NCBI GenBank assembly: GCA_030264375.1
Contig: JASCQW010000132.1
Span: 115,496,435 to 115,560,434 of the forward strand
DNA length: 64,000 bases
Origin: Carcharhinus longimanus
Lineage: Eukaryota
Direction: 5' to 3'
Shown: positions 1-64,000 of the stretch, one piece after another
Position numbering within the stretch: the stretch's first letter is position 1
Layout: each line of letters begins with the position of its first letter
The notes under the pieces: model-generated
Database searches by the model: none
What the model was told of the DNA's origin: nothing
What the model saw: only the letters and a program-made list of their open reading frames with translations
Position numbers and translations under genes: made by a program

Positions 1-160
1 CCTGCTCTCAATCTCAGTCCAGGCTATTCAGCCCCTCTCTGAATCTCACTCCAGTCCTTCAGACCCTCTCTCAATTTCACACCGGGCCTCCAGCCCCTCT
101 CTCAATTTCACTCTGGGCCCTCCTGCCCCTCTCTCAATCTTGCTCTAGGCTCCTGGACCT
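1..160. repeat. Degenerate minisatellite, ~31-32 bp unit, ~5 copies
   Basis: The unit ccctctctcaatytcact..ggcc.ccagc recurs through 1-160. Confidence 0.75.
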
Positions 161-784
161 TGCTGTTGATCCTGTTCCAGGCATGGGACTTGGAACTTGT
201 ATTTGAAACCTACTTTAGCTAGTGACCTACTGGCTGCAAATGCAGAGAGGAACCAGCCTGTGATCAGACAAGCAATGCTGCAGCACTTTTTTCAGTGTAA
301 GTCAGTTGTATGTCCAACAAGTTTGATGGGCCAAATACAGAGGGATCAGGGCCCACAACCTGACCCACAGGTTGTGAGATGGACAAGCTTGGTCTAGGAT
401 TAGTGTTTAACCAAACTAAAGGTGAAAGTTTATGAGTGGTACACAGCATAGATACATAACAAGAAGGTATAAGCAACTTTCAAGTTCCTAACCTTATCTT
501 AGCCTGAACTTTTAGGAATCGTGTTACATATTAAATTTAATTTCAAGTAGCTATTAGATGTCAGTGTTCATGCAACTGAGCTAAGTAAATCACAAAGTTC
601 CAATTCTTGATCTAGGCTGAATTTGCTGATTTCATTTTGAGGAAGAGCAGGGAGGGGAGTTTCATCTCCTACTGGAAATTCTGCATGTGTTGGGTAATTG
701 ATGTGCCCTGAGGTAGAATAGCTACACCATCTGTGAGATTGCACCCCAGGGAAGCCCAATACCATCAGCAAAGCAAGAGGTATT

Positions 785-1042
785 CATAGGATCACCATAG
801 GCCATCCAGCCCATTGAATCAGCACCAACTCTCTGACAGAGTATCTTACCCAGGCCCTCACTCCTTTTTTTCTAACCCCACGCATTTACCGTGGCTAATT
901 ATTCTAATCTACACATCTCAGGATACTAAAGGAGCAATTTAGCATGACCAATCCACCTAATCTGCACATCTTTGGACTGTGGGAGGAAACTGGAGCACCT
1001 GGAGGAAACCCACGCAGACATGAGGAGAATGTGCAAACTCCA
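785..1042 (-). mobile_element. HE1-type V-SINE, cut by gap
   Basis: Reverse complement shows the V-domain (gtttgcacattctcc...ggtttcctcccacagtccaaagatgtgcag) and a CR1-type tail. Confidence 0.9.
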
Positions 1043-1716
1043 NNNNNNNNNNNNNNNNNNNNNNNNNNNNNNNNNNNNNNNNNNNNNNNNNNNNNNNNNN
1101 NNNNNNNNNNNNNNNNNNNNNNNNNNNNNNNNNNNNNNNNNNNNNNNNNNNNNNNNNNNNNNNNNNNNNNNNNNNNNNNNNNNNNNNNNNNNNNNNNNNN
1201 NNNNNNNNNNNNNNNNNNNNNNNNNNNNNNNNNNNNNNNNNNNNNNNNNNNNNNNNNNNNNNNNNNNNNNNNNNNNNNNNNNNNNNNNNNNNNNNNNNNN
1301 NNNNNNNNNNNNNNNNNNNNNNNNNNNNNNNNNNNNNNNNNNNNNNNNNNNNNNNNNNNNNNNNNNNNNNNNNNNNNNNNNNNNNNNNNNNNNNNNNNNN
1401 NNNNNNNNNNNNNNNNNNNNNNNNNNNNNNNNNNNNNNNNNNNNNNNNNNNNNNNNNNNNNNNNNNNNNNNNNNNNNNNNNNNNNNNNNNNNNNNNNNNN
1501 NNNNNNNNNNNNNNNNNNNNNNNNNNNNNNNNNNNNNNNNNNNNNNNNNNNNNNNNNNNNNNNNNNNNNNNNNNNNNNNNNNNNNNNNNNNNNNNNNNNN
1601 NNNNNNNNNNNNNNNNNNNNNNNNNNNNNNNNNNNNNNNNNNNNNNNNNNNNNNNNNNNNNNNNNNNNNNNNNNNNNNNNNNNNNNNNNNNNNNNNNNNN
1701 NNNNNNNNNNNNNNNN
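1043..1716. other. Assembly gap (N run)
   Basis: N run. Another large gap lies at 8975-9898, and many ~100-N gaps occur elsewhere. Confidence 1.
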
Positions 1717-1744
1717 GGAGAATCTTGGCCCATGTTACATAGGT

Positions 1745-1945
1745 TCATAGGAACAGGAATGGGCCATTCAGGCTCTCCAGCCAGTTTTGCTATTCAGTTA
1801 GATCATGGCTGATTTGTACCTCAACTCCATCTACCTGCCTTATGTTTGGAGCACTTGACATCTCTGACCTACAACAAAACTCTACCAACCTCACTTTTGA
1901 CATTTTCAATTGACTCACACGCACCAGTTTTTTTTAGGAAAGAGA
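1745..1945 (-). mobile_element. CR1 LINE 3' end fragment
   Basis: cataggaacaggaatgggccattcagg...gatcatggctgat is the reverse of a shark CR1 3' UTR. Confidence 0.75.
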
Positions 1946-2040
1946 GTTTCTCCCTGCAGATGCTGCCAGACATGCTGAGTATTTCCAATATTTTCTGTTT
2001 TTTTATTTCTGATTTCTAACGTCCAAAGGATTTTGCTCTT
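1945..2040 (+). mobile_element. Short Penelope-associated terminal repeat fragment
   Basis: cagatgctgccagacatgctgagtatttcc...ttttctgtttt. The same family occurs in opposite orientation at 20857-20941 and 25300-25398. Confidence 0.6.
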
Positions 2041-2512
2041 GTATCACCCCTGGATGGGATTTGCGATGCCCCCGTTTGGTTCTGACGGCAAATATCTGAG
2101 ATGCCAGCTTTGAAAAAGACAAACAAGGCATGGCCTTCAGCCATCTCTGAGACAGGCATGGATGCATTGACGTGTAAGTAAGGGGCCTAATAGCTACTTT
2201 AGATTCCTGTTGCAATTTTGGTTTCTCCTGAGGCAGGCATAATTGCCTTTGTGAAGACCAATTTTACTCACCATGTCAATAAAAAAATCTACTAATCCTG
2301 GTTCCGAACACCTGGTCCTGCTGACCTCTTTATTGGACCTGGCCTCCAGGAGCCAACCCAAATCTGCTAGGACCCCCGACAATACTCCCAACCTTCTCAA
2401 TGCAGTCCTGATGCCCGTAATCTCCCGACCTGGGCTCGTACAGCGCTCCAGATTCTCCAACTGTATCCAAGAGCTTTACAATCTCGACAGCACTTTTGAC
2501 ACCCAATGTATC

Positions 2513-2832
2513 AGAGAATCATAGAATCCCAGAAGGAAGCCACTCAGCCCACTGAGTCTGACTGACCACAATCCCACCCAGACTCCATCCCCATAATCCC
2601 ACGTATTTACCCTGATAATCCCCCTGATACTAAGGGGAAATTTAGCATGGCCAATTCACCTAACTCGCACATCTTTGGAGTGTGGGAGGAAACCAAAGCA
2701 CACAGAGGAAAGCCACACAGACACATGGAGAACATACAAATTCCGCACAGACAGTGAACCGAGGCCGGAATCGAACCTGGGTCTTTGGTACTGTGAGGCA
2801 GCAGTGCTAACCACTGTGCCACCATGCTGCCC
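2513..2832 (-). mobile_element. HE1 V-SINE, full length
   Basis: tRNA-derived head (ggtggcacagtggttagcactgctgcctcacag; B box ggttcgattcc), V-domain and (ttctatga) tail. Confidence 0.95.
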
Positions 2833-3614
2833 CAAGGCCCATGAGCTTCCTACCCTAATCCTCCACTCCCAACCTGTGGCCCAACTGTTCCTCCTCCTGA
2901 CCCCCCACAGGCACTAAACTGGAACTTGGAGCACATACCAGTGCGGGCTCCTACCCAATCCCCATTGACCTTACAGTGAGGTCCATGGCCTCAAATGAGG
3001 ATTCCTTAGGTCTCACTTGAGGATGAGCTGTTAACTCTACACAGGTAAGTGTTCAGGAAACAGCTCTCCTGAACTTACCACTGTGCTCAAAATTTCATCT
3101 TTCACATGTTGAGACTTTTTCCCCACAGATGCTTTCTGCAGTAAATAACTCTGTATGGAAAACTGCCTGAGGGAACCACTACTAACTGCAGCTGAGCCAT
3201 TTCTTGTAAGGATTAAGAATTTCTTTGCTCTATCCTAAAACTTTTCAAACAAGCTGTAGATTGGATTCTCAAAGCTTTACTCCCATTTAAAATATTCACA
3301 ATTATTCCATTTTTATTGTCAACTGCTTTGTAGACAGATAACACCTGCAACTGTGGGTAGTCATGGTTGCTTTGACAGTTAGATAACAAAAGATTGCTTA
3401 ATTTAGAACATAGTTCGCTCAGTCAAAAGCTTGACAATTCAAGTTAAAAGTTTTTTGGGGGCTTAAGAGTCTTGTTTTTAAACTTAAAATTGAGCAAAGG
3501 GGTTGAAGATTGAGAACTGCAGGATATATGTATACTTTTGAGTGTTTGGTGAAATTATTTTTGCTTGTTCCTGGAAATTGGTATTACAAATTGACAAACA
3601 CTGAAGATGAGAGA

Positions 3615-3900
3615 CAATGGACTGGGTTCAAATCCTGCCATGGCAAATTGTGGAATTTGAATTTAAAAAAATCTGAAATTAAGAATCGACCGATGAAACT
3701 ATTGTTGATTGTCAGGAAAACTCATCTGGTTCCCTAATGTCCTTGAGGGAAGGAAATCCGCTGTCCTTATTTGGTCTGGCATACATGTAACTCCAGAGCC
3801 ACAGCAATGTGGTTGACTCTCAACTGCCTTCGGGCAACTTGGGTGGGCAATAAATGCTGGCCAGCCAGCGATGCCCATGTCTCACGAATGAATAAAAAAA
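3615..3900 (+). mobile_element. tRNA-derived SINE with a tail shared with a Crack/L2-like LINE
   Basis: B box gggttcaaatcc and tail gggcaataaatgctggcc...gatgcccatgtc...aatgaataaaaaa. Paralogs occur at 18770-19110 and 57470-58150. Confidence 0.8.
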
Positions 3901-4194
3901 TGTTCTAGATAGAAGGTGCAGCGCCTGAGCAATGGTTTTACCTACTGGTTCAAAGGTCCTAGGGGAGAAGGCTGATAGCTCCTGCTGCTTGATAGATCTC
4001 CTGGATCTTGCCCACCTACCCTCCCTCCTACCCACAAGGCTGCTAAACTATATTGTCCGATTCGATGAAGCCCCAGGACATACATTTCAAGATTCTGCCC
4101 ATACACCCAGATAACAGGACTATCTCCTATCTTCAAAGAACTCAAGATTGAATCCCCATTGCTCCCTGATTCCACTAGCATCCTCAATAAGCCA

Positions 4195-6020
4195 AGACTG
4201 GGTTGAAGTCAGGAGGCGGGTTCAATTCTAGGTTTAGAACCTGCCTGTGTGGCTGGGGGTTGAAGTCTTCATTGATGTAGAGACAGGTCTGCCATCCAAT
4301 TGGGCAGACCCAAGTCAGGAACAGAGGTTGACTGATTCCAGAAAGACCAGTCTTGGCCACCATCTTTGTTTTTAAAAGTCAAAGTTGTGTTGGAAGACAT
4401 TGAGGTTGCCAACAATTGTTGATGCAGTTCAGAGTGTGAATGCTGACCTTCATCATTTTTTTCTCCTCATTGTCCGATATGTGAATTTCCCTATGAAAGA
4501 TGGCCCAGCATGGGAGTCCTTAGGAAACAGTCAAATCATTGTAGAATTCTTGGAGCCTTTACTCTACTGCCTCACAAGAATACAGATGACCCTATCTGTC
4601 TCTGCGCAGCACCACCCCCGATCCGCATGGGTCTGTAGTTACTTGTGTGCAGCTCCAGCTTGTTAAAGCAGAGTGCTGGAATGAGTGCAGCAGCCCTCCA
4701 CATATCTCTTTGACATGAAGTGCCTCTCCCAGTAGCCCTATGTGACCATGTTTTAGACATGACGGCACTGACTGTGCAATGCCCTGGGCACTTGTAACTT
4801 CACTGTATCCTAATGGAATTGAACATCTCAAGGTGGTCTGTCACCCAATAACTTTCCCACACAGCAGGAAGGGACCCATGGCATGATGACCTGTACACAT
4901 GAACAGTGAAGCAACGAAGCCATCACACGAGCCATTCATCACATTTAAGGAACCCAGAGATCACAACCCTGGAAATGCCAAGACAGTACTATAGTCACCA
5001 TGAAGCAACCAGGCATACTGACTTCTGTATTTCCTACACTCCAATGGCAGAATGTCACAGACAGGGTGGCATGGTGGCACAATGGTTAGCACTTCTGCCT
5101 CACACGGCCATGGACCCAGGTTCAATTCCAGTCTTGGGTGACTGTGTGTGTGGAGTTTGCCCGTTCTCCCCATGTCTGTGTGGGTTTTCTCCCAAAGTCC
5201 AAAGATGTGCGGTTGGACGGAATGAACATTTTAATTTGTCCCTTAGTGCTCCAAGATGTGGAGGTTAGATGGATTAGCCATGATAAATATCTGGGGTTAC
5301 AGGGATATAAAAGGAGAAAGGGCTAGAGTAAGGTACCCTGTCAGAGAGTGTTGGTACAGACTCAATGGGCCAAATGACCTCCTTTTGCACTGTAGGGATT
5401 TGAAGGTTCAGCAGCCATGGGAGCAAGTCACAGTGTTCATGGATGAAAATTGACAAGGTCAGGCTCAGAAGAAACATCAAATTCCCAGGGACCTGAAAAG
5501 CTTCACCCGAGTATGTGGATGAACATTGCTGTCAGTCAGTGCACCAGGGGAGCATTGCCACACACGGCTCCAGTGACACAGGTAGTTCAATTACTTTTTG
5601 CCTGTCTGATCTCCAGGAAGTTGCCTATGTCTTTTACCACTGAGGCTGCAATGTGCTCAGCAGCTGATTTGTGGATTGCTAGTCATCACAACCACCCATG
5701 CTTGCCCATCTCCTCAATCTAGCCAGTTCAAACTGGCCCAGACAGGGAGAAAAGCCAGAAAATCAGCATACTGGCCAGCAGCAGAAACTTGTAGGCCCTC
5801 CTGCCTCCATTCTCATCTGTGCAGTCCTTCAAAAGTCCAGCACCTGATGCCTGCATATGTGCCGTAGAATGCGGAAATTGGGAAGTGGGTGTCAATGATA
5901 TTCTGCTCCTTCACAGGAGAGGAAATCTTCACAGATGTAATCCATGCAGCACCTGTGAATTCACATGAATTTCAGATTTTTACACACTATTCCTCCCTGT
6001 AAAATCCATTGAAAACACCT
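4195..6020. mobile_element. Decayed PIF/Harbinger-like DNA transposon remnant, interrupted by HE1
   Basis: GC-richer degenerate segment. The minus-strand translation near 5570-5760 weakly resembles the Harbinger Myb/SANT protein (AEHIAASV...). Confidence 0.3.
5064..5402 (+). mobile_element. HE1 V-SINE, full length
   Basis: Head, V-domain and tail (ttgcactgtagggatt) all present. Confidence 0.93.
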
Positions 6021-6066
6021 CCTTGAATAAGGTGCAGCTGAGTATTTAATAGCACTACATCATAAT

Positions 6067-6376
6067 GGGTGGCACAGCAGCTAGCACTGCTACCTCACCA
6101 GTGCCAGGGACCCAGGTTTGATTCCTGCCTTGGGTGACTGTGTGGCGTTTGCACATTCTCCCCGTATCTGCGTGGGTTTCCTCTGGGTGCTCCGGTTTCC
6201 TGCCACAGTCCAAAGATGTGCAGGTTAGGTTGATTGGTCATAATAAATTGCCCCTTAGTGTCAGGGGAATTGAAAGGTAAATATGTGGTGTTTTGGGGAT
6301 AGGGCCTGGATGTGATTGTTGTCAGTGCAGGCTCAGTGGGCTGAATGGCCTCCTTCTACACTGTTGGATTCTATGA
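6067..6376 (+). mobile_element. HE1 V-SINE, full length
   Basis: Head, V-domain and tail (ctgaatggcctccttctacactgttggattctatga). Confidence 0.93.
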
Positions 6377-7477
6377 TAATAATTGTTGCGAAACATCTGG
6401 CCCTGAAATACTCACTTTGTAAATTTAGAATTTCACACTCTCAGAAGAACATTAAAAAATTCCACCTTTCTTACTTGTTTTAAAGTTTGTTTATATTTCA
6501 GTTTCCACCTTAATCCTGTACATTTGTATTAATCTTTAGTTTGTTTTCTGTGAAATGAATATTAAAACCTACTTCTGTATTGCTGCTGATGAGAATGCTT
6601 TAATTTGATTGGCTGATGAGACTGATTTCGGCCTGATAGATGCCACAACTGGCGCTCGATTCAAAGTTGGAACGGAGAAAAATCGAAGCTCCAGAGTTTG
6701 TTAATCTCTGGAGGCAGCTCTTTTGAGGCCAGAGGCAAACATCACTCCTTCACTTCTGACTGTAGGATCCCGGCCAATGCGTTTTAAAAAATGATTGTAA
6801 AGGGGCAGTCCTTAGTCTTGGCTACAGATTCCAGTAGTTCAGGAAACACGCAGCTCCTGCAGGTGACCAGTGTTAGTAACTATCTCAGTATGCAAACTGA
6901 GTATCATTTAAATCATCTGAAGCCAGCCAAAATTATGATTATTTTTTTCCGAATGAGTGAGAATTGGCACAATTTAGCTGCCCTGGGAATATTATTCATG
7001 GTTCATTCACAGCTACGTCAGATATCATGCTTCATGTGAACACTTGGAGCTGCAAATTGGAAATAAAGCCCTTTGCTCTCTCTGGGGATTTATGGATTTG
7101 ATTAACGAGGATGTTATAAACATGAAAGACCACGTGTACTGTAGTGATAAAACAGGGTGGGGTTTAATGGCCCTTTGCCAGGGTGGCTCAGAGAATGCAG
7201 CCTGCTGCTTGTCCGCCACCTTCCTGCCCAACTGCTCCCAACCTGTCTCCTATTTCACGGGCGGCAGTGGAAAGATCAGGCAGCCCTTAGGCTTATTGAC
7301 ACCCTGAAGTAGCCATTTATTGGCCATGTAAGTGCATCATCATGTCCCTGCCATTTCTTTTTGCTGGGCAAACTGATGTCAGGCAGGACCTTTTTGAGGG
7401 GCTTCCTGTGTCCATCAGAGGCATCTCCCCCAAGGTCAACACCCAACTCCCTCTCCCCCCCAACCCCCTCACCTTTG

Positions 7478-7780
7478 GGGCAGCCTGGTGGCACAGTGGT
7501 AAGAAGTAATGCTCAACAGTGCCAGGGACCCAGGTTTGATTCCTGACTTGGGTCACTGTCCTTGTGGAGTATACACATTCTCCTGTGTCTGCGTGGATTT
7601 CCTCTGGGTGCTCCGGTTTCCCCCCACAGTCCGAAAGACATGCTGGTTAGCTGCATTGGCCATGCTAAATTCTCCCTCAATGTACTTGAATAGGTGAAGG
7701 AGTATGGCGATCAGGGGATTTTCACAGTAATTTCATTGCAGTGTTAATGTAAGCCTACTTGTGACACTAATAAATAAAAC
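7478..7780 (+). mobile_element. V-SINE with HE1 head/body and an alternative tail
   Basis: The tail is ggattttcacagtaatttcattgcagtgttaatgtaagcctacttgtgacactaataaataaa instead of the CR1 tail. Confidence 0.9.
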
Positions 7781-8824
7781 CTTACACTTTAACTCCCTCC
7801 CCAGCTCTCCACCTCCCGAACACTCTGGCCAACGAGCTCCCATTGACACCACAGATACACCTTCAGTCTGGCTTCAATAACCTCCTCTGCTTCCAGCCTA
7901 TAATTAAATTCAGGATCACTGCAGGACATGATTCAATTATCCAGACTCGCTGTGTTTGTGAATGGAAGTCATATTGGTGGTCTACTTCAGTGTCTATCGA
8001 AGCTAATAAGCCCCAACTACTATGCGGAGTATTTTAACTAATGGGCATGGTGGGCTAGCTGGTTGAATCCTAGTGCAGCCTCAATATAGGCTGAGTTTCT
8101 TCAGCATTAGGTCGACATCCTGCAAATAGTAAATGGGCCTCCCCTGGGCAGCCCCACTGCTTCTGGGCTGCCTCAGTATCCAACAACTTGGAGAACAGTA
8201 GACTGAGGTGGTGGTGTGGGGATAGGGTGGGGAGAGGTTGGAGGTAGGGGGCAGTAGGGTTTTGCGGAAGAACTGACTGGGGATGGGGAAGGGGAATGCC
8301 TGAAGTGGTAAGAGTTCAGGCTTGCTTTGAGAAGTGGGATGACACAAAATCAACCCTTATGTATTTATAAGACCACAACTGTCTGTCAAGAATGTAGCCA
8401 GGGCATAGTTGATGCTATTTAAAGACTCTTAACCTCTTAAGCAGATGTGTAAATGTGCAGTTTGCTTTTAAATTTAAAGCACCTTCTCCACACCTGTCCC
8501 TTGTCCACCACATCCTCCATTAAAACCCGAGGAAAAGCACCACAAACTGTCAGTGCTAGCTGAACTTCTGCCTGCTTCGCAAGTGCTACAACTTGGCCTG
8601 AAATTATGCTGTAAAATATCAGTGGACAAAGACCAAATGCATTTCTTTAGTTGAATAAAAACAGAGTGAGGAATTTCAGACAAACTTAGTAAGAACTTGG
8701 CTGCTGTGACCTAACAGGACCCAAAGATGTTTGATTTGATTTGAATTATTTCTGGTCATGTGTACTTGGAAAAGTATTGTTTTTTGCGTGCTATACAGCC
8801 AAAGCACCCCGTTCAGAGTATTAC

Positions 8825-8895
8825 ATCGATTCCCTACGGTGCAGGAAGCCACTCAACCCATCAAGTCTGCACTGACTCTCTGAAAAATTATCTTA
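8825..8895 (-). mobile_element. HE1 tail split by a Penelope-like insertion (continues at 10199-10290)
   Basis: ccctacggtgcaggaagccactcaaccc...ctctg continues as tcttacccaag...cctgcacatttaccatggcta. Confidence 0.8.
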
Positions 8896-10198
8896 GTAAG
8901 AAGTCTCACGACACCAGGTTAAAGTCCAACAGGTTTATTTGGTAGCAAAAGCCACTAGCTTTCAGAGCGCTGCCNNNNNNNNNNNNNNNNNNNNNNNNNN
9001 NNNNNNNNNNNNNNNNNNNNNNNNNNNNNNNNNNNNNNNNNNNNNNNNNNNNNNNNNNNNNNNNNNNNNNNNNNNNNNNNNNNNNNNNNNNNNNNNNNNN
9101 NNNNNNNNNNNNNNNNNNNNNNNNNNNNNNNNNNNNNNNNNNNNNNNNNNNNNNNNNNNNNNNNNNNNNNNNNNNNNNNNNNNNNNNNNNNNNNNNNNNN
9201 NNNNNNNNNNNNNNNNNNNNNNNNNNNNNNNNNNNNNNNNNNNNNNNNNNNNNNNNNNNNNNNNNNNNNNNNNNNNNNNNNNNNNNNNNNNNNNNNNNNN
9301 NNNNNNNNNNNNNNNNNNNNNNNNNNNNNNNNNNNNNNNNNNNNNNNNNNNNNNNNNNNNNNNNNNNNNNNNNNNNNNNNNNNNNNNNNNNNNNNNNNNN
9401 NNNNNNNNNNNNNNNNNNNNNNNNNNNNNNNNNNNNNNNNNNNNNNNNNNNNNNNNNNNNNNNNNNNNNNNNNNNNNNNNNNNNNNNNNNNNNNNNNNNN
9501 NNNNNNNNNNNNNNNNNNNNNNNNNNNNNNNNNNNNNNNNNNNNNNNNNNNNNNNNNNNNNNNNNNNNNNNNNNNNNNNNNNNNNNNNNNNNNNNNNNNN
9601 NNNNNNNNNNNNNNNNNNNNNNNNNNNNNNNNNNNNNNNNNNNNNNNNNNNNNNNNNNNNNNNNNNNNNNNNNNNNNNNNNNNNNNNNNNNNNNNNNNNN
9701 NNNNNNNNNNNNNNNNNNNNNNNNNNNNNNNNNNNNNNNNNNNNNNNNNNNNNNNNNNNNNNNNNNNNNNNNNNNNNNNNNNNNNNNNNNNNNNNNNNNN
9801 NNNNNNNNNNNNNNNNNNNNNNNNNNNNNNNNNNNNNNNNNNNNNNNNNNNNNNNNNNNNNNNNNNNNNNNNNNNNNNNNNNNNNNNNNNNNNNNNNNAC
9901 TGTCCTGTCTGGAGACAATACACATCTCTTTAACTTGTGCTTAACGCTCTCTCCACTCACATTGTCTGTATCTTTGAGACTTGGTTATCTGTAAAGACTC
10001 GCATTCCAACCATTATTTTGTAAATTGAGTCTTTATATACCCTGTTTGTGAATAGAACTCGCACTCTATTGACGAGGGGGCAGCACTCCGAATGCTAGTA
10101 GCTTTTGCTACCAAACCTGTTGGACTTTAACCTGGGCTGTTGTGAGACTTCTTTACTGTGTTTACCTTAGTCCAACACCAACATCTTCACAATCACAG
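8896..10198. mobile_element. Penelope-like element with inverted termini; middle lies in a gap
   Basis: The left end gtaagaagtctcacgacaccaggttaaagtccaacagg is the inverse of the right end cctgttggactttaacctgg..gtgagacttc. A degenerate hammerhead-like motif lies at ~10069-10107. attatctta is duplicated at 8887-8895 and 10199-10207. Confidence 0.75.
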
Positions 10199-11064
10199 AT
10201 TATCTTACCCAAGTCCTCTCCCCACCCCTAACCTGCACATTTACCATGGCTAGTCCATCTCACCTACAGATCTTTGGACTCTAAGGGGTATGTGAATATA
10301 AAAATAATGAAGGGCAAAAGGCCTCCTTCTGCACTGTAGGGATTCTATGGATCAAGTCTTTTATTTTTACATGTAAATAAGGATCTGAATTTACAGTTAT
10401 TTCACCATTAATCTGCTATGAGATTTTAGGCAGTACAATTAGGGGGCAATCACTTGTCCCAGTATGCAACTGATAAAGTTGATGCTTTGCTATACATAAC
10501 TGATGTATTCTGACTAACAGCCATTCAGTTTGGATTAATTTTTCACCCTGGGGTGAGTTGGTGCACAATACTTTGGCTTTCTGCTTTCTTTCTGTACCAG
10601 GGATGGTAATTTGAGCTGGTAATCTGTGTTGATCATAAGTAACCTAACATTCAGTTCCTGGGGCATTGGTATCCAGCTCATCATCAACTGCCAGCATCTG
10701 AATAGAAACCACTTACCAAGGTCCAGCAGTTTAAGTAGTACAGGCAGTTGTTATGACTCAGGAAGGAGTTATGGTCTTCCCGGGTTTGGGCCAACATCGG
10801 CTTTCCCTCAACAAAGCAACTTACAATGTTCATTCTCTTTTGCCTTCAGCAAATCAAAATATTTTCAATCATATATTTAATGAAAAGGTAGTAATTCATA
10901 TTCTCCTCAGAACTACACATACTAGAGAGAGACAGAGAGAAAGAAAGAGTTTGGCTTGAGTATCTTTTCACTATCCCTATCAATAAGTTTGTATATCAGG
11001 CCTCGGTATTGAATTGTAATATTGTGCAGAAGAGCTGATGGGTTAATAATATGATGATACTTGA

Positions 11065-11478
11065 GATGGCATAGTGGTTAGCACTGCTGCCTCACATCAC
11101 TGGGGATCCAGGTTCAATTATAGCCTTGGGTGATTGTCTGTGTGGAGTTTATACGTTCTTCCTCTTTCTGCTTGGCTTTCCTCAGGGTNNNNNNNNNNNN
11201 NNNNNNNNNNNNNNNNNNNNNNNNNNNNNNNNNNNNNNNNNNNNNNNNNNNNNNNNNNNNNNNNNNNNNNNNNNNNNNNNNNNNNNNNCTTGGCTTTCCT
11301 CCGGGTGCTCCAGTTTCCTCCCACAGTCTGAAAGATGTGCAGATTAGGTGAATTGGCCATGCTAAATTGCCCCTAGTGTCCCAAGGTGTGTAGGAGATAG
11401 GGTGGGGTTGGGATGGGCCTAGGTAAGATGCTCTGTTGGAGAATTGGTCCAGACTTGATAGGCTGAATGGCCTCCTTC
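11065..11478 (+). mobile_element. HE1 V-SINE containing a 100-N gap
   Basis: Head, body and tail are present, and the gap flanks overlap (cttggctttcctc). Confidence 0.9.
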
Positions 11479-11937
11479 TGCACTATAGGATTCATTGATG
11501 CTATTTCATTAAGTTATTCACTTACAGAATTCTATAAAAATCATTTTAAGCAGCTGACATAGTTTCACAAATCCATGAGCTTAAAGCTCCAGGAAGATGT
11601 TGATTTTTAAGCCATGTAGCAAATGTTAAATCTATTCAATTGTAATGTTTCTCTTTCAAACACAGCATAATGGTTCAAACTACTATATAGTTTCAGTTAT
11701 GATTCGGACCTCTGTAGCTGATGGTTTGTTACTTTTCCTGCCATACTGTTGATAGACAAATTAACACAAGACTAACTGAAATAGCTTGACAGGCATTAAC
11801 AAATCCTACAAATCACTTCCCCTCTTAAAACGCACAAATCCAGTAAAACATCTCTAACCTCCGCAAATTACTCTAAATATTTTTGAAGTTAACTTTAGAA
11901 ATAACAATGACAGGCACGTTGTATGAACATTTCAGTT

Positions 11938-12460
11938 GCATTGCACAATGGTTAGTACTGCTGTCTCACAGTGCCAGAGACCTGGTTCAATTCCAACCTC
12001 AGGTGACTGTGTGGAGTTTGTTCATTCTCCCTGTATCCATCTGGGCTTTCTCTGGGTGCGCCTTCTGCACTATAGGGCTTCTATGAACCAGATTACATCG
12101 CCAGCCAAGGGCAGAAAAAATCTCAAACTCAGATCTCCCTGTTGCAAATCTTGTTGTGGCCCTTTTGTGAGAGTTTCCAGCCATAACTGGATTGGTACTT
12201 GCATTGGAGAGAGCCAGGGAATCACCCCATTAGAAAAAGCAGGTCTTAACTTTGTTTACCCATTTGGATAGCCAAGGCACCCCTTTGGAGAGGTTTCCTC
12301 CCATAGTCTAAAGATGTACAGGTTAGGTTGGTTGGCCATGTTAAATTGTTCGTTAGTGTCACAGAAATTAGTGGGATAAGATAAGGCCTGAATGTGATTG
12401 TTATCAGTGCAGGCTCAATGGTCTGAATGGCCTCCTTCTGCACTGTAGAGATTCTATGAT
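11938..12460 (+). mobile_element. HE1 V-SINE with a ~230-nt internal insert copied from 13238-13470
   Basis: The consensus breaks at tctgggtgc (12059) and resumes at ggtttcctccc (12292). Confidence 0.85.
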
Positions 12461-12473
12461 AATAACCGCTGAT

Positions 12474-12738
12474 CCCCATGTCTGTGTGGGTTTCCACTAG
12501 GTGTTTCGGTTTCTACTCACAATCCCGAAGATGTGCAGGTTAGGTGGATTGGCCATGCTAAATTGCCCCTTAGTGTCCCAAAATGTGTAGGTTAGGTGGA
12601 CTGGCCATGGTAAATGCATGGGGTTATGGGGATAGGGCAAGGGGTGGGCCTAGATAAAATGCTCCGTCAGAGAGTTAGTGCAGACTCAATTGGTGGAATG
12701 GCCTCCTTCTGAGCTGTAGGAATTTGATGGTTTTATGA
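12474..12738 (+). mobile_element. 5'-truncated HE1 V-SINE
   Basis: V-domain and tail only, no head. Confidence 0.9.
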
Positions 12739-12913
12739 TTGGATACGAATTGATGAGGATTAACAATCTCTTCTGGTCTCCGATTTCCCCTGGCATTATA
12801 TCACGCCAGCAGGTGGGAACATCTCATGTTCCTGAAGATACAACATCAAGCCAAATTGAACATGTAATTGCATGACAATCTGGTTCACACCCTCACTGGA
12901 CACTGGGCATGCA

Positions 12914-13263
12914 CGGTGGGGCAGCATGGTGGCTCAGTGGTTAGCACTGCTGCCTCACAGTGCCAGGGACCTGCATTCATTTCTGGCCTTGGGTAACTGT
13001 CTGTGTGGAATTTGCAAGTTCTCACCATGTCCGGATTCTCTGGTTTCTTACCATAGTCCAAAGATGTGCAGGTTGGGTGGATTGGCCGTGCTAAATTGCT
13101 CCTTGATGTCCCAAGGTGTGTAGGTTAGAAGGATTAGTCATGGTAAACGTGTAAGGTCACAGAGATAGGGTAGAGGGTGGTCTTGTGTAAGATACCCTGT
13201 CAGAAATTCAGTGCAGACTTGATGGGCTGAATGGCCTCCTTCTCCACTATAGCGGTTTTATGA
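12914..13263 (+). mobile_element. HE1 V-SINE, full length
   Basis: Head ggcagcatggtggctcagtggttagcactgctgcctcacag, body and tail. Confidence 0.93.
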
Positions 13264-14859
13264 ATCAGATTACATCGCCAGCCAAGGGGAAGGAAGATCT
13301 CAAACTCAGATCTCCCGTTGCAAATCTCCTTATGGTTGTTATGTGAGAGTTTCTGGCCATAAACAGGATTGGTACATGCATTGGAGAAAGCTAGGAAATC
13401 ACCCCAATAGTTAAAGCCAGTCTTAACTTTGTTGACCCATTTGGATAGCCAATGCACCCCTTTGGAGAGGTAAGGCACCTCTTTGGATATGGTTCAGGAC
13501 ACACTCGGGAGGTGTAAGATGCCATTTGGTGGAAGCAGGGTGCCCTTTAGAATTGTTAGAGTGAGGCATAGACATGCATAAAATATTCATGAACCCATTA
13601 TTATCAAGCTCATTAAAACTGTCAATAGACATGCCAAAATCACCAGTCAAAATTTTCAGAAGCATCTACCAAAGGAGCTATCAAAACTGTCAGAAGCACC
13701 TGTCAAATTCAACTGTCAAAACTGTCAGGACCACCGTTCAAAGAGAAGAGGATAAGTTTCAAAAGCATCTGTCAAAGGGAACAGACAAGCCATTTAAAAG
13801 CTCTGCTCTTTAAATATTTGAAAAAGCAATGCCTAGGATGTTAAAAAATGAATTGCCTGCTATTTCATTCTATCTATTGACATAAGCTGGAGAGATTCCA
13901 TTACTGGATTAGTGCTGTGTGACTAATTTCACAACCAACCATTATCACAGCCGGATGCTTCCCATTCCACAGTTTGATCGATAGCTATAATTGGTTATTG
14001 GTTATTTGATGTGGGATGAATTGCAATGCTTGTTAAAAGGGATTGTGCACTTGAATGAAACAATTGTTGTTGTATGGCTTTATTTAGTTAAAGAAATGTA
14101 AATGTAGTATATGTGTTTTCATGAATGAGTGTTTTGTTCAATGCAGAGAAGTCTGCAATAGACACTTAAGGCCTAGATTCTGATCTTGGATCGAATGTGT
14201 TTAGGTGGAACAATTCTTGGCTCCGTAAAGCTCACCATTAAAAATGGATTTCTTTTTCAAAGGGCAGACTAGATTGGAGGTCAGGTTCACCATCCCCAAA
14301 AAGAGTACTGGGATGTCATCGGGTGTGGGGACATGCTGGGCAGAACGTCTACTTGTGTGCTTTGACACAAGTTTTCTTTTCAAGACACAAGACTCTGATC
14401 TTCACCCCCCTCACCTCCCACACTCTCACCATGTCTCATCCGTTATGTCAGCTTATATCATGCCCCTCTTTCCCCAAAAGGATGCTGGGTGGGGAGGCTT
14501 GGGTTGGCATGACTTGGCACTATGGTCTTGTGGAAGCTATAAAGAGCCATAGAGATGGGTGGAGAGGCATAGGTTGGCATGGAGGGTATGGAGACCATGA
14601 GAATTTGATGGAGGGCCATCACATATAAAGAATCATGGGGGATTGGTTGAGGGGCATAGATTGGCGAAGGGACTATAAAGAACCAAAGTAGATGGGTAGA
14701 CACATGGATTGGCATGAGGACATGAAGAGTCATAAGGGTTGTTTTGGGGCATCGTTTGACATAAGAGGCCATAGGAAATTGATGGGGGCAAAACTTGGTG
14801 TGAGGCAGGCATGTTGTCAGGCAGAATTCAGAGTGGGTCACACGATTCCCTTCAGTCTT

Positions 14860-15510
14860 TTTCTGGTTGGCAAGACATAATGAGTGATGTGCCATAGGGA
14901 TCAATGTTGGGACTTCAACTGTTTACAAATATATAAATGGCTTTGATGAAGGATTGCACGGGATGGTTACCAAATTTGCTGATGACACAAATAGAGATAG
15001 GAAAGTAAGTTGTGAAAAACACATAAGAAGGCTACAAAAAGATTTGGTTAGGTTAAGTGAGTGAACAAAGATCTGGTAAATGGTGTATAGGGTGAAATGG
15101 TCCATTTTTTAGTGGGAAGAATAAATGATGAGCAAATGATTGGAGATCCCAGAGCTCTGAGATGCAAAGGGACCTGAGTGGCTTAGTGCATGAATCACAA
15201 AAGGCTGATGTGCAGATACAGCAAATAATTAGGAAAGCTGATAGAATGTTGCCATTATTTGTGAGGGGAATCAAATACAAAAGGTTATGCTTCAGCTGTA
15301 CTGGGCATTAGTGAGACCACATTGGAGTATTGGGTACAATATTGGTCATCTTAATTAAGAAAGGATGTAAATTCATTGGAAGCAGTCCAGGCAAGGTTTA
15401 CCAGACTGGAATGGGCTGGTTGCCTTATGACGTTGGACAGGCTAGGTTTGTGTCTGCTGTCATTTAGATGTCTAGGTTTGTCAGTCTTTGAAGTTCTCTT
15501 CCTGGAAAGA
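14860..15510 (+). mobile_element. CR1 LINE ORF2 (RT) fragment; 3' end displaced to 17371-17545
   Basis: Decayed PQGSMLG..F.IYIN and KFADDT RT motifs (aaatttgctgatgacaca) and LVRPHLEY-like sequence. Confidence 0.9.
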
Positions 15511-15513
15511 GAA

Positions 15514-17370
15514 TGGCCAGGATTCTCCCCAAAAAATTTGTAAGTGCCAAATTTGTGTAAAAGCTGGGAGTAAATCCTGTTGTTTCTTTTTGCAGGATTT
15601 TCAAAATGAATCTCCCACACTCTGTTCGTCATACAGGGCCTAACGAGACACAGAAAAATGTGTGGGCAGGGCCTGTTCCTGCTGGAGAGGTTGACAGCAC
15701 AGCACTGGATGAGCCACAATGCATGCGCCAATCTGTCATAGAGCAGATTGGTGCATGCACAGTAACCTTATACTGCGAGTTTCCCAATCACTGGCAATGT
15801 TGCCTCTCTGATTCCCAAATCCCCCCCAGTTGCTGACCACCCGGACGTCTCTGGGCTAGACCCAAACCCTACCCTGGCCCTGCCACTCTGATGGCCAGCC
15901 CCGATTGGCCCTTCCCTCCCTCTGCCCGCAATCCCAACTGCAGAATGGCAGCAGGACCGCCCACTCACAATGATCTCCCCCTACAGGCTCCGTCGCCAAT
16001 AGGCCCTGCTTCCTTTGGTCCTGCCCCCTTAGCACTGCTCAATGCCCACTGGGCCCCTGGGCAGTGCCAGGGAGCAAGCTGGTACTGCCAAGCTGACAAC
16101 GCCCAGAGGGCTCCCCTTACTCGCGACATTCTGGGTCCTCCATGGTCCCCCTTTGCTCCAGCAGGTTCAGGTCGCCTGCTTCTCGTTTGTGAAGATGTGT
16201 TCTAAACCCCACTGGAATGAAACACTCCTGGTTGGTGTGGGGTGGGAGGGACGGTGGTTGATGGGTGAGGGCTAGGCTAGTGGGCCCAGAGATTTTAGTC
16301 CCAGGCTGGTCATGTGTGATGTTAGTATGCCTTTAAGAATTTTTTTTTAAGTCATGTTCTGTATAGTTGTAGGCAGGCTTTTTGGTTTCATTGTTGCCGG
16401 GCTGTCTGGTTAGAAGTTCTTTTATTGCTGCTTCAATGGTTTAAATGGGGTTTTGCTTATCTTTACTCTGGGCCTCAGATAATTTCTGGGATCTCTTATG
16501 ACCCTACATTGTGAAGATTGACTAGTCAAAATCAGGTGGTTCCTCCCCAGAAGGATTCAAGGACTTACTTTCAGTTTTGGTTTAAAAGACAAAAACACTG
16601 TTTTTGTTGTCAAGCAATAGATAGTTTTTCTCCCTCTCTGTCCCTGATATTATAGATTCTGCTAGCTAGCTGGAAGAACATCTTCCGCTATTCCTGGAGT
16701 GGAAAATCCGGTTGGCTTGCCTGGAGTCTCTCTTTCTCCCTGGTGTTTTGGGAAGTTATTCTGATTTCAAGCTGGTCTGTGCGTATATCAAGAGGACTGC
16801 TGAAGTTACAAAGCTGGGAAGTCAGACTTTCAATTATCCAATCAAAAGACTAAGTTCCAGCATCACATGAGCATTCTGTGCTGAACCTGTGACAAGGGTT
16901 TTGTATTGAGTGGGACATTTCATATGTTTATTAAGGGTTATACAATATCATATTTTTTTGTTTGTAATTGGTAAAATCTATTGCTAATTTTCTTTCTATG
17001 CACATTAGCTGTACACTTAAATAAACTTTGTTTGATGAAAACACCCTAGTGGAATCATACCTGAAGTGGAGCATTTCATGCTCACTCTAGTCAAATTCAA
17101 ATTGCAAAACTTATGGTCCAGGCGGACTTCATAAAACACTTCGCAGTTTCTGACCTGAATTAGAACAGATGTAAATTTGAATTTGAATTTAAATATTTTA
17201 ATCAATTCCACGTTGATTTCTGATGCGAAGCTGATGATGCCGAAATTCTGGTAGCTACAAATGTGCCGAGGCTGTGGTGCCCAGTGAGAAGCCCACTAAA
17301 CAGTCTCTGCTTATGTCTCCTGGCCCGCTGCACTGCTGGAGCAACATAACAGACTAGGAGAAATACCCCC
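15514..17370. mobile_element. Non-autonomous PIF/Harbinger-type element nested in CR1, itself carrying a solo LTR
   Basis: Imperfect TIRs ggccaggattctccc / aggagaaataccccc flanked by aat on both sides. The interior is shared with 25455-26158, 33992-34640 and 39477-39867. Confidence 0.7.
16307..17167 (+). mobile_element. Solo LTR
   Basis: A ~860-nt block interrupts the GC-rich element, ends in ...gaattagaaca and has aataaa at ~17020. A partial inverted copy lies at 18562-18750. Confidence 0.65.
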
Positions 17371-17545
17371 AATATTTTTAAGGCAGAGGTGGAAAAGTTC
17401 TTGGCAAGCAAGGGGGGATAGGTTTTTGAAGGGAAGTGAGATGCAGATTTGAGGTTATTATCAGATCAAACATGGTCTTATTAAATGACAGCACAGGTTT
17501 GAGGGACTGAATGGCCTACTGCTGCTCCTTGTTTGTATGTTCATT
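17371..17545 (+). mobile_element. CR1 LINE 3' UTR/tail
   Basis: tttaaggcagaggtgg...gactgaatggcctactgctgctcc...tgtatgttc. Confidence 0.85.
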
Positions 17546-17621
17546 CCTCCTTAAATTTAAGAAAACAGTCCCAAACATAACAGTCTTACCAACTTCATAT
17601 TTGTAACAAAGGACATCTGAA

Positions 17622-17948
17622 GGTATGGCATAGTGACACACTGGTTAGCACTGCTACCTCTCGGCGCCAGGGACCTGAGTTCAATTCCCGGCTTGGGTCA
17701 CTATCTGTGTGGAATTTGCACACATTCTCCCTGTGTCTGCGTGGGGTTCCTCCAGGTGCTTTGGGTTTCCTCTCACAATCCAAAGATGTGCAGGTTAGAT
17801 TGATCGGTCATGCTAAATTGTCACTTAGCAGGATAAATACGTGGGCTACAGGGATGGGGTCTGGGTGGGTTTGTGATTGATACAGACTCGATGGGCCGAA
17901 TGGCCTCTTTCTGTACTGTAGGGATTCTGGGATTCTATGATTCTATGA
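17622..17948 (+). mobile_element. HE1 V-SINE, full length
   Basis: Head, body and (ttctatga)n tail. Confidence 0.95.
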
Positions 17949-18769
17949 ATCCATGTGCTTCAAAATGATTGACAATTACCCAAGAACATTTTTAAAATAA
18001 CATTTGTCTCATGTGCTCATTAAAGAGGAACAATCATCTTGAAAAAATATTGAGTAAAAGTTATTCATTTGCTTTAAAATATATGCTATACTGTAAATCA
18101 CACTGAAATACCTCAGTTGCAGATTGCATAACCAATCTAGATGGCACTTCTGGCTTTTTACCAACCCAAAACAAAAAACATTCTCCTTGTGAAGTTGGTG
18201 CACTTTCTGGTGAACCTTAGAAGTTTCAGGTCACTTTCTTTACTCAGTGTCAACATGAACATTATGGCTTGAACCTGCCCTCAGAAGCCCACATCACACT
18301 ATATTTTTCCAGTTCCAAGAATAAATTTCTTCACGGCTTTTCTGAATTATATTGCTAATCGAGTGCCAATTTGTGGCAAATGATTGGCAGTTGTGTTCCT
18401 TGACCTTTACCTGCTTGACTGATGCTGCCCAAAATCATTTCATTTAGAATCCTTACAGCTGGTGGCAAACAGAGACATATTCTTCACTTTTGGGTCAACT
18501 CAAAACCACATCCATGGCTGATCCACCCCTAAAATAATCCACCATCGGCTAATACTAATAGGTCATAGGTTCAGCACAGAAAATACGAATGCTCATATGA
18601 TGCTGGAACTTAGTCTTTTGATTGGATAATTGAAACTTTGACTTCCCAGCCTTGTAACTTCAGCAGTCCTGTTGATATACACACAGACCAGCTTGAAATC
18701 AGGACAGCTTCCCAAAACACCAGGAAGAAAGAGGGACTTTAGGCGAACAAACCACCAACAGCATATTTT

Positions 18770-19110
18770 CCAATAGTGCTATTGTTGCTGGATTCTTAAT
18801 CCAGAAACTCAGCTAAAGTTCTGGGGATGTGGGTTTGAATCCTGCCATGGCAGATGGTGAATTTGAACTCAATAACAAAAATCTGGAATTAAGAACCTAT
18901 TGATGACCATGAAACCATTGCCGATTGTTAGAAAAACCCATCTGGTTCACTAACGTCCTTTAGGGAAAGAAATCTTCTGTCTTTACCTGGTCTGGCCTAC
19001 GTGTGACTCCAGAGCCATAGCAATGTGGTTGACGATTAACTGCCCTGGGTCAACTAGGGATGGGCAATAAATGCTGGTGACACCGATGTCCCTTGGATGA
19101 ATATAAAAAT
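18770..19110 (+). mobile_element. tRNA-derived SINE, same family as 3615-3900
   Basis: gggtttgaatcctgccatggcagatgg...gggcaataaatgctgg tail. Confidence 0.85.
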
Positions 19111-19719
19111 AAATAATAGTGGTAGTACTGAGGGGGTTAATTATCAAGGTTAAGTAGTTTGCCCAGTTAATTTGTCGAACTCTATGGTTTAGAAGCTGAG
19201 CATTTATTGAGTCACAGGTGTGGAATAGAGACATGACAGCATACAATGGCGCATAACTTCCAATAAGCGGCGGAATGCCATGGGCTGCCAAAAGTTGTTG
19301 AATTTTTTGTGCACTTACCTGAGTTGTAAAATTGAGATCCAACACCCAAGGGGAGCAGCAGCCTTCGGTCTTTAGTGGGACAATCTCCACAGGCCCCAGC
19401 ATGTTGTGGGAGGACCCTAGCCATGCCCCTTTATGGTGGGATAGCTATTGAGGTCTAATTTTGAAACAGTAGTTTGAAAGTGAAGACAGAGAGATCAAAA
19501 AGCAATGATCATTGGCAGTAGCTTTTGACATTGGATCATTTAAAGTGTATTTTTAAATTTTATTCTTATGATTGAAGGCAAGTATTATGTAATATGTATA
19601 AATGTACAAAGATTTTGTTAATTGTTTTAAACCTCTGAAACTACTATTTAAATCTGCTTTATATTATTATATAACTTTACCTGTGGTATGCTTATATGTG
19701 TTCGTATGTTTTAATTTAG

Positions 19720-20700
19720 AATATGGAAACTGAAAATGTAGTTGGGAACAAGAGAGAGGTCAGAACTTCGTGGAACATGATTTGGATATCTTATTGCATG
19801 AGATTGAACAAAGGAGAGTTCACATTTTGGGCCGTGGAAAATCTAAACCACCATGGATTTATCATTAGTATTCTTCTGCCTTGTTTACTTCATTTATAAT
19901 TAATCATATTTAACTGTTGTGTTTTGATGTTTCAGTAAATCATTTGTATAATTTTGTAAAGTTTAATGGAAAACATTTATTAACAAAAATAATGATATAA
20001 ATACAAAACTTTGATACCATGTTAACATTTAACTAAACATTTTACTTTGGTAGCTGCACTATGTCATTGCTTGCCTCAGCTTTAAGTTTCTTACAATATT
20101 TTTTTTCTCTTTAACACAATNNNNNNNNNNNNNNNNNNNNNNNNNNNNNNNNNNNNNNNNNNNNNNNNNNNNNNNNNNNNNNNNNNNNNNNNNNNNNNNN
20201 NNNNNNNNNNNNNNNNNNNNNNNNNNNNNNNNNNNNGGACATATTAATTGTATTAATTTTACATGTAGCCTGACTCTTCTCTCATGACCTCTGCGCCTAT
20301 GTCGAAGCTTCAAAAGGATGTTAAGGAGCCAAACTGAAAGTATGGTGTACCAGTGGTGGTGGAACATGACCCCAGGTTTTCAATCTATACTGGGTTCTGC
20401 AATACCTATCAGAGATACTTCACATCAGCTTATAGGAGACTTGCATATGCCATCTTAAGGAATACATTTGTCTAAAGCATTTGAAATAGCCAAGTTGCAT
20501 ACTTCCCATTGTAAATGTAAAACTCATTTCACCCTATATCTTAAGAGGCTTCTAAGGATCAATCAGGGGTTGCATCAGTGAGACTCTTAAAATTGCTAGA
20601 AACACTGCTTACGACTTTAGAAGAAACTTCACAAATCCACTTTGACATATATGAATGGACTTCTAACTGGAATTAGCTTGTCATGACAAAGTTGTAAACA
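19720..20700. mobile_element. Decayed autonomous-type Harbinger remnant (Myb/SANT fragment on +, possible transposase fragment on -)
   Basis: 19752-19868 translates as ERGQNFVEHDLDILLHEIEQRRVHILGRGKSKPP, like the N-terminus of a Harbinger Myb/SANT (MSANTD) domain. A weak GY..WLL.P-like motif lies on the minus strand near 20300-20360. Confidence 0.5.
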
Positions 20701-20856
20701 ATTTTTAAAAATCTTTCTTTCCCTTTTTATGCATTACATATATTTTAAACATCTGCTGCCTCTACTTACTGCAGATAGAGCAGAATAAGGGTGCGTAGAT
20801 AAGTAAGTGTTAATACTCACCTAATATCAGGGCAAGTAAGAGAAGTTAGGGAGAGA

Positions 20857-20941
20857 TAAAAGCAAAATACTGCCGATGCAGGCATGTGAAACAAAAACAG
20901 AAAATGCTGGAAAATCTCAGAAGGCCTGACAGCATCTGTGG
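20857..20941 (-). mobile_element. Penelope-associated terminal repeat fragment
   Basis: aaagcaaaatactgc.gatgc...aaatgctggaaaatctcag...cagcatctgtgg. Confidence 0.65.
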
Positions 20942-20943
20942 GC

Positions 20944-21113
20944 CATGATGTAGAGATGCTGGCGTTGGACTAGGGTAAGCACAGTAAGAAATCTCACAAC
21001 ACCAGGTTAAAGTCCAACAGGTTTATTTGGTAGCACAAGCCACAAAGGCTTTTAGAGCGCTGCTCCTTCATCTGATGAAAGATGACCTGTTTGACTTTAA
21101 CCTGGTGTTGTGT
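20944..21113. mobile_element. Palindromic mini Penelope-like element (two inverted terminal pieces)
   Basis: cacaacaccaggttaaagtccaacagg ... cctgtttgactttaacctggtgttgtg, the same family as 8896-10198. Confidence 0.8.
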
Positions 21114-21629
21114 AACGCATGGGTCCTCTAAGGCCTCTGCCAATGAATGGCCCCAGCACATTCAATAAGTAAAATTACACTCAAACTACCTTGATCATAA
21201 ACATGTGCATTTATACATAACATATTATCTGTAATGTATCAGGACAACTGCCTTATAACAAAAAGAACCAACTGCATGATGATGGTAAGAACACCAAAAA
21301 CCTTCCCTCTTGCATGCTCTGTTCAAGTGATTATGTTTAAGCAAATCTGATAATTCATTTGACCAAATTATTTGATCTGACGTTTCTTAAGTTTGTTCTT
21401 GATGGTCCGCACCAAAATCATTTTGGTCTCTTCCACTCCTGCTACTAAAAGATGCTGATAGTGCTTTGCCTGTCGAATAAAAGCCTCTGTCCTAATCTCT
21501 TTCCTCTCTATTTTCTCTCTTGCATTACCTTTAACTTTATGTTTCTCATCCTCTCTCAGTTTTTTTCCCTCAACCTTTTCTATCTTTCCTGTTCTGGTAT
21601 CTGTTTAATTTCTTCATTAGCTTTTCTTT

Positions 21630-21822
21630 TACTTTGTTTCTTTTTTTTAAGGCAAGGATAGGTAATTTTTAAAACAGTAATGGAATTAAGAGTTATGGTG
21701 AGCGAGCAGGTAAGTGGAGCCGAGTCCACAGAAAGATCAGACATGATCTTATTGAATGGCAGAGCAGGCTCTACGGGTCAGATGGCCTACTCCTGCTCCT
21801 AGTTCTCATGCTCTTATGTTCT
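21630..21822 (+). mobile_element. CR1 LINE 3' end
   Basis: gatcttattgaatggcagagcaggc...gatggcctactcctgctcctagttctcatgctcttatgttc. Confidence 0.85.
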
Positions 21823-22124
21823 CATAGAATTGCAGTTCTTGTGTGCATTAAAACATGAGGCAGATGGAGCTGGGTGAGCGGGGGTCTGAATCTGTCAGAG
21901 AATATGGAATTAAAAAGCAAAGCAGAGATATAAACAAGTGGAGATGAGCAATTGGTGAACTGATTCCTGCTACATGTTAGTCAGGACCATCTCAGTTGTC
22001 TTGGCTGCTGGTTACATCCGAACTTAAGCAAGCATGCAAGTTCTTTGCAGCTTAATAGAAGACAGAAAATATGCTCAGTTAAGAGCATATTTGAGACAGA
22101 ATCATTGAGCAGATGCTTTTCAGT

Positions 22125-22543
22125 CATAGAATCACTACAGTGCGGAAGGAGGCCAATTCGGCCCATTGAGCCTGCAAGAACAATGATCCCCCCTAGGCCT
22201 ATCCCCNNNNNNNNNNNNNNNNNNNNNNNNNNNNNNNNNNNNNNNNNNNNNNNNNNNNNNNNNNNNNNNNNNNNNNNNNNNNNNNNNNNNNNNNNNNNNN
22301 NNNNNNCCTATCCCCATAACCTCACCTATTTATCCTGCTGATCCCCCTGACACTAAGGGGCAATTTAGCATGGCCATTCCACCTAACCTGCACATCTTTG
22401 GACTGTGGCAGGAAACCGGAGAACTCGGAGGAAACCCACGCAGACACGGGGAGCACATGTAAACTCCACATGGGCGTTCACTCAAGGCTGGAATTGAACC
22501 CGGATCCTTGGTGCTGTGAGGCAGCAGTGCTAATCACTATGTG
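22125..22543 (-). mobile_element. HE1 V-SINE containing a gap
   Basis: Tail, body and head on the minus strand. Confidence 0.92.
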
Positions 22544-23794
22544 AAATGTGAAAGAAATTCACTCCCTGAAGATATTCTTTAGATATCCTGCCGCAATTTT
22601 CTGATGTGCAGAGTAGCTGTGACATATAACACTGCTGCTAACATTGAAAAAACTCCAGATTAATCAAATACCTGAGACCTCGCCTTGAAAAAGAGACTTA
22701 AACATGGTTAAGAGCAGGGACTTGTGTCTGCCATGTGGAAATCATCTAGAAACAGTTCATTCTCCCCCCACAACCCTGATATTTACTTAAGCATGTGAAG
22801 CAAGGGGTTAAAATTTCTTGATGGAAAAACTGAAAGCATAGGTTCCCATACATGCTACAGAGTTTAATTGCGGTTCTTAAAAGAAACACTCAGTGGGTGT
22901 CCAATGGACAGCCAGCTGGATTGATTCTGTTGAATGGGAAAGCAGCCAATTAAGTATGGGGAATCAGAGATTGCAGGGGGGTGGGAGTTGGATGTTGGGT
23001 TTGGAGTGGTTGGAGATTATAGAGAATGAGGGTTAAAGATTGAGCAAGGTGGTAATGTCAGATATTTGGACCTGGGGTGGGGAGTGGAGGGTGGTTCAGA
23101 GATCATGTGACACTGAGGGTCAGAGAACGTGGGGGACATAGATCGCTAAGGGGTAGGGGTGGTAGTTCAGTGGAGGGGAAAGGTATAGAGAGATAATCTT
23201 GTTGGGCCTGAAGGGAACACAACTGCTCTTCCTGATCCACAAGCAGCGCTACAAATGCAGTTATCTTATGGAGTCAGCTTTTCTCATCTCTCTTTGTCTG
23301 CTGGATTGCCCACGTTCCAGAAAACCCAGTCAACCTTAGTTAAAAATAAAAAACTTGTGAAACTGGAGGCACACAAAATCTTAAAATAGTTCAGTGGCCA
23401 ACCTGCTTTGAGAGAGTGGACTGGTCACCTGCCCTGCCCACTTCTGTTAAACTAGATTTGATTGGGTTGGGTTTGAGATTTACGTTGATTATAATCGCAT
23501 TCAACCGAAACTTAATCATTCTTGGGTCAAAACCAGCCTCCTGGTCTCACTGTAAGAAGGAGAGACACAGGCTGTGGTCAAAACGTGGCTGGAGCAAAAC
23601 CCTGCCAAAATCTCACAGTTAGAATTAAACAGTAGCTTTCTAAATATTTACTCACATTTAATGATAGAAAAGTGCTGATAATCTTGTCAGCCATATATGG
23701 TCATTTTAAAAGACCCACACAGACTCGTAGCCAGTGAGGAGCACAGTGTTTAAAATCCTTTCCTAAATTTGCAGTCACATAATGTAATCAAAAC

Positions 23795-24265
23795 GCATAG
23801 AAGGAGGCCATTCAGCCTATTGTGCCTGTGCTGGCTCTTTGATAGAACTATCCAATTAGCCCTACTCTTTTTCCACAGCCCTGCACTTTTATCCACTTAA
23901 AGCAATTTATCCAACTCAGCTCTGAAAGTTATCAATAAGTCTGCTTCCACTACACTTCTAGCAATGAAATTCAGATTGTTAACAGCTCACTGGGTAATTG
24001 TTTCTTCCTCAGAACTGCCCCGTTCCTCATGCCAATTACCATGAATCTGCGTCCTCTGTTACTGAGCCTTCTGCCACTGGAAACAATAGTTGTCCACCAT
24101 AACCCTTTCTGATTTTGAACACTTAATTAAATCACCCCTTAACTTTCATTGCCCTACGCACAATAACATTGATTTTTCTGCTCTCTCCAAGACTTTCATC
24201 CCTGGTACTATCCTAATAAATCTCCTCTCTAAGGCTTTAACATCCTTCTTAAAGTGCCCTGCTGG
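23795..24265 (-). mobile_element. Old CR1 LINE 3' fragment
   Basis: gaaggaggccattcagcc...ctggctcttt tail followed by decayed ORF2 C-terminal sequence. Confidence 0.7.
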
Positions 24266-25299
24266 AAATCAAAACAATGGATGGTTTGTTTACAAACCAG
24301 CCCTGAAGCAGGTTGGGATTTCCCATACACTGGGAGCGGCATTCCCATTACATGCCACTGATGTTACTGGACAGTTCTCTTCCCAGAAGCCAGCATAGTG
24401 TTGACTGGGAGAAAGAATTGGGTGGTGATTTGAAGAGAGTGGTCACTCACACTGGGGAGGGGGAAGTGAAGAAGGTTGGCTGTTTGGTTGAGGGCCGTCA
24501 ACTCCAAGACGGAGCGTATAGGGGTCCTGAGGGGGATAGGGCAGAAGATTTTTAACTAGGGGTAGGACCAAAGACCTGCAGTGGGAGGGGTGGGTGGNNN
24601 NNNNNNNNNNNNNNNNNNNNNNNNNNNNNNNNNNNNNNNNNNNNNNNNNNNNNNNNNNNNNNNNNNNNNNNNNNNNNNNNNNNNNNNNNNNNNNNNNGGT
24701 GGGTTGGTTGGTTGGGGTCGGGAGGGGGGGATTTGGGTCGAATCAGAGGACTCAGGGAAATCTTGGCGATTTCTTGGACAACACCTGGATCTAGGAGATA
24801 GGCATAAAGTCATGTACTTAACTCCTGAATCCCCCTCAGTGAAGTTTCAGGGTTTCCCAGTGCTTGGAAAAGTCAGCTGACAGCAGTTAGAGGTGAAAAC
24901 CTGCATGGCAAAGTGGCTTGTGGTCTTAGTATCACATTTAAAGTGTGGACCTGCCTTCTTGGATTGGGTTGGCTACCTGCCCAATTTCCAGCCTTAGTTA
25001 AAGTGGTGGATCTGGGCCAGGAAACAGAATATTAATATTTTAAACTGTCACTCAACCTAAACTCACCTTTAAATTAAAATTCAGTCTAATATTCCAGCGG
25101 CGCCTCAATCCAAAGATACTCTATACCTTTTAAACAGTATTCTCAACTTGTTCTCCTCTTCCTCCTTTCGGCATCATGCCCTAAGATGGTATTCGTGATG
25201 ATGGATTTCACTGGACTGATCCATAATTATATTTTGCGAAGTACTGAGGTGGTTTGTCATTGCCTTTGCACTATGGCTGACCAGGTAATTCTCTTATAT

Positions 25300-25398
25300 A
25301 AAGGCAAAATACTGCGGATGCTGGATTCTGAAATAAAACCAGAAAATACTGGAGAAACTCAGCAGGTCTGGCAGCATCTGCAGGGAGAGAATAGAGGA
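25300..25398 (-). mobile_element. Penelope-associated terminal repeat fragment
   Basis: aaatactgcggatgctggattctgaaataaaacc...ctcagcaggtctggcagcatctgcagg. Confidence 0.65.
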
Positions 25399-25454
25399 AA
25401 TTCTCTTGCTATTTAATTAGACATATTGGACAGTATTTTACCACTTTTTGTCTA

Positions 25455-26158
25455 AATGCCGGGCTGGCATGCAACTTGGAATTTTAGATATGTTTTGTGG
25501 ATGTATTTTCAGGCCCCCTCCATACGCACTCTGGCTGCAAAATTTTGAGCGAGTTTGTTGCTTGCTGCAGAAGCCTGTGAGAGAGGCTTAATGCACCCAA
25601 AAGTATGTAGAGGGAGGTAGAATGCATGTGCAAACCTCTGATGCTACACATGTATACTAGCAGTAGCACAGGTCTGACAGATCTGCCGCCTGAAGCAGCT
25701 CCCTCCTTGCAATTGCGGGAGCCTACAACCTGAGATGCAGTCCCTGCCAACCCTGCTGCCATCCGGACAGATCACAGAAACCCTTTCCAATTGTAGACCG
25801 ACCATCTTCCCCCACCAATTGTGGACCTGCCGCCCTCCCTCACCGATTGTGGACCTGCAGACCTACCCCCACCGATCGCTGCAGTGTGGCAACGGCCCCC
25901 GCGTCCCATTAGCCCTGTCCCAGCGGCCCGACCATTAGCCCCACCTCCATGACCCCTCCCCACAGGTTCTGCCCTCCCCCATTGGCATTGCCCTTGTGCC
26001 AGGGTGACACTGCCACTCTGCCTCTGCCCAAGGGCATCCTGCCATGCCCTCGGCTTCTGCGGGGAGCCTCAATAGCGTCCGCTTCCATCGGTGAGGTCAA
26101 CACGACTGTTTCCTGTTCATGAGGAGCATGTCTATTCCTTGCCGGTGAGAATCTCTCC
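25455..26158. mobile_element. GC-rich non-autonomous Harbinger-type element
   Basis: The interior matches 15514-16300 and 33992-34640, and it ends in TIR-like gagaatctctcc at a gap. Confidence 0.6.
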
Positions 26159-26258
26159 NNNNNNNNNNNNNNNNNNNNNNNNNNNNNNNNNNNNNNNNNN
26201 NNNNNNNNNNNNNNNNNNNNNNNNNNNNNNNNNNNNNNNNNNNNNNNNNNNNNNNNNN

Positions 26259-26333
26259 GTAGAGGGAGCTTTACTCTGTATCTAACCCCGTGCTGTACCT
26301 GTCCTGGGAGTGTTTGATGGGGACAGTGTAGAG
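26259..26333. repeat. One unit (69 bp) of a common shark intronic tandem repeat
   Basis: gtagagggagctttactctgtatctaaccccgtgctgtacctgtcctgggagtgtttgatggggacagt|gtagag; the array probably continues into the gap. Confidence 0.7.
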
Positions 26334-26359
26334 TGCACCATGTGTGAGATACACTTTAC

Positions 26360-26468
26360 CTTTTGTGCTGGTCCAGGAGGTCCTTATCTGTGATGAGCAC
26401 TTTGAGATCCTTCAGATCCTGGAGAAATTCTCTGTCCAGATCAACATCCATATCATCAACCATACAAT
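26360..26468 (-). CDS. FIBP: Internal coding exon of FGF1 intracellular binding protein (equivalent to human exon ~6); isolated
   Basis: Minus strand reads ccaattcctttacag|109 nt|gtaaag, phase 1 to phase 2, with no stops. It translates as (D)[35 protein letters not shown](S), matching recalled human FIBP [37 protein letters not shown]. Confidence 0.92.
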
Positions 26469-26889
26469 CTGTAAAGGAATTGGTGCAAGTCAGTGAATGC
26501 CTGTGCTACCAGCACACCAGCGGCCTCTGATTGACTGAGGTGTTGCCATGGAGACAGCAACAGTGAACCATGGGCTTGTGGAAATTACGGATTTGAGCAG
26601 CACTTGCTGAACAGTCCTGAGTGCGCCACTAACTCCACCCACAGCCCATTTAAGAAATCAGTTGAGGTTGTAACCTGGTTGATTTGGACTCATTCAGATA
26701 TTTCTCTGATGCCATTTAGTCACACGTGGGGGAATTCCCTCTCTCGTACCTCTCTCCCATGTGATAAACTCCAGGGGAAACTGAATCAATCTTTCACAGA
26801 ATCACCCAATTGTCACAGGTGCAGCAGGAGGCCATTTGGCCTCCTGTATCTATACTGGCTCTCCAAACAGCATCACAGCTTCACACAGC

Positions 26890-27208
26890 ACAGGTGGCAC
26901 AGTGGTTAGTGCTGCTGCCTCACGGCGCCAGAAATCTGGGTTCGATTCCCGGCTCGGGTCACTGTCTGTGTGGAGTCTGCACATTCTCCCTGTGTCTGCG
27001 TGGGTTTCCTCCAGGTCCTCCAGTTTCCTCCCACAGTCCAAAGATGCGTAAGTTAAGTTGATTGGCCATGGTAAAATTGACCCTACTATCAGGGGAATTA
27101 GCAGGGTAAATATGTGAGGTTATGGGAATTGGGCCTAGGTGGGATTATGGTCAGTGTAGACTCGATGGGCCAAATGCCTCCTTCTGCACTATAGGGATTC
27201 TATGATTC
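26890..27208 (+). mobile_element. HE1 V-SINE, full length
   Basis: Near-consensus head, body and tail. Confidence 0.95.
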
Positions 27209-28099
27209 AGTTCAATGGAAATATATCATATAGCTTGAATGGAAGATCTTTCATTCTGCAGTGTGTGAACTTCAACACTATGTTTTCTCTTCTTTTCAGC
27301 AATGCCGAAGCATCAACAAGCTCTGGGATCATGATTCCCGGCAGGAGAATCAGATCATAATCTCACATGCCAGACATGGTGTGATGGCTGACAATGATAG
27401 ACGATCAAATATTAAAAGCATTTTCATTGTATTGTAGTTGTTTATAAGGCAAATAGAAGGCACGGCACATAAGTCGATCCATACAGACATATTGCCTTAG
27501 GGTTACACTACAAGGCACCAATGAGACCACACTTAGATATTTTGTTCAGCTTAAAACCTACCAGCCTCTGCCTTCCCACACAAAACATACTGAAGAAATG
27601 ATTATCGCAGTAAAATCCTATGAGTACCTGACTTGCTCATATGTAGCTTCTTCATCAGTGATGTGAGTGAAGTTTGTAAACCTTAGGCTTTTCTAATGTA
27701 TTTATTGTAAAGTGTTATATCCAGATCACAAAGGTAATGGAAAGGATTCAAAAATAGTCCTTAAATTAATTAACTATAAACAGGATACAATATAATCATC
27801 AAAGGTAGCAGACGGTCAGTCTGGTTTTAATAACCAATATAATAGTTTGAGTTGGAACTAACTAGAATATTTATATACTCTATGGAAACTGACTCATTGC
27901 ACTATTTCCTACTTTAATTTTTTCTTTCCATTTAAAATAAATAATGAAACTATTTTCCACCTTCAGTGCTTCCTTTCCTTTAACAATCTGAAAAACCTGG
28001 TGTCAACAGGTTTTGACACAATTTCTTCAGTTACTCCATCTTGTCTTCCGTTCTTTCTGACTGATTTCTCCCTCTGTGACATTACTTATCTCCACTCTT

Positions 28100-28550
28100 C
28101 TCAGTGTGTTGGCTATTCTAGTACTCTCTTGGCTGGCCTCCCGAATGCCACCTTTGTGAATTGTAACTTATCCAAAGTTTTGCTGTCCTATTCTACACAA
28201 AGTTCCACTTACCCATCATTCCATTCTCTCTTGGCTTCTGGTTTCCCAATATCTCAAATTTAGAAACCACATCCCTCCATCCCATGCCTTTATTTCTGTA
28301 AACTCCTCCAAAATGATAACACCCCAGCCCCAAAATCTCCATATCCCTGATTTCGGCCTCTTGCTCATGCCCAATTTTAAATATCCACGACAGCTTTATT
28401 TTGACCTGCCCAAGTCTTACACATTGGAATTCTCCCACTAAAGTTCTTCACCTCTATTTCTTCCTTCAAGACCCATCTTAAAACTCAACTCTTTGTCCAA
28501 GATTTTTGATCAGCTTCCCTAATATTTTTCCTTGGCTCATCATCCATTGA
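28100..28550 (+). mobile_element. Old L2-type LINE 3' fragment
   Basis: YSSTLLAGLPNAT resembles L2 ORF2 DY.N.LLAGLP, followed by a WNS-like motif (tggaattctc) and FKTHLKT.LF. Confidence 0.75.
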
Positions 28551-28557
28551 TCATTGT

Positions 28558-28678
28558 GGGCAGGACTTTCTAGCCTCGCTCATCCTGGAACTGAAAATTC
28601 CCACCTGAGGTCAATGGACTGCAATGGTCTGCCCCTCGCTGTGATTCCTGTGGCAGACAGGACTGTAAAATTCGTTCC
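28558..28678. mobile_element. ~120-bp Harbinger-type MITE
   Basis: TIR-like ends gggcaggactttc / gtaaaattcgttcc; an inverse relative of 56230-56350 and 63296-63421. Confidence 0.65.
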
Positions 28679-28765
28679 TATTTCTCTGAAGCCCCTTGGG
28701 AGTGTTTCTACATTGAAACGCCATGTAAGTACCATGAAATAGTTTAAGACCATGTTGGGAGAGAT

Positions 28766-28905
28766 AGGGGGCAGGATTCTCTGACCTTGTCCATGGCCAC
28801 CCTGCTGCAAGTGAGAATGGAGAATTAGGCGTACCAGCCAAAACTCCATTCACTTTCAGCAGCACTGGAGAATCTCAGCTGTGAATGAAGATGAAGATTT
28901 TTGGT
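28766..28905. mobile_element. ~140-bp Harbinger-type MITE
   Basis: Starts ggggcaggattctct; the interior is related to 60537-60672. Confidence 0.55.
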
Positions 28906-29859
28906 AAGTTTCATATCATATTCAAATGATAACACCTCTGATGTGGCATCATTCCCTTAGTACTGGAGGTGAAGGGGAATATCAAATATTATAAAACTGC
29001 TAGTAAATACATTTTTATATCAGTTTTCACTCTAGAAGGTAATTTCAGTGTTCACAATTGAAGAAATGGAAGATGTGTCAAATTTTCTGAAGGTTAGGTC
29101 TTGCAACAAAGCACTTGCTTAAGTATGAGTGTACCTGAATGTTAATGGAGCAAATGTAATAAAGGGCAACAACATAACTGAGAGCAGAGGTAGTGGATAC
29201 AATGGTTGAAATTATATCACCCACATTGAAATTATATGTTATTAAAAAAGGACAGCAGTTTATTCATTTAGGAAAATAGGTCAAGCAAAACTGTAAATCT
29301 GTTGCCCAAAGTGGCACCAATAAAAATACTGAAGTTTACAAACAGTGCAAAAATATCTGCCCCAATTCTCTGGTTTTATACCACCAGCTGCCTTGTCTAG
29401 AGATTCATTCTTATCCATAAGCAACCTATTTGACCAAGGAATCACAAGCCTGATCCCAAGCACAGAATTGTTACAGTGCAGGAGGAGGCCTTTTGGTCCA
29501 TTGTGTCTACACTGGCTCTCCAACATCATGACTTAATGCCTTTCCTTGCCCTTTCCCCACACCCCTGCGTATTGTTTCCATTCAAGTTAATCCTTACAAC
29601 ATTTATCTATTCATGGGGCTGGATTTTACACCCCTCTGCAGCTGTACGCTCCCATCACTGTAAGGTCCAAGCCATGGTGACCCTCTAACACAAGCCACTG
29701 AATGACAGGCAGGAATATGGAATCCAGCAATTCTCTCTGCTCCCATCTAGGCTGAAGGGCACGAAAACAAATTGTTATCTGACTAACTCATCATAACCCA
29801 TCTTATAAGTTTGACTCGAGGCACAGCACATTATGCATTTGGCCAATGGTTTACCAAGG

Positions 29860-30725
29860 GAGATAATAATCAGCAGTGCGCAAGTGCAAACATTGATTTC
29901 CTGAAAGACAAACGTACCAAATAAATTTATGAGAATTGTTTTTGATTGTAGCAGAGTTTTTTGAGGGTGAAGTGCTGGATATAATATAAAGATGCAAAGC
30001 TTGGAGATGAGATTAACCCAAATGGCACCAGTAATGTGAAGACCTGAGAAGCTCCGACTGTTCTCTTCAGGGAGTTTTAATTGAGGTATTCAAAGTTATG
30101 AGGTATTTTGATAGAGAAGATAGTGATAAATTGTTTATACTGGCAGAAGCATTGGTAAATCAGAAGATGCAGGTTTAAGATAATTGGCACAATAGCCAGG
30201 GGAAAGATGGGAATTTATTTTGATGCTGCAAGATGTTAATGATCTGAAATGCATTGCCTGAAACAACGGTGGACGCAGATTCAACAGTAAAGCTCAGAAT
30301 AGAAGAGAAGGGAATAGGGGCAGCACAGTGGCACAGTAGTTAGCACTGCTGCCTCACAGCACTAAGCACCTGGGTTCGATTCCCAGTTTGGGTCAATATC
30401 TGTGTGAAGTCTGCACATTCTCCCCATGTCTGCGTTGATTTCCTCTGGGTTCTCACAGTCTGAAAGATGCCGGTTAGGTGCATTGGCCATGCTAAATTCT
30501 CCCTCAGTGTACCCAAACAGGCACCATTATATGGCGATTAGGGATTTTCACAGTAACTTCATTGCAGTGTTAATGTAAGCCTACTTATGACACTAATCAA
30601 TAATCTTTAAAAAATATAGGAGGAAAATGTAGGTATGTGGTAAAGGACAGGGGAGGGACACTAATCAGATAGCTCTTGAAAGAACCAGCACTAACATAAT
30701 GGGCCAATTGGCCTTCTGTGATCCT
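29860..30725 (+). mobile_element. Old, internally deleted CR1 LINE interrupted by a V-SINE
   Basis: Decayed EVFKVMR..DR motif, WN.LP-like aaatgcattgcctg and tail ctcttgaaagaaccagcac. Confidence 0.7.
30318..30608 (+). mobile_element. V-SINE with alternative tail
   Basis: HE1 head/body plus ggattttcacagtaacttcattgcagtgttaatgtaagcctactt tail. Confidence 0.9.
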
Positions 30726-30869
30726 CTAATCTTGATTTTGTTGGGGTAATTGCCATCACAGGAGATGTGACTTAATGAAAACTAAAACCAATTGACATTG
30801 TCTAATCCATTAATGCTAATATATAACAACAAAGAAAGTGTGGTACTCGAGTCTTCTTCTTGAGTTCTC

Positions 30870-31020
30870 TGTCCAGTGGGAGGTCTAAGCCAAAGTGCCA
30901 TGACCTCTGTCACAGGGTGGGGAAGGAAGGAAATCCACCTTAGCCAGAATGGGGACACAACCCTCATGCTGTTGGCATCAATCTGATCCACGCTGGCCAT
31001 CCAGCCAACTAACCAACCAT
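30870..31020 (-). mobile_element. Old tRNA-derived SINE head of a different family (relative at 39300-39375)
   Basis: Shared gctgttggcat.aatctgatcca...gcca; the minus strand begins with an A-box-like ggttagttggctgg. Confidence 0.5.
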
Positions 31021-31345
31021 TCTCCCAAAGAGTCCAAGGTGCTGTTTTTCCTTCATGCTGTAGTCCCAGAGCTCTGGATGGTGATGGTAGTGGCTCCAAT
31101 TTTCTCTCCCGCTCTTACTACTTGCCATTGGAATGATTTACAGGTTGATACTCAACCTATTTGGCCATGTTATGAACGCACCTTCCTTTGCCACAAAGGC
31201 CTGGAGTAAGTCTTGAACCTAGAGTTTCAGGCTCAGAGGCAGGAACACTACCCATTGTGTTACAAGACCTCCTCCAAAGTCACATTTTGCATACAAAATA
31301 AAAACTAATAAACCAGTATTCAAATGAAACAACTGATGGAAGAAA

Positions 31346-31690
31346 TAGTGGCACAGTGGGTAGCACTGCTGCCTTGCAGCACCAGGGACCCCAGTTCCAG
31401 CCTTCGGTGGCTGTCTGAGAGAATTTGCACATTTTTTTCTGTCTGCATGGGATTCCTCCGGATGCTCTGGTTTTCTCCCACAGTCCAAAGATATGCGGGT
31501 TAGGTGGATTGGCCACACTAAATTGCCCCTTAGTGTCCTAAGGTGTTTAGGTTAAGTGGATTAGCCATTGGAATGATTTACAGGTTGACACTCAACCTAT
31601 TTGGCCATGTGCGGGTTTACAAGGATAGGGCAGAGGGGAGGGCCTGGGTGGGATGGCATCTTTTTGCACTGTAGAGATTCTATTATTCTA
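31346..31690 (+). mobile_element. HE1 V-SINE with a 47-nt insert copied from 31124-31170
   Basis: Head, body and tail are present, with non-consensus sequence at 31564-31610. Confidence 0.9.
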
Positions 31691-32189
31691 TGGAAATATA
31701 ACAGCTTTGTAAGTGCAATTCAAATGATCTAATAATTAGAACTAAATGATTTTGTATTATCAGATGTTGAATATTCCCTCTATATTTTATTCTAGGAATC
31801 ATGTTTATAGTATTTATTAATGGTCTTGCCAGAAGTGAGTCAAAAGATGACGTACATGATGGTGACGGATGGTCAAATGGCAAGACTCTATCAATATACT
31901 TTTACTTTATGGCAGTAGTTAATAAGTCATCAGACACACAAATAGATCGCGATAGTCATAGTGAAGCTCCATGAAATTTCAATGAACTACTTTTTTTCTT
32001 TTTTTAGATGCCCCCGAAGTATCAGTTTGGAAATGACTCAAAAATAATAGTCTACAAAGGCTTGAAATGCTCAAGACCAAGTCCTTCATTGGCTATTATA
32101 ATGAAGTTGGTAATCCACTTGTTTTAATTTATTATTGTATGGGCCAATTTCTAAACCATTGAGAATAAGATGGGCTTAAGAGTCAGTCA

Positions 32190-32340
32190 TGGTTCAATGA
32201 TAACATGGAAAGTTCTGGCTTCAAGTCCCATTCCAGACACTCAAGCACATCATTTAAGCTTCTCACTTCAGTGCAGTAGTGTTGGGAGTGCTGCATTGTC
32301 AGAGGAGATGTCTTTCAGTCGAGGTTGAGGCCTCCTGCTG
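32190..32340 (+). mobile_element. Deu-domain SINE 5' fragment
   Basis: ttcaagtcccattccagac...cagtgcagtagtgttgggagtgctgcattgtcagagg, SacSINE1/AmnSINE1-like. Confidence 0.65.
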
Positions 32341-33333
32341 CCAGGGTTGGTGCTTTACAAGTGGCTGGGTGCCCACAACAACTCCCCCCCTCAAATACAT
32401 TTCTGCCATCTCACTGGGCCTGCTAGACTGGCCCTGGCGAAACTGCTCCATTGACCTTGCAGTTCAGCCATTGTGTTATGAAATATAATCAGTCTGATGT
32501 CACATTTGACTAGCTGTAGTGATATGACTCTGCCATGAGGCAGGCTCACTGTGGGCTGCCGTTTCTAATCAGTCCAGTGAGGCCTCTCACTGAGAAAAAC
32601 TGATGATGCACTGCCGTCCTCAAACATGAAGCATGGTGCCTGAAAGTGGGCAGAAAACAGATTTCTGAATCCGGCAAACGCTGCAGAGAAGACATTAAAA
32701 ACCCAGGCACACACAAAGGTATAAATCTTCAAACAAAAGCTGCTGCACTGAGGGCAAAGAAAAAGCAAACAATGGCTGCAAGTAAAATACTGGCGACAGA
32801 AAAGTAACAGCCAAGAAAGGCAGGCAGAAAAGTTCAAATCTTCAGAAAATTACAGCAAAAAGACGACGGAAAACCAAACCACAAGCCCCTTCAAAGTGTA
32901 TTTTGCAAACCACTATTATGTTCCAAAACATCTGCAAAGAATGTTACTTTGTTTACAAAGATCTCATCTGCACATGACACACAAGCAAGGAAAGCAGATG
33001 TGCATTTCAGCCATGCTATTGAGAACAGTACTCCTCTTGTGAAGAATTTCGAGGGTGCTACAATAGACTGCTGAATCTTCCGGATTTAACGTGAAGCAAT
33101 ACCAGATCTAATTTGGAAGTCAGCAATCCCACAGAGACATTGGGTGGGTTTTTCTGGCCATTGGCTGATGGCAGGATTTTCCAGTCCTGCTAACATGACC
33201 ACCTGCCTTGAGGCGGATTGAATAGGAAATCCCACTGACAGCAGTGGGACCAGAAAATCCCACCACTGGCTAATGCCGAGGCCCCTCCTGCTGCCAAGAA
33301 GCACACCACGGGCAGCACTGAAAATCTCACAGC

Positions 33334-33945
33334 TTGAATCAAACAGACAAGCACCTAACTCAAATCAGGCAAATTATCCAGCAAGATGCAAGTCTCCAAG
33401 TGATGCATGAAGTAGAGATGAAAGAATGGCCTGAGAGCATCATGGATACGTCTGTGGTCACCACAGCCTACAGGGCAAACCGAGATGAATTAGCAGCCCA
33501 AGATGTGCAAAGGAAATGGACTCATCATCCCAAAGGAATTGTGAGGAGTGATGCTGAAGCACATCCATGCAAGCCATCAAGGAATTGAGTGACTCTGAGA
33601 AAGGTAGGACTCTACTGGACAAACATGAACAATGAAATGGAAGACCACATTGACCAGTGGAGTGCATACAATGAGTAAGAAGCTAATCAAGCTAGAGAGC
33701 TGTTGATGATACATGACATCACAAACAGACAATGGATAAAGCTGGGAGTAGACCTTTTCACTTTGGCAGGAACTGATTATCTTGTCACTGCAGTCGACTA
33801 TTCCGACACTGAGAGTTAGACCCCTGACTTCAACTATGATAGGAGGAATAGTAGAAGGCTTGAAAATACACTTCAGCTGGTATGGCATTCCAGACAGTGT
33901 GATGTGTAACAATGGCCCGCAGTTCACAAGTGAAGAATTCAACTT
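33334..33945 (+). pseudogene. Frameshifted Gypsy pol (integrase zinc finger and core)
   Basis: QIRQIIQQDASLQVMHEVEMKEWPE...RDELAAQD, HIHASHQGIE and YGIPDSVMCNNGPQF lie across shifting frames. Confidence 0.85.
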
Positions 33946-33991
33946 AGAACATAAGAAATCACAAAGGATTGGGAAATTCATCACCATACAT

Positions 33992-34640
33992 TGGGCAGAA
34001 TTTTATGCCAATAATTCTAAGTGTCCCGCTAATGTGAAAATGGGAGGGTTCCTCATCCGTTTATTGGGAAGGCTTTCACGCTCAATCTTGTGTATTTAGT
34101 GCATGGAAAAATGGTCTAGGCCATTTTCAGCTGCTGCAGGCAGTGGGCTGGGCTTGATTCGCCAGCCAACCTGCAGAGGAAGTTGTTGTGCATGCACAGA
34201 CCATTGATTCTACACATCTGCAACAGCAACTGCAGGGGTCTGACAGACAGAAAGAGAGCCGTCAGGCCCCTGCTGTTGCAAGTAGTCTCAACAAACTCCC
34301 CTCCCACAATTGCAGGGACCCATGGACGATCATAAGCCCCACACCACCCGAAATGACCCCACTGCCCCTACTGCTGCCCAGACCAATGCACCCCCCTCCC
34401 CACATCAATTGCATCTACAGAGCAGCAGCAGGCCCTCCTCCCCTGATCTGTCCCAGGCAGAGTGTCAGAGGGACTCCCTCTTCCTTGATCAGGTCCCAAC
34501 CACCTCCAGAGGTCTCACTGCATAGGCCTCCNNNNNNNNNNNNGGCCCCATAGGCCCTGTCCACATAAGTTCTGCCCCCTACAGGGCCCGTCTCCTGGCA
34601 GGTGCCCAGTGGGCATTACCAAGGTGCCAGACTAGCAGTG
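33992..34640. mobile_element. Harbinger-type non-autonomous element nested in the Gypsy element
   Basis: Starts gggcagaattttat; the interior is shared with 39477-39867. Confidence 0.65.
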
Positions 34641-35439
34641 AGAAATTGTTAACTCAATCATGCACAGGAGAAGTGAATAGCAAAATATACTGATGCAATC
34701 GTAGGCACATTGAGTCAAATAGTGAAGCTGTTCCTTCACAGCAATTGACCAGTCAGTGAGAAAGAATTACACCAGTTGCACTGAATATAGATCACAATCA
34801 ATCAATCCCACAGGTCCACCAGTCCCCAACAACTGCAGTGGAACAACATCAGTCAAAAAAGCAACAAGGGCCACAGCAATGTGGGTAACTTGGGTAACTC
34901 ACAGGATTGTGTATGTAAACATGCCTTTTGTCCACTAGAAAAGGGGCATGTTAATATCTTTTGTTTGCTACAGAAGAGGGTACGTTTGGGTTGTGAAATG
35001 TAATCAGTTTGACGTCATATTTGACGCTGTCATCATGTGACTCTGCCATGAGGCAAGCTCGCTGTAGGTTGCCGTGTCTGATCAGTTCAATAAAGCCTGT
35101 CACTGAGAAGCAGTTATGATGAATTGCTGTCCTTTAACATGAAACAGAATCCATGCTGACCTTTGTGAAGGGCTGGCTGCAGTCCCAGTGGGCCACTGCT
35201 CTGAGGCAGGATATCTTTCCAAACAGGGGCCGAAGCCACAACATAAACCAAAATAGGCTGATGCTGTAAAGTCATACCTTTCTGGACTGATGAAGGCCCT
35301 GATTTTTCAGCTGGGGTAGTGTAGGGTGAGGAGGGGGTTGTGGGGCTGGGGGAGGGGGCAGTGTGGCAGGGTAGGGGTGGGTGGAAGGGTCAAGACCACT
35401 GCCTCCACAAGGAAATCTGATCACAACTGATTTCATGTA

Positions 35440-35765
35440 AAAGACAGAGAAACTTTTCCACTTGTTGGGGAAGAGCAAATCTCGTAGTCATAAACATAAG
35501 GCTAATAAATAATAACAAGTAATAAATCCAAAAGGAAACTCAGGAGAAACACCTTCACCTAAAGAGTGATTAGAGTATGGAACCTGCCATCAGAATGGTG
35601 GCTGAGATGAACTTTAATGAGAAACTGGAAAGGCACAGAAAAACAAAGGAACACAAGGTTATGTTGACAGGGTTAGCTGAAGGTATAAGTTACGTACAGC
35701 ATAAACATCACATAGAGAAGACAGGCTGAATGGCCTGCTTCTGTGTTGTACATATCACGTATTTC
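35440..35765 (+). mobile_element. CR1 LINE 3' fragment
   Basis: LFPL.G.S motif and tail ggctgaatggcctgcttctgtgttgta. Confidence 0.75.
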
Positions 35766-35769
35766 AGGT

Positions 35770-37025
35770 TAGTCAGCATGGATTTGCTAAGTGAAATTCA
35801 TGTTTGTCAAATTTTTGAGGAGGTAGCCAGAGGTGTTGATGAGGATAATACGGTCTAACTAGGCTTTTACAAGGCTTTTGATATGGTCCCTCATGGCAGA
35901 TTGGTTAAGAAAGTAACAGCCCATGAAATACAAGGCAAAGTGGCACATTGGATCCAAAATTGGCTGAGAGACAGGAAGCAGAGGGATGTTTCAGTGACTG
36001 GACGTCTATTTCTAATGGGATTCCACAGGGTCCGATGCTGAGGCACTTGCTATGTGTGGTGTACATTAATTATTTGGACTTAAATGTAGGGGATAGGAAC
36101 AAGAAGTTCATGAATGACACCAAAATTGGTAGGGTGGTAAATAATGAGGACAATAGCCATAGACTGCAGGAGGATATCAATGTACTGGTCAGATAGACAG
36201 AGCAGTGGCAAATGGAATTCAACCTGGGAAAGTGTGAGGTAATGCATTGAGGAGCCTAACAAGGCAAGGGATTACACTATGAATGGTAGGACGCTGGAAA
36301 ATACTGAAGGTCAGAGGGACATTAGAATCTATATCTACAGATCCCTGAAGGTAGCAGGGCGGGAGATAAAGTGGTTAAGATAACATATAAGATATTTGCC
36401 TTTTTTTAGCCGAGGCTAAGAATACAGAAAAAGTGAGGTCATGAAGGAGCTGTGTGAAATGCTAGTTAGGATACAATTGGAGTGCTGAGTACATTTCTGG
36501 TCACCACATAATAGGAAGGATGTGGTTTCACTGGAGAGGGTGCAGAAGAGATTCACCATGATGATGCCTTGCATGGAGGGTCTGAGCTATGAGGAAAGCT
36601 TATATAAGCTGGAGCTGTTTTCCTTGGAGCAGAAAAGGTTGAGAGGGGACCAGATAGATGTGCATAAGATCATGAGGCGCATAGATAGGATGGATAGGAA
36701 GGCCCTTCTTCCATTAGCAGAGGGGTCAGTAATCAAGGGATCATAATTTAAGATTAGAGGCAGAAGTATAAGAGGGGAATTGAGGAGAAACCTTCTCACT
36801 CAGAGGATGATGGGAGTCTGAAACTCACTGCATGAGAGGGTGGTTGAGTCAGAAACTCTCATAACATTTAAGAAATATTTAGACATTCATTTGTGCTGCC
36901 ATAACCTCCAGGTCTATAGGTTAACCACTAGAAAATGAGAATGTGTAGTCAGATCTTTATTGACCAGCATGGGCACAATGGGCCGAATGGCCTCTTTCTG
37001 CGCTGTAAATGGCGATGAATCTATG
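35770..37025 (+). mobile_element. 5'-truncated CR1 (HER1-type) LINE, RT through tail
   Basis: KAFD.VPH, GIPQGPML..L.VVYINYLD, KFMNDTKIG, WQMEFN..KCEVMH and LERVQKRFT; tail gggccgaatggcctctttctgcgctgta is shared with HE1. Confidence 0.93.
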
Positions 37026-37861
37026 TACTGTCATGGAGGGATTTAACTTTGTGTCAATGTAGCAAGAGTGAAATTGTGTTGTGGAACAGAAAATGTACTG
37101 ATATGAAGAGGGGAGCTTTGTTACTTCTGTCTTCTTGTGTCCAAACCAAGGATGCAGAAGTGACAGTAAGTCTAAATACTGTACTTAATTAGAGATGAAG
37201 GAAGGGAAATCTGGAGACAAGAGATTTTTTTTCTGCTGAGGGCATAGTTCATAGAAAGCAGATACTTTGAATACTGTGGAAACAAAGACATTCTAGAATA
37301 ATATGTAGAAACAGCTTTCATTTTCCATTATGTCCAAATAGCCTAAACAGTGACAAAATTAACCATTTTGGTGTTTTAAAATTTATTCCCTTTTTGAATA
37401 TCTAAAAGCTATTTCTATAGCTATTTCAAAAACTTCTCAATCATAAATTGGATCCTGAAAGGTTGAATTGTAAAACCCTTCTGTTGTGCTTTTACAAATT
37501 CATATTAGATTACAGTAAAAATGTTCTCATGACACATTAATGTAGGTTTAAAAAAATCTTAAAGGATCATTATTTGGTAATAAGATACAGTTGGCATGAA
37601 GAAAATTCTGTTTCAGCACTACATTATGATAACATTTACTGTTTATATTATCGTTCCTTATGCAGTCCATATTTTTCTTCATCAATAAATTAGGCCAATC
37701 TTTTACTCTAGCTTATATATACAAAAAGAAGTTGAATTTATATAGTGTTGTTATTATAAAGGAATGTACTAAGGAGCTCTGCTGGGGGATTTAACAGAAG
37801 CAATTGAAAACGCTTTCAGAAGTTGAGTTGTATTAAGGATTTTTGAAAGATTAAACAAAAG

Positions 37862-38245
37862 ATTTGCATTAATGTAGCACCTTTCATATTTATATCGCAC
37901 AGTTCTCTACCTCTGATGAATTTGAGGTGTGGTCTTTCTTGTAACATAGGAACTGCCACAGTGCAATTGCATACTTCCACAAACTTCAATGAAATAATGA
38001 CCAGGTCATCTGCTTCAGTGTGTTTAATGATATGGCCCTGGGAGAACTTTACTGTTTTTCTTCAACTGGTGCCATAGGATCTTTCCTGTCCACCTGAAAT
38101 GGCCTCTGTTCAGCATCTCATCTTTAAGGCAGCACCTTCAACTGTGCAAAAATTCCTCAGTACTGCAATGGACCTTCAGACCAGAGTTTATGCTTAGTGT
38201 TTTGGGGTGAGACTTGAACCCACAACTTTCTAACTCTGTGGGAAA
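37862..38245 (-). mobile_element. Deu-domain SINE (SacSINE1/AmnSINE1-like), near full length
   Basis: Minus strand shows gggttcaagtctcacc, cagtactgagg..tgcacagttgaaggtgctgcc, aagatcctatggcac and tail aaaggtgctacattaatgcaaatc. Confidence 0.8.
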
Positions 38246-38249
38246 GGAG

Positions 38250-38690
38250 GTAGAGAGTCTTCAGAGGGATTTCTGGAACGTAAAACTGGCATGGCTGCAA
38301 GTGCTACTGCCAGTGTGATAATGTGGAAATGGTACTTCATGCAGCGCAGGATTCAAATAGTATGACTTTGAGTGATTTAGAGTTTACCAAGGAAGGCTTG
38401 CCTGAACTTGGAAAAATAGACACGAATCTTTTTTGTTGTTTCTGTGGATGGCATCCCTGGTGGAGTAGGGCTTTACTCCACCACAGAAATTGTCAATCCT
38501 AGCTGATCTTTTGGGGTCATGAAGCCTTGAGAGGTGACTTGAGCATGGATAACGGGCTCGGCAGCAATGAGGGTGAGGTGGATGTGGAATTTGGCAATGA
38601 TCTGAAGGTTGAAAGTAAATAATCTTGGTAAATCCAGTAGTTTAAATATCAACATTAAGCAAAGCCTGAGGATGTAGACAAAGATGGAGT
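38250..38690 (-). mobile_element. Old L2-type LINE fragment
   Basis: Minus strand AAEPVIHAQVTS resembles L2 AE.LIHAFVTSRLD. Confidence 0.6.
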
Positions 38691-39476
38691 GTGTGTATTT
38701 GTGTCTATATGGCCGGGGGGCTGCGTGAGTAATATCACTGGGGAAGGGGCAGATTTATACTAAATCTTGTGGCTGTATGTTTTATGTCGGCCTCACTGTC
38801 AGTTCCTGTGGACTTTTACTAGAATGTAGATTAGTTACGTGCTTAACAGTAAATAACTGTGGAAAGGATTGGATAAGCTGATGATTGCAGAGCTCAAATT
38901 CATTTGGTTAAGTACAGCTGCAAGCACTAAACGGCTAAAACCTCCATTCAAATACTGTACACTTGTGGCAAGAAGCACCTTCCCTCAATAAGGCTAAAAG
39001 CAATGTCGGTATTGTGCAGTACGTCCTGAGAATGTATATCAGACATGGACAGATTAGGAATAACTATTTGGATTGTTAACCTTGTTGATACTGATGCTCC
39101 ATTTCCCTTCTCTTTTAGGTATAGTTATGTGAAAACTGGAAAATTTCAATTGACCTAAATTTCTATACGATCAGCCTACAGGGTAAAAAGTAGTCAATGA
39201 AACAGCAAGAGAAGAGGTTGCCCCGATTTCTTCTTTAATTCTCTGTCCAAAGGCAAAGCGCCATGATTTTCTTTTACAATTAGCTTGAAGAGGCAGAAAC
39301 TGAGTTTACCTCAGCCAGAACAGCCCTGTGCTGTTGGCATTAATCTGATCCATATGCTAGCCACTGAGCCAAGTGTTTAAAGGGCAACAAAATGTCCCAA
39401 ATTTTATACAACTAAAATTTAAGATGAAGTTATGTTGAAAGTTCTAGCGGTTTATCACCTTTAAAGTACTGATACA

Positions 39477-39867
39477 TTGGATGGAACTTTACAAGATTTT
39501 TTTGAAGTGTACAGGTAGCATGAAAATGGGAAAGTTGCAGATTTATTTCTTGTGCAAATTTTCAAGCCCAATCTTATGCATTCTGTCCCTGAAAAGATGG
39601 GCTAGTCAGTTTCTAGCCAGAGAGGCTGTGGGCTGGGTTTAATTTGCCAGCCAGCCTGTAGGGGGATGTATTGCGCATGTGCAGACTGCTGTGCATGCGC
39701 ATTAGCAGTAACAGGGCTCTAATAGACAGAGAGAGAGCTGTCAGGCCCCTGCTACTGCAGGCAGCCTCAACTAGATAGCCCTCCCCTGCAATCGCAGAAG
39801 CTCGTGACCCAAGATGCAGTCCCTGCTGCACCCGCCCCCCTACCCCCACCACTGCCCAGACTGATCG
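39477..39867. mobile_element. Harbinger-type non-autonomous element, cut by gap
   Basis: Paralog of 33992-34640. Confidence 0.65.
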
Positions 39868-39968
39868 NNNNNNNNNNNNNNNNNNNNNNNNNNNNNNNNN
39901 NNNNNNNNNNNNNNNNNNNNNNNNNNNNNNNNNNNNNNNNNNNNNNNNNNNNNNNNNNNNNNNNNNNT

Positions 39969-40424
39969 GTGCCAGGGACCCAGGTTCAATTCTGGCCTCG
40001 GGTCACTATCTGTGGAGAGTTTGCACATTCTCCCCATGTCTGTGTGGGTTTCCTCCAGGTGCTCCGGTTTCCTCCCACAGTCCGAAAAATGTGCGTGTTA
40101 AGTTGATTAGCCATGCTAAATTGCCCCTTAGATTCCTGGGTTGTAGGAATTGAACCCAGGTCCTTGGCACTGTGAGGCAGCAGTGCTAACCCACTGTGTC
40201 TCCCATTCAATGTGGAATAACTCATTTCCACCTTTACTCAACACCTGGCTAATATAAGGACATGTAAGGCTCATTTTCTATCATTCTATGAAACTGAGCT
40301 GGAATACAATTAATTGAAGGGTAAATATGTGGTGTTATGGGGATAGGGCTTAGGTGAGATTGTTGTTGGTGCAGGTTCGATGGGCTGAATAACCTTTTGC
40401 ACTGAAGGGAATCTATGATTCTAT
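39969..40424 (+). mobile_element. HE1 V-SINE with a ~170-nt insert copied from 41448-41645
   Basis: Body to ~40140, insert, then the tail resumes at gggtaaatatgtgg (~40319). Confidence 0.85.
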
Positions 40425-41168
40425 GGCCACCTTACTGTAGACAATAACTTTAAATAATGCACAACCTGCAATATTTGAGTAGTCTGGTTATTATGATATG
40501 TTAACTTACAGAATAACTTACAGAATTGTCATTAAATATATAAGATTATAATAAGTTAATTAGTTTAGTATTGTGAAAATAAATTACAGGAGACTTGAGA
40601 ATCTGTGAAATATCAAGCCACTAGCAATACTTATTATTATAATAGCTCTGTTCGTCTGTATAATTGCGAGAATATAAGAATGATATTCAAAACGTACCAC
40701 TGAAATGTCCTTTATCTTTGCTGCGTGTGTATCTAAAGTAGGTGGACTTGTATCACACTGCAGGTACAATTTGTGTTTATTAGTTCAGTCCAACATGTCG
40801 GCAGTATAAAAATTGGTTTCGCAGCTTGTTTTTTGCATCACATTCTGAAGCATTACCTCATAATCTGGCAGGATACTTAAACAATACAATTTGTTACAAT
40901 TTGAGATTTTTCCACCCCGGAACAGATCGTGGTTAATTTAATCACTGTGGAATTAACTGAGGGTGTATTCATAGAGGAAGGGAGGGTACTGCGCACAGTT
41001 ATCTACAAGTACCCTGCACAGAATTTTCCATCGTTCATTTTCTTTTCCATAGTATATTTCTGTCCTCTGTTTCCTGCCTGTCACTCAATTTTCCTGATGT
41101 GTTGCCGACATCAATGCTCCTTCACCAACCGTAAACATGAGCGTCCCAACGCCTCACCGTCTGAGTGT

Positions 41169-41500
41169 CATAGAATCCCTACAGTGCAGAAAAGGCCAAT
41201 CAGCCCATTGGGTCTGCACCGACTGTCTGACAGAGCTCACCGCCTGTCCTATTCCTGTGATTCCACACATTTATCATGACTTATCCATCAAACCTACACT
41301 TCTTTGGACACTAAGGGGTAATTAAACAAGGCCAAATCACCTAACCTGCAGATCTTTGGACTATAGGAGAAAACTGGAGCACTTGAAGGAAACCCATGCA
41401 GACACAGGGAGAATGTGCAAATCACACTCAGACTGTTGCCCAAGGCTGGAATTAAACCCAGGTCCCTGGCACTGGTGCTAATCACTGTGCCACCACCCCA
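41169..41500 (-). mobile_element. HE1 V-SINE, full length
   Basis: Tail, body and head on the minus strand. Confidence 0.93.
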
Positions 41501-41603
41501 CTCATTCAATCCCATTCAGTGTGGAATGACTCATTTCCACCTTTAGTCAACACCTGGCTGATATAAGGACATGTAAGGTTCATTTTCTATCACTCTATGA
41601 AAT

Positions 41604-42497
41604 GGGGCTGAATTTTACACTGGGGGTTGGAATACAATTAATTGATTGCAGCTTGATGTTCTGCCCCCATTGCACAGGGCTCTGGGAGCTGCTGGCCATC
41701 AAATAGGACGGTGGCTCCTGTTAGGACTACATGCACTCCCATGAAGAAGATGAGCCAGGAATAAATTAAGTCCCAGAACTTGCTGGGACCAGACTGGCAG
41801 GCCCTGATCAGAGCATGGGGGCCAATCTGGACAGGGCACAGGAGGAGGTGGATACATTGATGGATGGGGGCTAGGGAATACTTTGGCGGGATATCCAATG
41901 GGCAAAGCAGCTCAAAAAGTAGGCCTCCCCACCCCCCCCATTGGCCCAATACCATTGCCTTGCCTCCATATCCCCAATCCCCATTGGCCCCACCCTGACA
42001 CACCCAACATTGGCTCAGCCCCTGGCACTGTCCAGTAGATGGTGCCAAGGTGCCCAGTGGTCATTTCCCAGGTGCGAAGCTGACATTGCCATGGTGCCAG
42101 TCTGGCAGTACCCAAGGGCCACCACCACCTTACACTCGGCCTCCCCAGGGGGTCTCAATGGCCTCCTGTTCCATCAGCAAGGCCAACATGACTGTTCCCC
42201 CTTCATGGGGAGCAGGTGCTTTGCTTGCCAGAGAGAACCTCTCCCTGCAAGGCCATAAAGGCAAACAAGCCCAGATGTTTGAACGCAGGCTCGCTAAACA
42301 GAAAAATCAAAACAGTATGATTGAAACAGCTGATTAAATAAATTAATCAGCCTCTTGCATTTCCAGCGAGAGGGTGACTGCGTTGAAACTTGCGCAAGAA
42401 GCTCGAAAACAGGTGCCATTCCCACTCACCAATTTAACCTGATTTCACATCATTTTCCTGTGCAAAACGGGTGTAAAGACGTTGCAAAATTCTGCCC
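41604..42497. mobile_element. ~900-bp Harbinger-type non-autonomous element with both TIRs
   Basis: TIRs gggctgaattttaca / tgcaaaattctgccc around a GC-rich interior. Confidence 0.75.
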
Positions 42498-42574
42498 ATT
42501 AGTAATTCCTGAAAATCTACAAATTGGGCAGAAGGGATGCATAAATCTACCTTTTCACTCTTGTGGATATGTTT

Positions 42575-42858
42575 TAAAGTTATTTACTTATTAGCATCAC
42601 AGGTAGGCATACATCAACATTGCAGTGAAGTTACTGTGAAAATCTGTGAATGTATCGCCACATTCTGGTATCTATTTGGATACACTGAGGGAGAATTTAG
42701 CATGGCCAGTGCACCTAACCAGCATATCCTTTGGACTGTGGGAGGAAACCATGCAGGCACAGGGAGAACGTGCAGACTCTGGACAGTCAGTGACGCAAGC
42801 CAGGAATCGAACTCAGGTCCCTGGTGCTGTGAGGCAGTGGTAACCATTGTGCCACCTG
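42575..42858 (-). mobile_element. V-SINE with alternative tail
   Basis: tcacaggtaggc.tacat.aacattgcagtgaagttactgtgaaaat tail plus HE1 body/head. Confidence 0.88.
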
Positions 42859-42869
42859 TACAAACATGG

Positions 42870-43235
42870 AACTAGGAACATCAGACTCCAGAGCAGGAGT
42901 AGGCCAGTCAGCCCACCATTCAATAAGGTCATGACTGAACTGTTTGTGACATCAACTCCACTTTCCCGTCTGCCCCCAATAACTATTGATTTCCTTGTCC
43001 ATCAAAAATCAATTTAATTCTGCCTTAATTAGATTCAATGATCCAACCTCCACTGCTTTCTGAAGGAACAGAATTCCATGGACAAATGAGAGAAAGAATT
43101 TCTCTTCATCTCATTTTTAAATTGTGCCCCCTAAGTTTGAGTCCCTCCCCCAAGAAGAAGCACTCGATCAAGTGCCCGCAGGAACATATACGTTTCAACA
43201 AAATCATCTCCTATTCTTCTAAACTCATTGGTTCT
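42870..43235 (-). mobile_element. CR1 LINE 3' fragment
   Basis: ggagtaggccagtcagccc..ccattcaataaggtcatg tail followed by ORF2 end. Confidence 0.75.
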
Positions 43236-43335
43236 CCTAAATTTGATACAAATCATTTGTAATTAGGATTCTAGATTGAAAATCTGAACTAAACGTAAGA
43301 AGATTTTCATTATATCCAATTCCACTGAAGTACTC

Positions 43336-43650
43336 ATAGAATTCAGACAGCGCAGAAGGAGGCCATTCAGCCCATTGAGCCTGCACCGACAACAATCCCA
43401 CCCAGGCCCTATCCCCGTACCCCATCTATTTATCCTCCTAGACACTAAGGGAAAATTTAGCGTGGCCAATCAAGGTAACCTGCACATCTTCGGACTGTGG
43501 AGGAAACCAGAGCACCCAAAGGAAACACACCCCGACACAAGGAGAATGCACAAACCCCACACAGACAGTCACCCAAGGTCAGAATTGAACCCAGCTTCCT
43601 AATGCTGTGAGGCAGCAATGCTAACCACTATGTCCCTGTGCTGCCCCTTG
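43336..43650 (-). mobile_element. HE1 V-SINE, full length
   Basis: Tail, body and head on the minus strand. Confidence 0.93.
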
Positions 43651-44599
43651 CCACCGTACCGCCTGTAATTGCTGATAACTGATTGGTGCTGACCACTGAA
43701 TTGATTAAGTGAAGAGTTTAGCTTTATTTAATCAGTGAAAGTGTAATAAGAAACTGTAAATCTCTCAAACAAAGAACTAAAATCACATTTAGATCACATA
43801 ATTTTGTTTCCTTTTAGTCCTGTGTGTCAGCCACATCTAAATTGGCTCCACTGAGACAAGCAATTAAAAATGAGCTTTGTTAAAATCAAAAGACTTTGAT
43901 ATTTCAGCACCTGTAGTAACCCTGATTGCTAAATGCTTTTTTTTACCAGTGTTTGTTTTACTAAGATCAGCTTTTAAAGCATTGCACTGTGCAGAAGCAG
44001 ATTGATATTTATGTCACTATAATAAAGTACTTGCCCTTCTGCTGTGGGAAGACAAGGCATTCAAATGTAAAACATAATTCTGTATTATTGTGGTTTGGAG
44101 CCATACTGGATTTGTTTTATTTAACCATGGATAGCAAGATGTATAAGATTCTACAAACAGAACAACATTTCTTTGACATATATTGTAGCCTTAAAAGATA
44201 GCTGTTCAGTTCTGCATTAGGCACAATGCAGTACTTTAAAAGTTGATTTTAGTGAATTAATTAAAAACACTAAATTCTTCTTTCCCTATCTCTGACCAAA
44301 GTCAAGCCTTTTTGAACTCAGTAACTTGGTCACCTTGTATTAAATATCAGTGCAAGAAGCAGTAGAATTAAAAACTTTATATTAGGGATATTTACTTACT
44401 GTTTACGGATAAAAGAAATTATCCTACTGTCTTGTTATTAAGTTTTACATTTTCAATGCTTTTAGGGCTTTTATGCCGATAAACCTCACACCAGAAGCTT
44501 TTCAGGTAGATGTTAATATTCTTTGTATGTAATTTTACAATTGCATTTTTAAGTAATGATTCACTCGGTGAAAATGTGGTTCTGAAAGATTCTAGAAGG

Positions 44600-47060
44600 T
44601 TGGAAAATGGGAAAATATTCTGCAGATGATGAGTTGCTGCTGCTGCTGCCTTGATATTATTCATCCTCTATGCATATAGGTGGGATTTCAGGAGAACAAT
44701 GGAAATCAGCAGTGCCAGCCTGCACTGAGTGTTTAAGTGACTGCTGTGCGGCACTATGGTGCCTTGGTCATTAAAGGATCTTTTTTTCTTGGCTCTGTAT
44801 CATTTGTCGGGCTAACGTGGTCCTGTTAAATTGCGTGACTCCGTGCATCTGAAGGTACTGACATGGCATATCAGGAAAAAGACTTACGTAATCTAGAAGA
44901 TAAAAGAGCAAATCCTTCTGCGACAACACATTTAAAAGACAAAAACAGTTTCTAAATTCTGTAGCATCCCAACTCAGCACAGCAAAACAAACAAAAAAAA
45001 GAGATGCCACCAGAATTATGCATTGGCTTTTATCACTGGTAATGTAATGCTGCCTCGAGATAGTAATAAATTCCTTGCAGCTTTATTGTCATGGGATCGG
45101 AAAATATCTTTTCATATGAAGCATCCAGCTTTTGACAGATCGTCAGATTCAAATTGATATTTTACGTGCAAGAATTTTTATGTATGTATAATATATATAT
45201 ATATTCAAAATTCCAATCATACCATCCTATCCGAAAGGTGAGTCCGGGATGATTTAATCCATGAATTATTCAGTTTTGAGCAGCTGGTGGAATTGCTATC
45301 TGCGAAGGGTTTCTGTGGCATTCTGCACTGCAGATTCTCTCCATTACTCCTGTCATTTTTTTTTATTCCTTCAACTGCGATTCGCTTTCCCCCGTTTTGG
45401 AGCCTGTCCCTTAGGGCCCTGGCTCACGTACTACATGCATCAAATTGGCAAAAGCCTACACCGTGCTAGTGCCTCCTCTCGCAGTTTCCACCGGCTGTCA
45501 TTTTATTTGTTGGCTCATTAGATACCCACATCCTAGCAATGCCTGCAGCTCCTGAACTTGATGTAGAAAAATGTAAAAACACATCAAGGCTGGGAGAGTG
45601 ATGCAAATATTGCAATCCAGGTGGTGACACAGTGCTTCCTTTGTTTTCGCAAATACTTTTGATATCTGGATGCTATTTCTTTGCCACCCCCCCCCATCCC
45701 TCCCCACCCAGCTGCGTTGCATTTATTGAGTGTAATCCGTTAGATAGAACAAGCAGGTTGATGCACTAATTCCAGAGGTTGAAGCTGAGATAAAGGCTGG
45801 CATTAAAAGACAATTTTAATCCACACGCGACGACAAAAGGATGGTGGAGCAGTTTGACGGTCGGATTTTATAGCTGCTTAAAAACTGCAACTGGAAACAT
45901 GAATGTGTACAACTCCATTTTTCCTCAGTCTCCAGCGTGACATACACTGCAATCCCCGGGATTCTCCACACGATGGCTAGGGATGTTGGTACTAGACAGC
46001 TGCTGCCCTGCATCCAAGAATGATTTGAAGTGAAGTAGGTCAGCAAGTCTGGCTTCTAATTTGAGTTCTGTGCTAAAGCCAGGGACAGATACTGTTGTCA
46101 ATCCGTGTTATTACTGTCATCCCTGATCTGTGCTAAGACTGGAACGTCAAGCTGCATGGTTGCAAAAAAAAAAGAAAGGCCTTGATCAAATGGTTGATGA
46201 AAAGTACCGTATCCTTTGTCTCGACCTTGCAGGTATGTCAGCGTGGCACACGAAACTATTACTAAAAAGGCAGGGGAATGCAAGACGTCCTTCATCAAAG
46301 GTTCTCATCTCAGCATTGTGGGCACAGACCTGTTTTACGGTCCTGTTACTTAACTGAAAGCACTGTAATACCAAGAAAATTAACCTGTAAAACTAGTCGG
46401 CAGTTTCTGTTGCTATTTCGCTCCTGATAATCTTTCTCTCCCACAAGGCTGACAGCGCAGGTGAAAGAATCCTATTGCTGCCCTGAGCCTGCTGCAGCGT
46501 CTGCTTTGCCGCACTGCGACTGGAAAACTGCAGCAGTAAGAGCTAGCTTTCTGGCAGTTGCGATCGTGAAGAAACCAGCAGCACTGTGACACTGCAGTCA
46601 GCTGACGTTGCAGTGTTATCATTTTAGTGGTGCTCCGCAGACTTAGACTGGTTCGCGGGGCGGTGCAAGAGAAGTGACCTCTTGGTGAAGAAGCGGACTC
46701 CGCTGAGTGCGCACGCAAAACAACTGGCTCGCTTCTGCTGCTTCTTGCCTCAAAACCATCAGTTTAAATAACTTTTGGCAGGGGAGCAAAGGAAGTGAGT
46801 TCTACTTCCTGTTGATACAATACGTGGATGAAAACCGCAGTACAGTTTCCCCTCTCCATCAGTGAAATGTCTACATTAATTGCAGCATTAATTGCGTCTG
46901 TGAAGAAAATATTTATCCTCCTATTTGCTATAGTGCAGTCCCTGTCTGCATCTTTCCTTAGCTACAGTAACCCTTTAACAGGCATTGAGCACAAGATTTC
47001 CATTGCAGCAGGCTGCATGTAATTAGTTCAGTTTAAAATAGCTGATCCCCAATGAGGGTT
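44600..47060. promoter_or_regulatory. Candidate promoter/enhancer island with possible non-coding first exons
   Basis: No recognisable TEs over ~2.5 kb and many retained CpGs. GGGGCGG at 46657, NRF1-like TGCGCACGCA at 46708, TAATCC at 45255, 45733 and 45817, and + strand donor-like sites at 45238, 46233 and 46795. Confidence 0.55.
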
Positions 47061-47809
47061 AATTCTCAAAGGTTTACAGTAAGATGTTTAACTATGCAGA
47101 AAATAAACAATGATTCAATTGCTCAGGACTGTATATTTATGTAGGAAACATTCTGTATATCGGGCTCCTCATTTTAAACTTGTGTGGAATAGATTCCATG
47201 AAGGTACCTTTTCCTGCCTGCAAATTTCTACTCTCATACATACCAATACAAAGCTAAGAAAGAGCCCAGTGAAATACTTTTGTGACAAATGGCTCTATTA
47301 AACAGGACGAGGTGAGATTAAAGTACCAACTTCAAAATCAATCACAAAATAATGACTGGGCAAGCATAAAGTTTACATCTGAGCCATTTCAAGTGATGTG
47401 TTTTTTGAAATGTCTTTCCAGAATGTTGGAGCTTCAATTAAGATAGGCTATACAGACATTGCAAGGGTGTTGACATAATGCCATCAGGGAAACTGAGCTG
47501 CGGAAGAATTTATTGAAATCACAACTCACCAATATTTAAGATGCAAAGTGTTGACTTCTTTGGTTGCTTTTGAGGGTTCGAGTCTCATTCTCCCTTCCAC
47601 ATTGTTTCTGTCATCAACAATATAGCAGCGACTGACTTCCAGACCTCCCAAAAATGCAGTTGTGGGTCAGCTACCAAGAAACGTGCAAGAATGACTCAGG
47701 GGTGAAAAGCACCTCAATTTCCCTCTCTCCATAAAATTTGGCCTCCATTTGGAACAAATTGGATAGCTTTTTCACAGGACACAATTGGTCTCATGTCTTA
47801 CTTCTGCTT

Positions 47810-48220
47810 GGTGAGATGTATTCGGATGTAACCAATGATAACATTGGATCTGTTATAATGTAACCAATGGTAACATGCTGTGAGGGTCAGCTGACTAGCT
47901 CACCCGGTAGACTATGTAACCAATGACAAANNNNNNNNNNNNNNNNNNNNNNNNNNNNNNNNNNNNNNNNNNNNNNNNNNNNNNNNNNNNNNNNNNNNNN
48001 NNNNNNNNNNNNNNNNNNNNNNNNNNNNNNTAACCAATGGTAACATGCTGTGAGGGTCAGCTGACTAGCTCACCCGGTAGACTATGTAACCAATGACAAA
48101 AATGATGTGGTGGTCAGCTGACCATCTGACTCAGTATAAACAAGAAGCAGTTGAGAATTGTGGAGAGCTTGAGTGGTTTAGTGTGTGGTCTTAAGTGTTG
48201 CAGTAATGAAATTCTTTGAT
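47810..48220 (+). mobile_element. LTR-like element with repeated CCAAT modules
   Basis: Repeated atgtaaccaatg, TATA-like gtataaa at ~48134 and a degenerate polyA-like end. The 70 nt either side of the gap are identical. Confidence 0.5.
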
Positions 48221-48224
48221 TTAC

Positions 48225-48597
48225 TTAGAATTCCTACAGTGCAGAAGAAGGCCATTTAGCCCATCAAGCCTGCACTGGCAACAATCCCAACCCAATTCAA
48301 ACCTATCCCTGCCTTAAAAGAGGCCCCACATATTTACCCTGCTAATCCCCCTGACATTAAGGGTCAATTTAGCATAGCCTATTAACATAACCCACACATC
48401 TTTGAACTATGGAAGAAAACCAGAGCACCTGGAAGAAACTCACATAAATGTGGGGAGAATATGCAAACTCCACACAGTCAGTCACCCAAGGCCGGAATTG
48501 AATCCAGTTTCCTAGCACTGTGAGGCAACTGTGTTCCCTTTTACTTTGTCTATTTGGTTTGACCTTAAAAGAGGACCACTGTGCCACAGCACCATCC
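48225..48597 (-). mobile_element. HE1 V-SINE with small non-consensus inserts
   Basis: Tail, body and head, with the head interrupted at ~48533-48575. Confidence 0.88.
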
Positions 48598-48839
48598 TTG
48601 TTGGCGTACGTTTTTGTTTTATTTTACTGCTTGCAATTGAAGGGTTCCTTCTGCTGGATGAACATGATGCTTTGATTCCAAATAGCCTTCTGCCAAGTAG
48701 GAGACCAAGGATTCCTAGTAAAACTGGACAGTTGGATTGGTAGTCAAAGGGAAAGCAAGAGTAATTGATGCAAAAGAAGATGGTTTTTGATTGTCAGTGG
48801 CCAATCTTTACAGCCACAAAACGTTACTAATTACTCTCA

Positions 48840-49330
48840 GTTGCTTCATCAACAAACATCTTTCAATTGTAAGATCAAATTCACTGACTATTTCCATCTT
48901 CAGCTCCATTTACAACTCATCCAATAATAAGAGGGCCCATGCCGATTGTATAGCAGTTGAGAAGTGGTGCCAAGTAATAAATTGAAACTCAGACCAGCAA
49001 AAGCCCCACATTTCCCCTTAAGTTTTAATGACACCACCATCACTGATATCCTGGGGTCATCACTAGCCAGAACAATTTCTAAATGAGCTGCACCATCACT
49101 AAAATTAGGGCAAAGACTGGATAATTTGTGATGATTGCCTTCTAACCTTCTAAAATCTCTCTCTGTGTCATCTGCATGCCTCAGGTTCAAATTAATAGCA
49201 GAATACTCAGAACTTGCCTGAATATGCACAACTGCAACAACATCAAGAAGCCCAAAACCATCCAGGAAAGAATATTTCACGTAATCGCTGCCCTTGCCGC
49301 TTCATTCGATATGGACCCTTCAACTATCAA
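48840..49330 (+). mobile_element. Old Crack/L2-like LINE RT fragment
   Basis: Decayed ..EKW.QV, ILGV, MEY-like (gcagaatactc) and IQ.R..I..L motifs; probably the same family as 50785-51135. Confidence 0.55.
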
Positions 49331-50784
49331 CACACAGGATGCGGCGCATGCTAACTACATGATGAAGAACCGTGAGCAAAATGCTGCAAGAACTGTGGGT
49401 GTGCTACGGTCAAGGAAGCAGTTGCCAAAAATGCAACTAAAAAAATACAGCAGTTCTATGAAGGGACTTGGTCTGAGCAGACATGGGAGAGTATAAATAG
49501 CACCAGTCACAGAATGTTTGTCTAAGCTTCAGTTCTGCAGAATCTCCTCCTGATGGAATTGGTACTTTGCCCACATAAACAAAGCTGGAGGAGAGAGATG
49601 ACATGAAATGCTTACCATCCGTAACTGGACTGTGCTCCATGCTTGGAAAGGCATCTAGCAATTCATTTTCTGAGGTGGAAGATGCAAGCAGAATAGCTTG
49701 GAAGGAAAAGTTTCTGATTTTATGCTCTTCTGGTATTAATGAAAGACATTTTAATTAAACATGAATCTCAAAGTAATCTTTTCTTTTAGAGGCTGCACTA
49801 CAGATATGTGTAAATCAGATATAAATGTGGCATTTGCTGCCCTGAATAGTTTTCCGATGGCCATGGTGTCTGTCAATTCAGCCTTTTTTTCACAGTTGCT
49901 TCTGGCTGCAAGGTACCCCAACCGTGGGTCCAGTTTGGGAGGGTAATGCAGTAAATTAGCTTTTTTTCTAAGCATTAAAAAAGTGTAAATTTGTTACTGT
50001 AAAATTGTGAGATTTGTAAATTTGAAAATGATGCTGGGAAGCTAAAGTCTTGTGGCAATAGAGGACTGCAGTTTAAGTCCTTTGCTTCAGGTGCTTAATT
50101 TTATGGAGGTGATTCTTGAGACAAGCAATCATTCTGTCGCTGCTCTGTCCCATTCCATACTCTATTCTGCAGCTATTTCCTTTCTTGCTAGCCACTCATC
50201 TACTATTGTGCATATCCTCTTCCTCCAGATCTTAATTTTCCCACAGTTCAGTCTCTGTTGCAGACTGTTCCTCAGTTGTTTTCTTTTTTCAGCATTGTTC
50301 CAGTCACTGTTTTTCGCTGTTGTTCCCGCACCCTGCATTTCCCAGCCTGGAAAAACCAATGCAGGGCACAAGAACAATTCCTGTTCCGGTTTTCCAAGAT
50401 GTGGACCATTCTTGTTTTGATTTACCAAGCAATTCCTGCTGTTCTTTTTGTAAACACTCCTGATTTCTCTCTTTTGCTCGATGTCAATGATCCATTAGGA
50501 ACTTTGGATTGTTGAGAGATTGTCAAGCCTTTATCAATAATTTTAAAGCAGAGTGAAACCTCTTGTTATATCAATCCTGGAATCAAATATGTTAAGTATT
50601 AATTATTTAAGTATTAATAAAATGCTCAAAAGTAATAAACATTTAAAACAAAGAATGAAGAAGAAAAATCACACTGTAATAACAGAAGATGCATTGATTG
50701 TGTTGGTATAGTCAATTAGAAAGCCTTTGGTCATATTTATTGTCAAGGACGATGTGTTGCATGAGTGAACTGCAAGTTTTAATA

Positions 50785-51135
50785 GTTATTCTTGGCGTGT
50801 GGGCATTACTGGGAAGGCCATCGTACGTTGCCCATCCCTAATTACCTTTGAGAAGGTGGTGAGGGTGATCTGTCGAAGCAAACCAGTTTGCAGTTCATGT
50901 GGTGTAGGTGCACCCATGGTGCTGTCAGAGAGGGACTTCCAGGATTTTGACCCAGCAACAGTGAACGAATGATGATATAGTTCCAAGTCAAGATGGTGAG
51001 TGGCTTGGAAGGGAACTTCCAGATCATGGTGGTCCCATTGAATCTGTTGCCCTTATCCTTCCTTGCAGGTTTGTAAGGTGCTGTCGAAGGAGATTTGACA
51101 AGCTGCATCTTGTAACTGGCACACACTGTGCTGCT
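50785..51135 (-). mobile_element. Crack/L2-like LINE 3' end
   Basis: Minus-strand HSFTVAGSKSWKSL (SF....WNSLP motif), with a tail like that of the 3615-3900 SINE. Confidence 0.8.
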
Positions 51136-51939
51136 GGTGGAGATTGGGAATGCTTTTGTGCATTGCAGGGAAGATTTCATGTCTGGAAATGAAAGACGTG
51201 ACTTTCAATCTTTAATTGTCATCGTTCTTTTTGATTTCCAAAACACCAGCAATTCCAGCTGATTATGAAAATATATCTACTTGAAAAGTAAAAGTAAGGC
51301 AAATTGGAAGTATTCTAAGTGGTCGGAATAAGGTTAATCTGCTATTTTCTACATTTCAATTGTTTGTGACAGGAGGCTTCAAAGCTCAAGACTTTTACCA
51401 CCTCTTCATAGATTCCCCAGAATAGAAATACACTATAAACTCAACTGCAACTTCTGAAATTCCTTGGAAACAAGCAAAAGGTCATAAGTTTAAGAGCTAG
51501 AGTGTGTGAACTGAAAAAAAATGTTTTCCTTATTTTGCCCTGGTTGTATCAAGATCCCTTAGAGTCCTTCGGTCCAAATAGTAGGAATTAGACAGCAAAT
51601 TAAAAAAAAAACTATTGAGGGGACAATTGTGGGAAAATTAAAAGTTGCAGCTGTTGGCACAGAGTCATAATACTTTTTAAAAAGTGCCCTTGATTCCATG
51701 CAATAAGTGTTATCACAAGAAACAGAACTCTAAATAAACCAGTAGACTAATGTACTAATTATATGGGCCTCAAGAGAATCTAAAGGCTTATCAACTCTCT
51801 TGCCTGCAGTATCCCAGCCAATCAGGATTTAGTTTTCATTTGTCTTCTCTTACCCTCCAAAGAATGTTCACCAAAGAGGGCCAACAACAAAAAGAAAGTG
51901 CCCTATTAAACCAGCAGAGGTTAGATGAATTAAATACTT

Positions 51940-52388
51940 GATGCATGAGGAGTGTTTGAGAACTCTGGGTCTGTACTTGATAGAATTTAAAATGATGGGG
52001 GTGGTGGGAGAGGGGGAATACTCATTGAAATTTACAGTATATGGAAAGGCCTGGATAGAGTGAATGTGGGGAAGATGTTTCCACTGGTAGGAGAGACTAG
52101 GATCCAAGGGCACAGCTTCAAAGTAAAGGGATGACCCTTTAGAACTGAGCTGAGAAAGAGTTTCTTCAGCCAGAGGGTGGTGAATCTATGGAACTCATTG
52201 CCATAGAAGGTGTGGAGGCCAGGTCATTGTGAGTATTTAAGACAGAGATAGATAGGTTCTTGATTGGTGAGGGGATCAAAGATTATAGGGAAGAGAATAG
52301 AGTTGAGAAACATCAGCTATGATTGAATGTGAAACAATTCAATGGGCTGAATGGCCTAATTCTGCTCCTCTATCTTATGGCTTATGAT
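51940..52388 (+). mobile_element. CR1 LINE 3' end
   Basis: GLDRVNVGKMFPLVGETRIQGHS and FFSQRVVNLWNSLP, then the tail. Confidence 0.93.
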
Positions 52389-52389
52389 T

Positions 52390-52640
52390 TAAGAACATAA
52401 GAACATAAGAAATAGGAGCAGGAGTAGGCCATCTGGCCCTTCGAGCCTGCCCCGCCATTNNNNNNNNNNNNNNNNNNNNNNNNNNNNNNNNNNNNNNNNN
52501 NNNNNNNNNNNNNNNNNNNNNNNNNNNNNNNNNNNNNNNNNNNNNNNNNNNNNNNNNNNCTCATAGCTCAACCCCCTCAACTCCGGTATCAGCCTAGTAA
52601 ACCTCCTCTGCACTCCCTCCAAGGCCAAAATATCTCTAAC
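52390..52640 (-). mobile_element. Young CR1 LINE 3' end, tail-to-tail with the previous copy
   Basis: (aagaacat)n tail and RDILALEGVQRRFTRLIPELRGLSYE. Confidence 0.9.
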
Positions 52641-52677
52641 AAGATGTCTTAATTTTATTGTAAATTGAGCGCTGTTT

Positions 52678-53055
52678 TTATTCATTCACAGGATGTAGGT
52701 GTCGCTGATAAGGCTTATTGTCATACTTACTTGCTCTTGAGGATGAAGTGGTGAATCAACTTCTTGAATGCAGCTGAGTAGTTTGCTACATCTTTTCAGA
52801 AGGCAGTTCACAGTCAAGCAAGTTGCTCTGGGCCTGGAGTCACATATCAGTCAGATCTAAAGAATGTAGTGAACTAGATGGGTTTCTACACCAATTTGGT
52901 GGTTACATGGCAACCATTACTGATACTAGCTTCTTTTTTTACAAAAAAAATCCAGGTTTTAATGCAATTAACTGAATTAAAATTCGTAAGCTGGCATGAT
53001 GGGATTTGAACTGATGAGTCTGGATCATTATGAATCCAGTAACATAAGTACCATT
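52678..53055 (-). mobile_element. Old tRNA-derived SINE related to 3615-3900
   Basis: ttcacaggatgtaggtgtcgctg tail, ctggagtcacat and gggatttgaac B box. Confidence 0.7.
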
Positions 53056-53814
53056 CTACCATACCATACTGTTATCTTTCTTTTTCTCAGTTCCCAACCT
53101 GAGGAAACAGATTAAACAATATAGTAACTCAGACTTGAAGTCAGTTAAGCTGTGAAGAAAATAAAAGAAATAATCAGAAATATAAAAGCTTAAGAGGAAC
53201 AAAGAGAGAGAGAGAGAGCAAGAAAGAGAAAGGAAAAGAAGAGACAAATATATAGTTGAATATATCCTGCACTGGAAGATGCACAATTACACTTTCACAG
53301 TGAGGTACATGGCAGCCATGTTTTCATTCAGCTCCTGCTACCAGTTTTCTGTAGGTCCAGTGGCCTCTTCTTATTCTTGACCTTTCTCGTGTTCTGACCC
53401 AAACAAGTTGCAGTTTTAAGTGTTCTTAGAAATCATTCAGTTGGCAAAAGTATGACTATCCCTGATTTAGATCCCTAGTTTCTCAACCAGAGAAACACAA
53501 AAGTTGCTGTAATGCAATAGTCCCCTAGGCCTAAGGGGTGGAAAAATCAGCCATAGTGTTTTATTGTCATCCATTCACTGCCGGAAAATGCACATATATG
53601 GATGTGAGCACAAGTATTATTGCCATTTTTCACTCCCTCAAGGTTGGCTAGGCTCCTGACAGATATTATCCAGACAAGTGCATGTAGAATAGTCACTTGG
53701 GTGAGGAATTGGAGGGTGACTTATGACCCCTGGACCCATAGTACAGAATGAATCAACATCTTCAAATAGAGAGGGAGGTTATTGGAGGAGGGAGAAAAAG
53801 ATATTCTGATGGAT

Positions 53815-54480
53815 ATAGAAACATAGAATCCTGAGGGTGCAGTGTGATACCATTCGGCCCATCAGGGTGGCACGGTAGCACAGTGGTTTACACTGTGCTG
53901 CTTTACAGCTCCAGGTTCGATTTCCGGCTCGGGTCACTGTCTGTGTGGAGTTTGCACATTCTCCTTGTGTCTGCATGGGTTTCCTCTGGGTGCTCCGGTT
54001 TCNNNNNNNNNNNNNNNNNNNNNNNNNNNNNNNNNNNNNNNNNNNNNNNNNNNNNNNNNNNNNNNNNNNNNNNNNNNNNNNNNNNNNNNNNNNNNNNNNN
54101 NNTGGGGTTAGGGCCTGGGTGGGATTGTGTTTGGTGCAGACTCGATGGGCCGAAGGGCCTCTTTCTGCACTGTAGGGTTCTATATTCTATCAAGCCTGCA
54201 CTGACTCTCCAACAGCGCATCTCACCCAGAACCTATCCCAGTAACCCACTGTATTTATCTTGCTAATCCCCCTAACCTACACACCTTGGGACACTAAGAG
54301 GCAATTTAGCATGGCCAATCCACCTAACCTGCACATCTTTGGACTGTGGGAGCAAAGCGGAGCAGCCGGAGGAAACCCACGCAGACATGGGAAGAACGTG
54401 CAAACTCCAGACAGACAAAGCTGTAATTGAACCCTGATCTCTGGATTGTGAGACATCAGTGTTCATCACTGTGCCACCCC
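53815..54480. mobile_element. + strand HE1 (53864-54190) nested in the tail of a - strand HE1
   Basis: The minus-strand tail is split at ggcccatca|...|tcaagcctgcac. Confidence 0.85.
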
Positions 54481-54699
54481 ATATAGTTGGAGAGGAACCA
54501 GCAACTTGAAAAGAACAGATTAACTTAATCATTTCTCTCACGCTGTCTTGCACTCATGACTCAACTTGCTCAGCACTTTATTCCCTTTCTGTCCTCACTC
54601 CTACAGCACACACATTCACACACACACTGATCCATTCTCTTTCTCCACACATCCAGTTGCTCATCCCCGTCATGATATTAAGCAGCAGAGTTGTGGGTG

Positions 54700-54830
54700 A
54701 GCTAAAGATTATGGAGGGATGGTGAATAGGAGGGTGGCCAGGAAAGCATTGTCGAGTCTGGAAATAACAAAAGCAAACATAAGGGCTTCAGCAGCAGATG
54801 GGCTGGTGCACACATGCAGAGGTACGCTGG
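54700..54830 (-). mobile_element. L2 LINE fragment
   Basis: SPSAAEALMFAFVISRLDNAFLATL. Confidence 0.75.
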
Positions 54831-56229
54831 GGAGTGCAAGTGTATTTTTACCTTCTAAAACTGCAGCTGACGGCATACATTTAGATCCTTTTATGCTGGC
54901 GGCATTCAGAAACATGACCTGTCTTAGTTACTTTCTTGCGGCCACAGCGGCAATCTACTTTATTGTGAGCTGCCCAGGTGGAACTTTAAATAGTACCAGA
55001 AGGCCAGTATAGCACCTGCTCTCCAGAAACGGTGCTGCAATATATATAATATATATATATATAAAATATAACTTGAAAGTGTTGCAGGCGGTCACACACA
55101 AGTCTCTGTAGAAGAAGCACTGCACTTGGCAGGAGGCGCTGACCTTAATGCACAGGGGGAGCTAGTGAGATGGGCCCCAGCGGAATAGCTTCATATCATA
55201 GGGAACTTCAAGCTGTGATTCATTTGATTTGTGTGATTTATGTATAGATGCATGAGAACAGTGGGAACTAGGAATGTCTGTAATGGGATGTAATTAAGTC
55301 TGCCTGGAATCACTGCTGTGTTCCCTCTCTCTCCCTAACCAATCTTGGCAAAGCAGCCAAAAAGGGGTGACTCATGTCCGNNNNNNNNNNNNNNNNNNNN
55401 NNNNNNNNNNNNNNNNNNNNNNNNNNNNNNNNNNNNNNNNNNNNNNNNNNNNNNNNNNNNNNNNNNNNNNNNNNNNCAGTTGCTTTCTTGTGTTTTTCAG
55501 ATGTGGTGTGGGGCCACGTGGGGGAGGGGCAGAGAAGACGGAAGGGAGTCTGGTCAGTTTTCAGCTGACCAATTCTGTGAAACATCTGTCCTTGCTACTG
55601 TTGCTTCCAGCTGCACGCTGCCACCAGGATAAATAGACAGGAAGAGAAAATAACATTTAGAATGCCGTGTAATTAAATGCAAACGGCGTGGTTGTGTAAT
55701 ACAGCCCGTTTTAGATATTTAAAAACAATAAGTGGAAGTGGTGTAACCTATCCTTTTTTTAAATATGTGGAGCCCAATAACTCCTCCTGTGCATGTTAGC
55801 AAAAAGTTAAAACTCAGCTCTAATTATAGAGGAAACAACATCTGCTGTTATAACTTCTCTGTGTCACACCAAGACAGACATCAGTAATGAGCTGAAAACC
55901 AAGGTGGGTGAATCATTACTGCAATACATTAGGTTCCCACCTCTTCAAAAAGATATATAAAGAACCATGAGAATGTTTAATTCTCTTTAGCTCCACTCAT
56001 TTTTAGTGGCATTTATTTGGAAAAGGTCACTTGGATGAGACTGTTCTTGGAATAATGGAATAATCTACCTCCCTCATACCAGTGGGGTCCTTCTCACTAC
56101 TCAGCAAGGCCAAATTTCTTTGGGGGAGTCCCATGTCCATTGCAAGGGGGATCCTTTTTTTAAAATTTCGATCATTTTTAGATCGGGCCACACTCTAAAA
56201 ATGTCGCCCCAATTTCCTGAAAGCCAATA

Positions 56230-56350
56230 GGTGGAATTTTCCACTCCCACACACCACGAGAATCATAGTAGGCGGGACATGGACCACGAAAAGATCCCTC
56301 GACCTTGGATGGGATTTTCTGGCTTTGGGCAAGTGTGGCTGGAAAATCCT
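56230..56350. mobile_element. Harbinger-type MITE
   Basis: TIRs ggtggaattttcc / ggaaaatcctgc. Confidence 0.65.
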
Positions 56351-56821
56351 GCTCAAGGTTACTGGAGGGGTGGGGTCATTCTGATCCTGAACTGCACCGA
56401 CGTGGTATCATGGGATCCACCGCCAGGATCNNNNNNNNNNNNNNNNNNNNNNNNNNNNNNNGCCAACGGGTTACACACCCCTCTTCTTGCCTGAGTTGAC
56501 AATTGGTCAAAAATGATAAAATTCCACCCCAAGACTCACTTGTTTAAAAAGGGATGCTGAACCGGACATAGAAAACACCTACAGAAGATTTAACACTCCT
56601 TGTGACTTCTATTTCAGCTCTCATAAAGGTGCAGTCTGGAGATCAGTTCGGGATGTTTAGCATTGTTTCATTTTAAGCAAGGGATAGCATATTGAGAATG
56701 GCTGGGACAAGGGCACGGAGTCAGAAAGCTGCTGGAGAGAAGACAGAAAGTTTGGAGGGGATGAGAGGTTGATGAAAAGAGAGAACGGAAGCCTCTTAGC
56801 TGATATTGCTGAGAGGTTCAT

Positions 56822-57447
56822 AGGCGGTACTGTAGCACAGTGGTTAGCACTGCTGCCTCACAGTGTCAGGGATCATAGGAATGTGGATCGTAGAATCCCT
56901 ACAGTGCAGAAAGAGGCCATTTGGCCCGTTGAGTCTGCACTGACCACAATCCCACCCTGGCTCTACTCCCATATCCCTATATATTTTACCCATTAATCCC
57001 TCCAACTTACGCATCTCAGGACACGAAGGGGCAATTTTAGCACGGCCAATCAACCTAACCTGCACATCTTTGGGAGGAAACTGGAGCACCCAGAGGAAAC
57101 CTGCACAGACATGAGGAGAATGTGCAAATTCCACACAGATAGTGACCCAAGCTGGAAATTGAACACAGGTCCCTGGAGCTGTGAAGCAGCAGAGCTAACC
57201 ACGGTGCTACTGTGCCATCTGGGGTCTGGGTTCGATTCCAGCCTTGGGTCACTGTCAGTGTGGAACTTGCACGTTCTGCCCATGTGTGTGTGTGTTTCCT
57301 CCCACAGTCCAAAGGTATGCAGGTTACGGAGGTTAGTGGGATTACAGGGATGGGGTGGTCCTGGGTAAGATGGTCTGTCAGACAGTTGGTGCAGACTTGA
57401 TGAGTTGAATGACCTCCTTCAGCATTGCAGGATTCTATGATTCTATG
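56822..57447. mobile_element. - strand HE1 (56873-57218) nested in the head of a + strand HE1
   Basis: The + head stops at cagtgtcaggga and resumes at tctgggttcgattcc. Confidence 0.88.
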
Positions 57448-57469
57448 AAAATTGGGAATAGAATAGATA

Positions 57470-58150
57470 GGTGTTACTTCTTGTTCTTTTGTGGGATGTG
57501 GGCGTCACTGACAAGGCCAACGTTTGTTGTCCATCCCTAATTGCCCCTGAACTGAATGTCTCATTTTCAGAGGGCATTTAAGAGTCAATCACATTGCTGT
57601 AGGTCTAGAGTCACATGTACCACAATAGAGAAGGAGGCCATTCGGCCCATCAAATCTGCATTGACACTCCAAAACAGCATCCCACCCAGGCCTACCCCAC
57701 CCTATTCCCGTAATTCCATGCATTTCCCAGAGTTAACCTACACATCTGGACACTAAGGGGAAATTTAGCATGGCCAAGCCACCAAAGAGGCACATCTGTA
57801 GACTGTGGGAGGAAACTGGAGCACCTGGAGGAAATCCACGCAGACATGGAGAGAATGTGCAAACTCCACATAGTAAATTGCCCAAGGCCTGAATCGAACC
57901 AGGGCACCTTGTACTATGAAGCAGCAGTGCTAACCACTGTGCCACCATGCTGCCCTTGGCTTTAAGGTTTCCTTCTCTAAAGGACATTAGTGAACTAGAT
58001 AGATTTTACAACAATCGATAATAGTTTCATGATCATCATCAGACTTTTCTTTCCAGATTTTTGTTGAATTCAAATTCCACCATCTGCACTGGTGGGATTT
58101 GAACCTGGATCCCCAAAGTATTACCCTGGGCCTAGCTCAGTGACAATACC
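57470..58150 (-). mobile_element. tRNA-derived SINE (3615-3900 family) interrupted by a - strand HE1 at 57620-57955
   Basis: The host breaks at gagtcacatgta and resumes at ttccttctctaaaggacattagtgaac. Confidence 0.85.
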
Positions 58151-58769
58151 ACGCTGGCACCAGTTCTGATGGACGGCACGGACAAGATGGGCCGAAGTGC
58201 CTCCTGCTGTGCTGTAAAATCTATGACTATGATTCTGGTCAGAGACAAACTGCAAAGAACAGAAAGAGAAAGAGAATCTGAAGAGAGTGGAGGAAAACCA
58301 GCAACACGGATATGACTGGCATGAGGTAATTTAGTACATTTTATATCTTTCTGTGAGTTATTACACTGAAGATCCACTAGCATACTAAAACTCTTGTGAA
58401 TGACTTATGCTATCCCACACTTTCTGCAAATGTGTCACGATTATTTATTTGACCCACATTTGATTGGATCATTTTCCCCACATGATTCAGTGCTAATCTC
58501 GGCTCTAGACCTGAAACAGACTACAGACATTTAGAAATTGTAACCATAATTTATGTATCACCTTTAATGGAGAAAAATGCTGGAACATGGGTTCAATATG
58601 TGACTGAAAGCATGGTCACCAAAGGCAGAACAAAAGCACAAAAAGCTGGAGTCAGAGGAAGACAGACTGGTTAGTGTTGGAGTAGAGTCAGGGGCTCGGT
58701 GGATATAAACATAGTGGTGATAATTAAATATAACTAGGGAATGTTTAACATTGAAGTTTAAAAGTTTAA

Positions 58770-58918
58770 AATTTATTTATTAGTGTCACAAGTAATTTAC
58801 ATTCACACTGCAATTAAGTTACTGTGAAAATCCCCTAGTTGCTACATTCCGGCACCTGTTCGGGTACATTGAGGAACAATTTAGCATGGCCAATGCCTCT
58901 AACCATCATGTCTTTAGA
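58770..58918 (-). mobile_element. Tail fragment of the alternative-tail V-SINE
   Basis: tttattagtgtcacaagta...gttactgtgaaaatcccctag. Confidence 0.85.
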
Positions 58919-60536
58919 CAATGATTTACACTTTTAGTTCTTTCTCATTGTGCTGATTGGTTCGGTTCCAGCTCTCCAAGAATGTACAGGTTTCACAAAA
59001 ATAAATAAAGTCTAATCTGTAACTGACCCAATGATTATTTCTAGAATTGACAAAGTAAAAAATATCATCGAGCTTTGATGGGACACACATTCTAGTTGAC
59101 ATGGTAAAATGTTCTGTTTGACAAAATGGTAGTCACTGGCTTATGTTAGTAGAGTGTCTTATACACTATATTTTAATAATAATCTAAAAAGATTGGAAGG
59201 CTTAGATTTACACTGAGAATTGTGATATTAAATAAAATGAAATAGGTTCAATCCTGTCAGAAAGTAGCCTAAAATAGATTGTACAGCATAGAAATAAGTT
59301 CAAAAAACTATTTTAATAACATCGACTGATGAATTTGTCTAAAAAAAGACTGATATTTCCCTTGGACTCTTTCCTGTGCTTAAGCTGAATGGAAGACGTA
59401 CTTTGGTAGCAGGTTTTTTTTAAAGCTGTGTTTGATTTATTTTCAATTTTGAAAACAGCCAAGTTTAATCCCATGAGTTAATCTCTAGTTAAGTGACGGG
59501 ACAGGAGCAAGTCAACATCTCAATTTATTACACATGTTATACCAAAGGGCATCTGGATTGCAATCTGTTCTACAGAAATGAAAAATGACACTATTGGTCT
59601 GAAATGGACTGACAGGCCCCCTCTTCTGAGACTGTTTAGCGTTTCTGGTGCATGTCTTGCTTGGAAAGCAAAGCAAAATTGGGTTCTTTGTACAGATTTT
59701 GCTCAATTTAGAATTTTCCGGAGTCGAGCAAGCTAAGGGAGATGAATGCTGGATATCATTTTCAAATATATTTCTAATTTGATTTTAAAGTTACTATTAA
59801 ATCTGTTTCCATCACCTTTGCAGGCAATGCATTCTCATTGCTGTAATGATCACCTGTAGGTGCTGACTCATGCTGGTAACAGTTCCAAAAATGCTGGGGG
59901 CCTCTAGTACCTCGTACAAGAGGGTCATTCTTTGTTTGCAAGCCTGTGCTGCTAGTGTTGACAAACTGTTTCACGAGGTGGGGGAGCGGTTGTTGGGAGT
60001 GGAGGTGGGAGGGGTGCAGTAGGCAGTGATTAGAGATGCTTCAGAGCTCAACCTTATTTTGTTTTCATTTTCCAGCAAGTCACTGGATAGGGAAATATTA
60101 ATCCTTGCTGATTTGCCCACCCCAGTCCTCACACCCGACTTCCTGGCCTGATTTGAATCAAAACACCCTACTGATGTTCCAAATGAAGGCAGCTAAGGCA
60201 CCCCTACTTTAAAAGGGTCAGTGTGTATATTGAAGATATATTTGCTTTGTATGAATAATAGCTCACTACAAAAGTACAACTTCTCCTTCATACACTTGCA
60301 AATATAAAATAATGGGGCCGGCAAGGAATATTGAAAAGGTGCATGCAAGACACCTTACCTGTTATGAACAAGTAAACTTGTGAGTCAATCCTGTTCACTT
60401 AACTCTGAATATCATCGCAATACAGCAAAACTCAATGTGAAAGGGTAGGTAACTCTCATACAGGAAAGAGAAAACATAGTAATAAGAGAGTGTCTGAAAT
60501 GGTACATCTATGTACTGAAATGTTGGGAAACACTTT

Positions 60537-60672
60537 GGGCGCGATCTTACTGTTCGTTCTTACCACACTCCCACTGCAGCAAAAATGGAAAATTTGGCAA
60601 CAAGCCAAATCTCTGTTCACTGCAGCGGGATGAGAAAATCCTGTTGGTGTGAACTGTCAGAAATTTCTGGCC
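60537..60672. mobile_element. Harbinger-type MITE with ttt TSD
   Basis: ttt|gggcgcgatctt ... aaatttctggcc|ttt. Confidence 0.6.
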
Positions 60673-60859
60673 TTTGTGTTTTTGTGTACAAGATAAATAT
60701 GGATTCAAGTGAGTTCTCTGAGAGGGAGTGAAATAGTTAATTTCTTCATTATTATCATTCTGCACATTCAAAAAAGCCTTTATAAAACAATTTATTAGAA
60801 GTTTTGGCAAAGCTGTTACATTCAGCACTCTTATGCAAAATTTATTAGAGCATAGTATG

Positions 60860-62390
60860 GCTGGTACTGTCAGAGGTCCTGATTTGCATCTGTGATGTTA
60901 AATCCAGGACCTGTCTGCTCCTTGCAGCGCATGTAAAAGTTCCCAGGGCACTATGTGAAAATCAACTGAGTTCTCACTGGTGCTTAGACCAATATTCATT
61001 TTTCACCAACGTGACTAACTTGTCATTGTCACCTTGTGGTTTGCTGAATCTAGCTGTGCAGAAGGTGGGGGGNNNNGGGGAAGCGACTGGAATGGGAGGG
61101 AGGGAACTCTGCAGAAGGCGGTCGATTCTCCTGTACTGCGTGAGACTATGGGCATGATCTTACCAGCTCAGCATGCCAATTGTGCTGAGCCACTAAGATA
61201 GGGCGAGAGGTGAAAAATTGTTTGCATCCAGTTTCTCGCCCCTCACAATCATACTGCTCTGCTTTCCTGGTGAAATCAACCTTGCACCCTTCAATATTGA
61301 TGACATGACTTACATGTCATTAGCGAGTCCCAGACTCTATCATCCAGGCTCTCTTACCTTAATCCCCTCAACAGTCGATGTCTTCACCAGTGAGAATCAC
61401 AGATGGCCGCCACTAATGGGGACCAGATGTGAAAGCCTCTTGGTGGGACTGGAAGACATTGAAGCCCCCTGGTGGCTTGGGGCAGGGCCAGCCAGTGACC
61501 ATGGACAGTGCAAGACTGACAGTGCCTGCCTGGCACCCTGGCACTGTCTTCCTGGCACCCTGGCAGTGCCTTAGTGGGTGGAGCCTGAGGGGCAGAGCAT
61601 GAGGGGATGGAAGCTGACAGGGATGGCAGGTGGGAGCTCCATAGGGGGCAAGGGAAAGAGGGATTTGATGATAGAGCTGTGATCAGGGGTCTAATTGGTG
61701 GGGGTGGCAATTGGTAGGGGGGTTGATCAGTGGGGGTCACGATCGGGGGTGTTGCTGATCTGTGGGGTTGACGATCAGTGGGGGTGGAGGGGATGGTGTT
61801 TGGGATGATGACTGGGGGACATGGCGGGGGAAACAATGTCTGTCAGGGGGCTGGGGAGGAGTGACAGGAGGGTGGCTTCTACTCAGGGTAACAATGTTTG
61901 CCCTGGCTCTTCTGGACAGACTGATTTACCTGATCTTTGGGCACATGGAGCAGTATATCCGACCAAGCAGTGGGATCTGGAGTGCAGGATTGGCTTCTTT
62001 TTCTTTCCTTCTTTGCCACCACTCTGCGTCATCATCAAGGTATTTTGTACTCAAAACATGATGCAGCTTGATGGGCAAGTTGTTGCCCAAAGATCGGGTA
62101 AATCAGTCTGTCCAGTCACGTGAAGAGCCAGGGCAGAGTAGAAGCCATCCTTGAATTGCGGGACCAGTGATGACAAAATGGTCACAAAGCACTTGGCAAC
62201 ATCTTGAGGTTGGGCTGCATAATGGCACAGTGGGTTATTGGGATGGGATGGGATGGGTCTGGATAAGATGCTCTTTCAGAGACTTGTTGCAGACTAGATA
62301 AGCTGAGTAGCCTGTATCTTCAGGGATTCTATGACTCTATTATATAATTCTAGGTTGTGCAAAGTACTATTTTAATGCAAGTCTTTTGTT
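60860..62390 (+). mobile_element. Deu-domain SINE split by a GC-rich Harbinger-type element (~61150-62120) and a deleted HE1 (62215-62345)
   Basis: Deu core gtaaaagttcccagggcactat at ~60932, and tail pieces aaagcacttggcaacatcttgagg (62186) and aaagtactattttaatgcaagtctt (62361). Confidence 0.6.
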
Positions 62391-63295
62391 CCTTAATGTT
62401 ATCCATAAATACAATTCTCCCTAAATTAGATAGTCACATTCTCCCTTACAATGCCACTTTGCACTTAAATAATTTAAAGGTGTATGAAGCTTGGCAGTCC
62501 GACCTGATTGTACTCTGGCCGAATAAGACTGACAATTGGCCATCCATTGATAAGCTGTTGTGCATGCCAGCAAAGGGTAGGGATTTGTCAAACCTCCCAG
62601 TGCTAACTTTCTCTTTTTGGGTTTTTGCATAGAATAAAAATCTTGCCATGCTTGTTTACATTTATTCATTTGAATTTCTGTACTACAACTACTTAGTGCC
62701 TTAATGACATTTTGTCTTTAATAACTGTCCCACTCTGCATTATTATCCAGTTAACAAAATCTTGCCCAGGCCACAGTGCTGATATGATTGTTTGAAAAGA
62801 GACCACTCCATTATTCAGTGGACTATGAACAAAATATTTGAATAAGTATCTTGTAATACTGGTAAATTATTAATTGAAACAGATGTCCACAGCTGTCACG
62901 TATTATATTACAGATAAGATAAGCACAGTACACCTGCTATGTGTAAATAAATCAGGCTATCTACTCCACAACACTTGAAGTCATACTTTTGAGTAAAGGT
63001 GTTACATTTTTAACGAACTAAGATTAATCTCGAAAAACTTTAATGTGGGCATTCTATGTAAAGTATTTGTTATACTCGCATCTGGTTCAAAGTCAGCAGC
63101 AGCTGAACACACAAAGTGCATGTCTGTATGTGATTAGCCTTGCTTTTTATAGCATAATAAAGAGCTAGTTTTTAAAACACTTTTCCTGTAGGCATTGTTT
63201 ATTGGATACTAACTTTTGTACTTGCCCATTTTGAGGGCTGCATTGTGATTAAGATTAGAATTTAGATGGTGTTTTATGAATTAGGTTGAAACTAT

Positions 63296-63421
63296 GGCCG
63301 GAATTTTACCGCGCCGCCCACCACGGGAATCGGAGCAGGCGAGGGCCAGACCATGGAAAGGTCCGTTGATCTCAGGTGGGATTTTACGGTTTTGGATAAG
63401 TGTGGCTGGGAAATTCAGCCC
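63296..63421. mobile_element. Harbinger-type MITE with tat TSD
   Basis: tat|ggccggaattttacc ... gggaaattcagccc|tat. Confidence 0.75.
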
Positions 63422-64000
63422 TATGAGTGGTTGGACTGGTTTTACAATCTGGCTTTCCTTATTTCTTCACAGGACTTCAAAAAATTGTAGATGACAATGT
63501 GTACGTATGTGCACACAAATATAGAAATGTGTTGTTGGGTAGTTGATTCAGTTTAGTTCCTCATTTGCTTAGACATTATGGAAAGCAATAAATAGATAAT
63601 AGGCTTTGAAGACACAGCTGATGTCTCCAAACCATACTGTCCCTCCTCCCAATTGTTAATGATTGCTTACCCCACAAAACTTGTGATTGGTTGTTTGTGT
63701 GATTAGACAGCCAAAAACACATTTTAAACCCTCGTTTATATATTGCTGCCATTTCTCACCAATAGTTCTTCCTTCCATTTGGAGGCTGGATCAGCCAGTG
63801 CATTGATGTCCATGCAATCAATTCAACTCTGCTTTGTACCAGCAGATATAAAGTTCTATGAAATAAATCCTTAATTTATAAAGAGCCTTAGTGAGACACT
63901 GCAATGCATCTTGTAGATGGTACACACTGCTGGTGAGGTTGTGACCTTTAGCTTTGGGAATTCTTGGGTTAGGCAATCAATTTATCACTCATTTTGAGTA

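Follow-up and report, generated by a model that had tools for sequence, protein, structure and literature searches.

Three copies of a SINE in a stretch of 64,000 nt from Carcharhinus longimanus (GCA_030264375.1, contig JASCQW010000132.1, positions 115,496,435-115,560,434 of the forward strand; hereafter the window) are interrupted in mid-element by a copy of DNA from the neighborhood. This observation, made in the original prediction, holds, whereas the SINE-specific reading given to it there fails; the inserts were most likely left by the ordinary repair of DNA breaks, a process that has already been described in other vertebrates.

The host repeat is putatively HE1, a name adopted from the original prediction, and the HE1-like consensus sequences were built in this analysis. 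The elements were mapped as Smith-Waterman pieces instead of by chaining of BLAST fragments, which yielded 222 chains, the majority of them false joins because the SINE has an internal repeat. The chaining also passed over gapped or long inserts and missed the second of the three cases, and its sensitivity was therefore incomplete. The window contains 22 HE1 pieces with a 5' end and 25 with a 3' end, which makes the predicted number of roughly 25 copies a fair one. The window has three open frames of 150 codons, and none of them matched a Pfam family.

Three interrupted SINEs and their donors

All three inserts were recovered where they had been predicted, each in direct orientation relative to its donor; the features given here are on the forward strand unless stated otherwise. 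In case 1, the 5' part of the host SINE (11940-12060) extends to about consensus position 138 and is followed by the insert (12061-12294) and by the 3' part (12292-12460), which starts from consensus position 139. The donor (13238-13471), which is 86% identical to the insert over 235 nt, opens in the tail of a neighboring full-length SINE (12920-13266), and the insert consists of about 25 nt of this tail followed by about 208 nt of the 3' flank of that SINE. The host of case 2 (5' part 31345-31568; 3' part, internally deleted, 31611-31690) carries an insert (31564-31610) that matches its donor (31124-31170), located within another interspersed repeat, at 46 of 47 positions. In case 3, the 5' part of the host (39969-40145) starts directly next to a gap of 100 N, and the insert (40146-40317) and the 3' part (40318-40425) follow. 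Here, the donor (41448-41645) opens in the head of a neighboring full-length SINE on the reverse strand (41168-41495), and the insert combines this head, in reverse-strand orientation, with the 5' flank of the same SINE. Insert and donor are 83% identical over the first 164 columns and 91% within the unique portion of 101 nt, and several indels of 7-20 nt separate them. That inserts 1 and 3 begin in a piece of an adjacent HE1 copy and continue into its flank is absent from the original prediction; two of three donors with a piece of a neighboring SINE is above the 12% predicted from cover, in a sample of three.

The donors, which had been placed 0.4-1.3 kb away, lie at distances of 943, 393 and 1146 nt in cases 1 to 3. 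The consensus was said to resume almost where it stopped, and it does so with a loss of about 0, 5 and 14 host nucleotides, respectively, as read by eye at the junctions. The short microhomologies that had been noted are 2-5 nt in length: CTCC to the left and GGT to the right in case 1, where one base of the left motif has probably changed since the insertion, GCCAT and ATGT in case 2, and about 2 nt at the left junction in case 3. No poly(A/T) was found at the three inserts, and their pre-insertion (empty) sites can be putatively reconstructed from the consensus alone. Ordinary 3' transduction, in which the flank follows a whole element at the new site and ends in the tail repeat, was rejected, in agreement with the original prediction: the inserts are in mid-element, that of case 3 has a 5' flank and there is no HE1 at the donor of case 2.

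Searches of the inserts against the 2.68-Gb genome, in one direction only per case, identified the local partner as the best non-self match in all three cases. The local donor of case 1 matched over the full length, as compared to 11 other, partial matches of 72-81%, and the donor of case 3 was the sole other match (two-copy). The sequence of case 2 is itself a repeat with 118 candidates in the genome, of which 40 were scored; among these 40, the local partner was the best, with 98% over 47 nt, and the others reached 86-95% over 39-52 nt and, in one instance, 100% over 32 nt.

The junctions of case 1 were also examined in short-read contigs. At a likeness of 80%, the aligned contigs were swamped by other SINE copies, and pieces from two runs alone were usable. 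A 323-nt contig from run X20, which may be the source sample, spans 12000-12322 without differences and crosses both junctions, with 61 letters to the left and about 30 to the right, narrowly missing a 31-letter rule. A contig from run X8, whose organism code is a different one, shows 14 differences over 12041-12233 and has only 20 letters to the left of the junction. No orthologous empty site was seen for case 1, the X8 contig of this relative holding the insert.

Age of the inserts and frequency of local pairs

The original prediction had called for a comparison of insert-donor divergence with SINE age. At non-CpG sites, this divergence is 13.1, 2.1 and 8.9% in cases 1 to 3 and 10.2% in one case on C81, as compared to 27, 23, 16 and 34% expected if the inserts were copied at integration (P = 5e-7, 8e-5, 0.037 and 4e-10). 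The test depends on the consensus built here: if the divergence of the youngest 5% of the family (7.6%) is used instead, case 2 alone remains significant (P 0.006; others 0.07-0.32). With one difference in 47 nt and a host that is 12% from the consensus, case 2 is decisive. The inserts thus postdate their hosts and differ in age among themselves, which is robust for case 2 and consensus-dependent for the rest.

We surveyed local pairs in 1.551 Mb of non-N DNA from nine chromosomes, the window included. Pairs less than 50 nt apart (n = 5) were outside the survey from the outset. Of 68 pairs, 17 were near-identical sequences flanking gaps in this gappy assembly and two were longer than 400 columns; these 19 were removed before counting. 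The remaining 49 pairs comprise 23 direct and 26 inverted pairs, and the same-orientation pattern of the window is thus not general. Their mean distance is 1,012 nt (90th percentile 1.7 kb), and the mean length is 139 nt (42 pairs of at least 50 nt). In the window, pairs outside HE1 are an inverted pair at 16710-16893 and 18562-18753 (87%), which likely stems from the same process as the three inserts, a direct pair at 32471-32633 and 34986-35146 (80%) and an inverted pair at 61899-61943 and 62084-62135 (85%). Nine background pairs were searched genome-wide: six are strictly two-copy, one is a local best match among old repeats and two are ordinary repeat copies. TIRs or LTRs were ruled out as the origin of the six, for which no third copy was found, although an absent match does not prove rarity.

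Three of about 25 copies had been considered frequent. Outside the window, one of 43 pairs is firmly inside HE1 and two more abut an HE1 end, as compared to 2.8 expected at an HE1 cover of 6.55%, which indicates no enrichment, with an upper 95% bound of 2.0-3.4-fold that leaves room for a 2- to 3-fold effect. The excess in SINEs is thus unconfirmed beyond the window, where their rate is that of background local duplication, an outcome that the original prediction had itself named as contrary to it. The window is extreme: 3 of its 22 copies are interrupted, whereas the other DNA surveyed has 1-3 among 308 (Fisher P 0.001-0.005; Poisson P 0.0005-0.002), and we argue that it is probably the selected tail among about 42,000 windows. 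A regional hot spot was rejected: 174 kb of non-N flanking DNA contains four pairs, none firmly in HE1, and the blocks do not differ significantly (chi-square P 0.21).

Break repair as the probable origin, and its alternatives

We consider it very probable that the inserts are neighboring DNA that was copied into resident SINEs during germline double-strand break repair. A break would fall by chance within a SINE, and the resected 3' end would pair through 2-5 bases with either strand of DNA lying no more than about 2 kb away. It would be extended by 50-250 nt, by SDSA-type synthesis or polymerase theta, and then released. A second microhomology would join the other end, with 0-14 bases lost and the donor left intact, and the SINE would merely be the ruler that makes the insert visible. 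The junctions may reflect SDSA-type repair of a double-strand break, which PMC2671141 likewise deduces from such junctions. Local templated repair of breaks was the second of two alternatives offered originally, and it fits.

The first, a jump of the CR1 reverse transcriptase of the partner LINE off the SINE RNA onto DNA or RNA in the vicinity, followed by a return, such that insert and SINE arrive together, would account for the resumption of the consensus within 0-14 nt. A block on C98 (141468-141536), where 69 locally copied nucleotides directly adjoin the 5' end of an HE1 with a 5' truncation, would also fit such a capture. In four of four cases, however, insert and donor are less diverged than expected at integration, decisively so in case 2. 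Of the 43 pairs beyond the window, 40-42 are not in HE1, and among all local pairs the two orientations are equally common; the jump is therefore unsupported and in our view highly improbable. An artefact of assembly, or chance adjacency of dispersed repeats, has in its favor the gap-edge pairs and the high copy number of case 2, but is scarcely credible given inserts that diverge by 2-17% from donors that are their best matches (among the 40 scored in case 2) and, for case 1, the exact short-read contig and the insert in another organism.

Attraction of events to SINEs, by fragility or by SINE-SINE pairing that joins donor and break, would give a modest real enrichment, and the window excess and the start of donors 1 and 3 within a neighboring SINE point in this direction. 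The consensus positions are nevertheless out of register, with the break at about 138 and the donor at about 325 in case 1 and opposite strands in case 3, and therefore no SINE homology primes the jump. The comparison of HE1 with other repeats stands at 3 versus 3 (P 0.08) if counted most generously and at 1 versus 3 (P 0.56) on the firm count, and we regard attraction as unlikely, though less so than the other alternatives. Replication-fork template switching (FoSTeS/MMBIR, serial slippage), or tandem duplication followed by deletion, would need no free two-ended break. From the layouts, a direct insert with short microhomology is formally equivalent to a forward-and-back slip, and all three window cases are direct. 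Yet simple slippage and tandem duplication do not yield inverted pairs, which are 26 of 49, and it would be rare for two independent events to restore a SINE so closely (0-14 nt) in three instances. One-step fork switching would be compatible with the sequences, but such origins are on the whole very unlikely.

Comparison with known systems

Repair of breaks by local copying is the preferred reading, and similar products are known. Templated insertions by polymerase theta are likewise copied from nearby DNA into a break by microhomology priming, in either orientation; they are mostly shorter, and their donors mostly lie no more than about 100 nt from the break, as compared to 0.1-2 kb here. 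Doublets, short paired duplications with near-identical copies of less than 100 nt (Thomas et al., cited in PMC2671141), are also local, non-tandem and ascribed to imperfect break repair, whereas the pairs described here are longer and 2-29% diverged. HE1 is a V-SINE of sharks and rays with HER1 as partner LINE (PMC4824008, PMC3747384), and the host repeat resembles it in being a SINE of about 330-355 nt with a tRNA-like head; the passages of these papers on HE1 do not mention inserts. Literature searches, judged by the entries listed, gave nothing on point about templated inserts in SINEs or template switching at retrotransposon insertions. By title and abstract opening, and outside most subscription journals, no paper on repair-mediated duplications (RDs) in sharks was found.

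The closest match is to the RDs of Pace, Sen, Batzer and Feschotte (2009; PMC2671141), which were found as repeats interrupted by inserts of at least 50 nt, with a donor at 50 nt to 5 kb on the same chromosome that is the sole other copy or the reciprocal best match, and with the consensus resuming within ±30 nt. Their junctions have microhomologies of 2-9 nt and deletions of 1-15 nt (Table 1). The three cases agree in distance, resumption, microhomology, small deletions and lack of poly(A). Cases 1 (about 230 nt) and 3 (about 170 nt) also agree in size, whereas case 2, at 47 nt, is just below the cut-off. In the one-directional searches, case 3 is two-copy, case 1 has a local best match with 11 weak partial ones, and case 2 has a repeated donor for which the local copy is best; case 2 would fail the published filters. 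The mean distance (1.2 kb in human, 1.0 kb here) and length (162 and 139 nt) are similar, as is the occurrence across repeat classes, each contributing according to its abundance; in non-HE1 repeats, we identified 4 RDs among 62 interruptions.

A SINE- or reverse transcriptase-linked route of shuffling would have been new, and the tests give it no support. The remaining result, a known class of repair scars in a lineage beyond the original survey, the species list of which (Table 3) is without cartilaginous fish, is of modest importance. For each Mb of repeat DNA, the published RD densities are 0.62 in human, 0.19 in zebrafish and 0.08 in chicken (PMC2671141), as compared to about 6-8 here (95% interval 1.2-20; about 17 per Mb overall), obtained with a similar, not identical pipeline and set against the human value as published. 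Extrapolation from an unselected sample (about 17/Mb × 2.68 Gb) suggests tens of thousands of copies genome-wide, which would be enough to measure how far away donors lie, which strand is used and how break repair compares with point mutation in a vertebrate that evolves slowly. It is conceivable, at slightly less than even chances in our judgement, that sharks have about 10 to 25 times as many RDs per Mb as human over a similar range of copy divergence. Copying by break repair would then follow a clock uncoupled from their very slow point-mutation clock; in cartilaginous fish it would be among the leading sources of short local duplications, and its donors would reach no further than a sharp limit near 2 kb.

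Inserts and donors in the window

Self-comparison of the window (G000:C132:115496435-115560434, in an assembly of 2.68 Gb) recovered all three insert-donor pairs at the positions given in the original prediction, namely 12061-12294 and 13238-13471 in case 1 (86% identity), 31564-31610 and 31124-31170 in case 2 (46/47 identical), and 40146-40301 and 41448-41610 in case 3 (83%), the last of which continues with indels to about 40317 and 41645. Each insert interrupts a SINE of about 330-355 nt that we take to be HE1, a name adopted from the original prediction; the consensus used was built here, with subfamily consensus sequences derived from 140 near-full copies. HE1 is a V-SINE of sharks and rays, the partner LINE of which is HER1 (PMC4824008, PMC3747384). 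Four copies (7477-7778, 30317-30617, 42567-42859 and 58756-58919) combine an HE1-like 5' part of 205 nt with another 3' part, about 90-100 nt long, that they have in common, and are possibly a separate SINE family. Two SINE-in-SINE nests were also observed, one at 56823-57445, where a plus-strand copy is split by a full minus-strand copy (56887-57216), and one at 53816-54478, which encloses a gap.

Templating from neighbouring DNA, as originally claimed, was borne out by a genome search, in which the local donor was the best non-self match in all three cases. For the case 1 flank, the insert was matched at 86% across all 208 nt, and 11 further places matched at 72-81% over partial length only, while the unique part of the case 3 insert had its donor as the sole match. 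The case 2 insert is a repeat fragment with 118 candidates, and its best non-self match among the 40 scored was the copy 393 nt away. Support from read contigs covers case 1 alone, with an overhang on one side of less than 31 letters in both contigs: one from run X20, which may be the source sample, showed 0 differences to 12000-12322, and one from X8, a run with another organism code, carries 12041-12233 with 14 differences.

Microhomologies and losses were read by eye from the aligned junctions. In case 1, CTCC in the host corresponds to CTCC in the donor at the left junction, with one base probably changed since, and GGT is common to both at the right, with 0 host bases lost. Case 2 has GCCAT at the left, ATGT at the right and a loss of about 5 nt; case 3 has about 2 common nt at the left and a loss of about 14 nt. 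Inserts 1 and 3 start inside a neighbouring SINE and run on into its flank, but this SINE part is out of register with the break, and SINE homology thus did not prime them. A further local copy on the same contig (block 73265-73440 / 74597-74774), located outside HE1 and 27 kb upstream of the window, likewise consists of flank and SINE head, as in case 3.

Local pairs and HE1 across the sample

The added sample of 1.8 Mb comprised the two 100-kb flanks of the window plus a 200-kb block from each of eight other contigs, taken at round-number positions, giving 1.551 Mb of non-N DNA including the window, 6.8% of it HE1. From 2,556 same-block pairs at most 60 kb apart, those were kept in which the local partner exceeded every other match in the sample. 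Across this 1.55-Mb sample from nine contigs, the locally specific pairs cluster below 2 kb with almost none farther, and the reach of copying has a sharp limit near 2 kb. Per kb of distance, there were 17 pairs at 1-2 kb (both strands), 2 at 2-3 kb and less than 1 past 10 kb. Removal of 17 gap-edge artefacts and 2 long pairs from the 68 pairs at 50-5,000 nt left 49, of which 6 are in the window; 23 are direct and 26 inverted, with a median length of 105 nt, a mean distance of 1,012 nt and identities of 71-99%. An identical 70-nt pair at 47861-47930 and 48031-48100, on either side of a 100-N gap, is a scaffolding overlap artefact of the same kind as the 17 removed from the sample. Every fourth (9) of the 35 pairs of at least 60 nt outside the window was checked against the genome: 6 were strictly two-copy, 1 was local-best among old repeats and 2 were ordinary repeat copies.

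A SINE-linked excess of local inserts, as originally suggested, did not hold up outside the window, where 1 of 43 pairs lies within HE1 (contig C81; inverted donor; two-copy) and another 2 directly border an HE1 copy at one of its ends, versus 2.8 expected. The 95% upper bound on HE1 enrichment is 2.0-fold for a count of 1 and 3.4-fold for a count of 3. Non-HE1 repeats (0.42 Mb) contained 62 interruptions, comprising 4 local-copy inserts, 54 nested repeats and 4 unexplained. Since the count at HE1 is close to expectation and inserts occur in other repeats too, HE1 is a marker rather than the cause. Inserts were present in 3 of 22 HE1 copies in the window versus 1-3 of 308 elsewhere (P 0.001-0.005), but with a per-window P of about 0.001 and some 42,000 windows, dozens of equally extreme windows are expected; no hot spot was found in the 100 kb on each side. 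Elsewhere, a 5'-truncated HE1 is adjoined at its 5' end by 69 nt (L151:1468-1536; G000:C98:30141468-30141536) copied in inverted orientation from a site 3.2 kb away, reflecting either head-removing repair or capture at integration.

Age of the inserts and proposed mechanism

Had insert and SINE arrived jointly, insert-donor divergence at non-CpG sites should be about twice the divergence of the host from its ancestor. Host divergence from the consensus is 15.0, 12.4, 8.2 and 19.6% in cases 1-3 and the C81 pair, and insert-donor divergence is 13.1, 2.1, 8.9 and 10.2% versus 27, 23, 16 and 34% expected (P = 5e-7, 8e-5, 0.037 and 4e-10), with the caveat that host age is overestimated to the extent that the consensus is imperfect. 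When the family median (11.7%) is used, P is below 0.001 in all four; with the youngest 5% of the family (7.6%), case 2 alone is significant. These divergences indicate events of unlike ages, at least one far younger than its host. Copying was later than integration, firmly so in case 2.

The inserts arose by conservative copying of nearby DNA from either strand, with short microhomologies, small losses and no preference for HE1. The process would start with a germline double-strand break, after which a resected end may invade a template within about 2 kb, and 50-250 nt would be synthesised before the end is released and rejoined. At the sequence level, SDSA, polymerase theta and one-step fork switching would look alike.

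Comparison with repair-mediated duplications

The inserts are real, were correctly seen in the original prediction, and are most likely a known kind of repair scar that is not SINE-specific. Pace, Sen, Batzer and Feschotte (PMC2671141) define repair-mediated duplications (RDs) as repeats split by an insert of at least 50 nt with a donor at most 5 kb away, and this interrupted-repeat signature is that of the window inserts. The 824 human RDs have a mean length of 162 nt, a mean distance of 1.2 kb, microhomologies of 2-9 nt and deletions of 1-15 nt, and RDs occur in every repeat class, in proportion (PMC2671141). Cases 1 and 3 agree with that paper in length, distance and junctions, whereas case 2 behaves alike but would fail its length and two-copy filters. 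Cartilaginous fish are absent from its Table 3.

Outside the window, 37 pairs of at least 50 nt in 1.49 Mb correspond to 25 per Mb, a density that falls to about 17 per Mb when scaled by the 6 two-copy pairs among the 9 genome-checked. Repeat DNA only gives 3-4 in 0.52 Mb, or 6-8 per Mb (95% interval 1.2-20; one of them genome-checked). The published RD densities in repeat DNA are 0.62 per Mb in human and 0.19 per Mb in zebrafish (PMC2671141); our 6-8 per Mb is set against the published human figure, and pipelines and definitions of repeat DNA differ. A higher RD density than in human is thus a lead, and the remaining question of interest. In the epaulette shark, the mutation rate is 7e-10 per base per generation (PMC10587355). 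At such a rate, the same amount of divergence takes many more years to build up than it does in primates, and if breaks were repaired equally often per year, more copies per unit divergence would result. This slow clock may account for the high density.
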